This document shows, in pieces, positions 1 to 64,000 of a stretch of DNA of 64,000 nucleotides. The notes under the pieces are model-generated. The model made no database searches. It saw only the letters and a program-made list of their open reading frames with translations, and was not told the DNA's origin. A program made the position numbers and the translations under genes. The stretch covers positions 434,001 through 498,000 of the forward strand of contig JABVCE010000017.1 of NCBI GenBank assembly GCA_014905635.1, given 5' to 3'. Within the stretch, counting starts at the first letter, position 1; the number at the start of each line of letters is the position of its first letter. Source of the DNA: Scenedesmus sp. PABB004. Taxonomy: Eukaryota.

Positions 1-3000
1 GCCGGAGCCGGAGCCGGACCGCGCGCTGTGGCGCTCCGACAGCAGCTGCTCGGCAGCGTCAGGGCGGCGCTGCCAGCGCGCGCTGTCGGTGACGCTGCCG
101 CCGGAGCTGCAGGCGCCCGAGGACGCGACGTCCTGCGGCCCGCTGCCGGAGCGGCGCGGCAGCGACGGCGACGGCCGCGGCAGTGGTGGCCACGGCGGCG
201 ACAGCGACAGCGGCGGCTCCAACCCTGGCAGCGCCGAGCAGCGGCCGCAGGCGCGCGGCCTGGGCGCCGGCGCCGCGGGCGCCGCGGCGGGCGCCACTGC
301 CGCCGCCGGCGGCGCGCCGCCCGGCGGCGGCGGCGCCGGCGGCACGCCGCCGCGGCGCCCCGCGGTCGCGCCGCTCGCGGCGACGCACCGCGCGCTGGGC
401 ACGCCCGACTACCTGGCGCCGGAGCGGCTCATGGGCATGGCGTACGGCCCAGAGGTCGACTGGTGGGCGCTCGGTGTCATCCTGTACGAGTTTGTGTACG
501 GTGAGCTTGGGTTTGTGTGTGCGGGCGTTACGCTTGCCCGTCACAGCTGGTCGTCGTGCCGGCGGCGGCAGCCGCGGCGGCCGGCGTTTTGCGGGCGAGC
601 GCGGCGCGCCCCGCGCGACGCGCCGCGCCGCCCGCCGCCGCCGCGCGCCGCCGACGCTGCCCGCGCCCGCGCCGCAGGCGCGCCGCCGTTCAACGCGGAC
701 AGCCCGCAGGAGATATTCGACCGCATCCTCGACTGCTCCGTCGAGTTCCACCGCGACGAGGGCGGCGAGCACGTGGTCAGCGAGGAGTGCCGCGACCTCA
801 TCGCCCGCCTGCTGCAGGCGCGCGGCGGCCGGCGCGGCGGCGCGGCGGTCGGCGCGACGGCGCGGCCGGCGCGGCGCGCGGGGGATGGGTGCAGGCGGCG
901 CCGCCGACCCCGATGCCGCCGCCGCCGCGCAGGGCGACCCGGAGAAGCGGCTGGGCCACCGCGGCGCGGGCGAGGTGAAGCTGCACCCCTGGTTCAAGGT
1001 GACCGCGCCGGCTGCCGCGCTGCCGCGCCCGCCGCGCCCGCGCCGCCGCCGACCGCCGACCGCGCCGCGCGCCCGGCCGCCGCAGGGCGTCGAGTGGGGC
1101 AGCCTCGCGCGGCGCAAGGCGGCGTTTGTGCCCGACGCCGAGGCGGACGCCGCGTCGTCTGCGCCATACTTTGTGGAGAAGCCGTTCAGCAAGCACTCCA
1201 TCGCGGCCGACCTCTTCCCCAGCCCCTCGCCCGCCGCGTCGGCGGGGTCGGCGCTCGGCAGCGGCAGCGCCGCGGCCGGCACGCCGCGCGAGCCGCCGCC
1301 GCCGGCCGCGCCCGGCGCCGGCGGCGGCGGCAGCGCCGGCGGCAGCGGGTTCACGTCGCCCGCGCTCGCGCCCGGCGCGCACGCCGGCGGCGCGGCGGCG
1401 GCGGGCTGGCCGGGGCGCGTGTGGACGCCGGCGGGCACGCCGCGCGGCGGCGGCGGCTGGCCGGGCACGCCCACGGGCGGGCTCGTGCCGCCGGTGCCGC
1501 CCGCGTTCTTCGCGAGCTGCATCGCCGCCCTGCCCGGCGCCGGCGGCAGCCCCGCGCTGCTGGCGGGCTCGCCGGGCCTCGCCGGCCGCGGCGCGGGCCT
1601 CCGGCCGGCGTCGGCGGTCGGCGTCCCGGCGCCGGCGGGCGCGGCCGCCGCCGCGGCGGCGCTGCAGCAGCAGGGCCTCTCCGCGGACGGCAGCCCGGCG
1701 GCCAGCCGGGCGAGCAGCGCCAGCGGCGGCGTGGGCGGCAGCGGCGGTGCCCGCGCCGGGGCGCCGCCGCCGCCGGGCGGGGCCGCACTGCACGGCGGCG
1801 GCGTGCTGGCGCTGCTCGGCGCGGCGGCGGCCCCGGACGCGCGGGCCATGCGCGCCAGCTCGGACCAGGTGGACGCGGCGGCGCTGGCGGCGCTGCAGCA
1901 CCGCCAGCGCCGCTGGTCGGCGCGGCAGCTCGGCAGCCCCGGCCTGGCGTACGCGCAGGCGGCGCTGCTCACGCCGCCGCAGCTGCTGCGCGAGCGGCGC
2001 GGCGGCGCGCTCGGCGGCGCCGGCAGCGCCTGCAGCAGCCCCGCGGGGCCGGGGCTGAAGCAGCAGGCGGCGGCGCTGCCGGCGGCGGCGTTCGCCACCG
2101 CCGCCCGCGCGGCGGGCTCGCCAGCAGGCGGGGCGGCGGCCGAGGCGCCGACCGAGCCCGGCGCGGGCGCGGAGTGGGCCGCGGCCTGCCTCAGCCCCGC
2201 CAGCAGCAGCGCCGGCTGCGCGACGCCCGGCTCCGCCGGCTGCGCCAGCCCCGCGGCCGCGAGCGGGGCCTGCCGCCGCTGCCGCCGGGGCAGCAGGCGG
2301 CGCTGCCGCCGATGCTGGCGGCCGCGCTGCTCGGCAGCGACGCCGGCGCTGCCGGCGGCGGGCAGGACGCAACCGACGCGGCGCACGCCGCGGCGCTGCT
2401 GGTGTGCGCGGACGACTGGCCCGCGCAGCAGACGCAGGAGGCGCAGCGGCTCAAGGCGCGCAAGAGCAAGGGCTCGTCGCCGCAGCAGCGCCTCAAGCAC
2501 CAGTGGGCGCAGCAGCACGCGCTCGCGCAGCTGCAGCAGCTCGACGGCGGTGGCGCCGGCGTCGCCGGCGGCGGCGATGCGTACGCGCTCGCCGTCGCGC
2601 TCGAAAGCAGCGGCGGCGCCGCGAGCGCCGCCACGAGCCCCGGCTCCGCCCGCAGCAGCCGCGCGAGCAGCGAGGGCGGCACGGCAGGCGCCAGCAGCAG
2701 CGGCAGCCCCGGCGGCGGCGCGCCGCCGGCGCCGCTGCTGGCGAGCCTGGGGCCGCGCGTGTCGATGGACGTGCCGGCGCAGCGCGACCGCAGCCCGACC
2801 AAGCAGCTGCGCGCGCCAGGCGCGGACGGCGCAGCCGGCGCCAAGCCGCCGGGGGGGCCGGCGAGCGCGCCCGGGTCGCCGCGCTCTCCGCGCTCGCCGC
2901 GCGGCTCGCAGCGGCGCGCCTCGCTCAGTTCGCCGCGCGTGCCGCTGCGCGGCGCGAGCCCGCTGTCAGAAGCAGACTTCGAGCTGCCCGCGAGCGCGCA

Positions 3001-5945
3001 GGCGGCGAGCGCGCAGGCGGCCGCAGCGCCGCGGCCGCCCTCGCGCCTGTCCAGCCGCCCGGCGTCGCGCGCGGACGCCGGCAGCGCAGGCACGCTGCCG
3101 TGCCGGGTGTCGTCTGACGACACCGGCGCGCACGACTGCGCGCCGCCTGCGCCGGCGCCCGCGGCGGCGCAGGCTGGCGGCGCCGGCGCCAGCCCCGGGG
3201 CAGGGACGGGGCGGCGCAGCCGGCGTTCCACGGCAGCGAGCTGCTCGCGCAGCCGTCCGAGGGCCGCTGGAGCGACACGGTGAGCTGTCGGAGCGTGGCC
3301 TCCCACGCCAGCGACCTGTCGCTCGCCCTCGGCCTCGGACTCATGCGCGCCAGCAGCGGCGAGCCCTCCGCGCCAGGCACCGCCCGGCTGCGCTCGCCGA
3401 CGCCGAGCGGCTCGCCGTCGACGGCAGCGGCCGCGGCCGGCGCGGCGGGCGGCGGCGGCGGCGCCGGCGCCGGCGCCGGCGAGTCGCGGCGGCTGTTCAG
3501 CTTCAGCTTGTGGCGCCGGCCGGGCGAGCAGGCGGCGGCGGCGGCCGCCGCCGAGGAGGCCGCGGCGGCCGCCGGCGAGACGCCGGCCGCCGCAGCCCAG
3601 CAGCCCGCGCCGGTGCGCGAGCAGCAGCAGCAGCAGCAGCAGCAAGAGCAGCAGCAGCAGCAGCAGGAGCAGCAGCGCCACGTCGGGGCGCCAGCGGAGC
3701 TCGGCGACGGGCGGGGCGCCGGCGGCAGCGCCTCGCGGCGCAGCAGCAGCGGCGGCAGCGCCCGCTCGCCCGGCCCGCCGCCAGCCGGCGCGGCGGCAGC
3801 GCGCGCGGCTCGCCCGCGCGCGGCGCGCCCGCGAGCGACGCCCGCGGCGGCGGCGGCGGCCGCGGCAGCGGCAGCGGCGCCGCGCTCGGCGCGCCGCCGT
3901 CCGGCGGCGGCGCGGGGCCGCCGGCGCAGCCGCTCGGCGGCGGCCTGGACGCGGGGCTGGACGCGTTTGATGACTTTGCGTCGGTCAACGTCGAGGCGCT
4001 GCAGGAGCTGAACCGCGAGAAGCAGCAGGCCGAGCTGCTCGAGCCGATCGCCGCCGCGGTCTCGGCCGGCGGCAGCGGCGCGGGCAGCTCCGCCGGCGGC
4101 GGCGCGAGCGGCGGCGGCCGCGCCGCGGCGGTGGACGCGGCGGCGGCCGCTGAGCTGCCGTACCAAGCGCACAAGGCGCTCCTGTCTGGCTACGCTGCCG
4201 CCGCGGCGGCGGCGGGCGCGTCGGGCATGTCGGGCGCGCACCTCGCGCTGCACGCCGGCGGCAGCCGCCCCGCCAGCAGCAGCGGCGGCGGCGCCGCCGC
4301 GGCCGAGCCGCACGCGTGGTGGGCCGACGGCGGCGGCGCGGGGCACTGGTACGCCCCGCCCCCGCTCGCGGCGCCGCCGCTGGCGGCGCACGGCGGCTAC
4401 GCGCACGGCGGCTACGGCGCCGCGCCGCTGTGGCCCGGCCCCAGCGACGGCGGCTGCGCGTACGCGGCGGGGCTGGGGCCGGAGGATGACGGCGAGGAAG
4501 ACCCCTTCATCGCCCAATACGGCCAGGGCCCGCCGCCGTGCCTCGCCGCGCCGCCGTACGGCCACGCGGCGGCCCCGCACGCCGGTGGCGGCGGCGAGTG
4601 GTGCTGGCCGCTCGGCGGCGCCGCGGGCGCGCGCCACGCGTCGCCGGCGGCGGAGCGCCACCACCAGCAGCAGGAGCAGCAGCAGCAGGGCGGCGCTGCG
4701 CTCGGCGGCGGCGCCCTGGAGTACCTGGACGTCGGCTCGCACGTGCTCGTCCCCGCGGCGCAGCTCGCGGCGATGCGCGCGCAGCTCGCCGCGCTGACCG
4801 CGGCGCTGACCGCGCACGCGGCCGGCGGCGCCGAGCTCGCGGCCGCGGCCGCCGCCGCGGCCGCGGAGGCGGCGGCGGCGCAGCAGCAGCAGCTCTACCT
4901 GATGCCGTGCAGCCTGGCGGTGCCGGGCGACGGCGGGCCGCCGCAGACGGTGTACCTGCAGCTGCAGGAGCACCAGGCGCTGCAGGTGCTGCGCGAGCTG
5001 CAGCCCAGCGGCGGCGGCGGCGGCGGCGGCGCGATCGAGCCGGCGCCGCCGCTGGGCTACGCGAGCGAGCCGCTGCCAGCGCCGGCCGTGGGGCAGGGGC
5101 GCGGCGCGTGCACGGCGCCGCTGCCGGCGCCGGCGGCCGGCGCCGGCGGGGACGGCGGCGGCGCGCTCGCGGCGCTGGCGGAGGTTGGCTGCCTGGTGGA
5201 GGGCGCTGGCGGCGCGCACGCGGGCGGCGCCGCGGGCAGCGGCACCAGCAGCCCCGGCGGCGCGGCGGCAGCGCGGGACGGCGGCGCCGCGCGCGGCCGG
5301 CTGCCGCGGGCGAGCCTGAGCACCAGCTACCTCGACCGCCTGCAGCCGACGGCGCGGCACTCCGACCCCGGCAGCCCCAGCCCGGGCGGCTGGGGCTGGG
5401 GCGCCGCGCCGGCGGCGCACGCGCGCGCGCCGCGCGGCCTGCAGCACGCGCGCTCGCACGGCGGCGGCTGGGGCGGCGGCGGGTCGCCGCTGTCCGCGCC
5501 GCGCGGCGGCGCCGGCGACGCGGCCGGCACGCCCGCGCAGCAGGTCGCGCAGCTCTGGGCGCGCTCGCCGCCGGGCGGCGGCGCCGCGGGCGGCGGCGGC
5601 CTGCCGGCGCCGGCATTCCCACTGGCCGGCGACGCCGGCTGGGGCGGCGGCCACGCCGGCGGCGCGCCCGCCTGGCACGACCCCGCCGCCGCGTTTTCGA
5701 CGCCCGCGGCGCAGCTCGCCGGCGCGCCGGGCGGCGGCGGCGGCAGCAGCCGCGACTTCCTCGCGCAGCTGCAGGCCATCGCGGCGGACGCGTCGCGGGG
5801 CTACCACTACCGGGCGAGCGACAGCGGCGCCGCATCGGGGCGCTCGTTCCTGCGCCGCGCCGCGACCGGCAGCCTGCCGGGCACGCTGCAGCACGGCGGC
5901 GGCGCGGCGGGCGGCGGCGGCGGTGGCGAGCCGCGCGCCGGGTGA
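1..5945 (+). CDS. AGC-family Ser/Thr kinase, IRE/MAST/Greatwall-like (5' part lies outside the window; multi-exon)
   Basis: Subdomains [17 protein letters not shown]...[16 protein letters not shown] | [17 protein letters not shown]...[10 protein letters not shown] | [22 protein letters not shown] | GVEW; introns at about 501-677, 818-932 (GC donor) and 999-1085. C-terminal AGC hydrophobic-motif-like [16 protein letters not shown] near 3967. The low-complexity tail needs frame changes near 2270, 3240 and 3800, so the 3' end is less certain. Confidence 0.8.
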
Positions 5946-6199
5946 GCGCCTGGGGTGTGGCGCGCGCAGCGGGGACACGCGTAAGCTAACGGCTGCACGC
6001 GCGCGCACGCCGCGCCTGGTTTAGTTGGGGGCGGTGGGGCGGCTCTCTGTCGTTCGTGCTGGCGCTGGGGCGGCGAGCGCTGGGCCGATTTTGACTTGCC
6101 CCGGCGCGCGGCTCCCGCGCGAGCCGCCGTCGGCGGTGGTGGTGGTGTGATTCTTTGGGCCTGGGAGACGCGCGCGCCCCGAGGTGGGGCGTGATGCAA

Positions 6200-6204
6200 T
6201 GTAA
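6200..6204 (+). promoter_or_regulatory. Probable TGTAA polyadenylation signal of the kinase gene
   Basis: TGTAA, the chlorophyte poly(A) signal, in an AT-richer patch about 255 nt after the stop at 5945. Confidence 0.45.
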
Positions 6205-6829
6205 TCGCACGCAGCATTTCCGCGCGGCCGCGCGGCGCAGCGGCGTCACCGACGGCGCGGCGCGGCGCGCGTCCCAGGGCGCTGCATCTCCGCCGATCCC
6301 GCGAGCGCCAGCAGCCACGGCCCCGCGACGCCGGGGGCGGGGCCGCGCGTCACAGCTTCGCCCACGGGGTGCGCGTGAGCAGGCCGCGCCAGGCGTCTCC
6401 GCAGCTCGGATGAGCACGCGGCGGCGGCGCCAGCGCGCCAGCGATGCCAGGCCAGCGATCCGGGCGCGTGGAGGGCGGGCAGGCAGCTTAAGGCGCACCT
6501 GGGCGGCCGACAAGCAAGCGCGCTTGTCACTTGGTTGATTGCGCCGGGTTCCTGGCCGCCCCGGCGCCGCACGGGCAGAACGGGGCGCCCGAGAGAACGA
6601 GCGACGCCGCCCGCGCACCCACGAACGGCGGTTGGCCTTGAATTGCGCCCGCCCGCCCTCGCGCGCCGCCCGCGGCTCCCGGGCGCGTGACTGGCAGCCG
6701 CAGCGCCAGTGCCGCCGCCTGTGTCGGCGCGGGCGCTCATGAGCTGCGGCGGCCCCAGCGGCGCGGGGAGGGCAGCAGCGGGCCCGCCGGCGCCAGACGC
6801 TCCCAGCGCGCACAAGTGGACGCAGCACC

Positions 6830-9800
6830 ATGCGCAGTGACGTTTTCGCCGCCGTCAGCAAGCTGTTCCAGGAGACTGAGGGGTCCGGCATGGTGAGGCC
6901 CGCCCCCGCGCCGCTGGGGCCGCCCCGCGCCGCCGGGGTGCGTGGGGAGACGGCCGCGAGCTGGAGGCAGCGCTCCGGTCGGCGAGCGCGGGGCCCGGCA
7001 GTCGGCGCTGGGCGGGGGAGGCGCCCATCTGCGGCGCCTGCTGCTGCTGCCGCGCTGCTGCGAGCACCCGCCCAGGGCGCTCCCCAGCGGCCTGTCGGCC
7101 AGCTCCCGCTGCCCGGGGCCGCGTCCCGCCCGCCGCGCCGACGCCGCGTGCCGCCGGCCGCCGCCGCAGGAGCCGGACTACAGCGAGCTCGCGCACGAGC
7201 TCGCCCAGCAGGAGGAGGCCGCGCACGCGCACGCGGCCGGCGGCGAGCAGCAGGGGCGGGAGCACCTGTTCCGCCTCTTTGTCGGCTGGGTGCCCAAGCT
7301 CTTCACCGAGCAGGACCTGCTGCCCCTCTTCCAAAAGGTGCGCACCGCTCGCTGGCGTAGCAGCAGCGGCCACTGCGGCGGCGGCCACCGTGGCGGCCAC
7401 CGCGGCGGCCACTGCGGCGGCGGCGGGCGGCGGGCGGCGGGCGGCGGGCGGCGCGCGCCGGGGCTTGGCCGCGCGCGCCGTGGCCCGCGCGGCGGCGCCG
7501 CTGTCGCGCCGCTGCTGCCGCCGCTCCCGCAAGCGGCGCCGGCGCGCGCGGGCGGGCCGGCGCCGGGCAGCAGCGACGAATGACGAATATTTAAACACAA
7601 ATAACAACACAAATAACACTGCCCCGCAGTACGGCGACGTGAAGGACATGATCATGCTCAAGGACAAGATCAGCGGCCAGCCGCGCGGCTGCGCGTTTGT
7701 GAGCTACGCGACCAAGGAGGAGGCCGAGGCTGCGATCGCGGCGCTCGACAAGGGCGTGCACCTCCCCGGCGCGCTCTGCCCCATGGAGGTGCGGCGCCGG
7801 CGGCGGCGCGCGCAGGGCGTGCGCTCGCAGGACGCTTGCAGGACGCGCTCGCAGGACGCGCTCGCAGGACGCCGGCGTTCGCAGGACGCGCCGGCGCGCT
7901 GCGCGGCGCCGCGCCGGCGCGCCGCCGACGCGCCGCCGCCGCGCGCCGCGTGCGTCGCAGGTGCGCTTTGCGCGCAGCCACCAGTACGTGCCCGCTGGGC
8001 AGGGGCCCGAGGACAACCGGCAGCTCTTCTTCGCCCGCGCGCCGCTGCGCACGACCGAGGACGAGCTGCGCGCGCTGTTCGCGCGCTTCGGCGAGGTGCG
8101 CGCGGGGACGAGCGGGCGCGCGCACGCATGCAGAGCGGCCAGCACGCCACGCAGCAGCAGCAGCCGCCGCCTCACGCCCGCCGCCGCCGCCGCTGCCGCC
8201 GCCGCTGCTGCCCCTGTCGCTGTCTCCGCAGGTGGTCGAAATCAACCTCTTCCGTGAGCGCCGCACCGGGCTGTCCAAGGGCTGCGGCTTTGTGACGATG
8301 GCCGCGCGCGAGCAGGCCGTCGCGGTGCGCGAACGCGCGGGCGCGCGGCGGGGGCAGGCGGGGCAGCGGTGCTGGCGGTGCTGGCGGCGCGCGGCTCGCG
8401 CCCGCCGCAGCAGCGGCCGTGGGCGCCCGTCGAGCCCGGCCCCGCCGCGCGCGCGCAGGCGATGGCGGCGCTGGACGAGAAGCAGCTGCTCGAGGGCGGC
8501 GTCACGCCGCTCGCCGTCAAGTGGGCCGACCCGGACCTCCAGGCGCGGCGCGCACGCGGCTTGCAGCCTTGCAGCCTTGCACGCGCGCGGCGCGCAGCCT
8601 TGCCCGGGCCGCGCGCCGACGCGCCGCCGCCGCCGCCGCGCCCGCCGCCGCGCGCGGCCGCAGGTGAAGAAGCGGCGCGCGGTGGAGGACAGCAACGCCG
8701 ACAACCGCATGGTGCGCCGGCGCGCCGCCGCCCGGGCGCCAGCGCCGCCGCCCTTTCATCCGACGCACGCCCGCCCGCCCGCCCGCGCGCCCGCCCGGCC
8801 CGCCGCAGCTGTTCTTTGCGAAGGTGCTGCGCAGCGCGACCGAGGCCGAGGTGCGCGCGCTGTTCAGCCGCTTCGGGCGCGTCGTGGAGATCAACCTCTT
8901 TCGGGTCTTCCTGGTGCGTTACTTTTCTTGTCATTTTGTCATTTTCGTTGTTGCCTGCCGGCGTTTGAACGCCTCGAGGCGGTGCCCGCCGCCGCGGCGC
9001 GGCGGCGCCGGCAGCGCCTCCTCCCCCCGCCGGCGCCTGCCGACGCCTGCCCCCGCCCGCCGCGCGCCGCCGCCGGGCCGCAGGGCGCGCCGACGACCAA
9101 GGGCTGCGGGCTCGTGACGATGGCGACCAACGCCGAGGCGGTCGCGGCGATCGACGCCCTCGACAGCCGGCACACCTGGGAGGGCATGGACGCGCCCATG
9201 GTGCGCCGCTGGCGGCGCCGCCGCAAGGGGAAGGAGGGGGCCCATCGGCGGGCGGGCGCGCCACCGCCGCGAGCGCCGCGAGCGCGCCGCCGCCGCCGCC
9301 GCCGCCGCCACCGGCGCGCAGGTCGTCAAGTGGATGGACGTGGCGCTGCAGAAGCGGCGGCGCGAGGAGCACCTCGCGGCGATGCGGCAGGGCCTGGTGC
9401 CCAGCATGGCGACCAGCGGTGAGCGCGGCGCGGGCGCCCGCTCGCGCGCCGCCGTCGCCCGCCGCTGCCCACGCACCCACGCGCCGCTCCCCTCGCACCC
9501 ACGCGCCGCCGCCGCCGCCGCGCCGATGCTGCAGGGAGCGACCTCATCTGGTCGGGCAGCAGCAGCCGCGCGAGCAGCAGCACCGGCGGCGCCGCGGGCG
9601 GCGGCGCCGGCGGCAGCGGCAGCCGCGGCCGCCTGCTCGACGCCGCGGGCGCCAAGGCGGCCGCGGAGCTGCCGGGGCTGCTGCCGGCGGAGCTGCCGCC
9701 GGTAGGGTGCGCGCCAGACGCGTACAAGCTCTTCGTGGGCAACGTGCCAAAGCCGTACACCGAGGAGGACCTGCGCCCGGTGCGGCGTCGGCGGCGGCGA

Positions 9801-10643
9801 CGGCTTAGCAGGGCTGCGCAGCAGGGCTTTGCAGGGCCCGGGCCGCGCGAGCCGCCAAGCCCGCGCACGACCCGAACGTTTGAATTCAAACGCGCGCCGC
9901 CGCGCAGGTGTTTGAGGCGGTCGGGCCGATCGTGGAGCTGGTGGTCGTGCGGGACAAGTTCAGCCACGAGTCCAAGGGCAGCGCGTTCGTGTGGTACCGC
10001 TCCCGCGCCGACGCCGACCAGGCGGCGCAGCAGTTCAACCTCAGCCGCGTGCTGCACGACCCCACCGGCGAGCAGACGCGGCCGATGGTCGTGCGCCGCG
10101 CCAACACGCGCAAGCCCTCGGGTGCGCCGCGCCGCCGCTGCCGCCTGGCCGCCGGCCCGCTGCCCGCCCGCCCGCGCCGCCCCCGCCGACGGCGCTGACG
10201 CCGCCCGCCGCCCGCGCGCGCACGCGCGCCCGCAGGCGCGGTGCCGCCGCACCTCGCGCACGCGCACCTGCTGGCGGGCGGCAGCGGGCTCGGCGGCGCC
10301 GGGCTCGGCGCCGGCCCGCGCGGCGCCACGGGCCTGCCCGCCGGGCTGCTGCTGGTGCAGCAGGCGGCCGCGCTGTCGCGCGACTACGGGCAGCCTGGCC
10401 CCGGCATGGCCCTGGGCGGCGTGGGCCTCGCCGCCGGCGGCGGCGGCGACTTGCCGCTGCACCTTCAGCCCATGGTCGCAATGCAGGCGCGCGCCGGCGC
10501 GCCGGGCCGCGGCGCGCGCGGGCGCCCGCCCCCGCGCGCCCCGGCCTGCGGCCGCCTCGCGCCCCCGCGCCCCCGCCCCCCCCCCCCCCCGCGCCCCGCT
10601 CACGCCCATGCCCTCGCCGCCGCCGCCGCCGCGACGCGCGCAG

Positions 10644-10694
<51 letters not shown>

Positions 10695-11369
10695 TACCAG
10701 CACGCAATGGGCTACTTTGCTGCCCCCCACCCCCCGGCCTACGCGGCCGGCAGCAGCGACAGCAACGCGGCGAGCAGCAGCGCGGGCGGGCTGTTCTGCT
10801 CGCAGCCGCACCACCTCAGCGGGCCCGCCGACGCCGCGGCGCTGCTGGTGCAGCAGCAGCAGCTGCTGCAGGCGCCGCCGCCGCCGCCGCAGCAGCAGCA
10901 GCAGCAGCAGCGGCAGATGGCCTGTGCTGCGGCCCAGCAGCAGCAGCAGCAGCAGTACATTTACATGCCGCAGCCGCAGCAGCAGCCGCAGCCGCAGCCG
11001 GTGCGGCTCGCGCCGGCGCCCGCGGCGCCGGCGCCGGCCGCGGGCGCGCCGCCGCCGGCGCACGCGCCGCCGCCGCCGCGCGGCGTCGGGCCGGTCGTGC
11101 AGGTCGGGCTGCAGCTCGGCGGCGGCCAGGCGGCCGCGCTGACGCCGCACCTGTACGGCGTCGCCAGCATGACGGGCGTCGACATCAGCAGCGTGCCGGT
11201 GGCGGGCGGCCATTGGTACCTGGCGCTCACCGGCGCGCAGAGCCAGGTGGAGGCGGCGCGCGGGCTCGTGGCGTCGCTGCTCTCGCAGCTCGGCGGCGTC
11301 GCGCCGGCGCCCGGCGGCGGCCCGCTCGCCCACATGGGCGGCGGCGGCGCCGGCGGTCGGTTCATGTGA
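6830..11369 (+). CDS. CELF/Bruno/FCA-like RNA-binding protein with four RRMs, polyQ and a KH-like C-terminus (about 14 exons)
   Basis: Spliced RRMs: LFVGWVPK...RGCAFVSY; LFFARAP...KGCGFVTM; LFFAKVL...KGCGLVTM; LFVGNVPK...KGSAFVWY. Exon phases join consistently across the GT/GC-AG introns. Confidence 0.85.
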
Positions 11370-11972
11370 GCCGCCGCTGGCGCGGCGCCGCGCGAGAGGG
11401 GGGGGGGGCGGGGCGCGTGCGGCGCAGCGCGCCGCACGTGGAGCGCCAGGCGATGAGAGGGGCCGCCGCGACGGCGGCTCCGTCGCGCTCCGCCCTGCCG
11501 CGCGCGGTGCGCCTCGCGCGGGCCGTGCGCGCGTGCCGCGCGCGATGGCCTGTGCTGCTGCGGCGGCCGGGCAGGCGGGCGGGCGGGCGGGTGGCAGCGG
11601 CGGCGTGGCGCGCAGCCGCAGGCGCCGTGTGCGTGAGACGCGCACGGCGGGACCCGCGCTACGGCTGGCTGGAAGTGGATCACTGGCGGGCCTTGGGATG
11701 CATGAGTAGATGGCCAGTGAGTAGATGGCCAGGCCCTGGCCATATCTGGGCATGCCGTGACGGCAGGCGCACGTGAGCCGTGCAGCGCGCTGACACGAGC
11801 GCCGCCGCGCCGGGGGACTCAAACCCTGAACGCCCCCCGGCCGCGGCGCGCGCGGCCCCGGCCGTGCGCACCCGAGCGGCGCCGCCCGAGGTGGGCGCCC
11901 GCTCGGCGTCGGGGTTGAGGCCGTGGCCCGCCGCATGGTTGACCATTGTGACGCTGAAGCTGATTATGATGG

Positions 11973-11975
<3 letters not shown>

Positions 11976-12051
<76 letters not shown>
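11976..12051. repeat. (CA)n microsatellite, about 38 units
   Basis: Perfect CA run; a shorter (TG)n lies at about 12358-12382. Confidence 0.97.
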
Positions 12052-12056
<5 letters not shown>

Positions 12057-13541
12057 AGACACTCACACTTCGCGTGCGCCCCGCCGCTGTGGCGGCGGCT
12101 GGGCGGGCGGCGGCGCGCCCAGCAGCGGCAGCATCACACGCACGCGTGCGCACCGCGGCGGGGGCGGGGGGGCTTCACTCATTGCCTGCCGCGCTGCCTG
12201 GGCGGATGATCGGTGCGCCGCGCAGGGCGACCGACTGCACTCTCCGCACTGCGAGGAGGGAGCCCCGGCGTGGCTCGTGGCCCCCCTGCGCCGCGCCGCC
12301 GCCGCATTGCGCGGCGCGCCGCGCGCGGGCCTGGCGCCCGCGCGCGCCGCTGCCCTGTTGTGTGTGTGTGTGTGTGTGTGTGGAGAACGCCCCTGAGGCG
12401 CCGCTGACGGGGCTCGATCGCTTGCACTTGACGGCACGGCGCGCCGCACACACGCCCGCGGAGGGAGCCCCGCGCCCGGCCTGAGCGCACCCCGGGCGCG
12501 CCGCCGCCCCGGGGCGGCGCGCGCGTGCACTGCCGTGCTGCCGCCGCCTGGGAACGGGAACGGCGTGGCGGGCGTCCGCGGCGACGGAAGACCCCCGAAC
12601 GGGGAGGCCCTGCTGGCTGGCTCACTGCTTGTGCGGCGGCGCGGGGGCCGCCGGTCGCGGCCGCCCCCGCCGCACCCTGCTCGCGCGCGCGGCGCGGCGC
12701 GATGGCAATGACGTTCATGATGGCACGCCAACACACGCCCGGCGCCGCCGGGCTGCTGATGCTGAGGATGCTGATTCCAAAGCTATGATGCTGAGCACAG
12801 GGGGAGGGAGGGGTTGCCCTGAGTTTGAGTTGTGAGTTTGAGGCGGCGGCGCGGAGTGCGGGGCGCGCGCGCGCGCGCCCCGACGCACTGCCTGCACTGA
12901 CGCACACACACGCACGCACATCACACACTCGCCGCCCGCGCTGCGCTGCCGCTCGCGGCGCGCGGCTCGCCTGACTGCGCTCTCTCTGCTCCCTCGGTCA
13001 TCGCCATCGTTGTCGTGAAGGGATGCCTGCAGCAATCTACTACACTACTACGCCCGAAGACTGCGAAGACTGCGCCGGGGCGTGTCGCGGAACCACTCGC
13101 GTCCGCGCCGCTCTCGTGCTCGGTGGTCGCTGCGCGCGCCGTGCGGCGCGCGCCGCCCGCCCGGGCCCGCCTGGTGGGCCGCTGCGCGCCCCGGCGCCGC
13201 CTCCCTCCAGCCCCGTGCAGTGCCAGCCCGGACCCAGCCACGTCGCCGCACCAGCCAGGCCGGGGGGCCGCGAGCGCCTGGGCCGCGCCGGCCGCCTCAA
13301 CCGCGCCGGCCGCCCAGCTGCCCGCCGCCGCCTCGCCGCCGCTCCTCCACACCCCGGCCGGCTGCCGCCCCGACGACCCCGCGGCGCGCCCGCCCTGCCC
13401 GCCAGCGCGCGGTCCTGCGGCGGTGCCGAGCGACGGCAGCAGCGCCGGGCGCTGCTTCGCTTCCCGCGCCGCCGCAGCCCACCCAGGCCCCGCGGCCCTC
13501 TCCAGCCTTCACCCGCGCCTCCAGCTTGCGATCCACGCGGC

Positions 13542-16279
13542 ATGCGGCCCGAGACGGCGGCCCTGGCGGGCTGGCTGGGCCGCTGCGCGCGCGCGAGCAG
13601 CGTCGACGCGCTCGCGGCGGAGGGCGACGCCGCGGAGGCGCTGCGCGCCTGTTTCGCCGACCTTGTTGACGTCGGCTTGGCCAGGGGCTCGCCTTGCGCC
13701 GACCTGGCCGCGCTGCTGGCCGCCGGCGTGCAGGCGCAGCTGGCGCAGGCCGTGGCCCGCGCGCTGGCGCTGCTGCCGGCGCCGGCGACCCAGGCCGCAG
13801 TGGCGGGCAGCGTCGGCTGTGTCAGCTCGATTGCTGTCCTGTGCCTCATGCTTGAGCGGAGCTTCCGAATCCGCAAGGACCTTGGCGTTCGCGAGGCGGA
13901 GCTGGCGGCCGAGGTGGAGCGCGCGGGTGAGCGGCAGGCAGACGGTGCCTGTCCACACCAGCCGCTGCCTCGCCCATCCCTGACCACGCCGCTGCCGCTG
14001 CGCGCCCGCAGGTGTGCTGCCGCCGCTGGTCGCGGCGTGCGCCGGCGTCGCCGCGGCGCTGGAGGCCGAGGAGCAGCAGCACGAGGAGGAGGAGCAGCAG
14101 CAGCAGCAGCTTCAGCAGGAGCAGCAGCGGCGGCGGCGACGGCGGCGGCAGCATGAGCTCTTCGACTTGAGACGTCTCACTGTGTCAGCGCTTTTGAGGG
14201 CAGCGTACGCTGTCAGCATCGCCTGGCCGCCGCAGGGCCAGCTGGAGGGCCCGCTGCTGCCGCGGACGCAGCCGGTCGCGCGGCTGGTGCTCGCCGTGCT
14301 GCGCTGCGCCGCGACCTGGCGCGCACAGGCCGCCAGCGGTGCCGCTCGCGCGGGGCCGGTGGACGACGCTCTGCTTATGGCACGCACCGCAGCCTGGTGG
14401 ACAGTTCATAACCTGATGCTGGCTCAGAAGCCCGGCCATGTGAGCGGCGAGGCGACCCGGGCGCTGCTGTCAGACCCCGCGGTGCAGCAGCTGCTGCTGG
14501 CCGACCTCGCCCTGCGCGCGGCGCACCGGCACGAGGCGCAGCGCGGCGGGGCGGCGAGCGCTGGCGACGGCGCCGGCGCCGGACCCGGCGCGCCCGCTGC
14601 GCCGGCGGCGCACAACGCGCTGCTGCGCGCGCTGGCGCTGGACGCCGCCGCGGTGCCACAGGGTGAGGACAACGAGGGGCAGGTGGGGTGGAGTGTCGGC
14701 GCGGTTACGGTGCTGTTTGATGTGTCGCCGCCGACCAGCTGCGGCGTCACCAGCAGCGGCCTGCCGGCGGCGGGGGCCGCGGAGCTGGCGGCCGCGGCGG
14801 CGGAGGCGGCGCTGGAGCTGGTGGCGCTGCAGCCAACGCCCCACGCGCTGGCTGCCGGCGCGGTGTGCGCCGGCGCCGTCCTGCGCTGCCTGCGGCCCAG
14901 CCCTGGTGGGGCGCCAGGCGACGACACGGCGGCGGCGGCGGCGGCGGTGGTGCGCACGTTCCTGCCGCTCGCCCGGCCCATCGCCGCCGCGCTGCTGGCG
15001 CCAGACGCTGGCAGCAGCACGGGCAGCGGCCGGGCGGCGGTGGGGCAGGGCGGGGCGCAGCTGGTTGACGCTTGCACTGTTCAGGTCACCCTGCTGCGCT
15101 GCTGCCAGATTCTGCTGCTGAGCAACGGACCAGAGGGTGTGTGGCGCGCAGGAGGCGGCTGGCTTTGGCAGCCGACACCATGCGCTGGCCAGTCCTGCCT
15201 GCGCTTGCTCACGCACTCGCCGCCGCGCCACCGCCGCTGCAGCCGACGCGGTCGTGGCGGCGTTTGCGCAGCAGGACCCCTCCACCCTCTGCCGGCTGCT
15301 GGAGGCGTCCGCCAGGAGCAGGGCGGTCAGGGAGGCGCCGCACGCCGCCCTGGACGCAGCGCAGGTGGTGTGCGGCGCCATCGCCCGGCTCGGCACCAGC
15401 CTGGCAGACGCACCGGTGCTGACGACCGGCGGCGGCGCGGGCCTGCTGCTGCAGCGCGAGGTGTTTGCCTGCCTGCTCACGGCCCTCAAGTGCGCGGCGG
15501 TCGGCGTGGGGCCGGCGGCAGCCGTGCCCAACAGGGTTGAGCAGCTGCGGGGCCTGGCGAACGGGTGCCTGGCGGTGGTGCTAATCGCCTGCGCCGTCGG
15601 CGACGCGGTGGCGCGCGCGCAGCCGGCAGCCGTGGCAGCCGCCGGCGGCCAGCTCGCGTACGAGCCGCCTGCGCTGTGGGCGGTGCTGGCGGCGCGCGGC
15701 CTGGCGGTGCTGGCGCAGGTGCTCAGCGTGGTGCTGGCGACGCAGCCGGCGGCTGGCGCGCCCACCGCGGGTGGCGGGCCTGGCAATTTCGTGCGGCTGG
15801 CATCGGCGGCCTCCGTGCTGGCAGCCCTGCACGACGCGACGGCGCTGCTGGGCGAGCGCCTGCGCGCACTGGGGCCGCTGCCGGCGGACGCCTCGCGCGC
15901 GGGCCTGGAGCGCCTGCTGGCGCAGCAGGAGCTGCTGTGCACGGCGGCGGCGGAGCTGGTCGCGCAGCTGGTCGACGACGGCCAGGCCGACGAGGCCGCC
16001 TGCGTCAGCACGCTGCAGGAGCGCGGCCCCGCGCTGGCCGCGCAGGCGGCGGAGCTGTGCGGCGCGGTGTGCGCCGCGCTGCCGCTGCGCGCGTGCTGCA
16101 ACAACCCGCGCTGCGTCGCGCTGGCAGGCGCGCACAGCAAGCTGGCGGCGGTGGGCGGACGGGCGTGCGCGTGCGGGGGTTGCTTCAAGTCCGCCGCGCC
16201 AGCGCGCTTCTGCAGCCGCGCCTGCCAGGTGGCAGCGTGGCGCGCGCACAAGCCGGTGTGCCGCGCGCTGGCTGCGGGT

Positions 16280-16313
<34 letters not shown>

Positions 16314-16330
16314 GGCGCGAGGCGGCGTGA
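13542..16330 (+). CDS. MYND zinc-finger family protein, copy M1 (3 exons, appears intact)
   Basis: Starts MRPETAALAGWLGRC; introns 13927-14011 and 15137-15242; ends CCNNPRC...CGGC...FCSRACQVAAWRAHKPVC (MYND C/H spacing). Confidence 0.8.
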
Positions 16331-16920
16331 AGGAGGGGCCGAGGCAGGGCGAGGTTGGTGAGGTGCCTTGGCAGGGCGGGGCGACTGGAGGCCCTGTGCG
16401 CACGGACTGCTCGTTGCGGCGGCGACGGCTGTGTGGCTGTGAGTTGCAGCGTTGTGAGGCCTGCGCGCACGGGCAGGCGCCCCCGCCGCCCGCGCTCGGT
16501 GGTCGCCGCCGAGCGCGCTGTGCGGCCGTCGCCGCCCGCCCGGGCCCGCCTGGCGGGCCGCTGCGCGCCCCGGTGCCCCCTCCAGCCAGCCCCTCCACTG
16601 CCAGCCCGGCCCATCCACGCCGCCGCACCAGCCAGGCCGGCGGGCGCGCCCGCCAGGGCCGCGCCGGGCGCCTGAACCGCGCCGGCCGCCCAGCTGCCCG
16701 CCGCCCCGCCGCCACCGCGCCTCCACACCCCGGCCGGCTGCCGCCCCGACGACCCCGCGGTGCGCCCGCCCTGCCCGCCAGCGCGCGGCCCTGCGCCGGC
16801 GCCGAGCGGCGGCCGCGCGCGAGCGCCGACAGCAGCGCCCGCGCCGCGCCGCCGCAGCCCCGCGGCCCCGCCAGCCCTCGCCAGCCCTCACCCGCGCCAC
16901 CAGCTTGCGGTCCACGCAGC
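16331..16920 (+). repeat. Conserved spacer/upstream block of the MYND repeat unit
   Basis: Homologous blocks at about 13090-13541, 24934-25307, 39825-40411(-), 43176-43610(-), 51253-51850(-), 54631-55165(-), partial at 61030-61145, and starting again at 63961. Confidence 0.85.
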
Positions 16921-19660
16921 ATGCGGCCCGAGACGGCGGCCCTGGAGGGCTGGCTGGGCCGCTGCGCGCGCGCGAGCAGCGTCGACGCGCTCGCGGCGGA
17001 GGGCGCCGCTGCGCTGCGGCTGGGCGCCCATTTTGCCGGCTTGATTGAGGAAGCTGAGACCAGGGGCTCGCCCTGCGCCGACCTGGCCGCGCTGCTGGCC
17101 GCCGGCGTGCAGCAGCGGCTCGCGCAGGCCGTGGCCCGCGCGCTGGCGCTGCTGCCGGCGCCGGCGACGCGGGCGGCGGCGGTTGCCAGCAGGGACTTTG
17201 CCTTCACGATCTTTACTCTGTGCGACGCGCTGCAGGGGAGCTTGAGGATCCGCAAGCACTTTGGCGCGCCCGAGGCGGAGCTGACGGCCGTGGTGGAGCG
17301 CGGGGGTGAGCGGCGGCAGGCGGGGCGGCGCCGGTCCGCGCCGGCCGCTGCCTCGCCCATCCCTGATCACGCCGCTGCCGCTGCGCGTCCACAGGCGTGC
17401 TGCCGCCGCTGGCCGCGGCGTGCACTGCCCTCGCCGCGGAGCTGGAGGCCGCGGGCGCCCCGCAGCAGCTGCATCGGCAGGACAGTGGCGAGCTTGCTGA
17501 CCCAAAATGCCTCACTGCGTTAGCGCTCTTGAGGGCGGCGCGTGCCGCCCACAAGGCCTGGCCGCTGCAGGGCCAGCTGGAGGGCCCGCTGCTGCCGCTG
17601 GCGCAGCCGGTCGCGCGGCTGGCGCTCGCCGTGCTGCGCCGCGCCGCCGCCTGGCGCGCACAGGCCGGCGGCGGCTTCACTCAGGCGGCCAAGGGGGTGA
17701 TGTCAGAGGTGCTGTCCTTAGCCTGCACCGCAGCCTCGTCAACAGCTCAGATTCTGGTGCTGGCGCGGCGGCACGGCGGCGGCGCGGCCGAGCAGGACGG
17801 CCTTGTCAGCAACGAGGCGCAGCGGTCGCTGCTGGCGGACCCCGCGGTGCAGCAGCTGCTGCTGGCCGACCTCGCCCTGCGCGCGGCGCACCGGCACAAG
17901 GCCCAGCACGGCCGGCCGTTCAGCGCAGGTGGCGGCGCCGGCGCCGGACCTGGCGCGCCCGCCGTGCCGGCGGCGCACGCCGCGCTGCTGCGCATGCTGG
18001 GGCTGGACGCGTCTGTGGTGCCCGCTGGTGAGGACATGGAGTGGCTGGTGGAGTTCAGCGTCAGCGCGGTTGCGGTGCTGTTTGATGTGTCGCCGCCGGC
18101 CGGCTGCGGCGTCACCAGCAGCGGCCTGCCGGCAGCGGGCGCCGCGGCGCTGGCGGCCGCGGCGGCGGAGGCGGCGCTGGAGCTGGTGGCGCTGCAGCCA
18201 ACACCCCGCCTGCTGGCTGCCGGCGCTTCGTGCGCCGGCAACATCACGCGCGCCATGCGACGCGTCCGCCAGGGCGGTGACACGCAGGGCGACCTGGCGG
18301 CAGCGGAGGCGGCGGTGGTTCGCGCGTTCCTGCCGCTCGCCCGGCCCACTGCCACCGCGCTGCTGGGGGCAGACGCGGGCAGCAGCACGGGCAGCGGCCA
18401 GGCGGCGGCGGGGCAGGGCGGAGCGCAGCCGGTTGCCGCAGCCATTGTTCAAGGCGCCCTGCAGGGCTGCGGTCTGCTGATGCTGTGGCACAACAGAGAG
18501 CAGGGTGCGCCGTGCAGCTGGCTTTGGGAGCAGATGCAACGCGCCCGAGCCAGCCTACGCTTGCTCACGCCCCCGCCGCTGCCGCCGCCGCAGCCGACGC
18601 GGTCGTGGCGGCGTTTGCGCGGCAGGACTCCTCCACCCTGTGCCGGCTGCTGGAGGCGTTTGCCAGGAACTGGGCGGCCAGGGAGGTGCCGCAAGACGCT
18701 CTGACCTCAGCCTACGCACTGTGCAGCACCATCGGGCAATTCAGCCCCAGCCTGACCGGCGCGCCGGCGCTGACGGCGACCGGCGGCGGCGCGGGCCTGC
18801 TGCTGCAGCGCGAGGTGTTTGCCTGCCTGCTCACGGCCCTCAAGTGCGCGGCGGTTGGCGTGGGGCCGGCAGCAGCCGCCCCCGACAGGCATGAGCAGCT
18901 GCGGGGCCTGGCGAGCGGGTGCCTGGCGGCGGTGCGCACCGGCTGTGCCGTCGGCGACGCGGTGGCGCGCGCGCAGCCGGCAGCCGTGGCGGCCGCCGGC
19001 GGCCAGCTCGCGTACGAGCCGCCCGCGCTGTGGGCGGTGCTGGCGGCGCGCGGCCTGGCGGTGCTGGCGCAGCTGCTGAGCCAAGTGCTGGCGGCGCAGC
19101 CGGCGGCTGGCGCGCCCACCGTGGGTGGCGGGCCTGGCAATTTCGTGCGGCTGGCATCGCGGGTCTCCGTGCTGGCGGCCCTGCAGGATGTGGCGGCGCT
19201 GCTGGGCCCGCGCCTGCGTGCGCTGGGGCCGCTGCCGGCGGACGCCTCGCGCGAGTGCTTGGAGCGCCTGCTGGCGCAGCAGGAGCTGCTGTGCACGGCG
19301 GCGGAGGAGCTGGCCGCGCAGCTGGACGACGACGCCTTGGCCGGTGCAGCCGCCTGCGCCAGCACGCCGCAGGAGCACGGCCCCGCGCTGGCCGCGCAGG
19401 CAGCGGAGCTGTGTGGCGCGGTGTGCGCCGCGCTGCCGCTGCGCGCGTGCTGCAACAACCCGCGCTGCGTCGCGCTGGCCGGCGCGCTCAGCGAGCTGGC
19501 GGCGGTGCGCGGCCCGGCTTGCGTGTGCGGGGGGTGCGTCAAGTCGGCCGCGCCCGCATTCTTCTGCAGCCGCGCCTGCCAGGCGGCCGCGTGGCGCGCG
19601 CACAAGCCGGTGTGCCGCGCGCTGGCGGCGGGTGTGGCGGCGGCGGGCGAGGCGGAGTGA
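16921..19660 (+). CDS. MYND zinc-finger family protein, copy M2 (3 exons, appears intact)
   Basis: MRPETAALEGWLGRC start, same two intron positions (about 17307-17394 and 18505-18592), C-terminal MYND finger; direct tandem neighbour of M1. Confidence 0.8.
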
Positions 19661-20276
19661 GGCTGAATGGAGCATGTGCCTTGGCAGGTCTGGGCCCCCG
19701 CAGCCCCGTGCGTTCGAGCCGCCGGCTGCAGCGGCGGCGCGCTTGTGAGTTGCTGCATTGAGCGCCGCTTGCGCCGACCGCCTGGCTGGCTGTTACCGGC
19801 TGGCAGGAGCGCACGGACCGGCGCCGCCCGTGGCTCAGATCACCCGAGGCGCGCGCGCGCTTGCTCAGCGCGCGCAGCCGCCGGCCAGCACGCCCAGTGC
19901 AGCAGTGCCTTCTCAGCGCCGGCCGCTGCTGAGCAATCTACGCGAGTGCCGCCGCTGTCTGTCCATCCCAACACCACCACCACCGCAAAGCACAGCATTC
20001 ACAGCTCGCCCCCGCCCGCCGGCAGGCGCGGGCCGCCAGGGCGCAAGTCCCCACCTCGCCCCCCCCCTGCCGCGCGCGCCCGGCCGCACGGGGGGCCGTC
20101 TCTGCGCGGGCGCGCCCGCCGCAGGCTGGGCGCGCCCGCTGCTAGCGGCGCCGCGCGGCGGGGGGTGCCTGCACTCGGCGCCCGCCACGCCGCGCCCGCC
20201 TTTGAATGCTCTGAGAGTCGCGCTCAGGCCGGGCCGAGCTCAGGCGGAGGCCGCCGAGCTCAGGCTGAGCCCGAGC

Positions 20277-23200
20277 TCACCTGCGCCGGGCCTCGTCCGG
20301 GATGACCTCCACAGTCGCCGGCACCGGCTCCGGCTCGGCGCCCGCGGGCTGGCCCGCCGCGGCGCCGGCGCCGGCGCCGGCGCCGTGCAGCGCGGCCAGG
20401 TCGAGCCCGCCCACCGCCGGCTTGCCGCCGGCGACCGCGACGTTGAGCGTCGGGAGCTGCGGCTTGGGCAGCGACACGTCGGGGACCTGGACGGTCGGGA
20501 TCATGACCGTCGGCAGCGCGACGTCCGGGATCTGGAGCTTGGGCAGCTCCACCGCCGGCAGGCTCGGCAGCGTCAGGTCCGGCAGCTTGGGCAGGCTCGG
20601 CAGCTGCGCCTCGGCGCCCTTGGTCGGCAGCGTCGGCAGCGTGAGGTTGAACCGCACAATGGGCAGCTTGGGCATCTGCGGCGGCGTGTGCGCAAATCAG
20701 GCGGCGGGTCAGGGCGCCGCGCCGCGGGCACGGGCGGGCGCGCAGCTGCACCGCCAGCGCCAGCAGTGCGCCACTGCAAGCAACGCGCCAGTGCACAGCA
20801 ACGCGCCGCAGTGCCAGCTAGCTGTGCGCGCCTGCAGGGGCTTGAAGGCGAAGGGGTTGGGCAGGTCGATGTCGGGGACCGTGAAATTCAGCTTGGGCAT
20901 GGAGAACTTCTTAAACTCCGGCACACGCAGCTCTGCGGCGCGCGAGGCGATTGCAGTCGGTCAGCCGGTCAGCCGGCGCGGGCGGGCGCGCCTGCAGGCC
21001 GTGCCGCCGCAGCGCGGGGAGGCGCGGCCGGTGCCGCCCCGGCCGCCGCCCCGCGCGCGCGGCTGCCGCGCTCCCGCCCTGCCTTCCCTCCCTGCGCTCA
21101 CCCGGGAAGTTCACGACGAGGTTGGGGAACTGGGGGATCTTGGGCAGCAGCGCGCCGACGAGGTTGGTGAGGTCGGGCAGCTGCAGCGGGGGCGGCTTGG
21201 TCACGTCGAGGGAGGGCAGCTCGAAGCGGATCTGCGGGCGCGGGCGGCGCGGCGCAGGGGGCTCCGCGCGTGGGACGCGGCGGCCGCGTGGCCGCCGAGG
21301 CCGCGGCACACACACTCGCCCCGGCGCCGCCCCGGCTGTCCGCGCGCGCGCCCCGCCTGAACCCCGCCTGAGCCTAAACCCACCTGGGGCAGCAGGTCTG
21401 TGACGATGCCGACCAGGTCCTGCGGGGAGAGCGGGTGCGCCGTGGGCAGCACCGCCTCGATCGCGGGCTTGAGCATGGTGGTGATGTTGGCGAGGTAGCC
21501 GGCGCACTGGCGGTACGACGGGCGTTGTTTTGGGTGTTTGAGAAGCGGCGGGGGACGGGGCGGGCGGCGTCAGGGGGCAGGGAGAGCGGGCGGGCGCGGC
21601 GCAGCGCGCTCAGCGCTCAGCACAGCGCGGCGCGCGCGCCTGCTCAAAGGTGGGCAGGTCGGGCAGCGTGAGTGCGGGCTTGTTGAAGTCAATGTCAAAC
21701 GAGATGTGCGGCAGCGCGATGGCCGGCACCAGGCCTAGTGTGGGCGGCGCGCGGCGGCGGCGGTGCAGGGCAAGGCGGGGGTCATGGCTCACCCACGGCC
21801 GTCAGCCCGCGCCCGCCCGCCGCTTCGCGCCGTGGCCGCGGGGCGCCGTCCGCGCTGCGCCGCCGTCCGCGCTGCGCCGCCGTCCGCGCTGCCTGGCCGT
21901 GCAGCGCAGCGCGCGCGGCGTCCGCCCCGCGCCGCACCCGCGAGCGCGGGGAGGTCGATCGGCTTCGGCTTCATAAGCGACGTGATGTTTGCGAGCAGCG
22001 CCATGGGGATGTGGAGGTCGGGGAGCGACACGTTGAGCCCGGGCAGCGCCGGCAGCAGCGCGCAGAGCGGGCCGTGGCACGCGTCGCCGTTGGCGCTGCC
22101 GTTGGCGCCGCCCTTGCCGGACAGCAGGCCGGCGAAGAGGCCGAGCTTGGAGCCCAGGAGGTGGGACTTGAGGTCAAAGCTCGGCAGCGCGGGCAGCACG
22201 GGGCTCGGGCCCGGCCCGCCGTCGCAGTCGCAGACCGTCCACAGGCCGCTCACATACTCCCCGCTCGCGCTCGGCAGGCCGGGCTTGGTGAGCGGGAGGT
22301 GCAGCGGGCCGGGCAGGTTGACGGTCTCCAGGCACGGCATGCCTGGTGGACGGGCGGCGCGGCGGGACGGCGGGCGGGACGGCGCGGGCGGCGGAGCGCG
22401 TGACCAGGCGGTGGCGTGCGGCGTGGCCAGGCGGCGGCGGAGCGCGGCGGCGTGGCGGCGGCGCGTCGTCGCATCGTCGCGTCGCGGCGGCCCGCACCGA
22501 GGTACTGCTTTGCCTGGTCGTCGACGTCGTCGCCGGCCGCGACGACGGTGCCGACGCAGTTCCCGCCGAGGAGGTGGCTCTTGCACCCGGGCACGGCGAG
22601 CTTGCACGCGAGGTCGCGGCACTTGTTGAGCAGACCAAAGGGCCCGTCGTTCTTGGCGTAGCAGATGAAGTCGAGGGCCATGACATCAGAGCCGAGGCCG
22701 TTGAGCTTGCAGAGCGGCAGCTTGCACTTGCCGCTGCTCACGCAGCACCCGCCGGCGCACTCGGGCGCGGTGAACGGCGCCACGACAGGGCAGAAGCCCC
22801 GCGCGCCCTCGGCCGCGTCGGCGCTGCACATCGACGGCGCGGCGGGGCACGCCGCGGGCGGCGGCGGCGCGACCGGCGCGGCGGGCGCGGGCGCGGCCGG
22901 CGCCTCGGGCTCGTCGGGCTTGGGCACGGGCTCCGCCGGCGGCGCGACGGTCGGGCAGTCCTCCATGGCCCAGACCATGCGGAAGTTCTGCAGGCCCGCC
23001 TGCACCTGCGCGCCGACGCCAGCCCGGGCGGCGGCAGGGGGGGGGGGGCGTCGGCGGCGTGTCGGCTGCAGGGCGGCGCGCGCTGCTCCCTCTCCCCGTC
23101 CCCCGCGCGCTCCACCCGGCCGGCCACGCCCGGCGCCCGCCTTCGCTCCCCGCTGGCTCCGGGCCGGGCCGCCGCGACCTTGAGCCCTTAAACCTCAGTA

Positions 23201-24219
23201 CCCCTAAACCCCGCCGCACCTGCTGGCCGTCGACGGTCGTGAGGTCGTGCTCGCCCTTGAATGCGGCAAACCAGGAGCCCTTCGGCGCGATGACCGTCGC
23301 GCCCTCGGACGTGGACTTGGCGTTTCCAAAGACGAGCGTGTTGCCCTTGCTGGTGGTGAGCTTGACGAACTCGACGCACCTGCCGGCCGGGCCGGGCCGG
23401 GTCGGCGGGCGGCGTGTCGGCGGCGGGCGGCGGCGCCGCAGCTGCGGGGCCGGCGGCCGAGGCCGCGCCGCGATGCGCGAGCGCGCGAGGAAGGGAGGGG
23501 CGGGGGGCGGGGGGCCTCTCACTTGTTGGGCGCCTGGCGCACGTCGACGCGGATGAGGTGCTCGCCCTCGGTGAGGGCCAGGTCCTGGGTGTAGAGGTTC
23601 TTGGTGTGACCGAGCAGCGCGGTCGCGCCGCCGCCGTCGCCGGCGCCGTACGTTGCGCGGATGCCCTGCAGGCAGCCGAAGTTCCAGGAATAGAAGAGCT
23701 CCACCTTGGTGAGCCAGCCGTTGGCCTGCCAGACCTCAGTCTGGTCGACCTGGGCCATGGGCTTGGTCTCGCCGACGATGCCAAACGGACCCGTCTCGCC
23801 CACCACCACATCCGTGCATCCATCGCGCCAGGCTGCGAGTCGCGCGCGGGGGCGTGTCAGGTGCGCGATCGCGCCGCGCGGGGGCGGGCGGGGCGCGGGG
23901 GCGGGCGGGGAGGCGGCAGCAGTACGGAGCGGATGGCCGGCCGGCGAATTCTCCCCGGCTGCTCAGCGCCCTGCGCTGCGGCGCGGCCTGACGCCACAAC
24001 TTGCGCTGCTTCGACACAATCGCACGCCAGCTGCAAGCTGATCGCCCCCTCGCGCCCGCGCGCCTCGGCTGCGCTTGCGAGCTGGCCGCGTGTCGCCCTC
24101 TGCGCCCCGCACTGGCCGCGCCAGCCAGTGCTGTTGATGGGCAACGATCACTGGCGCTCACCTGCCGCGCAGCCGGCGAGTAGCAGCACCAGGGCCGCGC
24201 TGGCGAGCGCCCTCGCCAT
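20277..24219 (-). CDS. Secreted protein: jacalin-like lectin domain, Pro-rich linker, Cys-rich region, LPxLx repeat tail (multi-exon)
   Basis: Signal peptide MARALASAALVLLLAGCAA; beta-prism-like motifs LQGIRATYG, LTEGEHLIRVDV, VEFVKLTTSKGNTLVFG, FAAFKG; many Cys; tail LPSLPKLPDLTLPSLPAVELPKLQIPDV. The last TGA overlaps a possible AG|GTGAG donor, so the 3' end is uncertain. Confidence 0.7.
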
Positions 24220-24739
24220 CGCGCCTGCCCCCTGTCGAGATAGGCGCACAGCAAGGGCGGCGCTGTGTTCTGAGAGCACCTGAACGGCGCAGCGAGCACA
24301 CCGTGAGCCAGGCGCGGGCCAAGGGGTGCCTGGCGGGGCAAACCAACTCAACGAACGAGCGAGGTCAAAAGGCCCGCACCTGCTGGGCACGCGTGTGGGC
24401 TGGCAGGTGGTCGGTTGGTTGCGGACGAGGTCGATCGCGAGCTGGGTGTGGCTGCGGCGGAGCGGGGGCGCACCGTTAAGCGAGGCCACGCGGAGTGACA
24501 CTGAGCTCGAGGAAACTGCTGGCCGGCTGGGGACGGCCGCGCCTGTTCACACAGCGCCCGGCACGGCGCGCCCACGCACAATCGCGCGCGCATCGCATCG
24601 CGCCGGGCGGCGCCCTGCGGCGGGCGGCGAGCCGAGCTGCGGCCGCGAGTCGGCGCTGGTCCCGCCGTCCCGCGCGCGCCGCCGCGCAGGCCCGTGCTGG
24701 GCGTGCTGGCATGCGCATGGGTTGAGGGGGAGCTCATCA

Positions 24740-24933
24740 AGAGCTGGCAGGCACGCACACACAGCGAGCTGGCGGCGGTGCGCGGGTTGGCGTGTGCGAG
24801 CTGCGCCAAGTCGGCCGCGCCCGCGCGCTTCTGCAGCCACAGCTGCCAGGCGGCCGCGTGGCGCGCGCACAAGCCGGTGTGCCGCGCGCTGGCCGCAAGT
24901 GTGGCGGCGGCGGCGGCGCGCGAGGCGGGGTGA
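24740..24933 (+). pseudogene. Isolated 3' fragment of the MYND gene (M3a)
   Basis: HSELAAVRGLACASCAKSAAPARFCSHSCQAAAWRAHKPVC...stop, with no upstream exons, followed by the family spacer. Confidence 0.75.
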
Positions 24934-25305
24934 GGAGTGAAGGAGGGGCCAAGGCAGGGCGAGCTTGGTGAGGTGCCTTTGCAGGGTGGGGGCGGCCGCA
25001 GGCCCCGTGCACGTGGAGTGCTTGCTGTGAGCGACGGCTGTGCGCTTGTGTGAGTTGCAGCGTTGTGAGCGCCGCGCGCACGGCCGGGCGCACCCGCCGC
25101 CCGCGCTCGATTGTTGTCGCCGCGCGCGCTGTGCGGCCGTCGCCGCCCGCCCGGGCCCGCCTGGCGGGCCGCTGCGTGCCCCGGCGCCGCCTCCAGCCAG
25201 CCTCTCCAGTGCCAGCCTGACCCAGTCGCGCTGGCGCACCAGCCAGGCCGGCTGGGGGCGAGCGCCAGGGCCGCGCCGGCCGCCTGAACCGCGCCGGCCG
25301 CCCAG

Positions 25306-26334
25306 CTCTGCCGGCTGCTGGAGGCGTCCGCCAGGAGCCTCCAGCAGGAGCCTCATGAGCAGGGCCGTATCGCAGGCTGCCCTGACCAAAGCCCGCGCAG
25401 TGTGCGACGCCATCGCCCGGCTCGGCCCCAGCCTGGCCGACGCGCCGGCGCTGACGGCGACCGGCGGCGGCGCGGGCCTGCTGCTGCAGCGCGAGGTGTC
25501 TGCCTGCCTGCTCACGGCCCTCAAGTGCGCAGCGGCGGGTGCGCCGCTCGCAGCGGCCGAGGCCGGCCGGCTTCAGCAGCTACGGGTCCTGGCGAGCGGG
25601 TGCCTGGCGGTGGTGCGCGCCGGCTGCGCCATCGGTGACGCTGTGGCGCATGCGCAGCCGGCAGCCGCGGCGGCCGCGGGCGGCCAGCTCGCGTACGAGC
25701 CGCCCGCGCTGTGGGCGGTGCTGGCGGCGCGCGGCCTGGCGGTGCTGGCGCAGCTGCTCGGCAAGGCGCTGGCGGCGCAGCCGGCGGTCGGTGCGGGCGC
25801 GCCAGTTGTCAGCGGCGAGCCTGGTGAGCTGGTGCTGCTGGCAGCTGCCGCCGCCGTGCTGGCGGCCCTGAGCAACACAGCGCCGCTGGGCCCGCGCCTG
25901 CGCGCGCTGGGCCCGCTGCCGGCAGACCCCTCGCGCACGGTCCTGGAGCGCCTGCTGGCGCAGCAGGACCAGCTGTGCACGGCGGCGGAGGAGCTGGCCG
26001 CGCAGCTGGACGACGACGTCCAGGCCGACGCAGCCGCCTGCGTCAGCATTCTGCAGGAGCGCGGCCCCGTGCTGGCCGTGCAGGCGCCGGAGCTGTGCGG
26101 CGCGGTGTGCGCCGCGCTGCCGCTGCGCGCGTGCAGCAACAACCGGGCTGCACAGCGCTGGCCGGCGCCCACAGCGAGCTGGCGGCGGTGCGCGGGCCGG
26201 CGTGCGTGTGCGGGGGGTGCGTCAAGTCGGCCGCGCCCGCATTTTTCTGCAGCCGCGCCTGCCAGGCGGCCGCGTGGCGCGCGCACAAGCCGGTGTGCCG
26301 CGCGCTGGCCGCTGCAGCGGGCGGCGCGCAGTGA
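25306..26334 (+). pseudogene. Truncated MYND gene (M3b): exon 3 only, fused to the spacer
   Basis: The spacer jumps at CCCAGCT/CTGCCGGCTG directly into exon-3 sequence (LCRLLEASAR); 1-nt frameshift at aacaaccggg near 26147; TGTAA at 26361. Confidence 0.75.
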
Positions 26335-26707
26335 GTGTTGGCTGCGACAGCCACGACGCTTGTAAGCGGCGTGGCGCCGGGCGCGCCGAGGACAGTTTGC
26401 GCTGCGTCGCGGTCCTCGACGCGAGGCGCCGGCCGGGCCCGGGGTCTGGCGGCGCGGCGGTGGCGCACCGTCGGGTCAACCCCCCTCAACCCCGTGAACG
26501 TGGCGCCGCAGCCCGCGCCAGCTGCGGCGACAGGGCACGCAGCACTGCTGCACGACAGCGGCGGCGCGTGCGCCCGGGTGTCGACAACCGCGGCGCACCG
26601 GCATGCGCCGCTGAGGCGGCCCATGGCGCGTCCGCAACGCGCTGGCCCGCGCCGGGCGGACGCGCCCGGGCGCCGCGCGGTTGGGAAAGCAGCCTGAGCA
26701 GCGCGCA

Positions 26708-28009
26708 ATGGACGAAGCGCCGCCGCTCGCGGGCGTCGCCACGCTCAAGGCTGGGCGCCTATTCAAGCGCAGTGAGTGCCGGGCCGTGCACCGGGCGGGT
26801 GCCGGGCGCGCCAGGGGGCCCAGCACGCGGCGGCGGGGCGCCGCTGCCGCCAACCGCTGTCGCCGGCGCGGCGCGCGCAGGCGACTACTGGAAGCAGTGG
26901 CAGGAGCGCTACTTCGTGGTGCTGGCGGGCGACACGCCGCGCATACAGTACTTCAGGGACCTCAGCGTGCGCCTGCGCGCGCGGGCGCGGGCGCGGGAGA
27001 CTGCGCGGCGAAGCTGCGGGCGCGCGTGCCGCCGCCGGCCGGCCCGGCGCCACGGGCAGCGGCCGCCGCCGGCCGCAGGTCGAGGATGTCACGCCGACCA
27101 AGGTCGAGTCGCTCGTCGGCGCGGAGGTCACGGTGCGCGGCGCGCACGGCGAAGCACGCTGCGGCGCCGCGCGTCGCACATCAATCTGCCTCGCCGCCGC
27201 CGCCTCGCTCCCTTCCTCTCTCTCTCTCGCTGTTTGTGTCTCTCGCGCGCAGGCCGTGTCCACGAGCGACAACGTATACCACTTCACGCTGCAGTTTGCG
27301 CCGCCGTACGTCGGCGGCCGCGGCCGCGCGTGGGTGCTCGGCGCGTGGACCAACGACCTGCGCCGCGAGTGGCTCGAGGCGATACTGAACGCCCGCCTGC
27401 CGGCCAGCCAGCAGGCGCGGCGGGCGAGGGGAGCGGCGGGGCGCGGCGGCGGGGCGCGGCGGGGGAGAGGCGGCGGCGGCGGGGCGCGCGCGCGGGCGTC
27501 CTGCGAGCCGCGCCCGCCGCACCCGCCGCCGCCCGCAGCTGTGGACCAACCCGCAGCGCTCGCCAGCGCCGGCCGGCGGCGCCGGGCGCTCGCCGCCCGG
27601 CACGCCGCCCAACGGCCTCGCGCAGCTGCTGCACCCGGCGACGGCGGCGGCCGCGGCGGCGGCGGCGGGCGCGGGGCCGGGCTCCGCGGCGGCCGCCGCT
27701 GCTCTCATGATGGGCGCGCCATGCAGCGAGCCCGCGTCGGCGGCCGTGGCGGCCGGGCTTGCGGTCGCTGCCGCGGCCGACGCGGCGGCGGCGAGCGGCG
27801 GCGCGCTCCGGCGCAGCGAGACCGGCGGCACGCTCGCCGGCAGCGAGTGCAGCGCACGCAGCGGCAGCGGCGTGTCGCCCGACCTGGCGTTTGCGGCCGC
27901 GCAGCCGCACCAACAGGGCCTCGGCGCGCCCCCTCACCGCCAGCAGCACCAGCGCAGCGTCAGCGACTTCAGCGACGCCGCGAGCCTCGCGAGCGGCCGC
28001 GGCAGCGGC

Positions 28010-28040
<31 letters not shown>

Positions 28041-28741
28041 CGGCGGCGAGCCCTGCCGCCGGCGGCGGCCAGCCCGCGGCAGGTGGGCGGGCGGGCCCGC
28101 GGGCGGGGCGGCGCCGGCGCCCGCGGGCGGCCGGGCCGCGCGCTCACGCCCGTCCGCGCGCTCGCGCCCGCGCACTCGCAGGCCTGGCGGCCGGCAGCCC
28201 GCCGAGCTTCAGCCGCACGCCGTCGTCGTCGCGCAGCGCGTGGGGCATGGTCCGCGGCCTGGTGGGCGCGGTGGCGAGCATGGCCATGGGCCCGCAGCAG
28301 CCGCCCGACTGGGACGCGCGGTGCGCTGGGCCCGCCGCCGCCGCCGCCGCGCCGCGCCCGCCCGGCCAGCGCCTCGGCGGGCCGCCCCGGCGGCGCGTGC
28401 CGCGGGCGCCGACCGCCCCGCCGTGGCCGCCGCAGGTCGCACGCGAGCGATCTGTCGTACACGGGGCAGGCCATGCCGGCGCTGCCGCCGCCGGCCGAGG
28501 CGCAGCCGCTCGGGCCCAACCAGGAGCCGCTTCTGGTGCTGCTCGCGGCGCTGCAGGGCGAGCAGCAGGGCCCCGGGCGGCCCGCGACGCCGCCGGCGGC
28601 CGCCGGGTCCGGCGCCCCGCGGCGGCGCGGCGGCGGCGGCGGCGGCGGCGGCGAAGGCGGCGGCGGCGGCGGCGGCGGCGAAGGCGGCGGCGAGCAGCAG
28701 CGCCAGCCGCAGGAGCAGCAGTCGCCGCCGCCGCAGCAGCC

Positions 28742-28774
<33 letters not shown>

Positions 28775-31700
28775 GGGCGTCAGCGGCGGCAAGGGCGTCG
28801 CACTGGTCGAGTACATGACTGAATCCTACGAGCGCGCAGCGCAGTACGCACACAAGTCGGGGCTCGCCAGCCAGGACGCGCAGCTCGCCGCGCTCGAGGT
28901 GCGGCGGCGGTGGCCGGGTCGCGGGAGAGCGCAGGCGCGCGCTGACGCCGCGGCCGCCGCCCGCAGAACTGGGTCGGCGCGATGGAGGCGCAGGCGCGTG
29001 CCGCGAGCGGCGGCGGTGGCGGCGGCCCGGTCGACGCGGGTGCGGCGGCCGCCGCCGCGCAGCCTCCGCCGCGACCGCCGCCGTGCAGCAGCGCCCGCGC
29101 CCACGCGCGCGCCCGCGCGCGCAGGCGTGCTGGCGGCGCGGGCGCTGTATGTGATGGAGCTGACGCGCCGCGAGCCGCGCTGGGCGGACTGGAATGACGA
29201 CGAGGCCGACCACAGCCTCGCGAGCCCGCAGGCGCGGCGCGCTGACGGCGCGGCGCGCCGACGGCGCGGCGTGCAGCGCGGCGCGGCGCGCGCCGCGCCG
29301 CGCGCGCCGGCGCTCACGCGCGGGCCGCCGCCCGCACCGACCCGCGCCGCAGGCGACCGTGGCCAAGCTGTCGGCGGGGCCGACCCAGGCGGTGCTGGAG
29401 AGCGTGAAGGATTCGCTGACCTACGCGACGGACGCGTGGCTCCGCCTCTTCACCAGCCTCGGCGGCGTCGGCGTGCTGGTCGACGCCCTCGCCCAGCACG
29501 CCGCCGCGTGCCGCGCGCAGCAGGCGGCCGCGGCCGCGGCCGCGGCGGCGGCGCCGCTCGGCGCGCTCGGCCGCGGCGGCGGCGGCAGCGCGGCGAGCCT
29601 GCCGGGCGGCGGCGGCGGCGCGGGCACGCCGGGGCGGCCGGCGCCGGCGGCGGGCCTGGAGCGCCCCGCGGCGGCGGACGCGCTCGCGGCGGCGCAAGAG
29701 TGCGTGCAGGCGCTGATGGCGCACGCGGCCGGCACGGAGCAGCTGCTGAGCGAGCACCCGAGGTGCGCCTGCGTTCGCGCGCGCCGCGGCCCCCACGCGC
29801 CGCAGCGCGCGGCCGCTGCGCCTGCACAGCCCGCCGCCGCAGCCGACGCCCGCCGCGCGCGTGGTGCCTCGCAGGGTGCTGCAGCTGCTGTGCCTCTCCC
29901 TCACCTGCCAAGACCAAGAGGACGCCAAGCTGCCGCTGCGACTGCTGCAGCAGCTGCTCGCAGCGGGGAGCGCAGCGGCGGCCACCGCGGCCGCCGCGGC
30001 CGCCGCGGCAGACGGCGGCAGCGACGCCGCAGGCAGCGACCGCGACGCCGGCGGCGAGGGCGGCGTGGGCGGCCGGCAGGCCGGCGGCGCTGAAAAGAGC
30101 GAAACGCCGGCGGCAGGCCTGGACGGCCAGGCCGTGCAGCTGCTGCTGCTGCTCTCGCTGCTCGGCCTGGAGCTGCGGCTGCCGGCGGCCCGGCCCGCGG
30201 CGCTGCGCTGCGCGCCGCCGCCGACGGCGTCCGACGCCGGCAGCGGCGGCGACGCCTCACCCTCGGCGGCGGCGGCGGCGCACGAGGAGGCGGCGCAGCT
30301 CGCCGAGGCGGCCGCGGCGGCGCTCGCGCCGCCGGGGCCCGCGCGCGGCGGCGCGTCCGCGGTGCCCGCGCTCGTCGGCCTGCTGCAGTGCGGCGAGGAC
30401 GAGGCGCCGGACGTCGACCTCACCTCCCTGGTCGTCGACCTGCTCGCCGCCGTCGTCGCGCTCTCGCCGCCCGGCGACGGCGGCGCGCACGGCGAGCTCG
30501 GGCCGCTGCTGCAGCTGCTCTGCAACCGGTGCGGCGCGCGCGCGCGCCCGGGGCCACGCCGCCGCCGCCCCGCCGCCGCCCGCGCGCGCACCCAAGCCAA
30601 CCGCGCCGCCGCCGCCGCTGTCGCCGCCCCCACAAGGTTTGCCGGCGAGCTGGTGAACGCGCTGCTGATTGAGACGGTCGCCGACCTGTCGGAGCACGAG
30701 CTCGGCGACGTCGGCGGCCGGCTGCGGCCGCTGAAGGATGCTGTCATGAACGAGCTCGGCCGCGACGGGCCGGCGGGTGCGGGCGGCGCCCACGGCGCCC
30801 TGGGCCTGGGACGGCCGCGCGGGGCGGGCGTGGGGCGGGCGGGCCGGCGCGGTGTTTTGGGGCGAGACCCTGACGGCGTGCCGCCGCCGCCGCCGCCGTC
30901 GCGGCCGCCGCCGCAGACACGCCCGAGGCGTGGGCCGCCGCGTGGGCGGCCGCGGTGCTCGCGCTGGAGCGGCAGCAGGCGCTGCGCGCGGCGGCGGAGC
31001 AGCGCGCGCGGGAGCTCGAGGCGGCGCGCGCGCAGCGCAAGGCGCGGCGGCGGCAGCGCCGGCAGCGCCGCGAGCGGCAGCTGGCGCAGCAGCTCGCCGG
31101 CCAGCCGCTGGAGCTGGGCCCGCTGGAGCAGCAGGCGCCCGGCGAGGCGCCGCGGCCACAAGAGGGCGGGGAGGAGGCGGCGCAGGACGAGGAGGACGGC
31201 GAGGGGTCGTCAGACACAGGGTCCGAGGGGACCGAGTCTGAGGCTGAGACCGAGGAAGAGCCAGTGGACGAGGCGGCTGGCGACGCGCGCGCCGCTGCAG
31301 CAGCAGCGGCGCCGGTCCAGCCGCAGCAGCCGGCCGGCGCGGAGCCGGCAGCAGCGGCCGGCGAGCCGGCGGCGTCCCTGCAGCAGCGGGCGCTGCCAGC
31401 GGCGGCCGCGCGCCAGGGGGCGGCGGCCGCTGCAGGCGCAGCGGCAGCCGGCCCCGGCCCCGCGCAGCCGCCGCCCGCGCCGCCACTGCCCAGCGGGGCG
31501 GCCGCGGAAGGCGCCGCGGCGCAGGACGCGCACGCGGGCGCCGCAGCGGCGGCGGCGGCGGCCGCGGGCCCCTGGCCGCCGCTGGCGGCGCAGGTGCCAG
31601 GGCACAGCAGCAGCGAACCTGGCCACGAGGTGGTATGCGCTGCAGCAGCAGCGTGGCCGCCACACGTGGCAGACGCCAGCGATGGAGCAGCAGCAGCAGC

Positions 31701-33088
31701 CGCAGCGGTGGCGGCGGCGGCGGCAGCAGGCGCCACGCCCGGGGCGCCAGCGGCGCCGCGGCCACCGCCGCCGCCGCCGCCGCTGCCGGGGCAGCCACCG
31801 GCAGCGCCGCGGCCACCGCCGCCGCCCCCGCCGCTGCCGGGGCAGCCACCAGCAGCGCCGCGGCCGCCGCCGCCGCCGCCGCCGCTACCAGGGCAGCCAG
31901 CGGCAGCGCCGCGGCCGCCGCCGCCGCCGCCACCGCTGCCAGGGCAGCCCGGGCCGCGGCCGCCGCCTCCGCCGCCGCCGCTGCCGGGTGAGTTGTGCTG
32001 CTGCTGGGGTGCGCTGCGGCTGCCTGGTGCTCGTGTCCGCTGCACTCACTCTCTGCCTGCCGCGCAGGCGCGCCGCGGCCGCCGCCGCCGCTTCCGGGCG
32101 CGCCGCGGCCGCCGCCGCCGCTTCCGGGCGCGCCGCGGCCGCCGCCGCCGCTTCCGGGCGCGCCGCGGCCGCCGCCGCCGCTTCCGGGCGCGCCGCGGCC
32201 GCCGCCGCCGCTTCCGGGCGCGCCGCGGCCGCCGCCGCCGCTTCCGGGCGCGCCGCGGCCGCCGCCGCCGCTGCCGGGCGCGCCGCGGCCGCCGCCGCCG
32301 CTTCCGGGCGGGCCGCGGCCGCCGCCGCCGCTCCCAGGTGGGGCCGGCGCCGCGCGGCCGGCGCGCCCGCCCGCCCCCTGCGCACCCCGCGACCGCCCGC
32401 GCCCGCCCGCGCCCGCCCGCGCGCAGGCGGCCCGCGCCCGCCGCCGCCGCCCGGCGGGCCGCGCCCGCCCGGCTACCGGCCGCCGTATGGCGCCGGCTTC
32501 GGGTCCATCCATGGCACGCCGCAGTACGGCGCCGCCGTCGCGGTGCCGGCGCCCAAGCGCAAGGCGCGGCGGCGCCGCCTGCGCGCGCCCGCCGCGCCGC
32601 GCGGCCCTCCCTCCCTCTCTCTCTCCTTTTCTCTCTTTTGCGTCTCATTGACTCCACACCACCACCAAACCCTAAAACCCTGCCCCGCCGCCCGTGCCCA
32701 AAACCCTGTTCAACCGAAACCCTTTGCCCCCCCCCCAAAACCCTCCCCCCGCGCCACAGACCAAGAGCCTCTTCTGGGACAAGATCCCCGATGCCCGGCT
32801 GCCGGGGTCGCTGTGGGAGGGCTTTGCCGCGGCCGACTGGCTCGACTTTGACGCGCTCGAGGAGGCGTTCCAGCAGGTGCGCACTGCGTTGCTTTGTGTG
32901 TCACTGTTGTTGTCATTTCGTGTTTTTAGGGTCAAGGACGTTGCGTCGCGCCGCGGCTGCACCCCGCCGCCGCCGACCCGCCCGCCGGCCGGCCGCGGCC
33001 CGTCCCTGCTCGCCCCGTGCCGCCGCGTGCAGGTCGTGCGCACCAAGGCGGCCGACCGGGGGCCGTCCGCGGCGCCCAAGCAGGCGCG

Positions 33089-33120
<32 letters not shown>

Positions 33121-36100
33121 CCGCCGCGCCCGCACCTCTGCGCCTCCTCACACGCCCGTCCCGCTCCCCTCACTCTCACTCTCACTCCCTCGCCCCGCCC
33201 AGGTCACGCTGCTCGACCTCAAGCGCTGCACCGCGATCGGCATCCGCATGGCGCGGCTCAAGGCGCGTGCCCTAAGCCCTAAACCGCGCCGCCGCCGCGC
33301 CGCCGCCGCCGCCGCCGCCCCCACGCGTCGCTTACGCCTCAACCCCCGCGCCGCTGCCGCGCGCGCCAGGTGCCGTGGCCCGAGGTCGGCGCAGCGATCC
33401 TCTCGCTCGACGGCGCCGCGCTCGGCAGCGCGGAGGACGTGGCGACGGTCGTGCAGTGCCTGCCCACGCCCGACGAGCGCACCACGCTCGAGGTGACAGC
33501 GCGCGCGCGCGCGCGCTGCGGGGCGCTGCTGCGGCCGCCGCCGGCCCGCGGCCTCTCTCCAACCACACTGGCGCGATGCCCACGGGAACCCTAACTAAGC
33601 CCTTCCGCGCCCCGCCCCGCCCCGCCGCACCCGCGCCGCCTGCGGCAGGCGTACGCCGCGTCGGGGCGGCCGCCCGAGGCGCTGAGCGAGGCGGAGCGGT
33701 TTGCCATGTCCCTCATGGCCGTCCCCGCGCCGCGCCGCGCCTGCGCGCGGTCGGGCAGCGCTTCGCCGCGGCCGAGCGGGCGGCCGAGGCGGCGGCCGTG
33801 TTCCAGGCGCGCGGCGCGGCGCGCATCGCAGCGCAGCGCAGCGCAGCGCAGCGCAGCGCAGCGCAGCGCAGCGCAGCGCAGCGCAGCGCAGCGCAGCGCA
33901 GCGCAGCGCAGCGCGCCTGCCCCGCGCCCACCCCCGCGCCTCCGCCCGCGCCGCCGCGCGCGCCGCCGCGCCGCCGCAGGCGCACATCGCCGCGTGCAAG
34001 GAGCTGCGCGGCAGCGGCACGCTGCGCGCGCTCCTCGCGGCGACGCTCGCGGCGGGCAACTTTCTGAACCACGGCTCCCGCCTCGGCAACGCGCCGGGGT
34101 TTAGGCTCAAGGGGCTCAACAAGCTCCACGACAGCCGCTCCCTGGACGGCAAGTCGACCATGCTCCAGGTGCGCGCGGGCGCCGCGGGGCTGCGTGGGGC
34201 TGCGTGGGGCTGCGTGTCGTGTGTGCGTGCGGCCGCGTGCGGGGAAGCTAGCGGCGCCTCGGGCACCCAACCGCCGCCCGCCGCGCGCCGCGCGCGCGCC
34301 GCGGCGCCCCAGGCGCTCGCGCGGCAGCTGCTCGAGCGCGGCGGCGACGGCGTGGCGGTGCTCGCGGAGGAGCTGCCGCACGTGGCGAGCCCCAAGCTCA
34401 AGATCAGCTGGCAGGAGGCGGCCGACATGCTCACGGCGGTGCGCCGCGCCGCCAGCCGGGTCGCGCCGCGCCGCCAGCCGCGCGTGCAGCGCGGGCGCGG
34501 CGCGCGCTGCGGGTCCGGGCGCCGCGCACGCACGCGCGAGCTGCGGCTGCCGACGCCGCCGACGTGCCGCGCGCCGCGGCGCAGGTTGAGGCGGCGGCGG
34601 CCTCGATCGCCGGCGAGCTGGAGCAGGCGGAGGACGGCGTGAAGCTGGTGCTGACGGTTCAGAAGCCCCAGCCGCCCGGCGGCGACGGCGGGCGCAGCCC
34701 CGCGCGGCCGGGCAGCGCCGGCGGCGGCCGCGGCCCGCCCGCGCGCGCGGGCGGCGGCGCCGGCGGCGCCGGCAGCCGCGCGGCGAGCCCCGCGCGCGGC
34801 GCCGGCAGCGACGACGGGTCCGCGGCGCCGCCCGCCGGCGCGCCCGCCGGCGCCGGCGACGCGGCCGGCGCCAGCGAGGCGGCCGCCGGCGGTGGCGAGG
34901 CCGGCGGTGAGGCGGGGGGCTGCGGCGCCGCGCCGCTGGTGGCCGTGCGCATCGTGGTGGACAACTTTCAGCCCGTCATGGCCAAGGTGGGTTTAGGGTT
35001 TTGAATCACCGTTTGAATCGCATTTGAACGCCGTTTGAATCGCTGCTGCCTGCACCGGGCGCCGCACGGCCTGCGCCGCGGCCCGCACGTTGCGGCTCCC
35101 GAGCCCTGCGCCGCGCTGCGTGCCGCGCCGCGCCGCCCCGCGCGCCGCGCCGCAGGTGCTGTCCAGCATCAAGGGCCGGCAGGCGGAGCTCGACCTGCTG
35201 CGCGACCGCGCCGCGTCGGCGTGGGAGGGGCTGCTGCGGCACTTTGGCGAGACGCGGCAGTCGTGCCCGGCCGACACCGAGTTCTGGGCAGACATCTCGG
35301 TGAGCCCTTGCGGTTCAAAGACGCTGGACCTGCGGTTCAAAACCCAAGGGTGCACGCCTTGGGTTTTGCGGCTTTGTTGACCTGTGGGTGTTTCGCCAAA
35401 CCCCGCCGCTGCGCCCCGCCGCTGCGCGTTGCCCGTCTGTCGCCGCAGCTCTTCGTCGAGCGCTTCAGCGCCGCGCAGAAGGCGGTCCTGCAGGAGGACC
35501 GCGACGCCGCGGAGCGCAAGCAGCGCCTCGCGCGCGCCGAGGCCAAGAAGGCCGCCGCCGAGGCCGCCAAGAAGGCGCGTGGGCGGGGGTTGGGGCAGCA
35601 TGCGGGCCCGCGCGCAGAGGCGGAGGCGGCAGAGGCAGGCTCACGCCCGCTGCCGCCGCCGCGCCGCCCACCATGCTCTGCAGGCCTCGGCGCTCGCGGC
35701 GAGCGGCAGCCGCAAGCGCCTCGCGGGGCTGTCGGACGCGGCGCTGCAGCAGCAGGGCAGCGCCGGCAGCGGCGGCGGCACGCCCGACCACTCGGGCGAC
35801 GGCAGCGCCGCGACCCCCGGCGGCCCGCTGCTCGGCAATGGCCTCATGGCCCTTGCGCAGCAGCGCGTCGCGAGCAGCGCCAGCCAGCCGCCCGCCGGCG
35901 CCGGCGCGGGCGCCGCCTCGCCCGTGACGCCGCCGGGGCCGCGCCGCCCCGGGCCTGCGTCGCCGGCGGCCGCCGCGCCGCCGGACGGGCGGCAGCAGCA
36001 GCAGCAGCAGCAGGGCTCGCCGGCGGGCTTTGGCAGCCCCGTCACGCCGGTCGGCCCGGGGCAGCAGCAGCAGCAGCAGCGCGCGCCGCCGCCGCCGCCG

Positions 36101-36261
36101 CCGGGGCTGGCGGGGCTGCCGCCGAAGCGGCTGCCGCTGGAGGACGGCCCTGTGAAGCTCGGCGCCGCCGGCGCCGCCGCCGGCCTGGCGCACCAGCCGA
36201 CCTTCGATGCGGTGCAGGGCGTGGCGGCGGCGGCGGCGGCTGGGGGCGGCGGCGGCGTCAT

Positions 36262-36295
<34 letters not shown>

Positions 36296-36747
36296 CCGGG
36301 CTTTGCAGGCTTCCGGCCAGCGTCGTCGCTGCCCGCTAGCCCCGGCGGCACTCCGGGCGGCGCCGACAGCCCCGCGAGCGACACGCCGTCGCCGGTCGGG
36401 TCGCACGCGGGCGCCGGCGCGGCGCTGGCCAGCCCCCGCAGCGCCGGCAGCGGCCTGCTTCCGGCGCGGCGCTACCAGCGCAGCGCGAGCCTCGCCGCCG
36501 CGGCCCCGCCGGCGACGCGTCGCCCGCCGCCGCCGGCGCGTCGCCGCAGCGTGGCGCCGCCGGCCGCGCGCCGCCCAGCCCCGGGCGCGGCCTGGGCGGC
36601 GGCCGCGCGTCGTTGCGCGCCGCGGCGCCGCCGGGAGGCGGCGGCGGCGCGTGGGACGACGCCGCGATCGCCGCCGCGGTGAGCCGCGTGGTCAAGCGGC
36701 TGGTGGATGATGCGGTCGTCAGCGAGGCACGCAGCCAGTGGCATTAG
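26708..36747 (+). CDS. Formin: PH domain, FH3/DID-like helical region, FH1, FH2 (more than 20 exons)
   Basis: PH: KAGRLFKR..YWKQWQERYFVV...LRREWLEAI. FH1 polyproline repeats at 31740-32340. FH2: TKSLFWDKIP, LLDLKRCTAIGI, AGNFLNHGSRLGNAPGFRLKGLNKLHDSRS. Stop either 36682 or 36747 (apparent frameshift near the 3' end). Confidence 0.85.
32068..32340 (+). repeat. 30-bp coding tandem repeat (about 9 units) encoding GAPRPPPPLP of the formin FH1
   Basis: gcgccgcggccgccgccgccgcttccgggc repeated nearly perfectly. Confidence 0.95.
33827..33914. repeat. (GCGCA)n pentanucleotide microsatellite in a formin intron
   Basis: About 17 perfect units. Confidence 0.95.
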
Positions 36748-37055
36748 CGGCGTTCAGGGCGCGTAGGCGCGCGAGGCAGGCGGGGCGGCGCAGCGGGCTG
36801 CGGGGTGGGGCCGGTGGGTGGGGCGGTCGGGAGGGGCTGCCGCGTGATCCGGCCGGCGCGGGCGGGGGACGGGGGACGGGGCGGCAAACGGGCACACGAA
36901 CAGTTCCAGGCGCGGCGCCCGCAGAGGGCGGGCGCGCCCCCGGAGCGCGCCGCGCGCGTGTCTCAGTGCGCGGCGCGGCGCGCGCAGCCGCGGCGGTAAC
37001 ACTGCCGCCGGCCGACCCGCCGCGCTGCCCGCGCGCCCAAGCCCCGCGTGCGCGC

Positions 37056-37936
37056 TCACAGCTGCTGGCGCTCGCGGCGCGAGCGGCGCTCATCGTCGCG
37101 GCGGCTGGGGCCGTCGCGGTCGGCGCGGCCGATGCGGCTCGCGTCGCGGTCGCGCAGGCTGTCGCGGGCGTCGCGGTCGCCGGCGCGGACCGCCACGACG
37201 CCGCCGCTGCCGCGGCCGCCGCGCACCGCCGGCGGCGCCGCGAGCGAGGCGCGCGGCACATTGCGCAGCTCCTCGGGCCAGGTCGCGTCGGTGGCAAACC
37301 GTGCGCTGCGGCGCGGCGGGGGCGGGCGCGGGCGCGGTGGGGTGCGCGCTGCGGCCGGCGCGAGCGCGCGCCGCGCGGCGGCGGCGGCGGGCAGAGCGCG
37401 CACACCTCTCGCGCCTGCTGCCGCCGCCGCCGCCGCCGTCGCCGCCGCCGCCGCCGCCGCGGGAGAAGGGGTTGCGGCTGAACCAGGTGCCGACGCTCTT
37501 GAAGAAGCCCGCCGTCTCCTCGCCCAGGGACTTGGCCGCGCCCGCGGTTTCGCGGCCAAAGTCCGAAAACGTGCGCCCGACCGCGCTGACAAAGCCCGGC
37601 GCGCCCGCCGCGACGCCGACCGCGCCGCCTGGCGCCTGCTGGAGCTTCCGCGTCACGCCCGCGTCGGCTGCGGCGGGCGAGCCGTGCGGGTGGCGTGGCG
37701 CATTGGGTCAGCTGAGGGAGGCGGGAGAAAACCCAGCAGGAGGCGGGAGAAAACCCAGTGCTGGTCAGCTGCTGCAGCAGCCAGGCCTGGCAGCAGCAGT
37801 CCCGCCGCCGCAGCCCACACGCTGCGCGCGGGGCCTCACCGCCGTCGCGAATGGACGTATCTGCCTTGGCAAGTGCTCCATGCGCCAGCAGCGCTGCGAG
37901 GGCGAAACAAGCGAGGAGCGCGAGCCCGCGCGCCAT
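37056..37936 (-). CDS. Small putative secreted protein of unknown function (3 exons)
   Basis: Signal peptide MARGLALLACFALAALLAHGALA; exon 2 VTRKLQQ...FSDFGRETAGAAKSLGEETAGFFKSVGTWF; R/D-rich exon 3; GT-AG boundaries. Confidence 0.6.
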
Positions 37937-38184
37937 CCCTCCCTCGCTTTCTCGCGCCCGAGCTTCAAACGGCTTCCTGAGGAGCTGCAGGTGCACGTAA
38001 GCTGAGATGTTAGACTGAGAAAGCTGAATCTGGGCTGCCAGACTCCGCGGGAGGCCCGGGGGAGCTGGGCGGGCCCGCCCAGCAGTTGCACGGGGCTGGC
38101 ACGACATGCGCGGCTCCCGTGAGCCCGCGCCCCCGGCGCGGCGTGATCCGTCGAGCGCGCCGCGCCAGCGCGCCGGCCAAGTGC

Positions 38185-38515
38185 TCACGCCGCCGCGCCC
38201 GGGGCAATGCCCGGCGAGCCCGCCGCCGCCGCCGCGGCGAGCCAGTCGGTCGGTATGCCGAGCTCCCCGCAGCACAGCCGCCACTGCTCTGCCGCCTTGG
38301 CCGCGTCGGCGGCGCACCCGATCAGCTCCTGCGGCGCGCCCTTGCTGTAAAACTGCCCGCACGCGGCGCCCTCCGCCTCGCCGTCGCACAGCGCCGCGAC
38401 GCGCGCGCCGCCGTCCTGCACCGTCGCCGCAAACGGCGCCCACGGCAGCAGCCAGCGCATGGCCAGGCGCCCCAGCGCGCCGCCGAGGTGGCGGCTCAGG
38501 CCTGCGCGCGCGCGC

Positions 38516-38551
<36 letters not shown>

Positions 38552-39791
38552 GCCGCGCCTTGAGCGCGGGCGGCCGCGGCGCGGGCCGCCGCGGCGCCAC
38601 GCCCCGGGGCCGCGCCGCGCGCACCCGTGGTGGGCACAAAGCCCGGCGAGACGCAGTTGACGGTCAGGCGCCCGCGCAGCGCCGGCGGCGCAGCGTCGAG
38701 CGCGGCGCCGAGGTGCCGCACGGCCCAGGTGTTAAACAGCTTAGTGACTGCGTAGCGCCGCATGGGGCTGGCCGCCCCGGCCCCGGCCGCGGCCCCGGCC
38801 GCGGCGGCGCACTGCTGCTGCGGCGCGCCCTGCTGCCGCTGCGGCGAGGGCGCGCCGAAAAAGGCGGGGTCGGCCGACCCCGGCGGCACGTGCGTGGCCG
38901 ACGACTGCAGCGCGGAGCCGACGAACACCTGCCCGGGGGGGGGGGGGGGCAGCGCGGCGCGGCGCGGCGCGTGGGCTCGATGCCCGCGCCGCGCGCGCGC
39001 GGGAAGCCGCGCTGCGGCGCCGCTTCGCACCAGGCGCCCGCCGGCCGAGGAGCGCAGCAGCGCCGGCAGCAGGAGGTGGGCAAGGAGCATGTGGCCCAGG
39101 TGGTTGGTTTGGTACTGAGTGCGGCAGCGGCAGCGGTGGCGGAGGTGGCGGCGGCGACGGCGACGGCGGACGGGCGGCGCGACCGGCGCGGCGGGCGCTC
39201 GGAGGGCGGGCGCTCGCAGGACGGGCGGCGCCGGCGGCGGCGGCGGCGGCGGCGTCGGCGGCGCACCATGACGTCAAAACCGTCCTCTGTCAGCTCCGGC
39301 CTGGGCGTGATGACGGCGGCGTTGCAGACCAGGACGTCCAGCGCGCCGCCGCCGCGCGCGGCGACCTCCGCCGCGGCGGCGCGCACGCTGGCGAGGCGCG
39401 CGAGGTCGCAGCGCACCGCCGACACGCGCGCGGCGGCGCCCGCGCCCGCGCGCAGGCGCGCGGCGGCGGCTTCGCCGCGGCCTGCGGAGGGGCGCGACGC
39501 CGCGGCGGCGGCGGCGGTGAGGGCGGGCGGGGCGGGGCGCCGCCGCTGCCGACGAGCAGCGCGGGCTGTGCGGCGCGGGCGCACAGCAGCGCCGGGCGCC
39601 GCACCCGCGTCGCGGCAGGCCAGGATGACCTCGTGACCACGCTCCAGCAGCTGACGCGCAACTTCATAGCCCACGCCTTGCAGTTGACGGAGCGAAGGTG
39701 CGCGTGAGGTGCAAGGCGCGCGGCAGCAGCAGCGAAGCGAGCGGCGGCGCGCACCGCTGTTGGCCCCGGTGATCAGGCAGCGCCGCGCCAT
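38185..39791 (-). CDS. Short-chain dehydrogenase/reductase, retinol dehydrogenase/WWOX/POR-like subgroup
   Basis: [14 protein letters not shown] Rossmann motif, [26 protein letters not shown], catalytic [13 protein letters not shown]. Confidence 0.9.
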
Positions 39792-40411
39792 GACTGTGAG
39801 AGAGAGCGGGCACGCAAACACGGCGCTGGCGCGGGCTGGCGGGGCCTGGGTGGGCCGCGACGGCGCGGGGCGGAGCGGGCGCTGCTGTCGCCGCTCGCAT
39901 GCGCCCCCCGCTCGGCACCGCCGCGGGCCGCGCGCTGACGCGCAGGGCGGGCGCACCGCGGGGTCGTCGGGGCAGCAGGCGGCCGGGGTGTGGAGGCGCG
40001 GCGGCGGCGGGACGGCGGGCAGCTGGGCGGCCGGCGCGGTTCAGGCGGCCGGCGCGGCCCCGGCGCTCACGTCGGCTCGCCAGCCTGGCTGGTGCGGCAT
40101 GCGTTGGTCCGGGCTGGCAGTGGAGGGGCTGGCTGGAGGCGGCGCCGGGGCGCGCGGCGGCCCGCCAGGCGGGCCCGGGCGGGCGGCGTGCGCTGCACAG
40201 CGCGCGCGGCGGCGACCACCTTGGCGCGGGCGGCGGGGGCGCCTGGCCCGTGCGCGCGGGCCTCACAACGCTGCAGCTCACACAAGCGCACAGCCGTCAA
40301 CGCCGCCACAGGCAGCCGGCCGCGCGCACGGGGCCTGCGGCCGCCCCCGCCCTGCCAAGGCGCCTCAGCGACCTCGCCCCGCCTCGCCCCCCCCCTCCTC
40401 CCCCCCACTCC

Positions 40412-43175
40412 TCACCCCGCCTCGCGCGCCGCCGCCGCCGCACCCGCCGCCACGCCCGCGGCCAGCGCGCGGCACACCGGCTTGTGCGCGCGCCACGCGG
40501 CCGCCTGGCAGGCGCGGCTGCAGAAGAATGCGGGCGCGGCCGACTTGACGCAGCCCGCGCACGCGCACGCCGGGCCGCGCACCGCCGCCAGCTTGCTGTG
40601 CGCGCCTGCCAGCGCGACGCAGCGCGGGTTGTTGCAGCACGCGCGCAGCGGCAGCGCGGCGCAGACCGCGGCGCACAGCTCCTCCGCCTGCGCGGCCAGC
40701 GCGGGGCCGCGCTCCTGCAGCGTGCTGGCGCGGGCGGCTGCATTGGCCTGGGCGTCGTCGTCCAGCTGCACGGCCAGCTCTGCCGCCGCCGTGTGCAGCT
40801 GCTCCTGCTGCGCCAGCAGGCGCTCCAGCCCCGCGCGCGAGGGGTCCGCCGGCAGCGGCCCCAGCGCGCGCAGGCGCGCGCCCAGCAGCGCAGCTGCGTC
40901 GCCCAGGGCAGCCGGCATGGAGGGCGCCGATACCAGCGGCAGCAGCTCGCCAGACCCGCCGCCGGCAGCTGGCGCGCCCGCATCCGCCGCCGGATCCGCC
41001 GCCAGCGCCTCGCTGAGCAGCTGCGCCAGCACCGCCAGGCCGCGCGCCGCCAGCACCGCCCACAGCGCGGGCGGCTCGTATGCGAGCTGGCCGCCGGTGG
41101 CTGCGACGGCTGCCGGCTGCGCGTGCGCCACTGCGTCGCCGATGGCGCAGCCGGCGCGCACCGCAGCCAGGCAACCGCTCGCGAGGTCCCGCAGCTGCTG
41201 AAGCGGGTCGGCCTCGGCTGCTCCCCCCCCCCCCCACGCCAACCGTCATGCACTTGAGGGCCGTGAGCAGGCAGGCGAACACCTCGCGCTGCAGCAGCAG
41301 GCCCGCGCCGCCGCCGGTCGCCGTCAGCGCCGGCGCGTCGGCCAGGCTGGGGCTGAGCCACCCGATGGTGCCGCACACCACCTGCGCTGTGTCCAAAGCA
41401 GCCTGGGGGGCGACCCTGCCCGCCCAGCTCCTGGCGGACGCCTCCAGCAGCCGGCACAGGGTGGAGGGGTCCTGCCGCGCAAACGCCGCCAGCGCCGCGT
41501 CGGCTGCGTGGCGGCGGCAGCAGCGTTTGCAGCAGTGGGGGCAGCGTGAGCAAGCGCAGGCTGGGCCAGCGTGCAGCGCCAGCTGCCACAGCCAGCCAGC
41601 CGCCAGGGCGCCTCGCACCCGCCGGTCCGTTGCTCGACAGCAGAAGCGCGCCGCACCGATGCAGGGTGACCTCAGCAGTGGTTGCGTCAACCGGCTGCGC
41701 TTGCGCCCCGCCATGCCCCGCCGCGGCCTGGCCGCTGCCCGCGCTGCTGCCAGTGTCTGCCCCCAGCAGCGCGGCGACGGCGGGCCGGGCGAGCGGCAGG
41801 AACGCGCGCACCACTGCCGCCGCAGCCGCTGCGTCGCCCTCTGTGTCGCCGCCCTGGCGGCCGGGTCGCATGGCGCGCATGATGGTGCAGGTGCACAACA
41901 CGCCAGCAGCCAGCACACGGGGCGACGGCTGCAGCGCCACCAGCTCCAGCGCCGCCTCTGCCGCCGCGGCCGCCAGCTCCGCGGCGCCCGCCGCCGGCAG
42001 GCCGCCGGCGCCGCAGCTGGTCGGTGGCGACACCTCAAACAGCATCGTAACCGCGTGGATGCTCACCTCCACCAGCTGCTCATCGTCCCCACCCTGAGGC
42101 ACCGCCATGGCGTCCAGCCGCAGCGCCCGCAGCAGCGCGGCATGCGCCGCCGGCACGGCGGGCGCGCCAGGGCCGACGCCGCTGCTGCCGACGCCAGCCG
42201 GCCGGCCGTGCTGCGCCTTGTGCCGGTGCGCCGCTCGCAGGGCAAGGTTGGTCAGCAGCAGCTGCTGCATCGACGGGTCCGACAGCTGCGCCCGCTCCAC
42301 CTCGTCGCTCACACGGCCGTGCTGCCGCGCCAGCACCAGGTTATGGTGCTGGCCGCCAGGCTGTGGTGCGTGCCAAACGCAAAGCGCCGTCCACGAGCAT
42401 CTCGTGAGCGGCGCCACTGGCAGCCTCTGCACGCCAGGGGGCGGCGCGGCGCAGCACGGCGAGCGCCAGCCGCGCGACTGGCCGCGCCAGCGTCAGCAGC
42501 GGGCCCTCCAGCTGGCCCTGCAGCGACCAAGCGTCGCTGACAGCGCACGCCGCCCCCAAAAGCGCTAGCACAGTGAGACATCTCACGTTGTAGAGCTCGC
42601 CGCTGTCCTGCTGCCGCCGCCGCCGCCGCTGCTGCTGCGGGGCGCTTGAGGCCTCCAGCGCCGCGGCGAGGGCGGTGCACGCCGCAGCCAGCGGCAGGAG
42701 CAAGCCTGCGGGCGCGCCGCGGACGCGACCAAGTCAGGGATGGGCGAGGCAGCGGCTGGCGAGGACCCCCGCCGCCCAGCCGCCGCTCACCAGCGCGCTC
42801 CACGTCGGCCGCCAGCTCCGCGTCAGGCGCGCCAAGGGCCTTGCGGATTCGGAAGCTCAGCTTAAGCATACAGTACAGGGCATAGAGCGTGTGGGCAAAG
42901 CCCCTGCTGCCCGCCGCCTCCGCCCGCGGCGCCGGCGCCGCCAGCAGCGCCAGCGCGCGGGCCACGCCCTGCGCGACTCGCGCCTGCACGCCGGCGGCCA
43001 GCAGCGCGCTCAGGTCGGCGCAAGGCGAGCCCCTGGCCTCAGCTTCCTCAATGAGGCCGGCAAAATAGGCGTGGAGCGACTCTGCGGCGTCGACCTCCGC
43101 CGCGAGCGCGCCGATGCTGCCCGCGCGCGCGCAGCGGCCCAGCCAGCCCTCCAGGGCCGCGGTCTCGGGCCGCAT
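40412..43175 (-). CDS. MYND zinc-finger family protein, copy M4 (frameshift at a homopolymer near 41230, possibly an assembly error)
   Basis: MRPETAALEGWLGRC start, same exon structure, intact MYND finger; the frame break lies in a C run. Confidence 0.7.
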
Positions 43176-45114
43176 GCTGCGTGAGGTGCAGGCCGGCGGC
43201 GCGGGCGAGGGCTGACGGGGGATGCCCGAGCCGCGGCGGCGCGCGGGGCGGAGCGGAGCGGAGCGGGCGCTGCTGCTGCTCACGCGCAGCTGCCGCTCGG
43301 CACCGCCGCAGGGCCGCGCGCTGGCGGGCAGGGCGGGCGCACCGCGGGGTCGTCGGGGCAGCAGCCGGCCGGGGTGTGGAGGCGCGGCGGCGGGCAGCTG
43401 GGCGGCCGGCGCGGTTCAGGCGGCCGGCGCGGCCCTGGCGCTCGCGCCCGCCGGCCTGGCTGGTGCGGCGGCGTGGCTAGGTCGGGCTGGCAGTGGATGG
43501 GGCTGGCGGGAGGCGGCGCCGGGGCGCGCAGCGGCCCGCCAGGCGGGCCCGGGCGGGCGGCGCGCGCCGCACAGCGCGCGCGGCGGCGACCACCGAGCGC
43601 GGGCGCGCGCCTGGCCACGCGAAGGAGCGGATCAGTGCTCTGTTACGTACGTACCGGGTGCTCGCCACGCGGGCCGTCCAGCAGCGCCGCCGACCCGAGC
43701 GGGCGCGCCGCCGCCGGGCGGCCCTCGGGCGCAGCCGACAGTGCCGAGGGACCGTGGAGAAGTGCGCGGCTCCGTACGAAGCAACAGCAGCGCGCCGCGA
43801 TCGCTCGCCGCGCGTGCCCGCGCCGCGCGGCCAGCTGCGCGGCGGCCTCTGGCCCCAGAGGGACCAGGCGCGCGCCGGCAGCTCCGCTGGCGCGTTCTTG
43901 TTTTGCTTGTTGTGCATCTGTGCATCTTTGCGTGTGTCTGTGTGTGCGCGCGTCGTTGGTGTGCAGCAGCAGCGTCCAGCGACGACGACTCAACAGCAGC
44001 AGGCCACCGCGGTCGCTCATGACCGCGCGCCCCTCGCGCGCCTCGCCTCGCCCCCAGGCCATGCGGCCGGCAGGTCAGGTCGGCGCGCCTCGCCCCGTTT
44101 GTTGTTGGTCTTTGTTGTCCTTTCTCGCACTCAGCGCTGAACAGACGAACGCCCCATCGCCCCCTCGCATGCACACAGACACGGACGACATGGAACGCAG
44201 CGCCCACGCCCCACCCCCGCGCCCGCGCCCGCAGAGCTGTCCCCGCAGCCTCGCCGCCGCCACACACACACACACATATACATATCCGACACGGCGCGTC
44301 GGCCCGCCCGGGCGGCCGTGCTGACGACGCCGACGTGCGCGTCGGCGCGGCGCGGCCCCCCGACCGCTGCCCCGCGCGCGTGCTCCATCCATCCCGCGGC
44401 CCGAGGCGCGCCCGGCTCCGCCAGCCAAGAAGATCCCGACAAGAGCGCGACCGCACGCGCGGCGCGGCCCCCACAGGCGCGGCCGCAGGGGCGGGGCCGC
44501 GCCCGGCCGCCGTGAGACGCGTCCGGCGCCGCCGCGCGCGCACGCACGCGCGCGCGCGCCTCCCATGCGCTCACTCACTCGCTCGCACGGGGCGGGGCGG
44601 AGGGCACGCGCCCGCCGCCCCGCCCCGCGCCTCCGAATTCGCTCCCCCGCGCGCTCGCGTGCCGAGCCGCGTTCACCCCCTTTATAAAAAGAGTTGTGTG
44701 TGTGCTGTGCTGTCCGCCTAGTAGGTACATTCGGCGCGGGCCGGCGCGGCCGCGCGGCGCGCGAATCCGCGCGCCGGCGCGGCGCGCCGCGCCGCGGCGC
44801 TTGTTTGTTTGTTGGTGACCTGCCCAACCCAGTGCCGCCTCCCACGCCGCCGCCCGGGCATTGCATTCCGTTGGCGGCCGGCGCGCCGCGCGGCACGCGC
44901 CGCGCGGCGGCGCGCGGGGCGCGCGCGCGCGTTTTGGCGCGGCGCCCCGCCCCGGCGCGAGCCCTTGAATGCGGGCGACCCAAGTCCTGCGGCGGTGGCC
45001 GGAAACAAACAAACAGGCAACAGCAGCATTCGACGGTCGCGGCGATGAGTTCACGGCGGCGGTGGCGGCGTTAGGTTTGATTCGAGTCACAGGAGTTTGA
45101 ATTCAAAGTTGAAC

Positions 45115-45436
45115 TCAGTCCGAGACGGTCTCATACGTGACGGGGAAGAGCCCGACAGCGTTGGCGGGCGACAGGTACGTGAGCGTCGCGCTGAGCTGCT
45201 GCCCGGCGACCGCGTTCCACGTGCGGATGAGCGCCGTGCGCTTCGGCCCCGCCGGCAGCACGGGCAGCGCCCGGCCGGCGAACGCGCGCCAGTCGGCGAC
45301 GGCGTCGCCGTTGTACACGAACAGGGTGCTGCCGGCAAAGTTGGGGAAGGTCGTCGGCGCGCGGCGCGCGCACGTCCCGTTCTCTGCGCATTGGCGCACG
45401 GCGGGCGCGGCGCGGGTGCGGCGCGCGAGTGAGGGT

Positions 45437-45467
<31 letters not shown>

Positions 45468-47684
45468 GGCGGGGCAAGGGAGGGAGGGGGGAGGGGGCGG
45501 CTGCGCGCGGCGTGCGGGTGCGGCGCGGAGGGCGTGCGGCGCGCGCGGTGCGGCGCGGCGTGGCGCGCACTGGTGGACAGTCCCACGACCGCGACCGCCT
45601 TGCCGATCAGGGGGCCGATGTCAACCACGAGCCGCGTCTTCTGGCGCTCCACGCTGTCCTCGGGCGTCTCCCAGAAGTACCTTTGAGGGGGGGCGGCGCG
45701 GGGCGGTGTGGGCGGGGCGTGTGAGGTGTTGCGCCCGGGGCGGGTCGAGGAGGGGCGGCCAGGGAGGGTGGCGCAAGGGGGGCCCCGCAACCGCGGCGGG
45801 GGTGGCGCAAGGGGGGCCCCGCAACCGCCCGAGCCCCTGAGGCTCTGTGTCCCGACCCATCAGCCCCTTAAACCCCGCGCTTGAGCGCGCTCACTGGTAG
45901 TACAGCTTGAGCACCTCGCCCGCGACCGCGGCCACGCTCGGCCTGTTCAACCTCAACACCCTCAAACCCCTAAGCCCCTAAACCCCTTCAACCCTTGAAC
46001 CCCGGCGGGGCGCTCACTGGTAGTACAGCTTGAGCACCTCGCCCGCGACCGCGGCCGCGTCGATGCAGTCGACGGCCGGGTCGGCGCAGGGCGTGATGTC
46101 GGACGCGGGGCCGCTGCGCTTGATGCTGTAATACTTGGCGTAGTCGGCCGACAGCATCAGCCGGATGTGGCCGCAGCCCTGCGCGCGCGGGGAGGGTGGA
46201 GAGGGAGGGGTGGAGAGAGGGGTGGAGAGAGGGGTGGAGAGGGGGAGAGGGGTGGAGAGAGAGGGGCGGAGAGAGGGGTGGAGAGAGGGGTGGAGAAGAG
46301 TCGCGGCGGCGGGCGGGAGGGGGCGGGGGGCGGCCGGCGGGGGCGCGGCGGCGGGGGCAGGCGGCGTGCGCCGCGCGTGCGCGCACCTGGAACTCGCTCT
46401 TCACGAGGAGCTCCAGCCACTTGCCCTTGTCGGCCGGGCTGGGCGGCGCGCTGCGCGGCAGGTGGCGGCGGCGGCGGCGGCGTGCGCATGAGCCTGCGCC
46501 GCGCCGTGCGGCGCCCCGGCCGACCACGCCCCGCACCGGCGCCGCGCGCCGCGCCGCGCCCCGCGCGCGGCGCCCCGGCCGGCCGGCCGCGCCGCGCGCG
46601 CCGGCGCCGCGCGCGCGCGGCGCCGCGCCCCGCGGCGCGCCGCCACGCACGCGAGCGGCGCGATCGCGGGCTTGGGCGTCACGCCCGCCTCGGCCAGCGC
46701 GTTGAAGAGCGAGCGCAGGCGGGTGTCGTCCGTGTGGAAGTAGATGGGGCGGGTCGGCGTCGCGATGGTCGTCATAACAGAGTCAAAGAACGCCTTGACG
46801 TTGGCCGTGGTCACGGGGAGCTTCCTGCGGGGTTTAGGGTGTGGTCGGAGGTTGGTCGGAGGGTGGTTGACGGGGCGGGGCGGGGCGGCGCGAGGGAGCG
46901 CGCGGCGTGAGGGCGCGGGGGCGGCGCGAGATGGCGGCCCTGGAGCCGCCGCGCCCCAGCGCCGCCGCCTGGGCCTCGGCCTCGCCCGAGCGTTCGAGGC
47001 ATGCCACGCGGCGCCGCAACCCTGCGCCCCCAACCCTGACCCCTAAAACCTGCGTGCCAGCGGCGCTGAACCCCGAACCCCTGCGGCGCGCTCACTCAAG
47101 CTTGAGGTAGGCCATGGTGCCCGCGACTACCTCCGCCAGGTCGCCGCCGGGCGTGCCGAGCTCGGGCGACGTGCCGCGCGCGTCGACGCAGGAGAAGGAG
47201 TTGCGCACCGAGTTGCGCAGCCCGGGCGTGGGCTGCGCGGCGCGGCGGCGCGGGGACGTGGGCGGCGGGGTGGGCGGGGGCGGGGGCGGGGACGCGCGGC
47301 GGCGGCGCGGGGGCGCCGCGCGGCGCGCTCCCGGGCGCGCGGCGCACCTGCTCGCCGAAGTGGGTCTCCACCTGGGGCACCTGCGCGGCGGGCGCGGGGG
47401 CGCGGCGGCGCGGGTGCGTGTGCGGGGGCGCGGCGGCACTGCGCGGGTCAGCAGCAGCACCAGTCAGCAGCATGTGGGACACGCCCGACGGCCCGGCGTG
47501 CGGTGGGCGCCTCACTCACCGCGTAAAGCTTGTAAGTGCCATCTGCGTTGAACTCGGGCGTGGGCAGGTTGTTCTGGTTCCCCCCGACCGTGACCTTGCC
47601 CGTGAAGCTGCAGCCGTCGGCGTGGAGCAGCGCGCTGGCCGCCAGGAGCGCCAGCAGGGGCGCGGCGAGGTGGGCGCGGGCCAT
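45115..47684 (-). CDS. Secreted protein with Cys/His/Cys metal-site motifs, carbonic-anhydrase-like (beta/zeta/theta-type ligand pattern)
   Basis: Signal peptide MARAHLAAPLLALLAASALLHADG; spliced motifs FSCVDAR...GTPGGDLAE, IYFHTDD, GCGHIRLML; coherent exons to ...FPVTYETVSD*. The gene itself is clear; the function is inferred. Confidence 0.6.
46192..46300. repeat. Purine-rich (GGAGAGAGGGGT)-like intronic tandem repeat
   Basis: About 8 degenerate 12-bp units. Confidence 0.85.
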
Positions 47685-48524
47685 ATGATCGCTCGGTGGT
47701 TCCGGGTGGCTGGTGATGCTCCGGCGCAGCGACGGCTGCGGGCGGCGAGTGGCGCGGGGGCACGAGCAGCGTCACTGATAGATAGGGTGGCCGCAGGAGC
47801 ACGCGGGCGCAAAAAAAAAGGGTTGTGCCACGTTCGCATGCGCGTGGCGCTCGCATGCGGGTGCGGCGCGGTCGCCCAAGGCCTCCGGGCGGCTCCCGCG
47901 CCTGCGCCACGAGCAATTGGACCGCGGGCCGGCGCGCGCGCGGCCAGGCCGGCCGGCAGGCAGCACCAGACGCACCTGCTTTGACCGGGCTCGTGGGGGC
48001 TCCGACTGGCGCGCGCGAGGCCGGTGCAGGAGTGGAGTGCTCGCGGGGGGTCGCGGACCACGTGCGGAGCGCGTCAGCACCGGCAGAAGGCTCCGTCGGT
48101 GGCTGTAGGAGGCGGTGGTTGGGACAAGGCCGTAAAATAACAATGACCCGCGTCGTGCGAGCCCCGTTCGCGTGCGCGCGTCGCTCAACACTCACTGAGC
48201 AGGCGAGGAGTGACGTGCCGGGGCGCACGGGCTGAGCGGCCGGGGTCGGCGCCGCCGCGGGTGACGCCGAAAAAATGTCCTGCCGCGCCGCCCAGCCAGC
48301 CGCAGCCGGTCGGAGCGTGTCTGCGGCTCGGACACGGTCCGACGTCGGACCGTGTCTGCCAGGCCAGGGATCGAACCAAGCGGCGGCGGCGGCGGACGGA
48401 GCGGCGGCGCCGGTCACGAGGCGGCGCGTTGACGGTCGCTGCAAGTGCAGCCTGCAACCCGCAAGCACGCAGTGCCAAAGCAACGGTAAGCTGCCCCCCC
48501 CCCCCCCCCCCACACACACACGCC

Positions 48525-51252
48525 TCAACCCGCGTCGCGCGCCGCCGCCACGCCCGCGGCGAGCGCGCGGCACACCGGTTTGTGCGCGCGCCACGCGGCC
48601 GCCTGGCAGGCGCGGCTGCAGAAAAATGCGGGCGCGGCCGACTTGACGCACCCCCCGCACACGCACGCCGGCCCGCGCACCGCCGCCGGCTCGCTGTGGG
48701 CGCCGGCCAGCGCTGTGCAGCCCGGTTGTTGCTGCACGCGCGCAGCGGCAGCGCGGCGCACACCGCGCCGCACAGCTCCGGCGCCTGCACGGCCAGCACG
48801 GGGCCGCGCTCCTGCAGAATGCTGACGCAGGCGGCTGCGTCGGCCTGGACGTCGTCGTCCAGCTGCGCGGCCAGCTCCTCCGCCGCCGTGCACAGCTGGT
48901 CCTGCTGCGCCAGCAGGCGCTCCAGGACCGTGCGCGAGGGGTCTGCCGGCAGCGCGCCCAGCGCGCGCAGGCGCGGGCCCAGCGGCGCCGCTGTGTTGCT
49001 CAGGGCCGCCAGCACGGCGGCGGCAGCTGCCAGCAGCACCAGCTCACCAGGCTCGCCGCTGACAACTGGCGCGCCCGCACCGACCGCCGGCTGCGCCGCC
49101 AGCGCCTTGCCGAGCAGCTGCGCCAGCACCGCCAGGCCGCGCGCCGCCAGCACCGCCCACAGCGCGGGCGGCTCGTACGCGAGCTGGCCGCCCGCGGCCG
49201 CCGCGGCTGCCGGCTGCGCATGCGCCACAGCGTCACCGATGGCGCAGCCAGCGCGCACCGCCGCCAGGCACCCGCGGCTGCTCAACCCTGTTGGGTGCGG
49301 CTGCCGCCGGCCCCACACCGACTGCCACGCACTTGAGGGCCGTGAGCAGGCAGGCAAACACCTCACGCTGCAGCCGCGGGCCCGCGCCGCCGCCGGTCGC
49401 CGTCAGTGGCGGCGCGGCTGCCAGGCTGGTGCCGAGCCGCCTGATTGCGTCGCACAGCGCGTGGGCTGTGCTCAGGGCGGCGCTGCCCGCCCAGGTCCTG
49501 GCCGATGCCTCCAGCAGCCGGCACAGGGTGGAGGGGTCCTGCCGCGCAAACGCCGCCACGACCGCGTCGGCTGCGGCGGCGACGGGAGCAGTGGCGGCGG
49601 CGGCGGCGGCAGCGGCGTGAGCAAGCGCAGACACGCTGAGCCAGCGCGGCAGCTGTCAAAGCGATATGTTGTCAATGTGCCGCACACCCGCAGGTCCGCC
49701 GCTCCACAACAGCAGGTAGCCGCAGCGCAGCAGGGCGTGCTTAGCAGTTGCTGCGTTGACCGGCTGCGCTTGGGCCCCGCCGTGCCCCGCCGCCGCCGGC
49801 CCGTTGCCCGTGCTGCTGCCAGCGTCTGCCCCCAGCAGCTCGGCGACGGCGGGCCGGGCGAGCGGCAGGAACGCGCGCACCACTGCCGCCACCGCCGCGT
49901 CGCCCTCTGTGTCACCACCCTGGCGGCCGGGTCGCACGGCGCGCAGGGCGACGCTGGCGCACGCCGTGCCTGCAGCCAGCAGGCGCGGCGCCGGCTGCAG
50001 CGCCACCAGCCCCAGCGCCGCCTCTGCCGCTGCGACCGCCAGCTCCGCGGCGCCCGCCGCCGGCAGGCCGCCGCCGGCGCCGCAGCTGGCCGGGGGTGAC
50101 ACATCAAACAGCGCCGTAACCGCGCTGATGCTGTACTCCACCAGCTCCTCATTGTCCAGACCTTGTGGCACTGCGATGGCGTCCAGCGCCAGCACGCGCA
50201 GCAGCGCGGCGTGCGCCGCCGGCACGGCGGGCGCGCCAGTGCCGGCGCCGCTGCTGCCGCCACCTGCGCTGGTCGGCCGACCGCGCTGCGCCTCGTGGAC
50301 GTGCGCCGCGCGCAGGGCGAGGTCGGCCAGCAGCAGCTGCTGCACCGCGGGGTCTGCCAGCAGCGCACGCTCCGCCTCATCGCTCACGCAGCCATGCTGC
50401 CGGGCTGCCAACAGGCTCTGAGCCGTCCACCAGGCTGTCGCGTGAGCCGAAACCAGCGCAGTCTGCATGGAGCGGGCCGCGGACAGCGCGCGCTGCACCA
50501 GGCTTGCGCCTGCAGGGCTGCTGCCGGCAGCCGCCGCACGCCAGGCACCGGCGCAGCGCAGCACCGCGAGCGCCAGGCGCGCGACCGGCTGCGCCAGCGG
50601 CAGCAGCGGGCCCTCCAGCTGGCCCTCCGACGGCCAGGCGCTGTGGGTAGCACGGGCCGCCAGCAGTGGCGCTGCCGCAACCAGGCACGCAGGGAGCGGA
50701 GGAGCGCAGGTGCCCTCCTGCTGCGGGGCCTCCAGTGCCGCGGCGACGCCGGCGCACGCCACGACCAGCGGCGGAAGCATGCCTGCGGGCGGGCGGAGGC
50801 GGCGGCCCGGTCAGGGACGGGCGAGGCAGCGGCAGGCGCGGACCGCCGTCGGCCTGCCGCCGCTCACCCGCGCGCTCCAGCTCGGCCGCCAGCTCCGCCT
50901 CGGGCGCGCCAAAGACCTTGCGGATGCCAAAGCTCGCCTGCAGCATGTCGCACAGAGCATGAACCGTGCGGGCACAGCCCCCGCTGCCCGCCGCCGCCGC
51001 CCGCGTCGCCGGCGCCGCCAGCAGCGCCAGCGCGCACGCCACGGCCTGCGCGAGCCGCGCCTGCACGCCGGCGGCCAGCAGCGCGGCCAGGTCGGCGCAG
51101 GGCGAGCCCCTGGCCTTTGCGCTGTCAAGAATGTCGGCGAAATAGTCCATCAGTGACTCCGCGGCCGCGCCTTCCGCCGCGAGCGCGTCGACGCTGCTCG
51201 CGCGCGCGCAGCGGCCCAGCCAGCCCGCCAGGGCCGCCGTCTCGGGCCGCAT
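48525..51252 (-). pseudogene. MYND family copy M5, disrupted
   Basis: Full 3-exon layout, but with a 14-nt deletion near 49275 (between GCGGG microhomologies) and the same 1-nt frameshift at NN|R (near 48722) as M3b. Confidence 0.7.
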
Positions 51253-51901
51253 GCTGCCTGGGCCACAGACTTGCGGCGCCGGCGAGGGTTGGCGAGGGCT
51301 GGCGGGGCCTGGGTGGGCCAGGGCGGCGCGGGGCTGGGAACGGGCGCTGCTGTCGGCGCTCGCGCGCGGCCGCCGCTCGGCACCGCCGCAGGGCCGCGCG
51401 CTGGCGGGCAGGGCGGGCGCGCCGCGGGGTCGTCGGGGCGGCAGCCGGCCGGGGTGTGGAGACGCGGCGGCGGCGGGGCGGCGGGCAGCTGGGCGGCCGG
51501 CGCGGTTCAGGCGGCCCGCGCGGTTCAGGCGGCCCGCGCGGCCCTCGCGCTCGCGCCGCCCGCCGCCCTGGCTGGTGCGGCGGCGTGGCTGGGTCGGGGT
51601 GGCACTGGAGGGGCTGGCTGGAGGCGGCGCCGGGGCGCGCAGCGGCCCCGCCAGGCGGGCCCGGGCGGGCGGGGCGCGCCGCACAGCGCGCGCAGCGGCG
51701 TCGGCAGAGCGGTGCCCGCCGCCAGCTGATGCGCGCGCAGTCCGCGCAAACTCACAGGCCTGCACGCCCAAACCGGTGACCCTCGGCCAGCGAGCAGGCG
51801 CACACACCGCAAACCGCCGCCCGGCCCCGCGACGCGGCATGGGCCCCTAGAGCGGCGGTCACTCCTGGGGGCCATCTCGCCTCACTCCGCCTCACTCCGC
51901 C

Positions 51902-54630
51902 TCACTCCGCCTCGCGCGCTGCCGCCGCCGCCGCCGCCACACCCGCGGCCAGCGCGCGGAACACCGGCTCGTGCGCGCGCCACGCAGCCTTTTGGCAGGC
52001 GCGGCTGCAAAAGCGCGCAGGCGTGGCCGACTTGCCGCAGCCCGCGCACGCGCACGCCGGGCCGCGCACCGCCGCCAGCTCGCTGTGCGCGCCTGCCAGC
52101 GCGACGCAGCGCGGGTTGTTGCAGCACGCGCGCAGCGGCAGCGCGGCGCACACGGCGGCGCACAGCTCCTCCGCCTGCGCGGCCAGCGCGGGGCCGCGCT
52201 CCTGCAGCGTGCTGACGCGGGCGGCTGCGCCGGCCTGGGCGTCGTCGCCCAGCTGCGCGGCCAGCTCCGCCGCCGCCGTGTGCAGCTGCTCCTGCTGCGC
52301 CAGCAGGCGCTCCAGCCCCGCGCGCGAGGGGTCCGCCGGCAGCGGCCCCAGCGCGCGCAGGCGCGGGGTCAGCAGCGCCGCCGCGTCGTGCAGGGCCGCT
52401 AGCACGGCGACGGCAGTTGCCAGCCGCGCAGGCTCGCCAGGCCCGCCACCACCAGCTGGTGCAACAGACGCCGGCCAAGCCGCCAGCGCCTTGCTGAACA
52501 GCTGCGCCAGCACCGTCAAGCTGCGCGCCGTCAGCACCGCCCACAGCGCGGGCGACTCGTACGCGAGCTGGCCGCCGGCGGCCGCCGCGGCTGCCGGCTG
52601 CGCGCGCACCACCGCGTCGCCGATGGCGCAGCCGGCGCGCACCACCGCCAGGCAGCCGCTCGCCAGGTCCCATAACTGCTCATCGCGGCCAGGGCCGGCT
52701 GCTGCCGGCCCCACACCGACCGCCGCGCACTTCAGCGTGGTGAGCAGGCAGGCAAACACCTCGCGCTGCAGCCGCAGGCCCGCGGCGCCGCCGGCCGCCG
52801 TCAGCGCCGGCGCGGCTGCCAGGCTGGGCCCGAGCCGCCCAATGGAGCCGCGCAGTGCGTGTGCTGTGTCCAGAGCGACCTGCGCCATCTCCCTGCCCGC
52901 CAAGCTCCTTTCGGACGCCTCCAGCAGCCGGCACAGGGTGTAGGGGTCCTGCCGCACGAACGCCTCCAGCGCCGCGTCGGCTGCGGCGGTGGCGGCGGCG
53001 GCGGTGAGGGCGTGCGCAAGCCCAGGCAGGCCGGGCCGGCGGGCTGCGTAGCTGCCCAAAGCCAGCTGCCGCCACACACCCTGCGCTCTGTTGCTCCCCT
53101 CACACAGCAGCAGACCGCAGCTCTGTAGGGCGCCGTGAGCAGTGGCTGCGTCGACCGGCGGCGCTTGCGCCCCGCCCTGCCCCGCCGCCGCCGGCCTGGT
53201 CCCTGTGCTGCTGCCGGCGTCCGCCCCCATCAGCGCGGCGGCGGTGGGCCGGGCGAGCGGCAGGAACGCGCACACCACCGCCGCCGCCGCGTCGTCACCG
53301 TGCGCCGCACCGCCCGGGGCTGCTTCCCTCAGGTGGTGCATGATGCTGCCGGCGCACGAAGCGCCAGCAGCCAGCGCGAGGGGCGTCGGCTGCAGCGCCA
53401 CCAGCTCCAGCGCCGCCTCCGCGACCGCGGCCGCCAGCCCCGCACCGCCCGCTGTGGTCGGGCCAGCGCTGCCACTGCCGGCGATGCCAGCTCCGCAGCT
53501 GGTCGGCGGTGAGACCTCAAACAGCATGCCGACCGCATGGACGCTGTCCTCCAGCAGCATCTCTCTCTGCTCTACGCGGGGCACCGCAGCGGCGTCCAGC
53601 CCCAGCACGCGTAGCAGCGCGGCGTGCGCCGCCGGCACGGCGGGCGCGCCAGGGCCGGCGCCGCTGCCGCTGCCAACGGCCGGCCGCGCTGCGCCTTGTG
53701 CAGGTGCGCCGCGTGCAGGGCGAGGTTGGCCAGCAGCAGCTGCTGCACCGCGGGATCCGCCAGCAGCGCACGCTCCGCCCTTCCGCTCACGCGGCGATAC
53801 CGCCGCGCCAGCAGCACGCTCTGAGCCGTCCCCTGTGCTGTGACGCGGGATAACGACAGCACGTCCTCCACCAAGTCCGACGGTATCAAGCCGCCACCGG
53901 CCTGTGCGCGCCAGGCCCCGGCGCGGCGCAGCGCCGCGAGCGCCAGCCGCACGTCGTGCTGCGCCAGCGCCAGCAGCGGGCCCTCCAGCTGGGCCTGTGC
54001 CGGCCACGCGATGTGCGCAGTGCGTGCCACCACCAGCAGCGCTGCTGCTGTGAGGCACTCCAGTTGAGACTGCGCGCCGCTGGCCTGCCGCTGGCGCTGC
54101 TGCGAGGCCTCCAGCGTCGCGGCGTGAGCGGTGCACGCCGCGGCCAGCGGCGGCAGCATGCCTGCGGGTGCGCAGCGGCGGCGGCCCGGTCAGGGACGGG
54201 CGCAGCAGCTGCAGGCGCGGACCGCCGCCCGCCGCTCACCCGCGCGCTCCAGCTCGGCCGCCAGCTCCGCGTCGGGCGCGCCAAAGGTCTTGCGGATGAA
54301 ACAGCTGCTCTGCAGCAGGGGGCACAGGGCAAAGAGCGTGCCGACAAAGTCCGCGCTGCCCGCCGCCGCCGCCCGCGTCGCCGGCGCCGCCAGCAGCGAC
54401 AGCGCGCACGCCACGGCCTGCGCGAGCCGCCGCTGCACGCTCGCGGCCAGCAGCGCGCCCAGGTCGGCGCAGGGCGAGCCCCTGGCCCCTGCCTGTTGAA
54501 TCAGGCCGCCAAGATAGGTGCGCAGCGAATCCGCGGCGGCGCCCTCCGCCTCCGCCGCGAGCGCGCCGACGCTGCTCGCGCGTGCGCAGCGGCCCAGCAG
54601 GCCCGCCAGGGCCGCGGTCTCGGGCCGCAT
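51902..54630 (-). CDS. MYND zinc-finger family protein, copy M6 (one frame break near 53680)
   Basis: MRPETAALAGLLGRC start; the finger ends HEPVF instead of HKPVC (last Zn ligand lost), so it may be degenerating. Confidence 0.6.
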
Positions 54631-55159
54631 GCTGCACCGCGGTGCAGGACGGCGGCGCTGGTGAAGGCTGGCGAGGGCGGGCGGGGCCACGGCGGCGGCG
54701 GGGGCGCTGCTGTTTTCGCTCGCGCGGGGTCTGGCGGGCAGGGCGGGCGCGCCGCGGGGTCGTCGGGGCGGCAGCCCGGCCGGGGTGTGGAGGCGCGGCG
54801 GCGGGGCGGCGGGCAGCTGGGCGGCCGGCGCGGTTCAGGCGGCCGGCGCGGCCCTCGCGCTCGCGCCTCGCCGGCCTGGCTGGCTGGTGAGCCGGCGTGG
54901 CTGGTCGGCCTGGCACTGGAGGGGCTGGCTGGAGGCGGCGCCGGGGCGCGCAGCGGCCCGCCAGGCGGGCCCGCCAGGCGGGCGGCGCGTGCCGCACAGC
55001 GCGCGCAGCGGCGTCGGCAGAGGCGGCCGCCGGCTCACGCGCGCGCAGTCCGCGCAAACTCACAGGCCTGCACGCCCAAACCGGTTACCCTCGGCCAGCG
55101 AGCAGGCGCGCGCGCCGCAAACCGCCGCCCGGCCCCGCAACACGGCATCGGCACCGGCC

Positions 55160-56563
55160 CTAGAGGCCGTGCTGGGCGCTGTAGGCGGCCACCCACTGCG
55201 TGATGCGCGCCACGTTGCTCTCCATGTCCGCCGGCGTGTTGCTCGGCAGCGGCACGACGATCGCGGCGCTGCGCCGGCGGCGGAGCGGCGTCGGCGGCGG
55301 CGGCCGCGGCGGCTTCGGCAGCGGCGGCGGCGGCAGCGTCGGCGGCGCAGCCGCGGCAGGCCAACGCCGCCGCCGCCCTGCGAGCGCGCGGCGCGGCGCG
55401 GCAGGCAGGGCCGTGCTCACTCGTAGCTGTCGTGCGCCTCCTGCAGCAGCACCATCATGATCTCACACTCCACGTTCTCACTCACCTGGCGGCGGCGTGC
55501 GGCGCAGCACGGCGTGCGGCGCGGCACGGCGTGCGGCGGCGCGCGCTCTCCGGCAACAGCGCGCGTGCACGCGTGCGCGCACGCACACGCACGCAGACAG
55601 CGCGCGCGCGCCGAGCCAGGCCCGCGGGCGCCCCGGCCGCACCTTGGTGAGAGGATAGCCCCGTCCCTCGAGGCGCTCCCAGAGGACGGTGTTGTCGGTC
55701 TGCAGCACGACGACGAGGTCAAACCACCTGGCGGACGGGGCGTCATAACACCGCGGCGCGGATGGCGGGGACGGGGGCGCGGGGACGGACGTGAGGGGCA
55801 GGGGCGCGGGGCGCGGGCCGGGCGCGGCAGCGGCGGCGGGGCGCAGCGGCAGGCCCGGCGCGCGGCGCGGGCGCGCGGCGCCGCCCCGGCGGCGGGGCGC
55901 GCGGCGGCGGCGCCGCACCGCTCTGGGAAGAAGTCGCATGAGTGGTAGTCAACGATGCAGCCGCCGGCCGACAGGCTCTCCTCCAGCGCGTCGACGACCT
56001 GGCACCGCGGCGCGGCGCGGCGCGGCGCGGCGCGGGGGCGTCGGCACCGTTGAGCGGCTCCGGGGCGGGCGCGGCCGCCGCCGGCCGGGGCGCGGGCCCG
56101 TGCCTCGCGCGCGCGCGGCCGGCCGTGTGACGCAGCCGGGCTGCGTCAGGTTGGGTCGAGAGGCCTGTTGCATCGGGGCCTGAAGACCCCAACAACAGGT
56201 TGAGTCGAGGCCTCTAGACCCAACCGACACTCGACACACACACCGTCCGCCGGCGCACCTTGTCCTCGTCAATGATGAGCGCCTGGTGCTCCTCGTCCCA
56301 GCCGCTGTGTAGCTCCTGCGCCTTGACCCAGTCGCCGACGTTGATGCTGCGCAGCCCCGTCGCCTCGGCGACCGCCGCGCACGTGCTGGTCTTGCCTGTG
56401 GTGGTGAGGGGCGGCGGCCGCGTCGGCCGGCGGCGCGGGGCGGACGCGGGCGCGCGCCAGGCGGGCGGCGGCGCGGCGCGGCGCGGCGCGGCGGCGCCGC
56501 GCGCGGCGACGCCGCGCCTGTGCCCGGCGTGCCCGTCACGAGTATGTTGGGCGGCCGCGGCAT
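55160..56563 (-). CDS. AK6: Adenylate kinase isoenzyme 6 (Fap7/hCINAP homologue), 6 exons
   Basis: NILVTGTPGTG|KTS P-loop, DEDK|VVD, IVDYHSCDFFPER|WFDLVVVLQTDNTVLWERLEGRGY, ENVECEIMMVLLQEAHDSY. Confidence 0.93.
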
Positions 56564-57446
56564 GGCGCCTGCCCGGCGCGCCTGCCCGCGCGCGGCGGCT
56601 GCGGCGCGCGCCGGCAGCGGCGCGGCGGCGGCCGCCGCTGCCGCGCGGGCCGGCGGGGCGCCGGCTGCTGCCGCGGCGCCGCGGGCGCGTCGAGGGCGGC
56701 GGTGGCCGTCACACGCGCCGGGCGGCGGGCTGCCGCGCTCTCGACGCCGGCGGGCCGGGGGCTCGCGAGCGGCGGCGGCGGCTGCGCGGGCGAGGCCGGC
56801 AGGCGGGCGCGTGAGCGGTGATCGTGAGCCTGCGCGCGGGGTGTGTGTGCGGGGGCCGCACGCGCCGCGCCGGCTGCGCCGCCGCTACACCGCGACGGCG
56901 CGACGGCGCCGCCGGCAGCTATCACCTGCCGCGCGTGCGCCCGGGCGTCCATGCACCGCTCGCAGGGGGCGTAGGAGCTGGGACCAGCGCGCGCCGGAGG
57001 CGCCACGCGAGAGCGGGGCAGCGAGCAGCAGCAGGAGCGGAGGGCGGCCGGCTGGGGCGGCCACGGCTGGCCGGGAGGCGAGCCGGAGGCCCCTGATCGC
57101 GTGGGGGCGCTGCCCAGGTGCGGCCCGGCCCCCAGCGCGCTGCAGCAGCGAGGCCTGTTCCGCCCGCCGTGCGTTCTGCTGCCGCACGCGCCGGCGACGT
57201 CAGATCGGCGTTGCGGGGACGGTTCTGGGTGCTTCGGCGGCGCTCGCCGGTCGCGGGGGCCACGCGGGGCGGCGGCAGGGCAGCTCGCCGGGCCATCGGG
57301 CTTCCCGGCCCGCTTCGCGCGAATGGGGGGCGCGCCCGGTGGCGTGCGGCCTCGGTCCATGCAGTTCCGCTTGTCCCCTCCATCACGGCGCCCCCGCCCG
57401 CCCTCGCCCGCCCCGCAGGCGCGGGAGCGGGGCAACCGCAGCCGCA

Positions 57447-60400
57447 ATGCTCAACCAGGGCCTCGACCCGCAGGGCCTGCGCTATGCCGCGGCCGGCACG
57501 CAGTACCAGCACGCCCAACAGAGCTTCCAGGCCCTGGGTGCGGCGCCGCCGCGGCGCGCGGCGCCCCGCACCGGCGACCGGCAGCGGCGGCGCTGCTGTT
57601 GGCGCGCGCGCGGGCAGCGCGGGCGCACGGCGCGCGGCCGGGGGCGCCGCTGACGCGCCGGCCGCCGCCGCCGCCGCCGCCACCGCAGGCGGCCTGCAGC
57701 AGGGTCTGCAGGGCCTCGGCGGCGCCGGCAGGTGCGCGCGCGCTGCGGCGGGGCGCCGTCCCCGTGGGCGCGCGCGCGCCCACGCGCCCACGCGCCCGCG
57801 CGCCGCCTCCGCCGCCGCCGCCGCGCCGTCCCCTACCGCAGGATGGGCCTTGCAGGCTTCCCAAACACCTCGACGGCGCCGCAGGCGGGCCAGTTCCACG
57901 GCGGCGGCCTCGGCGCGGCCGGCGCGGCGGGGCTGGCGGCGCAGCAGGGCGCGTTGCGATTCATGGGCCCCGGCGTGCCGCTCGGCGGCGGGCAGCTCGC
58001 GGGGCAGTTTCCCGGCGTCGGCCTGAGCGCGGCCGCGCAGCGGCAGGGCCTGGGGCAGGGCCTCGGGCAGGGCATCGGGCAGGCGCAGGGCCTCGGGCTC
58101 GGGCTCGGCGGCGCGGTGCGCGGCGGCGCGACGCCGCAGCAGGCGGCGGCGGCCAGCCTGCTGATGCAGCGGCAGCAGCAGCAGCAGCAGCAGCAGTTTG
58201 GGGCGGCGCAGCAGTTTGCGGGCGGGCTCGGCGGCCTCGCCGGCAACCCGCTGCAGCAGCTGAACGCCGCGCAGCAGCGGCTCGCGCTGCAGCAGCAGCA
58301 GCAGCAGCAGCAGGCCGCCGCGGCGGCGGCGGCGGCGCCGCAGCAGCAGCAGAACGACCTGCTCGCCCTGCTCGCGAGCAGCAAGGGCGGCGCCGGCGGG
58401 CACGGCTTTGGCCAGGCCATGGGCGGCCTTGGCGGCCTCGGCGGCGGGGGCCCCGGCGGCATGGCGGGGCCGCACGGGCTCTTCGGCGGCCGCCCCGGCG
58501 GCTTTGCCGGCGCCGCGGCGGCGGGCCTCGGCGGCGGCGGCGGCGGCGGCTTTGGCCAGCCGCTGGGCGGCGTCGACGGGCTCGGCGGGCTCGGCGGCGC
58601 CGGCCAGCAGCAGCAGGGCGGCGGCGGCGGCGGCCCAGGGTTCAGCCAGGACGAGTTCCCGGCCCTCGGCGCGGCGGCGCAGGCCGCCGCGGCGGCGCGC
58701 GGCGCGGCGGCGGCGCAGCAGGCGGCCGCCGCGGCCGCCGCGCAGGCGCAGGCCGCGGCCGGCGGCGGGCCGCGCTCGGGCGGAGACTACTCGGCTGCCG
58801 CGATGGCGCTGCGCAAGGCCGCGGGCGTCGGGCAGCAGGTGAGGGCGCGCGCGTGCGGGGCAGAAGGGGGGAGCAGGCCGTCACGCCTCGCCAGCACTCG
58901 CGCCGCGCCGCCCGCGCGCCAACGCCCGCCGCGACCGCCGCGGCGGTGCTGCGCAGGAGTTTTCGATCCAGAACGACAGCGACTTCCCAGCCCTCGGCGG
59001 CGGCCCGCCGCAGGGCGGCGGCGGCGGCGACGACAAGGGCGGCGCGGTGCGCCGCCGCACGCGCGCCCGCGCGGCGCCCCCGCCCCCGCCCCCGCCCCCC
59101 CCCCCCCCCCCCCCCCCCGGCGCGCGGCGCGCACGGCCGCCGCGACACGCGCCGGGGGTCCCTGACGCCGCGCTGCCCGCGCCGCGCCCGTTCAGGACAA
59201 GGACCGGCCCGGCGGCGGCGCCGACGGCGGCGGCGGCGCGGGCGGCGGCCTGCTCCCCGGCGGCGGCGGCATGGCGGGCGGCGCGGCCGCGGGCGCCGAC
59301 AGGTGCGCGCCGCACCACCGCCGCGCCGCGCCGCGCCGCGCCGCCACGCCCCTCCCCCTGTCTCGCGCCGCTGGCTTGCGCCCTGCTGCCGCTGCACCCC
59401 AGCTCCCGCTCAACCCTGCTCCGCCCGCCCCTAAAACCTAAACCCTAAACCCTGAAACCGCCCCAGGTACGGCCTGCTGGGGCTGCTGCACGTCATCCGC
59501 ATGACAGAGCCCGACCTCACGATGCTCGCGCTCGGCACCGACCTCACCGGCCTCGGACTCAACCTCAACGCGCCCGACTCGCTCTACAAGGCGCGCCTTG
59601 TGCGGCACTGCGCGCCGGCTGCTGTTTTGACCGTTGGTTTGACTGTTGCTTGAGCGCTTTCAAGCGTCGCCCGTGATTTGTGCACGGCTGCGCGGACGCC
59701 GCGCCCGCGCCGCCCGGGGGCGGGCCTCGCACGCGCGCGCGCCGCCGCCGCGCCCGCCCGTACCCCGCCAGGTGCTCGTGTCGCCGCTCGCCGACGCGCC
59801 GGTGCGGCCCGACCTCGACTTTGAGGTCCCCGCGTGCTACAAGCACAGCCCGCCGCGCCTGCAGCCGGGGTACCTCGCCAAGTTCAAGGAGGAGACGCTC
59901 TTCTACATCTTCTACTCCATGCCCCAGGTGCGTTAATGACGTGTTAATGACACGTTATTTGACTGTCACTCCTGACTGCTTTGACTTTTGATCTGTGTGG
60001 AGTGATCCAGGCCGACGGGACCGCGACCCGCCCCCGCCCGCGCGCCCGCGCTCGCGCTCGCAGGACGAGGCGCAGCTGATCGCGGCCGACGAGCTCTGCG
60101 CGCGCGGGTGGTGGTGGCACAAGCGCTTCCGCTGCTGGTTCATCCACGCGCCCAACAGCCCCGTCGTCAAGAGCGCCGCCGCGCGCAGCGAGCGCGGGAC
60201 GTACCTGTTCTTCGACACCTCCATCTGGGACGTCGTGCAGGTGGGCGGCCGCTACTCTAGTTTAGGGTTTAGGGTTTAAACCTAAACCCGCCTCCCGCCC
60301 GCGGGCCGCGCGAGCGGCGGCCGTTCAGGGTTTGTCACCAGGGTCCCTGCAAGGGCTTTGTGGGCGGTGCCGCTGCCGATCGCCCGGCCTCCTCGCGAGC

Positions 60401-60681
60401 GCGCGCGCGCGCTCACGGCGCCCGCACCGCCGCTGCCGCCGCGCGACCTGCGGCGGCGCGCCGCGCAGAAGAGCGACGTGGAGGTGTTTTTCGAGGACGT
60501 GGAGCGCCCGCCCGGCCTGCCGCGCGCGAGCCCCGCGGGCGGCGGCGCCGGGGGCGGCGCCGCGGGCGGCGCGGGCGGCGGCGGCGGCGCGCCGGGCGCG
60601 CCCGGCGGCGGCGTCGCCGGCGCCGCGGCCGGCGGCGGCGCGCCGGGCGGCGCGCCGGGCGGCGGCGCGCTGCGGCAGTGA
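57447..60681 (+). CDS. NOT2: CCR4-NOT complex subunit 2 (NOT2/VIP2-like)
   Basis: FSQDEFPALG, FSIQNDSDFPALGG, YGLLGLLHVIRM...LALGTDLTGLGLNLN, NOT box ETLFYIFYSMPQ|DEAQLIAADELCARGWWWHK. Confidence 0.93.
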
Positions 60682-61145
60682 CACGACGCGGCGGCACGGG
60701 CGGAGGGAGGGGGATCGGGCGGGGCGGGGCTATGGCGTGCGTTGCGCTCCTCTCCTGATCCCTGCCGAGGGCAGGCCTGGCGCACGCAGCAGCTGAGCCT
60801 TGGGGGCGGGCGGGCGGGCGGGCGGCGCGCGTTGACTACGTTCGGGAGCGGCGGCGGGCAGGGGGCAGAGGGCGGGGGGCGGGCGGGGGGGGGGCGGCGG
60901 ACGGGGGCGCGCGGGCAACAACTGAGCCTCCCGCCGCCGTGCCCGCGGTTTGGCGGCCGCGCCCCGCGTCAGCCGCCGGCAGCCCCGTGTCCCCTCCCCC
61001 TGGCCACCGTCGCTCCCGCCCACCCGCAGTCAAGAGCAGCCGCCGGGCGCGAGCGGCGAGCAGCTGCTGCTCCGCCCCGCGCCGCCGCGCGCCGCCGCGG
61101 CCCCTCCAGCCCTCGCCAGCGCCTCCGGCCTGCGGCCCAGGCAAC

Positions 61146-63960
61146 ATGCGGCCCGAGACGGCAGCGCTGGCGGGCTGGCTGGGCCGCTGCGCGCGCGCGA
61201 GCAGCGTCGGCGCGCTCGCGGCGGAGAGCGCGGCCGCGGAGTCACTGATGGACTTTTTCGCCGGCCTGGTTGAAGACGCGAGGGCCAGGGGCTCGCCCTG
61301 CGCCGACCTGCGCGCGCTGCTGGCCGCGGGCGTGCAGGCGCGGCTGGCGCAGGCCGTGGCCCGCGCGCTGGGGCTGCTGTCGGCGCCGGCGACGCGGGCG
61401 GCGGCGGCGGGCAGCGGGGGCTGTGCCCGCACGATTCAAACTCTGTGCGACATGCTGGATGGAAGCTTTCGCACCCGCAAGGGCCTGGGCGCGCCCGACG
61501 CGGAGCTGGCGGCCGAGCTGGAGCGCGCGGGTGAGCGGCGGCGGCAGGCGGGCGGCGGTCCGCGCCTGCAGCTGCTGCGCCCGTCCCTGACCGGGCCGCC
61601 GCCGCTGCGCACCCGCAGGCATGCTGCCGCCGCTGGCAGCGGCGTGCACCGCTCACGCCGCGACGCTGGAGGCCTCGCAGCAGCGCCAGCGGCAGGCCAG
61701 CGGCGCGCAGTCTTGACCTGGAGTGCCTCACAGCAGCAGCACTGCTGGTGGCGGCACGCACAGCGCACATCACGTGGCCGGCACAGGCCCAGCTGGAGGG
61801 CCCGCTGCTGGCGCTGGCGCAGCACGACGTGCGGCTGGCGCTCGCGGCGCTGCGCCGCGCCGGGGCCTGGCGCGCACAGGCCGGTGGCGGCTTGATACCG
61901 TCGGACTTGGTGGAGGACGTGCTGTCGTTATCCCGCGTCACAGCACAGGGGACGGCTCAGAGCGTGCTGCTGGCGCGGCGGTATCGCCGCGTGAGCGGAA
62001 GGGCGGAGCGGGCGCTGCTGGCGGACCCCGCGGTGCAGCAGCTGCTGGCCAACCTCGCCCTGCACGCGGCGCACCTGCGCAAGGCGCAGCGCAGCCGGCC
62101 GGCTGGCGTTGGCAGCGGCAGCGGCGCCGGCCCTGGCGCGTCCGCCGTGCCGGCGGCGCACGTCGCGCTGCTGCGCGCGCTGGCGCTGGACGCCGCCGCG
62201 GTGCCTCAGGGTGGGGACGATGAGCAGCTGGTGGAGGTGAGCATCCACGCGGTTACGACGCTGTTTCAGGTGTCGCCACCGACCAGCTGCGGAGCCGGCA
62301 TCGCCGGCGGCAGCGGCTCCGGCGGCGGCAGCAGCGTGCCGCAGGCGGGCGGCGCGGAGCTGGCGGCCGCGGCGGCCGAGGTGGCGCTGGAGCTGGTGGC
62401 ACTGCAGCCGACGCCCCGAGCGCTGGCTGCCGGCGCGGTGTGCACCAGCGACGTCCTGCTCTGCCTCCGGCTTGCCCCGTTTGCTGGGGCGCGGGACCAG
62501 GCGGCTGCGGCAGCGGCGGTCGTGCGCGCATTCCTGCCGCTCGCCCGGCCCACCGCCGCCGTGCTGCTGGGGGCAGACGCTGGCAGCAGCACGGGCCGCG
62601 GCCAGGCGGCGGCGGGGCGGGGTGGGGTGCACGTGCACCCGGTCGACGCAGCCACTGCTCAGCTCACCCTGCAGCGCAGTGGCGTGCTCCTGTTGAGCAA
62701 CGGACCGGCGGGTGCGAGGCATGCTGGCGGCGGCTGGCCTTGGCAGCTGGCGCTGCACGCTGGCCCAGCCTGCGCTTGCTCACGCTGCCCCCGCCGCTGC
62801 AAACGCTCCTGCCACCGCCGCGCAGCCGACACGGCGCTGGCGGCGTTCGCACGGCAGGACCCCTCCACCCTGTGCCGGCTGCTGGAGGCGTCCGCCAGGA
62901 GCTTGGCGGGCAGGGAGATGGCGCAGGTCGCTCTGGACACAGCACACGCACTGCGCGGCTCCATTGGGCGGCTCGGGCCCAGCCTAGCAGCTGCACCGGC
63001 GCTGACGGCGACCGGCGGCGGCGCGGGCCTGCTGCTGCAGCGCGAGGTGTTTGCCTGCCTGCTCACGGCCCTCAAGTGCGTGGCGGTCGGCGTGGGGCCG
63101 GCGGCAGCCGCCGCCCCTGACCGCGATGACCAGCTGCGGGGCCTGGCGAGCGGGTGCCTGGCAGCGGTGCGTGCCGGCTGCGCCGTCGGCGACGCGTGGC
63201 GCGCGCGCAGCCGGAAGCTGTGGCAGCTGCTGGCGGCCAGCTCGCGTACGAGCCGCCCGCGCTGTGGGCGGTGCTGGCGGCGCGCAGCTTGACGGTGCTG
63301 GGGCAGGTGCTCAGCGTGGCGCTGGCGGCGCCACAGCTGGCAGCCGGCGCGAACATCGCCGCCAGTGCCGGCACGCCAGGCGAGCTGACGCCGATGGTGA
63401 CTGTGGTCTCCGTGCTGGCAGCCCTGGGCAACGCGGCGGCGCTGCTGGGCGAGCGCCTGCGAGCGCTGGGGCCGCTGCCGGCAGACCCCTCGCGCACGAG
63501 TCTGGAGCGTCTGCTGGCGCAGCAGGAGCTGCTGTGCACGGCGGCGGAGGAGCTGACTGCGCAGCTGGGCGACGACGCCCAGGCCGACGCAACCGCCTGC
63601 GTCAGCACGCTGCAGGAGCGCGGCCCCGCGCTGGCCGCGCAGGCGGAGGAGCTGTGCGCCGCGGTGTGCGCCGCGCTGCCGTTGCGCGCGTGCTGCAACA
63701 ACCCGCGCTGCGTCGCGCTGGCAGGCGCGCACAGCGAGCTGGCGGCGGTGCGCGGCCCGGCGTGCGCGTGCGCGGGCTGCGTCAAGTCGGCCGCGCCCGC
63801 GTTCTTCTGCAGCCGCGCCTGCCAGGCGGCCGCGTGGCGCGCGCACAAGCCGGTGTGCCGCGCGCTGGCCGCGGGCGTGGCGGCGGCGGCGGCGGCGGCG
63901 GCGCGCGAGGCGGAGTGGAGTGAGGCGGGAGGGGAGGGGCGGGGCAGCGAGGAGGGGTGA
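61146..63960 (+). CDS. MYND zinc-finger family protein, copy M7 (frame breaks near 61715 and 63196; possible pseudogene)
   Basis: MRPETAALAGWLGRC start, conserved introns, intact MYND finger; the family spacer resumes at 63961. Confidence 0.6.
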
Positions 63961-64000
63961 GCTCAGTGAGGTGCCTTGGCAGGGCGGGGCGGCCGCAGCT

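Follow-up and report, generated by a model that had tools for sequence, protein, structure and literature searches.

Copies of a MYND-finger gene at the locus

The window analyzed here, a 64,000-nt stretch of the genome of Scenedesmus sp. PABB004, harbors six full copies (c1–c6) of a three-exon gene encoding a protein with a terminal MYND zinc finger. Self-BLAST, tblastn, and splice-site alignment place these copies in both orientations, as tandem pairs and as singletons, in agreement with a first-pass annotation made from the sequence alone. The estimate that the family occupies about a third of the window is matched by the measured 21,558 bp (33.7%). Window copies are mutually 78.5–85% identical over 2.9–3.9 kb, far above the GC-driven background in self-BLAST, and are therefore not assembly duplicates. 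Haplotype or assembly duplication, raised at the outset as an objection to the family, is likewise ruled out by the 73–87% identity found among copies throughout the genome.

The first two copies form a tandem pair on the forward strand. A non-coding upstream block, termed U (13099..13541), which probably comprises promoter and 5′ UTR, precedes c1 (13542..16330; exons 13542-13926, 14012-15136, and 15243-16330), an intact gene for an 865-aa protein whose MYND finger is encoded at about 16095-16265 within exon 3. A tandem junction made up of the c1 3′ tail and the c2 U block (16331..16920) leads into c2 (16921..19660; exons 16921-17305, 17395-18504, and 18594-19660), which is also intact and encodes 853 aa. 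On the same strand, fragment A (24743..25307) holds the MYND-encoding end of a copy together with its tail and the beginning of the following U block, and fragment B (25306..26326) contains only an exon 3, 92.7% identical to that of c4. Both fragments had been listed as separate items; their presence is confirmed, but they abut and appear to represent a single tandem pair with an internal deletion.

The next three copies lie on the reverse strand. c3 (40412..43175) carries frameshifts in exons 2 and 3 and is preceded by its U block (43176..43607), while an orphan U block behind it (39822..40248, reverse strand)—a direct repeat with 83% identity to c3's own U—stops about 30 nt short of what appears to be the start codon of a gene for a short-chain dehydrogenase. 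c4 (48525..51252; frameshift in exon 3) and c5 (51902..54630; frameshift in exon 2) are separated by a spacer (51253..51901, reverse strand) consisting of a U block and duplicated sequence from the 3′ end of the adjoining kinase gene. The U block of c5 (54631..55155, reverse strand) adjoins the stop codon of this AAA-type kinase gene. Finally, c6 and its shortened, 112-bp U block occupy 61034..63960 on the forward strand (gene 61146-63960; frameshifts in exons 2 and 3), and c6 is followed, just outside the window, by its tandem partner L012, an intact gene for 872 aa. The genes adjoining the copies are ordinary ones, encoding RRM, formin, short-chain dehydrogenase, AAA-type kinase, and NOT2/3/5 proteins. 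An identical tract of 144 columns is common to c4 and the copy just outside the window, and one of 225 columns is common to c5 and the inverted copy c6.

Frames are intact in two of the six window copies (c1 and c2). For c4, sequencing error as the only cause of frameshifting is ruled out by a MYND-region lesion that is also present in fragment B; the remaining lesions, one of them at a G run in c3, could be sequencing errors. Only where copies are more closely related does the upstream block, described earlier as conserved, span about 440 bp; elsewhere it is reduced to 100–300 bp or undetected.

Gene structure and predicted fold

Each copy comprises three exons and two introns of 77–124 nt, and the GT/AG dinucleotides are kept at three junctions in all 24 near-full copies of the genome; the second donor keeps its dinucleotide in 23. 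The architecture of three exons and roughly 850 aa ending in a MYND finger is thus borne out by splice-site alignment and by Pfam, although four of the six window copies are frameshifted. Two exon-3 queries matched the MYND zinc finger family (zf-MYND, PF01753) with E-values of 2.8e-5 and 3.9e-5 (24.5 and 24.0 bits against a curated cut-off of 22.7), and four queries with exon 1 or exon 2 yielded no Pfam match, whether to F-box, NB-ARC, LRR, Arm, or any repeat family. All eight Cys/His zinc ligands are complete in each of the ten intact proteins. MYND fingers bind PxLxP-type motifs, and the Gln and Trp of CQxxxW, which we take to be residues of the peptide pocket, are invariant in 17/17 exon-3 sequences. 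Rfam gave 0 matches in the window.

AF2 models were computed for exons 2 and 3 of c2, each folded separately. The exon-2 model is entirely helical (pLDDT 81, pTM 0.84), and its best matches among solved structures, aligned over the whole model, are the ARM proteins KAP3 (Z 12.2, rmsd 3.7, 215 aligned), APC (11.1), and beta-catenin (10.6). ARM-type solenoids make up most of the top matches (Z 10-12, residues 1-369), all of these scores falling short of the level of about 13 that the tool regards as meaningful for helical repeats. The exon-3 model (pLDDT 74, pTM 0.78), in which the finger is of low confidence (pLDDT <50 at 296-320), matches mostly designed helical bundles in VIA. Foldseek returned nothing at E ≤ 0.001 for either model, and a PDB sequence search returned weak MYND/C6H2 matches alone (E 0.08-0.33). 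We describe the protein as a predicted ARM-like alpha-solenoid (exon 2) followed by a predicted long-helix bundle (exon 3) and the C-terminal MYND finger. Multi-transmembrane character is absent from the ten intact proteins, whose best 19-residue hydropathy windows score 1.8-2.2. Exon 2 opens with a pattern that resembles a BC box when compared by eye with the consensus; relatives lack it, and it was dropped.

Spread of the family in the genome

At least 24 near-full copies exist in the genome, ten of them intact and 14 apparently broken; 18 copies crowd into the last 380 kb of a single contig that ends in a telomere. A look-up of sequencing runs and of RNA data listed none, which has no bearing on expression. 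Identity between copies falls as their distance on C10 grows (Spearman -0.70, with 0/2000 permutations as extreme), which confirms the local proliferation proposed earlier, just as the retained introns confirm that copying was DNA-based. Three long identical tracts were found in 276 pairs of copies, a PHI-like recombination test gave 3/200, and direct repeats of 148-420 bp flank four of the 16 non-tandem copies. Together with the intact fraction, the range of identities, and the tree, the tracts fit birth-and-death evolution with interlocus conversion, and the birth-and-death mode already suspected is upheld by the ten intact copies among 24. A birth-and-death family spreading by tandem duplication and recombination is probably the correct evolutionary description. 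Shuffling from a small pool of fixed cassettes is ruled out: a neighbor at ≥97% exists for only 4/163 variable-helix sequences.

Could the gene be cargo of a non-autonomous element—Helitron-, Replitron-, or Penelope-like—that depends for its mobility on an enzyme from another locus? Such an element would be in keeping with the tandem units around the copies, with their terminal redundancy, which is of variable extent, and with the reverse-transcriptase ORF that adjoins one copy (L023; Pfam RVT_1, E 1.7e-26). Homology, however, ends at differing points among copies, at times including the ends of host genes, and no fixed ends common to the copies were found. The five longest inverted repeats in each of five regions have only GC-rich, chance-like arms of 70-83%, so that the inverted repeats at fixed ends of a TIR DNA transposon are missing there. 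Simple screens of 48 flanks revealed neither a hammerhead core nor a common CTRR position, Rfam was equally silent, and the reverse transcriptase accompanies only one of the 18 loci screened, on the opposite strand. No mobility gene was found inside the unit, and the earlier statement that it lacks transposase, reverse transcriptase, and terminal inverted repeats stands, the last as checked in the five regions. Such a non-autonomous element is very improbable.

Helix-by-helix alternation and a hypervariable stripe

The alternation of conserved blocks with variable segments, already noticed in the first reading, proves to be in register with the helices of the predicted body: between residues 131 and 778, conserved helices take turns with variable ones. 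The helices are irregular in length, and each variable helix contributes 5-13 variable residues. Variability shows a periodicity that peaks at 100 degrees (15.9 versus about 5), and the variable helices carry a one-sided, polar hypervariable stripe enriched in S, R, D, Q, T, H, and N. In c2 numbering, the hypervariable positions include 95, 98, 102, 233, 236, 237, 345, 349, 356, 482, 485, and 489. Inspection by eye shows this alternation of helices also in 14 relatives drawn from other sources. The earlier suggestion of a recognition system gains strength insofar as the variable segments coincide with every second helix of the predicted solenoid, where the stripe keeps to one side.

In a split-half test, the second-position difference was 0.54 (0.51-0.57) at hypervariable sites versus 0.30 at four-fold sites taken from the conserved codons of those segments. 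In close pairs of copies, the variable helices differ 2 to 9 times more than the introns and flanks of the pair. In the pair C10_629/642, variable helices differ at 27.8% of bases and introns match at 87/92 and 113/114 positions; in C10_597/601, variable helices differ at 24% and an 889-bp upstream flank is 96% identical. This helix-by-helix alternation, with a stripe that outpaces local silent sites, introns, and flanks in its divergence, is new here. Silent singletons per column are equally frequent in variable and conserved helices (0.53 versus 0.51), whereas older shared variants are not (0.39 versus 0.17). Targeted hypermutation of the variable helices is ruled out, as both the silent singleton rate and the A/T share are equal.

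Formal selection tests for the family are mixed. Whole-gene dN/dS is 0.84 (0.67-1.04; 45 pairs), a value inflated because silent sites are strongly GC-constrained (97% G+C at host-exon silent sites). Purifying selection acts on the MYND finger and the N-terminus (window ratios 0.31-0.49). In none of six pairs does pN exceed local pS when whole variable helices are compared, and in one pS is significantly higher. A codon-grid test assuming one silent rate gave 2dL 194 versus 53 in the conserved half, and with free silent rates 11.4 versus 8.9; tests of this type can be inflated by recombination.

These figures could also reflect relaxed constraint without adaptive diversification, with exposed faces drifting, conversion smoothing the rest, and tandem duplication alone sustaining the family. 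The overall dN/dS, the 14 broken copies out of 24, the near equality of pN and pS over whole variable helices, and the weakness of the selection test under free silent rates are all compatible with this explanation, and any helical protein would be expected to show a 100-degree periodicity. It is nevertheless unlikely: variable helices outpace the less constrained introns and flanks of close pairs, silent singleton rates are equal, and the finger and N-terminus are under constraint.

Relationship to chlorophyte MYND proteins

The cassette does not stand alone. By its extended finger it belongs, as a sub-family, to a large superfamily of chlorophyte MYND proteins, with 923 clusters at E ≤ 0.001, and other local clusters occur elsewhere in the same genome. 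At the DNA level, this sub-family is specific to the Scenedesmus sp. PABB004 genome. Relatives from Tetradesmus obliquus (P0182), Chlamydomonas incerta (P0183), and ESM Atlas clusters carry the database labels 'phytol kinase' or 'MYND-type domain-containing protein' (PF01753). These chlorophyte proteins likewise possess a helical body, 800-1300 aa long, and the same extended C-terminal finger (CNNPxC...G.SE...C..C...[YF]C...CQ...W..HKPVC).

The Atlas score against chlorophyte relatives is 0.93; among Atlas clusters without MYND the best score is 0.79, which is a lead only. A profile of the extended finger matches the chlorophyte relatives strongly (hhalign 99.7%, E 5e-27). A profile of the body freed of MYND also aligns globally (63.9%, E 8.8e-6, 596 columns, three colinear local matches; reversed control 0.1%), exon 2 alone giving 1.6%. 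Single-sequence comparison detected no body homology in 38 proteins, because the bodies of relatives are too diverged for this method.

The label 'phytol kinase' is not supported. VTE5 phytol kinase has a membrane cytidylyltransferase-type kinase domain; in the family here, six exon queries match MYND-type families alone, and multi-pass hydropathy is absent. Databases hide the family under this label or fuse it with adjoining genes.

A possible role as variable-specificity adaptors

The stripes may align into a single binding surface that differs from copy to copy and would recognize changing protein targets, most plausibly foreign ones such as proteins of viruses, parasites, or transposons. 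Through a PxLxP-type motif, the constant MYND finger would dock a host partner that stays the same from copy to copy, and the target might then be passed to a repressor or a ubiquitin ligase, in the manner of Mub1 serving Ubr2. Copies form by tandem duplication with breakpoints that vary, swap conversion tracts, and often die; single copies may leave tandem units by recombination, through circle formation or template switching. Conversion would keep the conserved helices alike and selection would keep the binding helices apart. Taken as a whole, including the adaptor role modeled on Mub1, the proposal that the family consists of host genes encoding adaptors of variable specificity has somewhat less than an even chance of being right.

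Mub1 is single-copy and conserved in contrast to the multi-copy family here, and its sequence is absent from the matches of our homology searches. In yeast, according to PMC12505455, Mub1 is a MYND-finger substrate adaptor of the E3 ligase Ubr2; there too, a structured body plus a MYND finger links targets to a fixed machine, and the working model is borrowed from it. PMC2869330 describes plant F-box and NLR-type families as transposing as single genes with flanking direct repeats. Shared with these families are tandem duplication, dispersal among unrelated genes, retained introns, flanking direct repeats, and the pairing of an invariant docking module with a recognition surface that varies, the latter putative here. 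Unlike them, the algal proteins contain no detectable F-box, NB-ARC, or LRR, and their variable surface is helical.

A similar genomic picture is drawn for the wtf genes of Schizosaccharomyces, and the family might instead be a selfish poison-antidote or self/non-self system, with matched toxic and neutralizing products, or with killing of sister spores or non-kin, the variable helices setting the match. The resemblance to wtf, as described in PMC11497594, extends to copy number (about 25 for wtf), an abundance of pseudogenes, conserved sequence upstream of the genes, divergent segments, non-allelic (ectopic) conversion, and flanking direct repeats. Immune-type families, however, show the same genomic pattern. 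In the same source, wtf proteins are multi-transmembrane and made as two isoforms, whereas the proteins here are predicted to be soluble, all-helical solenoid–MYND proteins that lack the hydropathy of a multi-transmembrane poison/antidote. Moreover, an upstream ATG is absent within 450 nt in 14 of 24 copies, and the superfamily is old and widespread. A wtf-like system is improbable on these grounds.

The NCL proteins of Chlamydomonas have domains of the OPR/RAP type and are not known to carry a MYND finger. As described in PMC8226300, NCL proteins are RNA-binding and come from a species-specific local cluster of at least 32 fast-diversifying green-alga genes, which provides a precedent. The family here might likewise consist of sequence-specific RNA- or DNA-binding helical-repeat proteins (NCL, PUF/PPR-like) in which the stripe would read nucleic acid and the MYND finger recruit an effector. 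The polar composition of the stripe would suit this function, and PMC12505455 reports that S. pombe Mub1 interacts with Rrp6. A nucleic-acid-binding role is quite improbable all the same: an OPR/RAP-type family is undetected here, as is any Pfam repeat family in exons 1-2; the irregular helices with their many variable residues offer no two-residue code; the conserved N-terminus does not appear to resemble a transit peptide; and the top fold matches are protein-binding ARM proteins.

Fast change in every second helix next to a constant zinc finger resembles the pattern of arms-race recognition genes. If the stripe is a binding surface under such selection, the genome offers a testable candidate repertoire, namely ten intact paralogs in which the specificity positions are mapped and the docking finger is constant. 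Even if it has no function, the locus is a clear case of divergence peaks that are held against gene conversion and recur in register with the helices of a protein. How green algae recognize viruses, parasites, or kin within their cells is a largely open field. It is conceivable, though on balance doubtful, that chlorophycean algae possess a large undescribed repertoire of diversified intracellular alpha-solenoid–MYND recognition proteins, a counterpart of plant NLR/F-box arsenals or a matched killer-antidote set, renewed in each lineage by local gene hopping and inter-copy conversion.

A literature search on MYND in green algae, Chlorophyta, and Sphaeropleales, in which subscription papers were thinly covered, found no study of the family, functional or otherwise. 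Algal genome papers note MYND expansions without explaining them; in PMC8226300 and PMC7955037 they receive passing mention only, and supplementary table S10 of the former gives expanded MYND orthogroups.

Copies and gene structure

An earlier reading of the window, whose G+C content is 74–84%, described a locally multiplying MYND gene cassette. Self-BLAST returned the same six full copies (c1–c6) and two fragments, the long units lying in both orientations at 78.5–85% identity; units and fragments occupy 21,558 bp (33.7%), close to the third that had been estimated, and each unit bears the three-exon gene. A genome-wide search of the assembly (40 Mb, 80 contigs) yielded 24 near-full copies, 18 of them within 413–772 kb of the 796-kb contig C10, on which the window occupies 434,001–498,000, and one each on C2, C5, C8, C12, C25, and C46; MYND matches genome-wide number at least 61. 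Genes rich in introns, a TTTAGGG telomere at the terminus of C10, and the closest named proteins, which their source labels Scenedesmus, put this DNA among the scenedesmacean green algae. On C10, closer copies are more alike (Spearman −0.70 for identity against distance, 0/2000 permutations), and in their tree the proximal copies group apart from the distal ones. Three splice junctions are kept in all 24 near-full copies, the second donor and the start codon in 23 each. An intact frame (836–885 aa, ~26% Ala, ~14% Leu) is found in ten, including the C25 copy, whose second donor is non-canonical. The size and composition proposed for the protein, ~850 aa and Ala/Leu-rich, hold for these ten; of the six full copies in the window, just c1 and c2 are intact. 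The MYND lesion of c4 recurs in fragment B, so at least that lesion is real. Pfam matched zf-MYND in exon 3, as expected of a terminal finger, and no family in exons 1–2; all eight zinc ligands are complete in 10/10 intact proteins. Thirteen of the 24 upstream regions carry a TGAACC hexamer at a similar position (−161 to −275 relative to the start codon), which is a candidate promoter element.

Relatives and predicted fold

An exon-3 profile matched 923 clusters (50% identity), of which 194 reached E ≤ 1e-10; most of these matches fall on the finger and the helices preceding it. In the Atlas, the protein adjoins chlorophyte clusters named "phytol kinase" that bear PF01753 only (score 0.93, 28/30 matches), a label supported neither by Pfam searches of the exons nor by hydropathy. 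A profile from 16 distant full-length relatives led to proteins of Tetradesmus obliquus and Chlamydomonas incerta. Single-sequence comparisons of the MYND-free body with relatives gave no signal and exon 2 alone reached 1.6%, but profile comparison of the body gave 63.9% (E 8.8e-6, 596 columns; reversed control 0.1%), which moderately supports its homology to the chlorophyte relatives. As to whether the unit matches a characterized family, the family is real; it belongs as one sub-family to a known chlorophyte superfamily, itself uncharacterized, and evolves in a known way. Other sub-families build local clusters of their own, since C8 and C46 together hold nine ORFs with more distant matches to the exon-3 profile (E 5e-28 to 5e-10). 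These MYND gene clusters lie on C8 at 25–218 kb and on C46 at 223 and 257 kb; another lies on C24 (1.57–1.71 Mb), from which three loci fetched contained no exon-3 profile match. MYND expansions receive passing mention for green algae in PMC8226300 and PMC7955037, and for a diatom in PMC8991070.

The exon 2 model is all-helical (pLDDT 81, pTM 0.84), and among solved structures it is matched best, along its whole length, by armadillo-type solenoids (KAP3, Z 12.2; APC, 11.1; CNOT9, 10.9; beta-catenin, 10.6), scores that reflect a predicted general arrangement, not descent. In exon 3 (pLDDT 74), long helices precede a poorly modeled finger, and matches are chiefly designed bundles.

Diversification of alternate helices

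The alternation of conserved and variable segments noticed at first maps onto predicted helices (residues 131–778), positions with six or more residues numbering 0–2 per conserved and 3–13 per variable helix. Changes in variable helices are one-sided (100-degree peak), with polar residues commoner there. Fourteen relatives from other sources alternate likewise, judged by eye; no description of a solenoid-MYND layout diversifying in this way was found in the literature searched on green-algal MYND proteins.

With sites picked in one half of the copies and measured in the other, second codon positions differ by 0.54, and four-fold sites of conserved codons within those segments by 0.30. Other results speak against selection. 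Whole-gene dN/dS is 0.84; in none of 6 pairs does pN exceed local pS when variable helices are taken whole; and the codon-grid statistic (2dL) drops from 194 to 11.4 once silent rates are left free, near the 8.9 of the conserved half. Constrained silent sites and recombination both bias these tests upward. Drift would accommodate these latter values. In close pairs, however, 24–28% of bases differ in variable helices against 1–12% in introns and flanks, a contrast that relaxed constraint alone does not explain, and we consider drift unlikely.

Silent sites differ by 0.30 in variable and 0.14 in conserved segments, with A+T at 22% and 5% (host exons, 3%). Silent singletons are equally frequent in both (0.53, 0.51), the excess being confined to older shared variants (0.39 versus 0.17), which rules out local hypermutation. 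PMC3924837 describes divergence peaks that selection maintains in the face of interlocus conversion, and the pattern fits these. At four-fold sites of the family, C to T changes occur in 0.43–0.74 of CpG columns versus 0.25–0.29 elsewhere, which suggests that the copies are methylated at CpG.

The most likely mode of action would be that of a variable-specificity adaptor, whose layout pairs a constant docking finger with a solenoid diversified on one face. In function, the closest model would be delivery of bound proteins to a fixed machine as by Mub1, a MYND protein through which substrates reach the ligase Ubr2 (PMC12505455); the likeness lies in the adaptor role, by analogy. We tentatively favor, at somewhat below even chances, protein-recognizing adaptors in conflict with foreign proteins; binding of nucleic acids by the same architecture seems decidedly unlikely. 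The first-pass annotation had guessed at defense, recognition, or a selfish function. The genomic pattern that PMC11497594 describes for the wtf genes is very similar to that of the family, but the family's proteins have no membrane character, and a wtf-like selfish system appears improbable.

Exchange and spread of copies

Conversion is visible in three pairs, two in inverted orientation, that share identical tracts (331, 225, and 144 columns), and in ~660 nt over which fragment B, which is exon 3 only, differs from c4 by two substitutions and one small gap. The ends of homology vary, sometimes including host gene ends: c4 and c5 have sequence in common from the stop region of a kinase gene, and the copies C10_597/601, 889 bp of upstream DNA. 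Tandem pairs hold 8/24 copies. Direct repeats of 148–420 bp flank 4/16 non-tandem copies; in three cases they consist of tail or upstream-block sequence of the family itself, at the C12 copy of other sequence. Such repeats also flank transposed F-box and LRR genes, for which recombination from tandem duplicates and reinsertion was proposed (PMC2869330); by analogy, the copies here would have spread in the same way. No convincing inverted repeats emerged, in line with the earlier reading, nor did a hammerhead core in copy flanks or an Rfam family in the window. The earlier reading saw no reverse transcriptase in the window; of 18 loci screened, one has an adjacent ORF on the other strand, a non-LTR-type reverse transcriptase (L023, the C5 copy locus, 144–3242 (+); RVT_1 E 1.7e-26) that runs convergently toward the copy's 3′ end. 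Carriage as cargo of a mobile element is very improbable.

Neighboring genes

The copies are indeed interleaved with ordinary genes, Pfam matching 8/29 neighboring pieces in the window and 24/30 at other loci (selected from 105 predicted), among them PsbY, beta-amylase, TAF13, PEPCK, IPK1, and ribosomal L19. An orphan upstream block at 39790–40248 (−) ends ~30 nt ahead of the apparent ATG of a short-chain dehydrogenase gene; given this proximity, transcription of that gene may now start in family-derived DNA. Public models P0001–P0005 join family copies to adjacent genes (aspartate carbamoyltransferase; carrier plus cyclase; ceramide synthase plus radical SAM; lactone oxidase; Sas10); since the copy at L014 has its own stop codon, these fusions look like annotation artifacts that mask the family.

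Two genes in the window probably encode secreted products, as far as sequence indicates. The multi-exon gene at 20292–24220 (−) combines an N-terminal part that is lectin-like by eye with a segment rich in Cys and a long tail rich in Leu and Pro (Pfam on four pieces, no match). The one at 45118–47684 (−) has a CVDxR...GGD motif that we take to resemble carbonic anhydrases (Pfam on four pieces and the first exon, no match). A Pro/Ala-rich, internally repetitive stretch within a formin gene (31700–32470) is consistent with an FH1 region. A CNNPxC pattern also turned up, by chance, a 28-bp tandem repeat on C17 (525–549 kb) and C54 (2.5–27 kb), in blocks ~12 kb apart, which may belong to a large repeated unit.

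Follow-up and report, generated by a model that had tools for sequence, protein, structure and literature searches.

Short telomere-type repeats of the TTTAGGG/CCCTAAA kind are strongly enriched in a 64,000-nt stretch of Scenedesmus sp. PABB004 DNA (hereafter the window), and the enrichment is real; the repeats lie in introns of four genes: one for a formin, one homologous to CNOT2, and two without a known function. Given a somewhat less than even chance in our own estimate, these tracts may be short interstitial telomere-type repeats left by break repair inside pre-existing spliceosomal introns.

Telomere-type motifs in the window

Both strands together carry 12 exact copies of TTTAGGG/CCCTAAA, where 0.26 would be expected from dinucleotide shuffles (none of 100 reached 12) and about 0.14 from the composition of the 102 tract-free introns; with up to one mismatch to TTTAGGG, the 64-kb window holds 56 copies against 18.4 expected. 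The motif is about 90-fold over-represented, and the genome is about 79% GC. Among 140 orderings of the letters of TTTAGGG, the telomeric registers tie at the top with 12 copies (mean 2.1), and counts of TTTNGGG by the letter at N are A 12, T 6, G 4 and C 1, so that A is preferred even though A and T each make up about 8-9% of intron bases. Aligned with wrap-around to (TTTAGGG)n, the sequence yields 10 tracts scoring at least 20, as compared with 0-2 (mean 0.75) in 20 shuffles of 50-nt blocks. Perfect TTTAGGG units occur at 10 separate loci, and the telo-box core AAACCCTA/TAGGGTTT is present in five exact copies, the two strands pooled. Tract loci are dense (about 13 in 64 kb) and small, with 1-7 units each and in the majority 1-3 decayed units. 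Telomere-type sequence was confirmed at every position listed in an earlier, sequence-only reading of this DNA. The tracts, with their host introns, are as follows.

20277-23758: the 20-24 kb gene, of unknown function, host of the tract at 21372 and modelled from HMM calls and codon periodicity alone
21372-21383, minus strand: G-type tract directly at the donor (GTGGGTTTAGG...) of predicted intron 21232-21383
23177-23219, minus strand: degenerate G-type tract beginning 8 nt past the donor of intron 23006-23219
32661-32750, plus strand: degenerate C-type tract in the formin intron ending at 32759, stopping 10 nt short of its acceptor; in the ORF list, the in-frame stop at 32673-32675 is supplied by the telomeric motif itself
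32925-32931, plus strand: one G-type unit, placed 46 nt inside formin intron 32877-33032
33270-33285, plus strand: C-type tract of two units, 7 nt past the probable GC donor of formin intron 33263-33369; an exception to the polarity
33589-33600, plus strand: AACCCTAAC-like C-type unit in the 3' half of formin intron 33493-33648
34987-35001, plus strand: G-type tract at the donor (GTGGGTTTAGGGTTTT) of formin intron 34987-35155
45681-46017, minus strand: 337-nt intron of the 45-47 kb gene
45865-45872, minus strand: extra G-type unit in intron 45681-46017
45887-45933 and 46010-46056: perfect 47-nt direct repeats, the second extending into the upstream exon
45934-46009, minus strand: degenerate G-type tract of 76 nt between these repeats
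46825-47095, minus strand: 271-nt intron of the 45-47 kb gene
46829-46840, minus strand: C-type unit 6 nt before the acceptor of intron 46825-47095
47018-47085, minus strand: G-type tracts 15-77 nt from the donor of intron 46825-47095
59429-59465, plus strand: best-preserved C-type tract (score 51) in CNOT2 intron 59303-59466, its end 2 nt short of the acceptor
60258-60300, plus strand: head-to-head junction of G-type and C-type units, 18-60 nt into the last CNOT2 intron, 60241-60468

Confinement to introns

Introns were called with a purpose-built HMM gene finder, which predicted 122 of them (19.2 kb in total) and made recognizable errors: it inserted a false micro-exon at 60342-60359, took the FH1 proline repeats for an intron, and gave 20 of the 122 calls GC donors, probably too many. 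Several junctions can be checked against protein similarity. The Pfam NOT2_3_5_C profile spans one predicted junction (profile positions 5-58, then 59-114), and the CNOT2 exons are joined in transcript-derived relatives, from which the limits of intron 60241-60468 were taken; the exon 3' of CNOT2 intron 59303-59466 is the conserved YGLLGLL...LNLN segment, and the closest named relatives of one CNOT2 exon are Scenedesmaceae. The FH2 profile matches flanking exons of the formin, and the exon that follows the intron ending at 32759 begins the FH2 domain. Full-length homologues of the 45-47 kb gene align ungapped across both of its tract-bearing introns. Pfam comparison of individual exons from the two genes whose function is unknown gave only chance-level matches at E up to 5, and homologue searches with formin exon 34585-35001 and with the exon plus read-through at 23100-23378 returned no match.

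On these models, all 12 exact motifs are intronic, in contrast to only 49 of the 221 occurrences of 133 non-telomeric orderings (Fisher P=4e-8). The claim that the tracts occur only in introns of four genes holds in this window, for the 12 exact copies and for all 13-14 degenerate tracts listed in the sequence-only reading. Composition was ruled out as the cause: introns are the most GC-rich compartment (83%, exons 77%), so their composition does not explain the location, and most occurrences of the control letter orderings fall in exons or intergenic DNA. No tract lies in the 8.6 kb assigned, crudely, to intergenic DNA (0.69^11 = 0.017). A tract is found in 11 of 118 introns (about 9%), and these introns are longer than the others (median 169 versus 123 nt, P=0.005). 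The tracts are concentrated in 4 of 12 gene blocks (P=0.02); locally lower GC is unsupported as a reason for this clustering (intron GC P=0.19, flank GC P=0.32).

Orientation and distance to splice sites

The sequence-only reading had placed the G-strand near the donor and the C-strand near the acceptor, with a single exception. This arrangement stands for 12 of 14 tracts, the exceptions being two, at 33270-33285 and in the C-arm at 60277-60300: the eight G-type tracts are all found in 5' intron halves, and four of six C-type tracts in 3' halves. Introns here are generally skewed toward G/T at the 5' end and C/A at the 3' end, and right-to-wrong orientations of 2.5:1 (tract-free introns) or 3.6:1 (25-nt block shuffles) are to be expected; the observed ratios are 10:2 for exact motifs (P=0.28) and 12:2 for loci (P=0.19). 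Tract orientation thus mostly needs no rule beyond the general skew, and the neat polarity is mostly its by-product.

General skew, which essentially accounts for orientation, does not fully account for closeness to the donor. Six of the eight G-type tracts begin within 22 nt of it (P=7e-5 if placement is taken as uniform, 0.005 if composition is allowed for), in a post hoc test with offsets measured by hand and a threshold set after data inspection; at the other end, three of six C-type tracts end within 10 nt of the acceptor, a closeness without significance once composition is allowed for (P=0.11). Every G-type tract starts at the first G-run 3' of the donor, the 11-mer GTGGGTTTAGG is identical at two unrelated donors, and the rarer GTGGG donor is used in three tract introns. 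The most enriched words at intron ends are telomeric hexamers, and G-runs and C-runs lie within a few tens of nucleotides of splice sites, as in intronic splicing enhancers. The sequence-only reading noted that CTAA resembles a branch point; the branch-point-like word usually enriched here is CTCAC(G), not CTAA.

Pairing between 5' and 3' parts of the RNA was not evident in 109 introns (mean z -0.53 versus half-preserving shuffles); among tract introns z ranged from -2.7 to +4.1, none beyond controls, and the one structure to stand out is a local hairpin at 60265-60289. The junctions of 12 tract introns were compared for target-site-like repeats and show nothing more than ordinary AG/GT-type matches of 5-9 nt, except at the locus with the 47-nt repeats.

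Altered flanks and the age of one intron

Repair-type flank changes are present at two of 13 loci, and the other 11 show nothing diagnostic. At the first of the two, each 47-nt repeat comprises an exon end plus the donor GTGAGCGC, and the duplication yields a possible additional exon and intron. Homologues of the 45-47 kb gene have no additional residues and are gap-free across the junction when the whole stretch 45681-46017 is spliced out; the duplicated piece is therefore most simply removed with the old intron. The 76-nt tract is degenerate between identical repeats, and Sphaeropleales telomerase gave 0% variant repeats in TRAP clones (PMC3318450), so the tract is not a fresh telomerase product. 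At the second locus (60258-60300), two perfect G-type units run directly into C-type units; the palindrome at 60261-60288 has a dG of -15.2 (z -2.6), and 60265-60289 folds as a 9-bp hairpin.

The last CNOT2 intron, which holds this junction, interrupts the same codon in at least five genomic relatives, and in five further relatives, of which two are named transcriptome records, it is spliced there and the sequence runs on into the following exon. Since relatives have it in common, the intron predates its tract, and the repeats altered an existing intron. Read-through of this intron in one relative (P0006) gives peptides encodable only by G/T-rich codons; no such signature appears in the visible part of the intron in four other relatives. 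A metagenome scan with a CNOT2 exon found only three distant loci (57-59% identity, 47-63% GC), useless for a comparison of orthologous introns.

Proposed break repair and its alternatives

A break in intron DNA would expose a G-run at a 3' end, to which telomerase, or repair synthesis copying telomere-like DNA, could add TTTAGGG-type units before the ends are rejoined, at times with a flank duplication or a head-to-head junction as the result. Orientation would be set by the strand that offers the G-run: the sense strand just past the G/T-rich donor, the antisense strand just before the C/A-rich acceptor. Exons would presumably purge insertions of this kind, since stop codons come with arrays of 7-nt units. 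The telomerase product is TTTAGGG in three Sphaeropleales (PMC3318450), and for plant telo boxes there is a model in which non-processive telomerase places single units on free 3' ends (PMC3022908). Flank changes at staggered breaks and head-to-head forms have both been described for telomeric insertions (PMC7215372); the 76-nt tract between direct repeats supports break repair on the former ground, and the junction at 60261-60288 has the form expected if both break ends gained repeats and were then rejoined. At individual loci, we infer insertion by break repair. Of the two roles proposed for such repair by the sequence-only reading, remodelling of introns gains support from the two scar-like loci, and building of introns does not fit the one testable case, the last CNOT2 intron. 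A pure scar reading is strained by the high density of loci, by their clustering in gene blocks and by the lack of tracts in the (crudely called) intergenic DNA, which it does not predict.

Donor closeness and the 11-mer at two donors would suit a functional element. Possible, if rather unlikely, is that the tracts are intronic RNA elements: G-runs of the UUUAGGG type past the 5' splice site, together with C-rich runs of the CCCUAAA type ahead of the 3' splice site, would be recognized by hnRNP-like or G-strand-binding RRM proteins and would help in defining or regulating some of the introns. Repair could still be the origin of such elements. The placement of C-tract ends, the GTGGG donors and the hexamers at intron ends agree with a functional role, as do the codons of P0006 and the human precedent of G-rich and C-rich intronic enhancers, with hnRNP A1/A2/F/H binding G-runs (PMC2481429); set against these are the four relatives that lack the signature, an acceptor effect indistinguishable from composition, and the absence of 5'-3' pairing beyond half-shuffled controls. 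The sequence-only reading had also proposed that telomeric motifs were co-opted as splicing signals; as a general rule this is opposed by the tract count, only 11 of 118 introns, and by the usual branch-point-like word not being CTAA. We consider it unlikely that the tracts are home-grown minisatellites, expanded by slippage from skew-made G-run and T-run seeds and only convergently telomere-like. Short tandem repeats do abound in the window (790 TRF rows), many units are degenerate with periods of 7-9 nt, and tract introns carry further small tandem units that contain A and T, for example a set of four GTTTGAATCGC-like ones in 34987-35155; the choice of A at the fourth position over the far commoner G and C, the recurrence of perfect units at separate loci and a head-to-head junction, which is not a product of slippage, all speak against convergence.

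Telo-box-type DNA elements, bound by Myb/TRB-like proteins for transcription or chromatin control in gene bodies, are improbable here. The core is present, and plant genes often carry such boxes (Arabidopsis has 155 per Mb; PMC3022908), but that source places the plant boxes in 5' UTRs and the first two introns, the algal tracts occupy interior or last introns, and a DNA-level site gives no ground for placement next to splice sites. That telomerase-assisted repair created new introns seems very improbable: the head-to-head junction, the GTG triplet at both junctions of intron 34987-35155 and the potential exon and intron of the 47-nt duplication might suggest it, while the position common to CNOT2 relatives, the homologues without extra residues and the small fraction of most introns that a tract occupies oppose it. 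Clustering in four gene blocks and one locus with long direct repeats could recall an introner-like mobile element with telomere-like ends, which we regard as barely credible; in blastn-short comparisons of nine tract regions with the window, only telomeric cores of 13-19 nt and GC-rich low-complexity sequence matched, with no common body, so that an introner family is largely ruled out within the window.

Break repair and function may also combine, although we think this quite unlikely: telomerase or telomere-templated repair would repeatedly hit G-run-rich intron ends, the UUUAGGG/CCCUAAA tracts would then be kept as intron-definition elements, and boundaries would sometimes be enlarged or duplicated, as at the 47-nt locus. 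If so, a splicing code would be fed by the chromosome-end machinery. Should the pattern extend genome-wide, this alga would hold thousands of telomere-type tracts adjoining splice sites, in a genome so GC-rich that chance cannot produce them, and would offer a clean system for asking how frequently internal breaks are repaired with the help of telomerase or telomere-templated synthesis, and whether repair scars are recruited as splicing elements.

Comparison with known systems

Our literature search returned no report of splice-site-proximal, strand-polar telomere-type repeats in algal introns, which does not prove that none exists. The mammalian short interstitial telomeric sequences described in PMC7215372 are alike in being short internal runs of telomere units found in introns and, in that account, not in exons; flank duplications and head-to-head arrangements are described there too, as at two loci here, and the authors propose that telomerase primes on G-rich ends whose register fits the repeat. 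The algal density (about 13 loci in 64 kb) is far higher, with mostly 1-3 decayed units, and the algal tracts adjoin splice sites with a strand bias, whereas the human intron share reported in the same source, 31%, equals that of random insertion. Plant telo boxes (PMC3022908) share a AAACCCTA-type unit, a green-lineage genome and a comparable density per Mb; they favour 5' UTRs and first introns and function in promoters, a concentration that the algal tracts, near splice sites of interior or last introns, do not show. The G-run and C-run enhancers of human genes (PMC2481429) lie near splice sites of short GC-rich introns, and algal introns are likewise G-biased at the 5' end and C-biased at the 3' end; the human elements are plain GGG or CCC runs, while the algal spacer is specifically TTTA and is found in about 9% of introns.

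Telomere-type motifs in the window

The telomere-type enrichment is genuine and strongly non-random. Sequence of this type is present at every position at which the sequence-only reading had listed a tract, and across the window exact TTTAGGG occurs 12 times, both strands counted, against 0.26 expected, rising to 56 against 18.4 when one mismatch is allowed. Among the 140 ways of ordering these letters the telomeric registers rank highest (12 versus a mean of 2.1), and in the full set of 2240 heptamers having four A/T they come second only to (AC)n. At the fourth letter A is favored (TTTAGGG 12, TTTTGGG 6, TTTGGGG 4, TTTCGGG 1), A and T each making up only 8-9% of intron bases, and wrap-around alignment to (TTTAGGG)n yields 10 tracts scoring at least 20, where 20 block shuffles yield 0-2. 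ACACACA/TGTGTGT is by far the most frequent heptamer with four A/T (67 occurrences), suggesting (AC)n microsatellites such as one in the intron near 56400.

Gene models and confinement to introns

GC content is 74-84% throughout the 64-kb window, which is dense with intron-rich eukaryotic genes. A search with Pfam profiles on six-frame ORFs of the window placed the following features:

about 26.7-36.7 kb, + strand: formin (Drf_GBD + FH2)
57.4-60.7 kb, + strand: CNOT2-type gene (NOT2_3_5_C)
in the window: short-chain dehydrogenase gene
in the window: AAA_18 kinase-like gene
13927-14011, 17306-17394, 42706-42790, 50783-50867, 54162-54239 and 61531-61700, both strands: MYND-finger paralogues, at least six (zf-MYND)

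Since such GC content leaves every reading frame open, an HMM gene finder was purpose-written, covering both strands and modelling codons, splice sites and introns as states, and was trained on the window itself. Its output comprised 12 gene blocks, with 36.2 kb of exon, 122 introns amounting to 19.2 kb, and 8.6 kb of intergenic DNA; the predicted introns have the donor consensus GTG[C/A]G[C/G] and the acceptor CAG. As checks on the models, NOT2_3_5_C profile positions 5-58 and then 59-114 fall on two consecutive predicted CNOT2 exons, and the predicted formin exons carry FH2 positions 11-51 and 188-246. Two transcriptome assemblies contain proteins that share 92-93% identity with one CNOT2 exon; the data-availability passage of a paper assigns these assemblies to Flechtneria rotunda and Enallax costatus (Scenedesmaceae), which puts the source of the window among green algae close to this family. 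Five relatives found by homology search (P0004, P0005, P0008, P0009 and P0010, the first two being transcriptome accessions) span the CNOT2 junction and read ...DVVQ|K.DVEVFF, so that the last CNOT2 intron is 60241-60468 and the HMM's internal 18-nt exon is false. The HMM also miscalled as intron the proline repeats of the formin FH1 domain (32070-32330), in which a 30-nt unit encoding GAPRPPPPLP is repeated in tandem about nine times with hardly any change. GC donors, assigned to 20 of the 122 predicted introns, are probably over-called, many of them likely artefacts in GCGCGC-rich DNA; AAG|GCGCGT at 33263 is the sole in-phase donor preserving the FH2 reading frame.

For the gene at 45-47 kb (45115-47684, - strand), full-length homologues (P0019, P0018, P0030 and P0036) align gap-free over both tract-bearing junctions, with 46825-47095 and 45681-46017 each removed as a single intron. 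Its product, about 366 aa long and secreted-looking, contains the conserved motifs FSCVD.RG..LGTPGGD and QGCGH.RLM; homologue searches gave 37 representatives, and a Pfam search returned no family. A homologue search with the 20-24 kb gene detected none, and the support for that model is the HMM and codon periodicity. The results below describe one 64-kb window through self-made gene models, homology-checked for three of the four tract-bearing genes.

Within this window the proposal that the repeats are found only in introns held: all 12 exact motifs lie in predicted introns, whereas the 133 non-telomeric orderings are intronic in only 49 of their 221 occurrences (Fisher P=4e-8). Introns are 83% GC, exons 77% and intergenic DNA 76%; the confinement is no composition effect. 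After curation, 11 of 118 introns bear tracts, all within four gene blocks. The 8.6 kb called intergenic hold no tract, a weakly informative observation (0.69^11 = 0.017) given how crude the intergenic calls are. Of the human interstitial telomeric sequences, none is exonic, and the authors reporting this point out that insertion would add stop codons in either orientation (PMC7215372); absence from exons is expected of any telomeric insertion. Introns of the MYND-finger paralogues contained no telomere-type tract. These introns are near-identical (GTGAGCGGCGG...GCTGCCTCGCCC.TCCCTGA...), marking a recently amplified local gene family.

Orientation and distance to splice sites

In transcript sense, G-type (TTTAGGG-like) tracts lie in the 5' intron half in 8/8 cases and C-type (CCCTAAA-like) tracts in the 3' half in 4/6, the exceptions being the tract at 33270-33285, located after what is probably a GC donor, and the C-type arm (60277-60300) of a palindrome. 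The fixed polarity first proposed survives as a description (12 of 14 loci are oriented in this way) and falls as an independent rule, since the intron skew suffices (P=0.19). Introns pass steadily from G/T-rich sequence after the donor (first tenth: G 0.48, C 0.32, T 0.12, A 0.08) to C/A-rich sequence before the acceptor (last tenth: C 0.48, G 0.33, A 0.13, T 0.06), a gradient that underlies motif polarity. Under shuffling in 25-nt blocks, the right-to-wrong ratio is 3.6:1 when motifs are exact (observed 10:2) and 3.1:1 when one mismatch is allowed (observed 28:9); the composition of 102 tract-free introns gives 2.5:1, a null that assigns P=0.19 to the 12 of 14 loci and P=0.28 to the 10 of 12 exact motifs. 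Orientation is thus what the background skew predicts and is secondary to it. The motif excess itself, about 90-fold, is present in right and wrong orientation alike.

Closeness to the donor goes beyond the skew. For 6/8 G-type tracts the start is no more than 22 nt from the donor (P=0.005 under the composition null, which is exceeded, and 7e-5 under uniform placement), and for 3/6 C-type tracts the end is no more than 10 nt from the acceptor (P=0.11 under the composition null), with offsets measured by hand and both thresholds picked post hoc. Every donor-side tract begins with the first G-run downstream of the donor.

Origin of the tracts

Break repair had been suggested either to build introns here or to remodel them, and the two fare differently. 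Genomic ORFs of five relatives (P0001-P0003, P0006 and P0007) exit the CNOT2 frame at an identical codon on either side of exon 60064-60240, and relatives spanning the junctions around this exon are spliced there; the shared interruption and the splicing indicate that the last CNOT2 intron predates its tract, which contradicts intron building at the testable case. Read-through peptides of four relatives in this intron carry no telomere-like signature. Those of the fifth relative, P0006, include GLGFGW and FGVWFRVWG, which are encodable only by G/T-rich codons, a soft hint that its equivalent intron may hold similar sequence.

Of the readings considered, the best supported is that break repair has remodelled existing introns, a view tentatively held and with a little less than an even chance of being right. 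A repair-like structure is seen at two loci. The first, at 60261-60288, joins two perfect G-type units head-to-head to C-type units, the arrangement expected if both ends of a break gain repeats and are then rejoined; a passage on the horse describes head-to-head stretches among complex insertion loci (PMC7215372). In the 45-47 kb gene, a degenerate 76-nt G-type tract is flanked by perfect 47-nt direct repeats, each comprising the exon end and donor GTGAGCGC; homologues lack the duplicated residues, so the simplest view is that all 337 nt form a single enlarged intron. Taken with one repeat copy, the tract would amount to a 123-nt insertion within 45887-46056, and the duplication gives two candidate donors, at 46017 and 45894. 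The part of a study dealing with Sphaeropleales telomerase reports no variant repeats in cloned TRAP products (PMC3318450), and the 76-nt tract, already degenerate between identical flanks, was accordingly probably copied from pre-existing degenerate DNA or laid down by error-prone synthesis rather than freshly added by telomerase. Introns with a tract exceed tract-free ones in length (169 versus 123 nt, P=0.005). Tract starts at the first donor-side G-run fit priming on a G-rich 3' end, and such priming is proposed as the reason that orientation follows the skew.

The main rival, that donor-side tracts have a splicing-related role, appears unlikely, although not negligible. In its broader form, with telomeric motifs co-opted as general splicing signals, the idea is contradicted: 107 of 118 introns lack any tract, and the branch-point-like word enriched near acceptors is CTCAC(G). 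An introner family was rejected because nine tract regions, compared within the window, have in common only telomeric cores of 13-19 nt. Pairing of intron ends by the tracts was likewise set aside, folding energies of tract introns showing no difference from those of half-preserving shuffles apart from a local 9-bp hairpin at 60265-60289.

Some introns also hold non-telomeric AT-containing tandem or palindromic units (34987-35060, 59600-59650, 59928-59975 and about 9870-9890), such as four GTTTGAATCGC-like units, TTAATGAC repeats and an GTTTGAATTCAAAC palindrome; these are T-rich in 5' intron parts and A-rich in 3' parts.

Comparison with known systems

Our literature search found no description of telomere-type, splice-site-proximal intron tracts in algae. 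As presented in excerpts of the respective papers, the closest kinds are the short interstitial telomeric sequences inserted during repair in mammals (PMC7215372) and plant telo boxes, for which a telomerase origin has been proposed (PMC3022908). The closest functional analogue, for a function that is putative here, is the G-run and C-run intronic enhancers of GC-rich introns, again as described in part of the source (PMC2481429). The algal tracts differ from these known kinds in their density, their closeness to splice sites, a strand bias linked to the skew along whole introns, and a very GC-rich background.

Follow-up and report, generated by a model that had tools for sequence, protein, structure and literature searches.

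A duplicated splice donor and telomere-like filler in a Scenedesmus gene: a probable young insertion at an old intron

The window of interest, a 64,000 nt stretch of the Scenedesmus sp. PABB004 genome (contig JABVCE010000017.1, positions 434,001–498,000), contains a gene in which the end of one exon is found twice, with telomere-like DNA between the two copies. Did this duplication create a new exon, a new intron, or neither? The original prediction was that the second copy may be a newborn 48 nt cassette exon, caught during intron/exon gain through break repair. Our analysis favours another reading, to which we give a probability of roughly 0.68: a young insertion of 123 bp, placed at the donor of an intron that is itself old, which duplicated this donor without making a working exon. 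The source genome (40 Mb, 80 contigs) has TTTAGGG arrays at contig ends, which gives its telomere unit; the GC content of the window is 74–84%.

Host gene and anatomy of the duplication

The duplication lies in a minus-strand gene of eight exons (Table 1). The encoded protein belongs to a family of ~370 aa proteins with invariant CxDxR, HxD and GCGH motifs and is, judging from a signal-peptide-like start, probably secreted. Its closest named homologues are hypothetical proteins of Tetradesmus obliquus (48–50%). Nothing credible was found in Pfam with the exon pieces and the homologues, nothing in a PDB sequence search, and no usable match in the ESM Atlas; a homologue search with exon 4 likewise found none. 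The closest fold is that of CDCA1, a zeta-class carbonic anhydrase from Thalassiosira weissflogii: Foldseek matches the family model to CDCA1 with a probability of 0.99 (E 0.007), and the model of homologue P0008 (pLDDT 92.7) aligns with CDCA1 at Z 11.0 (next row 3.8) and rmsd 4.0, with 193 aligned. The host family resembles CDCA1 in its invariant Cys, His and Cys motifs, which may form a Cys2His metal site as in the CDCA fold, but it is 13–16% identical to CDCA1, has no Pfam match, and differs in its length and in its signal-peptide-like start. Zeta-class carbonic anhydrase is listed for diatoms in Table 1 of PMC7215798. Going by the structural models, the host gene, its paralogue (L002, on contig C46) and homologues P0006–P0037 are possibly an unannotated carbonic-anhydrase family of green algae and other eukaryotes.

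The paralogue, which is 56% identical to the host protein in an alignment of the manual model, bears on the age of the affected intron. A phase-2 intron at the exon 6/7 boundary is common to both genes; intron 6 is thus old, and the duplicated element is the donor of a pre-existing intron. For this reason, the proposed intron gain is not borne out. The exon 6 end is also present in the paralogue, and fragments P0001–P0003 and P0005 stop at the exon 6 end boundary. Against the paralogue, the form of the host protein without the 48 nt segment aligns gaplessly, while the form that includes the segment needs a 16-residue gap.

Three further observations concern the gene's relatives and neighbours. 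The paralogue carries an intron (969–1102) without counterpart in the window gene, with G-type and then C-type telomere-like motifs inside; this is a candidate for intron gain or loss tied to the same filler-writing process. The codon position of intron 2 differs between the two genes (window 47233–47347, paralogue 491–622); close to where the paralogue has its intron, the window exon contains a short internal repeat. Finally, one gene family with many tandem and dispersed paralogues occupies window positions ~13300–26300, 39900–43500, 48500–51900 and 61100–64000, at a spacing of ~3.3 kb; its members have a Cys-rich C-terminal end, which we take to be MYND-finger-like.

The exon end does, as predicted, occur twice. 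Read along the minus strand, the order is exon end, GTGAGCGC, a 73 nt G/T-rich filler, exon end again, GTGAGCGC again, and the normal intron. The direct repeat is 50 nt long and 98% identical (45887–45936 and 46010–46059; spacing 123 nt). Within it lies an exact 47 nt core, each copy of which consists of the final 39 nt of exon 6 and the 8 nt donor start GTGAGCGC. All 47 core positions are identical, including 13 third codon positions and eight intron bases, and the left edge of copy 2 shows one substitution and one extra base. The two donors, D1 and D2, are identical and score 6.55 bits each.

Table 1. Features of the host gene, the duplicated exon end and other telomere-like tracts (window positions)
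Feature	Position	Strand	Description
Host gene	45115..47684	-	8 exons, 370 aa; hand-built model, open frame
Host-gene exons 1-4	47684-47520, 47380-47348, 47232-47096, 46824-46651	-	manual model
Host-gene exons 5-8	46450-46387, 46178-46018, 45680-45571, 45383-45115	-	manual model
Exon 6	46018..46178	-	ends in duplicated coding stretch
Repeat copy 1	46010..46056	-	last 39 nt of exon 6 and first 8 nt of intron; donor D1 GT 46017-46016
Filler	45937..46009	-	73 nt, G-rich, degenerate telomere-like, one perfect TTTAGGG; G-strand runs away from copy 1
Candidate acceptor AG (AACAG)	45943..45944	-	G/T-rich context
Candidate cassette (pseudo-exon)	45895..45942	-	48 nt, phase 2-2, 16 residues
Repeat copy 2	45887..45933	-	to 45936 with one mismatch; donor D2 GT 45894-45893
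Original intron 6	45681..45894	-	214 nt; telomere-like G-rich start, CTCAC branch-like motif, C-rich tract, AAG acceptor
Exon 7	45571..45680	-	manual gene model
Degenerate telomere-like tracts in window	21360-21381, 23202, 32667-32743, 34987-35002, 46825-47095, 59412-59453		

In a repeat survey of 464 kb (40 evenly spaced 10 kb stretches of the source genome, plus the window), seven complex direct repeats of at least 25 nt were found; only the 45887/46010 pair contains telomere-like filler. Among 99 G-strand telomere-like tracts (31 from an unbiased 664 kb and the rest from pattern-selected loci), the filler at 45937–46009 alone has a flanking repeat of more than 9 nt (0 of the 98 others; control maximum 12 nt in 300 pairings), and no flanking repeat of more than 11 nt was found at eight further loci. 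A long duplication is, given these 98 tracts without one, not the usual signature of telomere-like tracts in this genome. The possibility that duplication plus filler is a genome-wide habit was rejected, since at 40 pattern-selected loci no flanking repeat of at least 16 nt passed the filter.

Other duplications were noted in passing. A perfect 29 nt tandem duplication (spacing 34 nt) lies inside original intron 6, at window 45766–45828; it may also be recent, and the match of the related contig described below ends at 45816. A predicted donor context also recurs nearby at two other loci: in L053 near 3523–3856 (333 nt apart), which looks like duplication of a whole exon-intron unit, and on the minus strand of L127 near 4817 (62 nt).

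The filler and a single-copy allele

The description of the separator as degenerate and telomere-like held up well. Against a perfect TTTAGGG array, the filler scores 37, a value reached by 0 of 2000 shuffles (shuffle maximum 27). Of the 54 alignment columns, 42 are identical (78%), 5 mismatched and 7 gapped, and one unit is perfect. This amounts to ~1.5 differences per unit when gaps are counted and fewer than one when they are not, which is borderline for the low-mismatch definition of a short interstitial telomeric sequence (ITS). The telomere array is also the best single match to the filler: the neighbouring intron scores 27, and the best other intron tract 35. The strand of the filler is that expected if the left 3' end was extended.

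A DNA search of the source genome, which skips simple repeats, returned the filler itself and no further copy; likewise, a 20 nt piece of the filler has no place in the source genome but its own when up to two mismatches are allowed. Two origins were considered and rejected: (i) a repeated or mobile element, or an introner, no further genome copy having turned up in these searches, and (ii) descent by divergence from the start of the neighbouring intron, since scores at least as high are reached by 5 of 681 predicted introns and by 19 of 51 intron starts that are telomere-like.

The runs listed for the locus comprise no RNA set and a single small-share DNA metagenome, from fresh water (run X1, kept as contigs; aligned at 82% likeness), and in this metagenome a single-copy form of the site was found. 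The 290 nt contig 3 of this run joins exon 6 (46184–46010) to the original intron (45886–45816), skipping exactly 123 nt. The 246 aligned letters contain 8 differences—six on the exon 6 side and two on the intron side, the short side measuring 71 letters—and since ~3% of letters differ, the contig is from another strain. Neighbouring X1 contigs match UTR and intergenic DNA at ~97%. Four listed exon 6 differences (window 46018–46178), of which three change an amino acid (K/R, K/R, P/T), may be errors, coming as they do from a single low-depth contig. The contig looks like an empty orthologous site, as is expected for a young insertion. Comparison with relatives had been suggested as a check on the original prediction; it revealed the single-copy form in this ~97% relative, and no 16-residue insert in any of 32 database homologues or the paralogue (0/33).

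The single-copy allele is represented by one contig of depth 4.5 in one run, and its joint is ambiguous: a graph assembler can collapse repeats of 47 nt, and an identical joint would result from a deletion between the two copies. The 47 ambiguous letters do, for their part, exceed the usual assembly word length. No X1 contig covers the filler, and X1 coverage is patchy elsewhere too. Because the flanks are identical yet the filler is 78% telomere-like, the simplest reading is that the filler was probably degenerate when it was written.

The candidate cassette and competition between two donors

The second copy of the exon end has the predicted outline: it is bounded by AG and GT, is 48 nt long, phase-symmetric and stop-free, and would add 16 residues. 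Splicing at this site can, hypothetically, take several courses. These include (i) D1 joined to the old acceptor, giving a 337 nt intron (among the longest 2% of predicted introns) and the normal 370 aa protein, (ii) D2 joined to the old acceptor, giving a 214 nt intron, retention of the first 75 nt, a stop directly after the exon end and a 245 aa product, and (iii) D1 joined to the new AG through a 75 nt intron, with the cassette included.

Whether the third course is open depends on the candidate acceptor, which was compared with a reference set of predicted introns. The reference contains 681 of 1134 ab initio predicted introns, kept for a strong donor, flanking exons of at least 50 nt on both sides and a length below 1200 nt; the two introns at the studied site were left out. 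The candidate acceptor has 0 C in positions -30 to -4, where the median over the 681 introns is 15; none of the 681 has one C or fewer, one has five or fewer, and all 35 introns of up to 80 nt have at least seven. Its position-matrix score is -9.1 bits; all 681 predicted acceptors (on which the matrix was also trained) score higher, and so do 99.5% of 934 decoy YAGs. A YNAC branch-like motif, found in 542 of the 681 introns, is absent before the candidate acceptor. On these sequence features, the acceptor looks unusable. Two other in-frame AGs in the filler, 45994 and 45970, were rejected: their introns would measure 24 and 48 nt, and the score of the second is -9.3.

In our estimation, the 48 nt segment is unlikely to be a newborn cassette exon that enters the transcript at any meaningful frequency. 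The logic would be that D2, being nearer, pairs with the old acceptor and leaves D1 only the new AG, so that the frame is rescued with 16 additional residues; if D2 dominates, inclusion is indeed among the few outcomes that keep the frame. The length, phase, open frame and strong donor of the segment all agree with this, and a 75 nt upstream intron falls inside the span of predicted lengths (23 of the 681 introns do not exceed it). Our self-trained gene finder also calls the cassette, which counts against the pseudo-exon reading. This is expected of a perfect coding copy and a gene finder that has no acceptor-context model: trained on 664 kb, it uses only the last three bases as its acceptor signal (it was also seeded with two hand-built genes, so that recovery of those two is not independent). 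The frame argument is weak, since an in-frame, stop-free YAG arises by chance in 18.5% of 5000 shuffled fillers for introns of at least 60 nt, and in 26.5% for introns of at least 45 nt. Furthermore, the segment would repeat most of one 18-residue helix in the model of homologue P0008, a helix that is single in all 33 relatives. With the acceptor an outlier by C content, matrix score and branch-like motif, the newborn exon is weakly supported at best, and inclusion through the new AG would be at most a minor product.

The sequence points to a likely consequence of another kind: two identical donors in competition, one leading to the normal protein and the other to an immediate stop. The 337 nt length of the D1 intron may favour the use of D2. 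In mammalian systems the nearer donor is known to be preferred, and some loss of normal host product is, by analogy, plausible. A literature search found nothing on duplicated-donor competition or G/C triplets. With a paralogue on another contig, the effect of the allele probably lies between neutral and mildly harmful.

Origin of the insertion and comparison with known systems

We consider an origin by break repair probable. A staggered double-strand break, with nicks ~50 nt apart, would have opened across the end of exon 6. The left 3' end would then have been extended with 73 nt of G-strand telomere-like DNA, after which fill-in of the overhangs and joining of the ends would leave a 47–50 nt target-site duplication. 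Break, extension and fill-in would together explain the duplication, the filler strand and the empty site. Of the original idea of intron/exon gain through break repair, the second half is supported: the insertion looks young and has a break-repair signature (single-copy allele, target-site duplication, and filler without a second copy).

As to what wrote the filler, we lean slightly towards a telomerase-type, error-prone or stuttering polymerase over a polymerase-theta-type patchwork. In the latter case, which we hold to be possible though less likely, the same structure would have been filled by microhomology-mediated end joining, polymerase-theta-type template switching or slippage, with nearby or ectopic G-rich intron tracts as patchwork template and telomerase uninvolved. 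The single perfect unit in the filler fits such a patchwork, as do a 22-column match to the neighbouring intron start, the comparable scores of other intron tracts, and the great rarity of perfect internal arrays (two non-terminal among seven matches); the telomere array is nevertheless the best single match, no donor copy was found, and the neighbouring intron is no better a template than unrelated tracts. A patchwork would, in any case, alter only the enzyme step of the preferred explanation. An older duplication is a good deal less probable: here, the filler would have decayed while gene conversion, or selection acting on the two copies, maintained their identity, and the related strain would have lost the duplication by recombination between the repeats. 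Deletion between direct repeats does mimic an empty site, and the left edge of copy 2 carries its two changes, but 47 of 47 identical positions stand against 12 filler/telomere differences in 54 columns, and the paralogue and homologues are single-copy. Least probable of all is an assembly or consensus artefact, despite the sole independent sequence seen, the X1 contig, being without the duplication. A false duplication would not bring along 73 nt of new sequence without another copy, the filler is written in the genome's own intron style, and the X1 contig, with ~3% of its letters different, is another strain.

The proposed break-repair insertion sits in a genome with many degenerate telomere-like tracts. 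GTGAG is followed within 20 nt by GGGTTTAGGG at 56 places in the source genome and by its complement at 15 (reversed controls: 0); on visual inspection, several of these 56 belong to the acceptor side of genes on the opposite strand and are no true donors. Telomere-like motifs occur in 35 of the 681 predicted introns (~5%) and are polarised: 24 of 31 G-type matches lie in the first fifth of the intron, and 42 of 47 C-type matches in the last two fifths. Among the 31 tracts of the unbiased 664 kb, 30 have at most one consecutive perfect unit, and a pattern of three perfect units followed by a non-T, which undercounts, gave seven matches, two of them away from contig ends. Close G-then-C telomeric junctions were found at 17 loci (three or four near contig ends), against three C-then-G junctions. 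Such head-to-head junctions resemble telomere fusions (window 60258–60290; L135, L136, L138), and the three junction loci that were checked all lie in predicted introns.

Since the filler is 78% telomere-like, has identical flanks and is missing from a relative that is 97% identical, the locus suggests that the degenerate telomere-like tracts of this genome's introns were degenerate from the start and did not arise by decay of telomerase products. Intron sequence would in that case be shaped by a repair route of the telomerase type. In Coccomyxa, short telomeric tracts have reportedly been described in large numbers close to exons. In the literature searched (main texts, mostly open; supplements may differ), no description was found of polarised degenerate telomeric tracts in algal introns, or of a telomerase-type repair route shaping introns in green algae; the parts consulted of PMC3446292 (the Coccomyxa genome) contain no statement on intronic telomeric tracts, and those of PMC9498494 and bioRxiv 10.1101/2021.01.29.428817 no account of polarised telomeric tracts in algal introns. 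A bolder and improbable version is that an error-prone activity of the telomerase type repairs the alga's breaks, writes DNA that is degenerate from the outset and could keep remodelling introns, and that the 48 nt segment is already partly spliced in, an exon at birth. Were this true, 3' extension of both broken ends would always yield products that are G-rich and then C-rich, whatever the orientation of the gene; these would fit the G-rich start and C-rich end of introns and could supply the splice signals of new introns, and 45937–46009 would be a dated, one-sided repair event. Taken singly, the locus is a natural experiment on two questions: how an alga with compact introns decides between identical donors separated by 123 nt, and whether splicing can recruit an AG that lacks the usual context. 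Beyond that, its value is that of a clock.

Three known systems invite comparison. Tandem exon duplication and the exonization of cryptic pseudo-exons are known routes to exons, and the present locus resembles them in its frame-preserving partial exon copy and strong donor; unlike whole-exon duplications, which carry an acceptor along, the copy here is without its own. Intron gain by tandem genomic duplication and by double-strand-break repair is listed in PMC3296678, and a passage of PMC8226300 discusses such gain for Chlamydomonas. The likeness here lies in a duplication with filler between direct repeats within a gene, and in new potential splice-site pairs. In contrast to intron gain, the intron position pre-exists, the copied element is a donor instead of a proto-splice site, there is no evident usable new acceptor, and any new intron is hypothetical.

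The locus best fits, and would work like, a known kind of event: telomeric insertion during break repair. Table 1 of PMC2246262 gives telomeric insertions with direct target duplication at 4.6% of 130 rodent and 16% of 25 primate loci; in the horse, target duplication is reported at 4.5% of 66 loci in a section of PMC7215372, which proposes staggered breaks and describes young telomeric insertions as better conserved. In common with short ITSs at mammalian breaks, the Scenedesmus locus shows a probable one-step insertion of a tract like the genome's own telomere repeat, an empty orthologous site (one contig, depth 4.5) and a direct target duplication of the end-joining type. It differs in that its tract is degenerate though young, its duplication covers coding sequence and a donor, its host is a green alga, and the tracts of this genome are polarised within introns.
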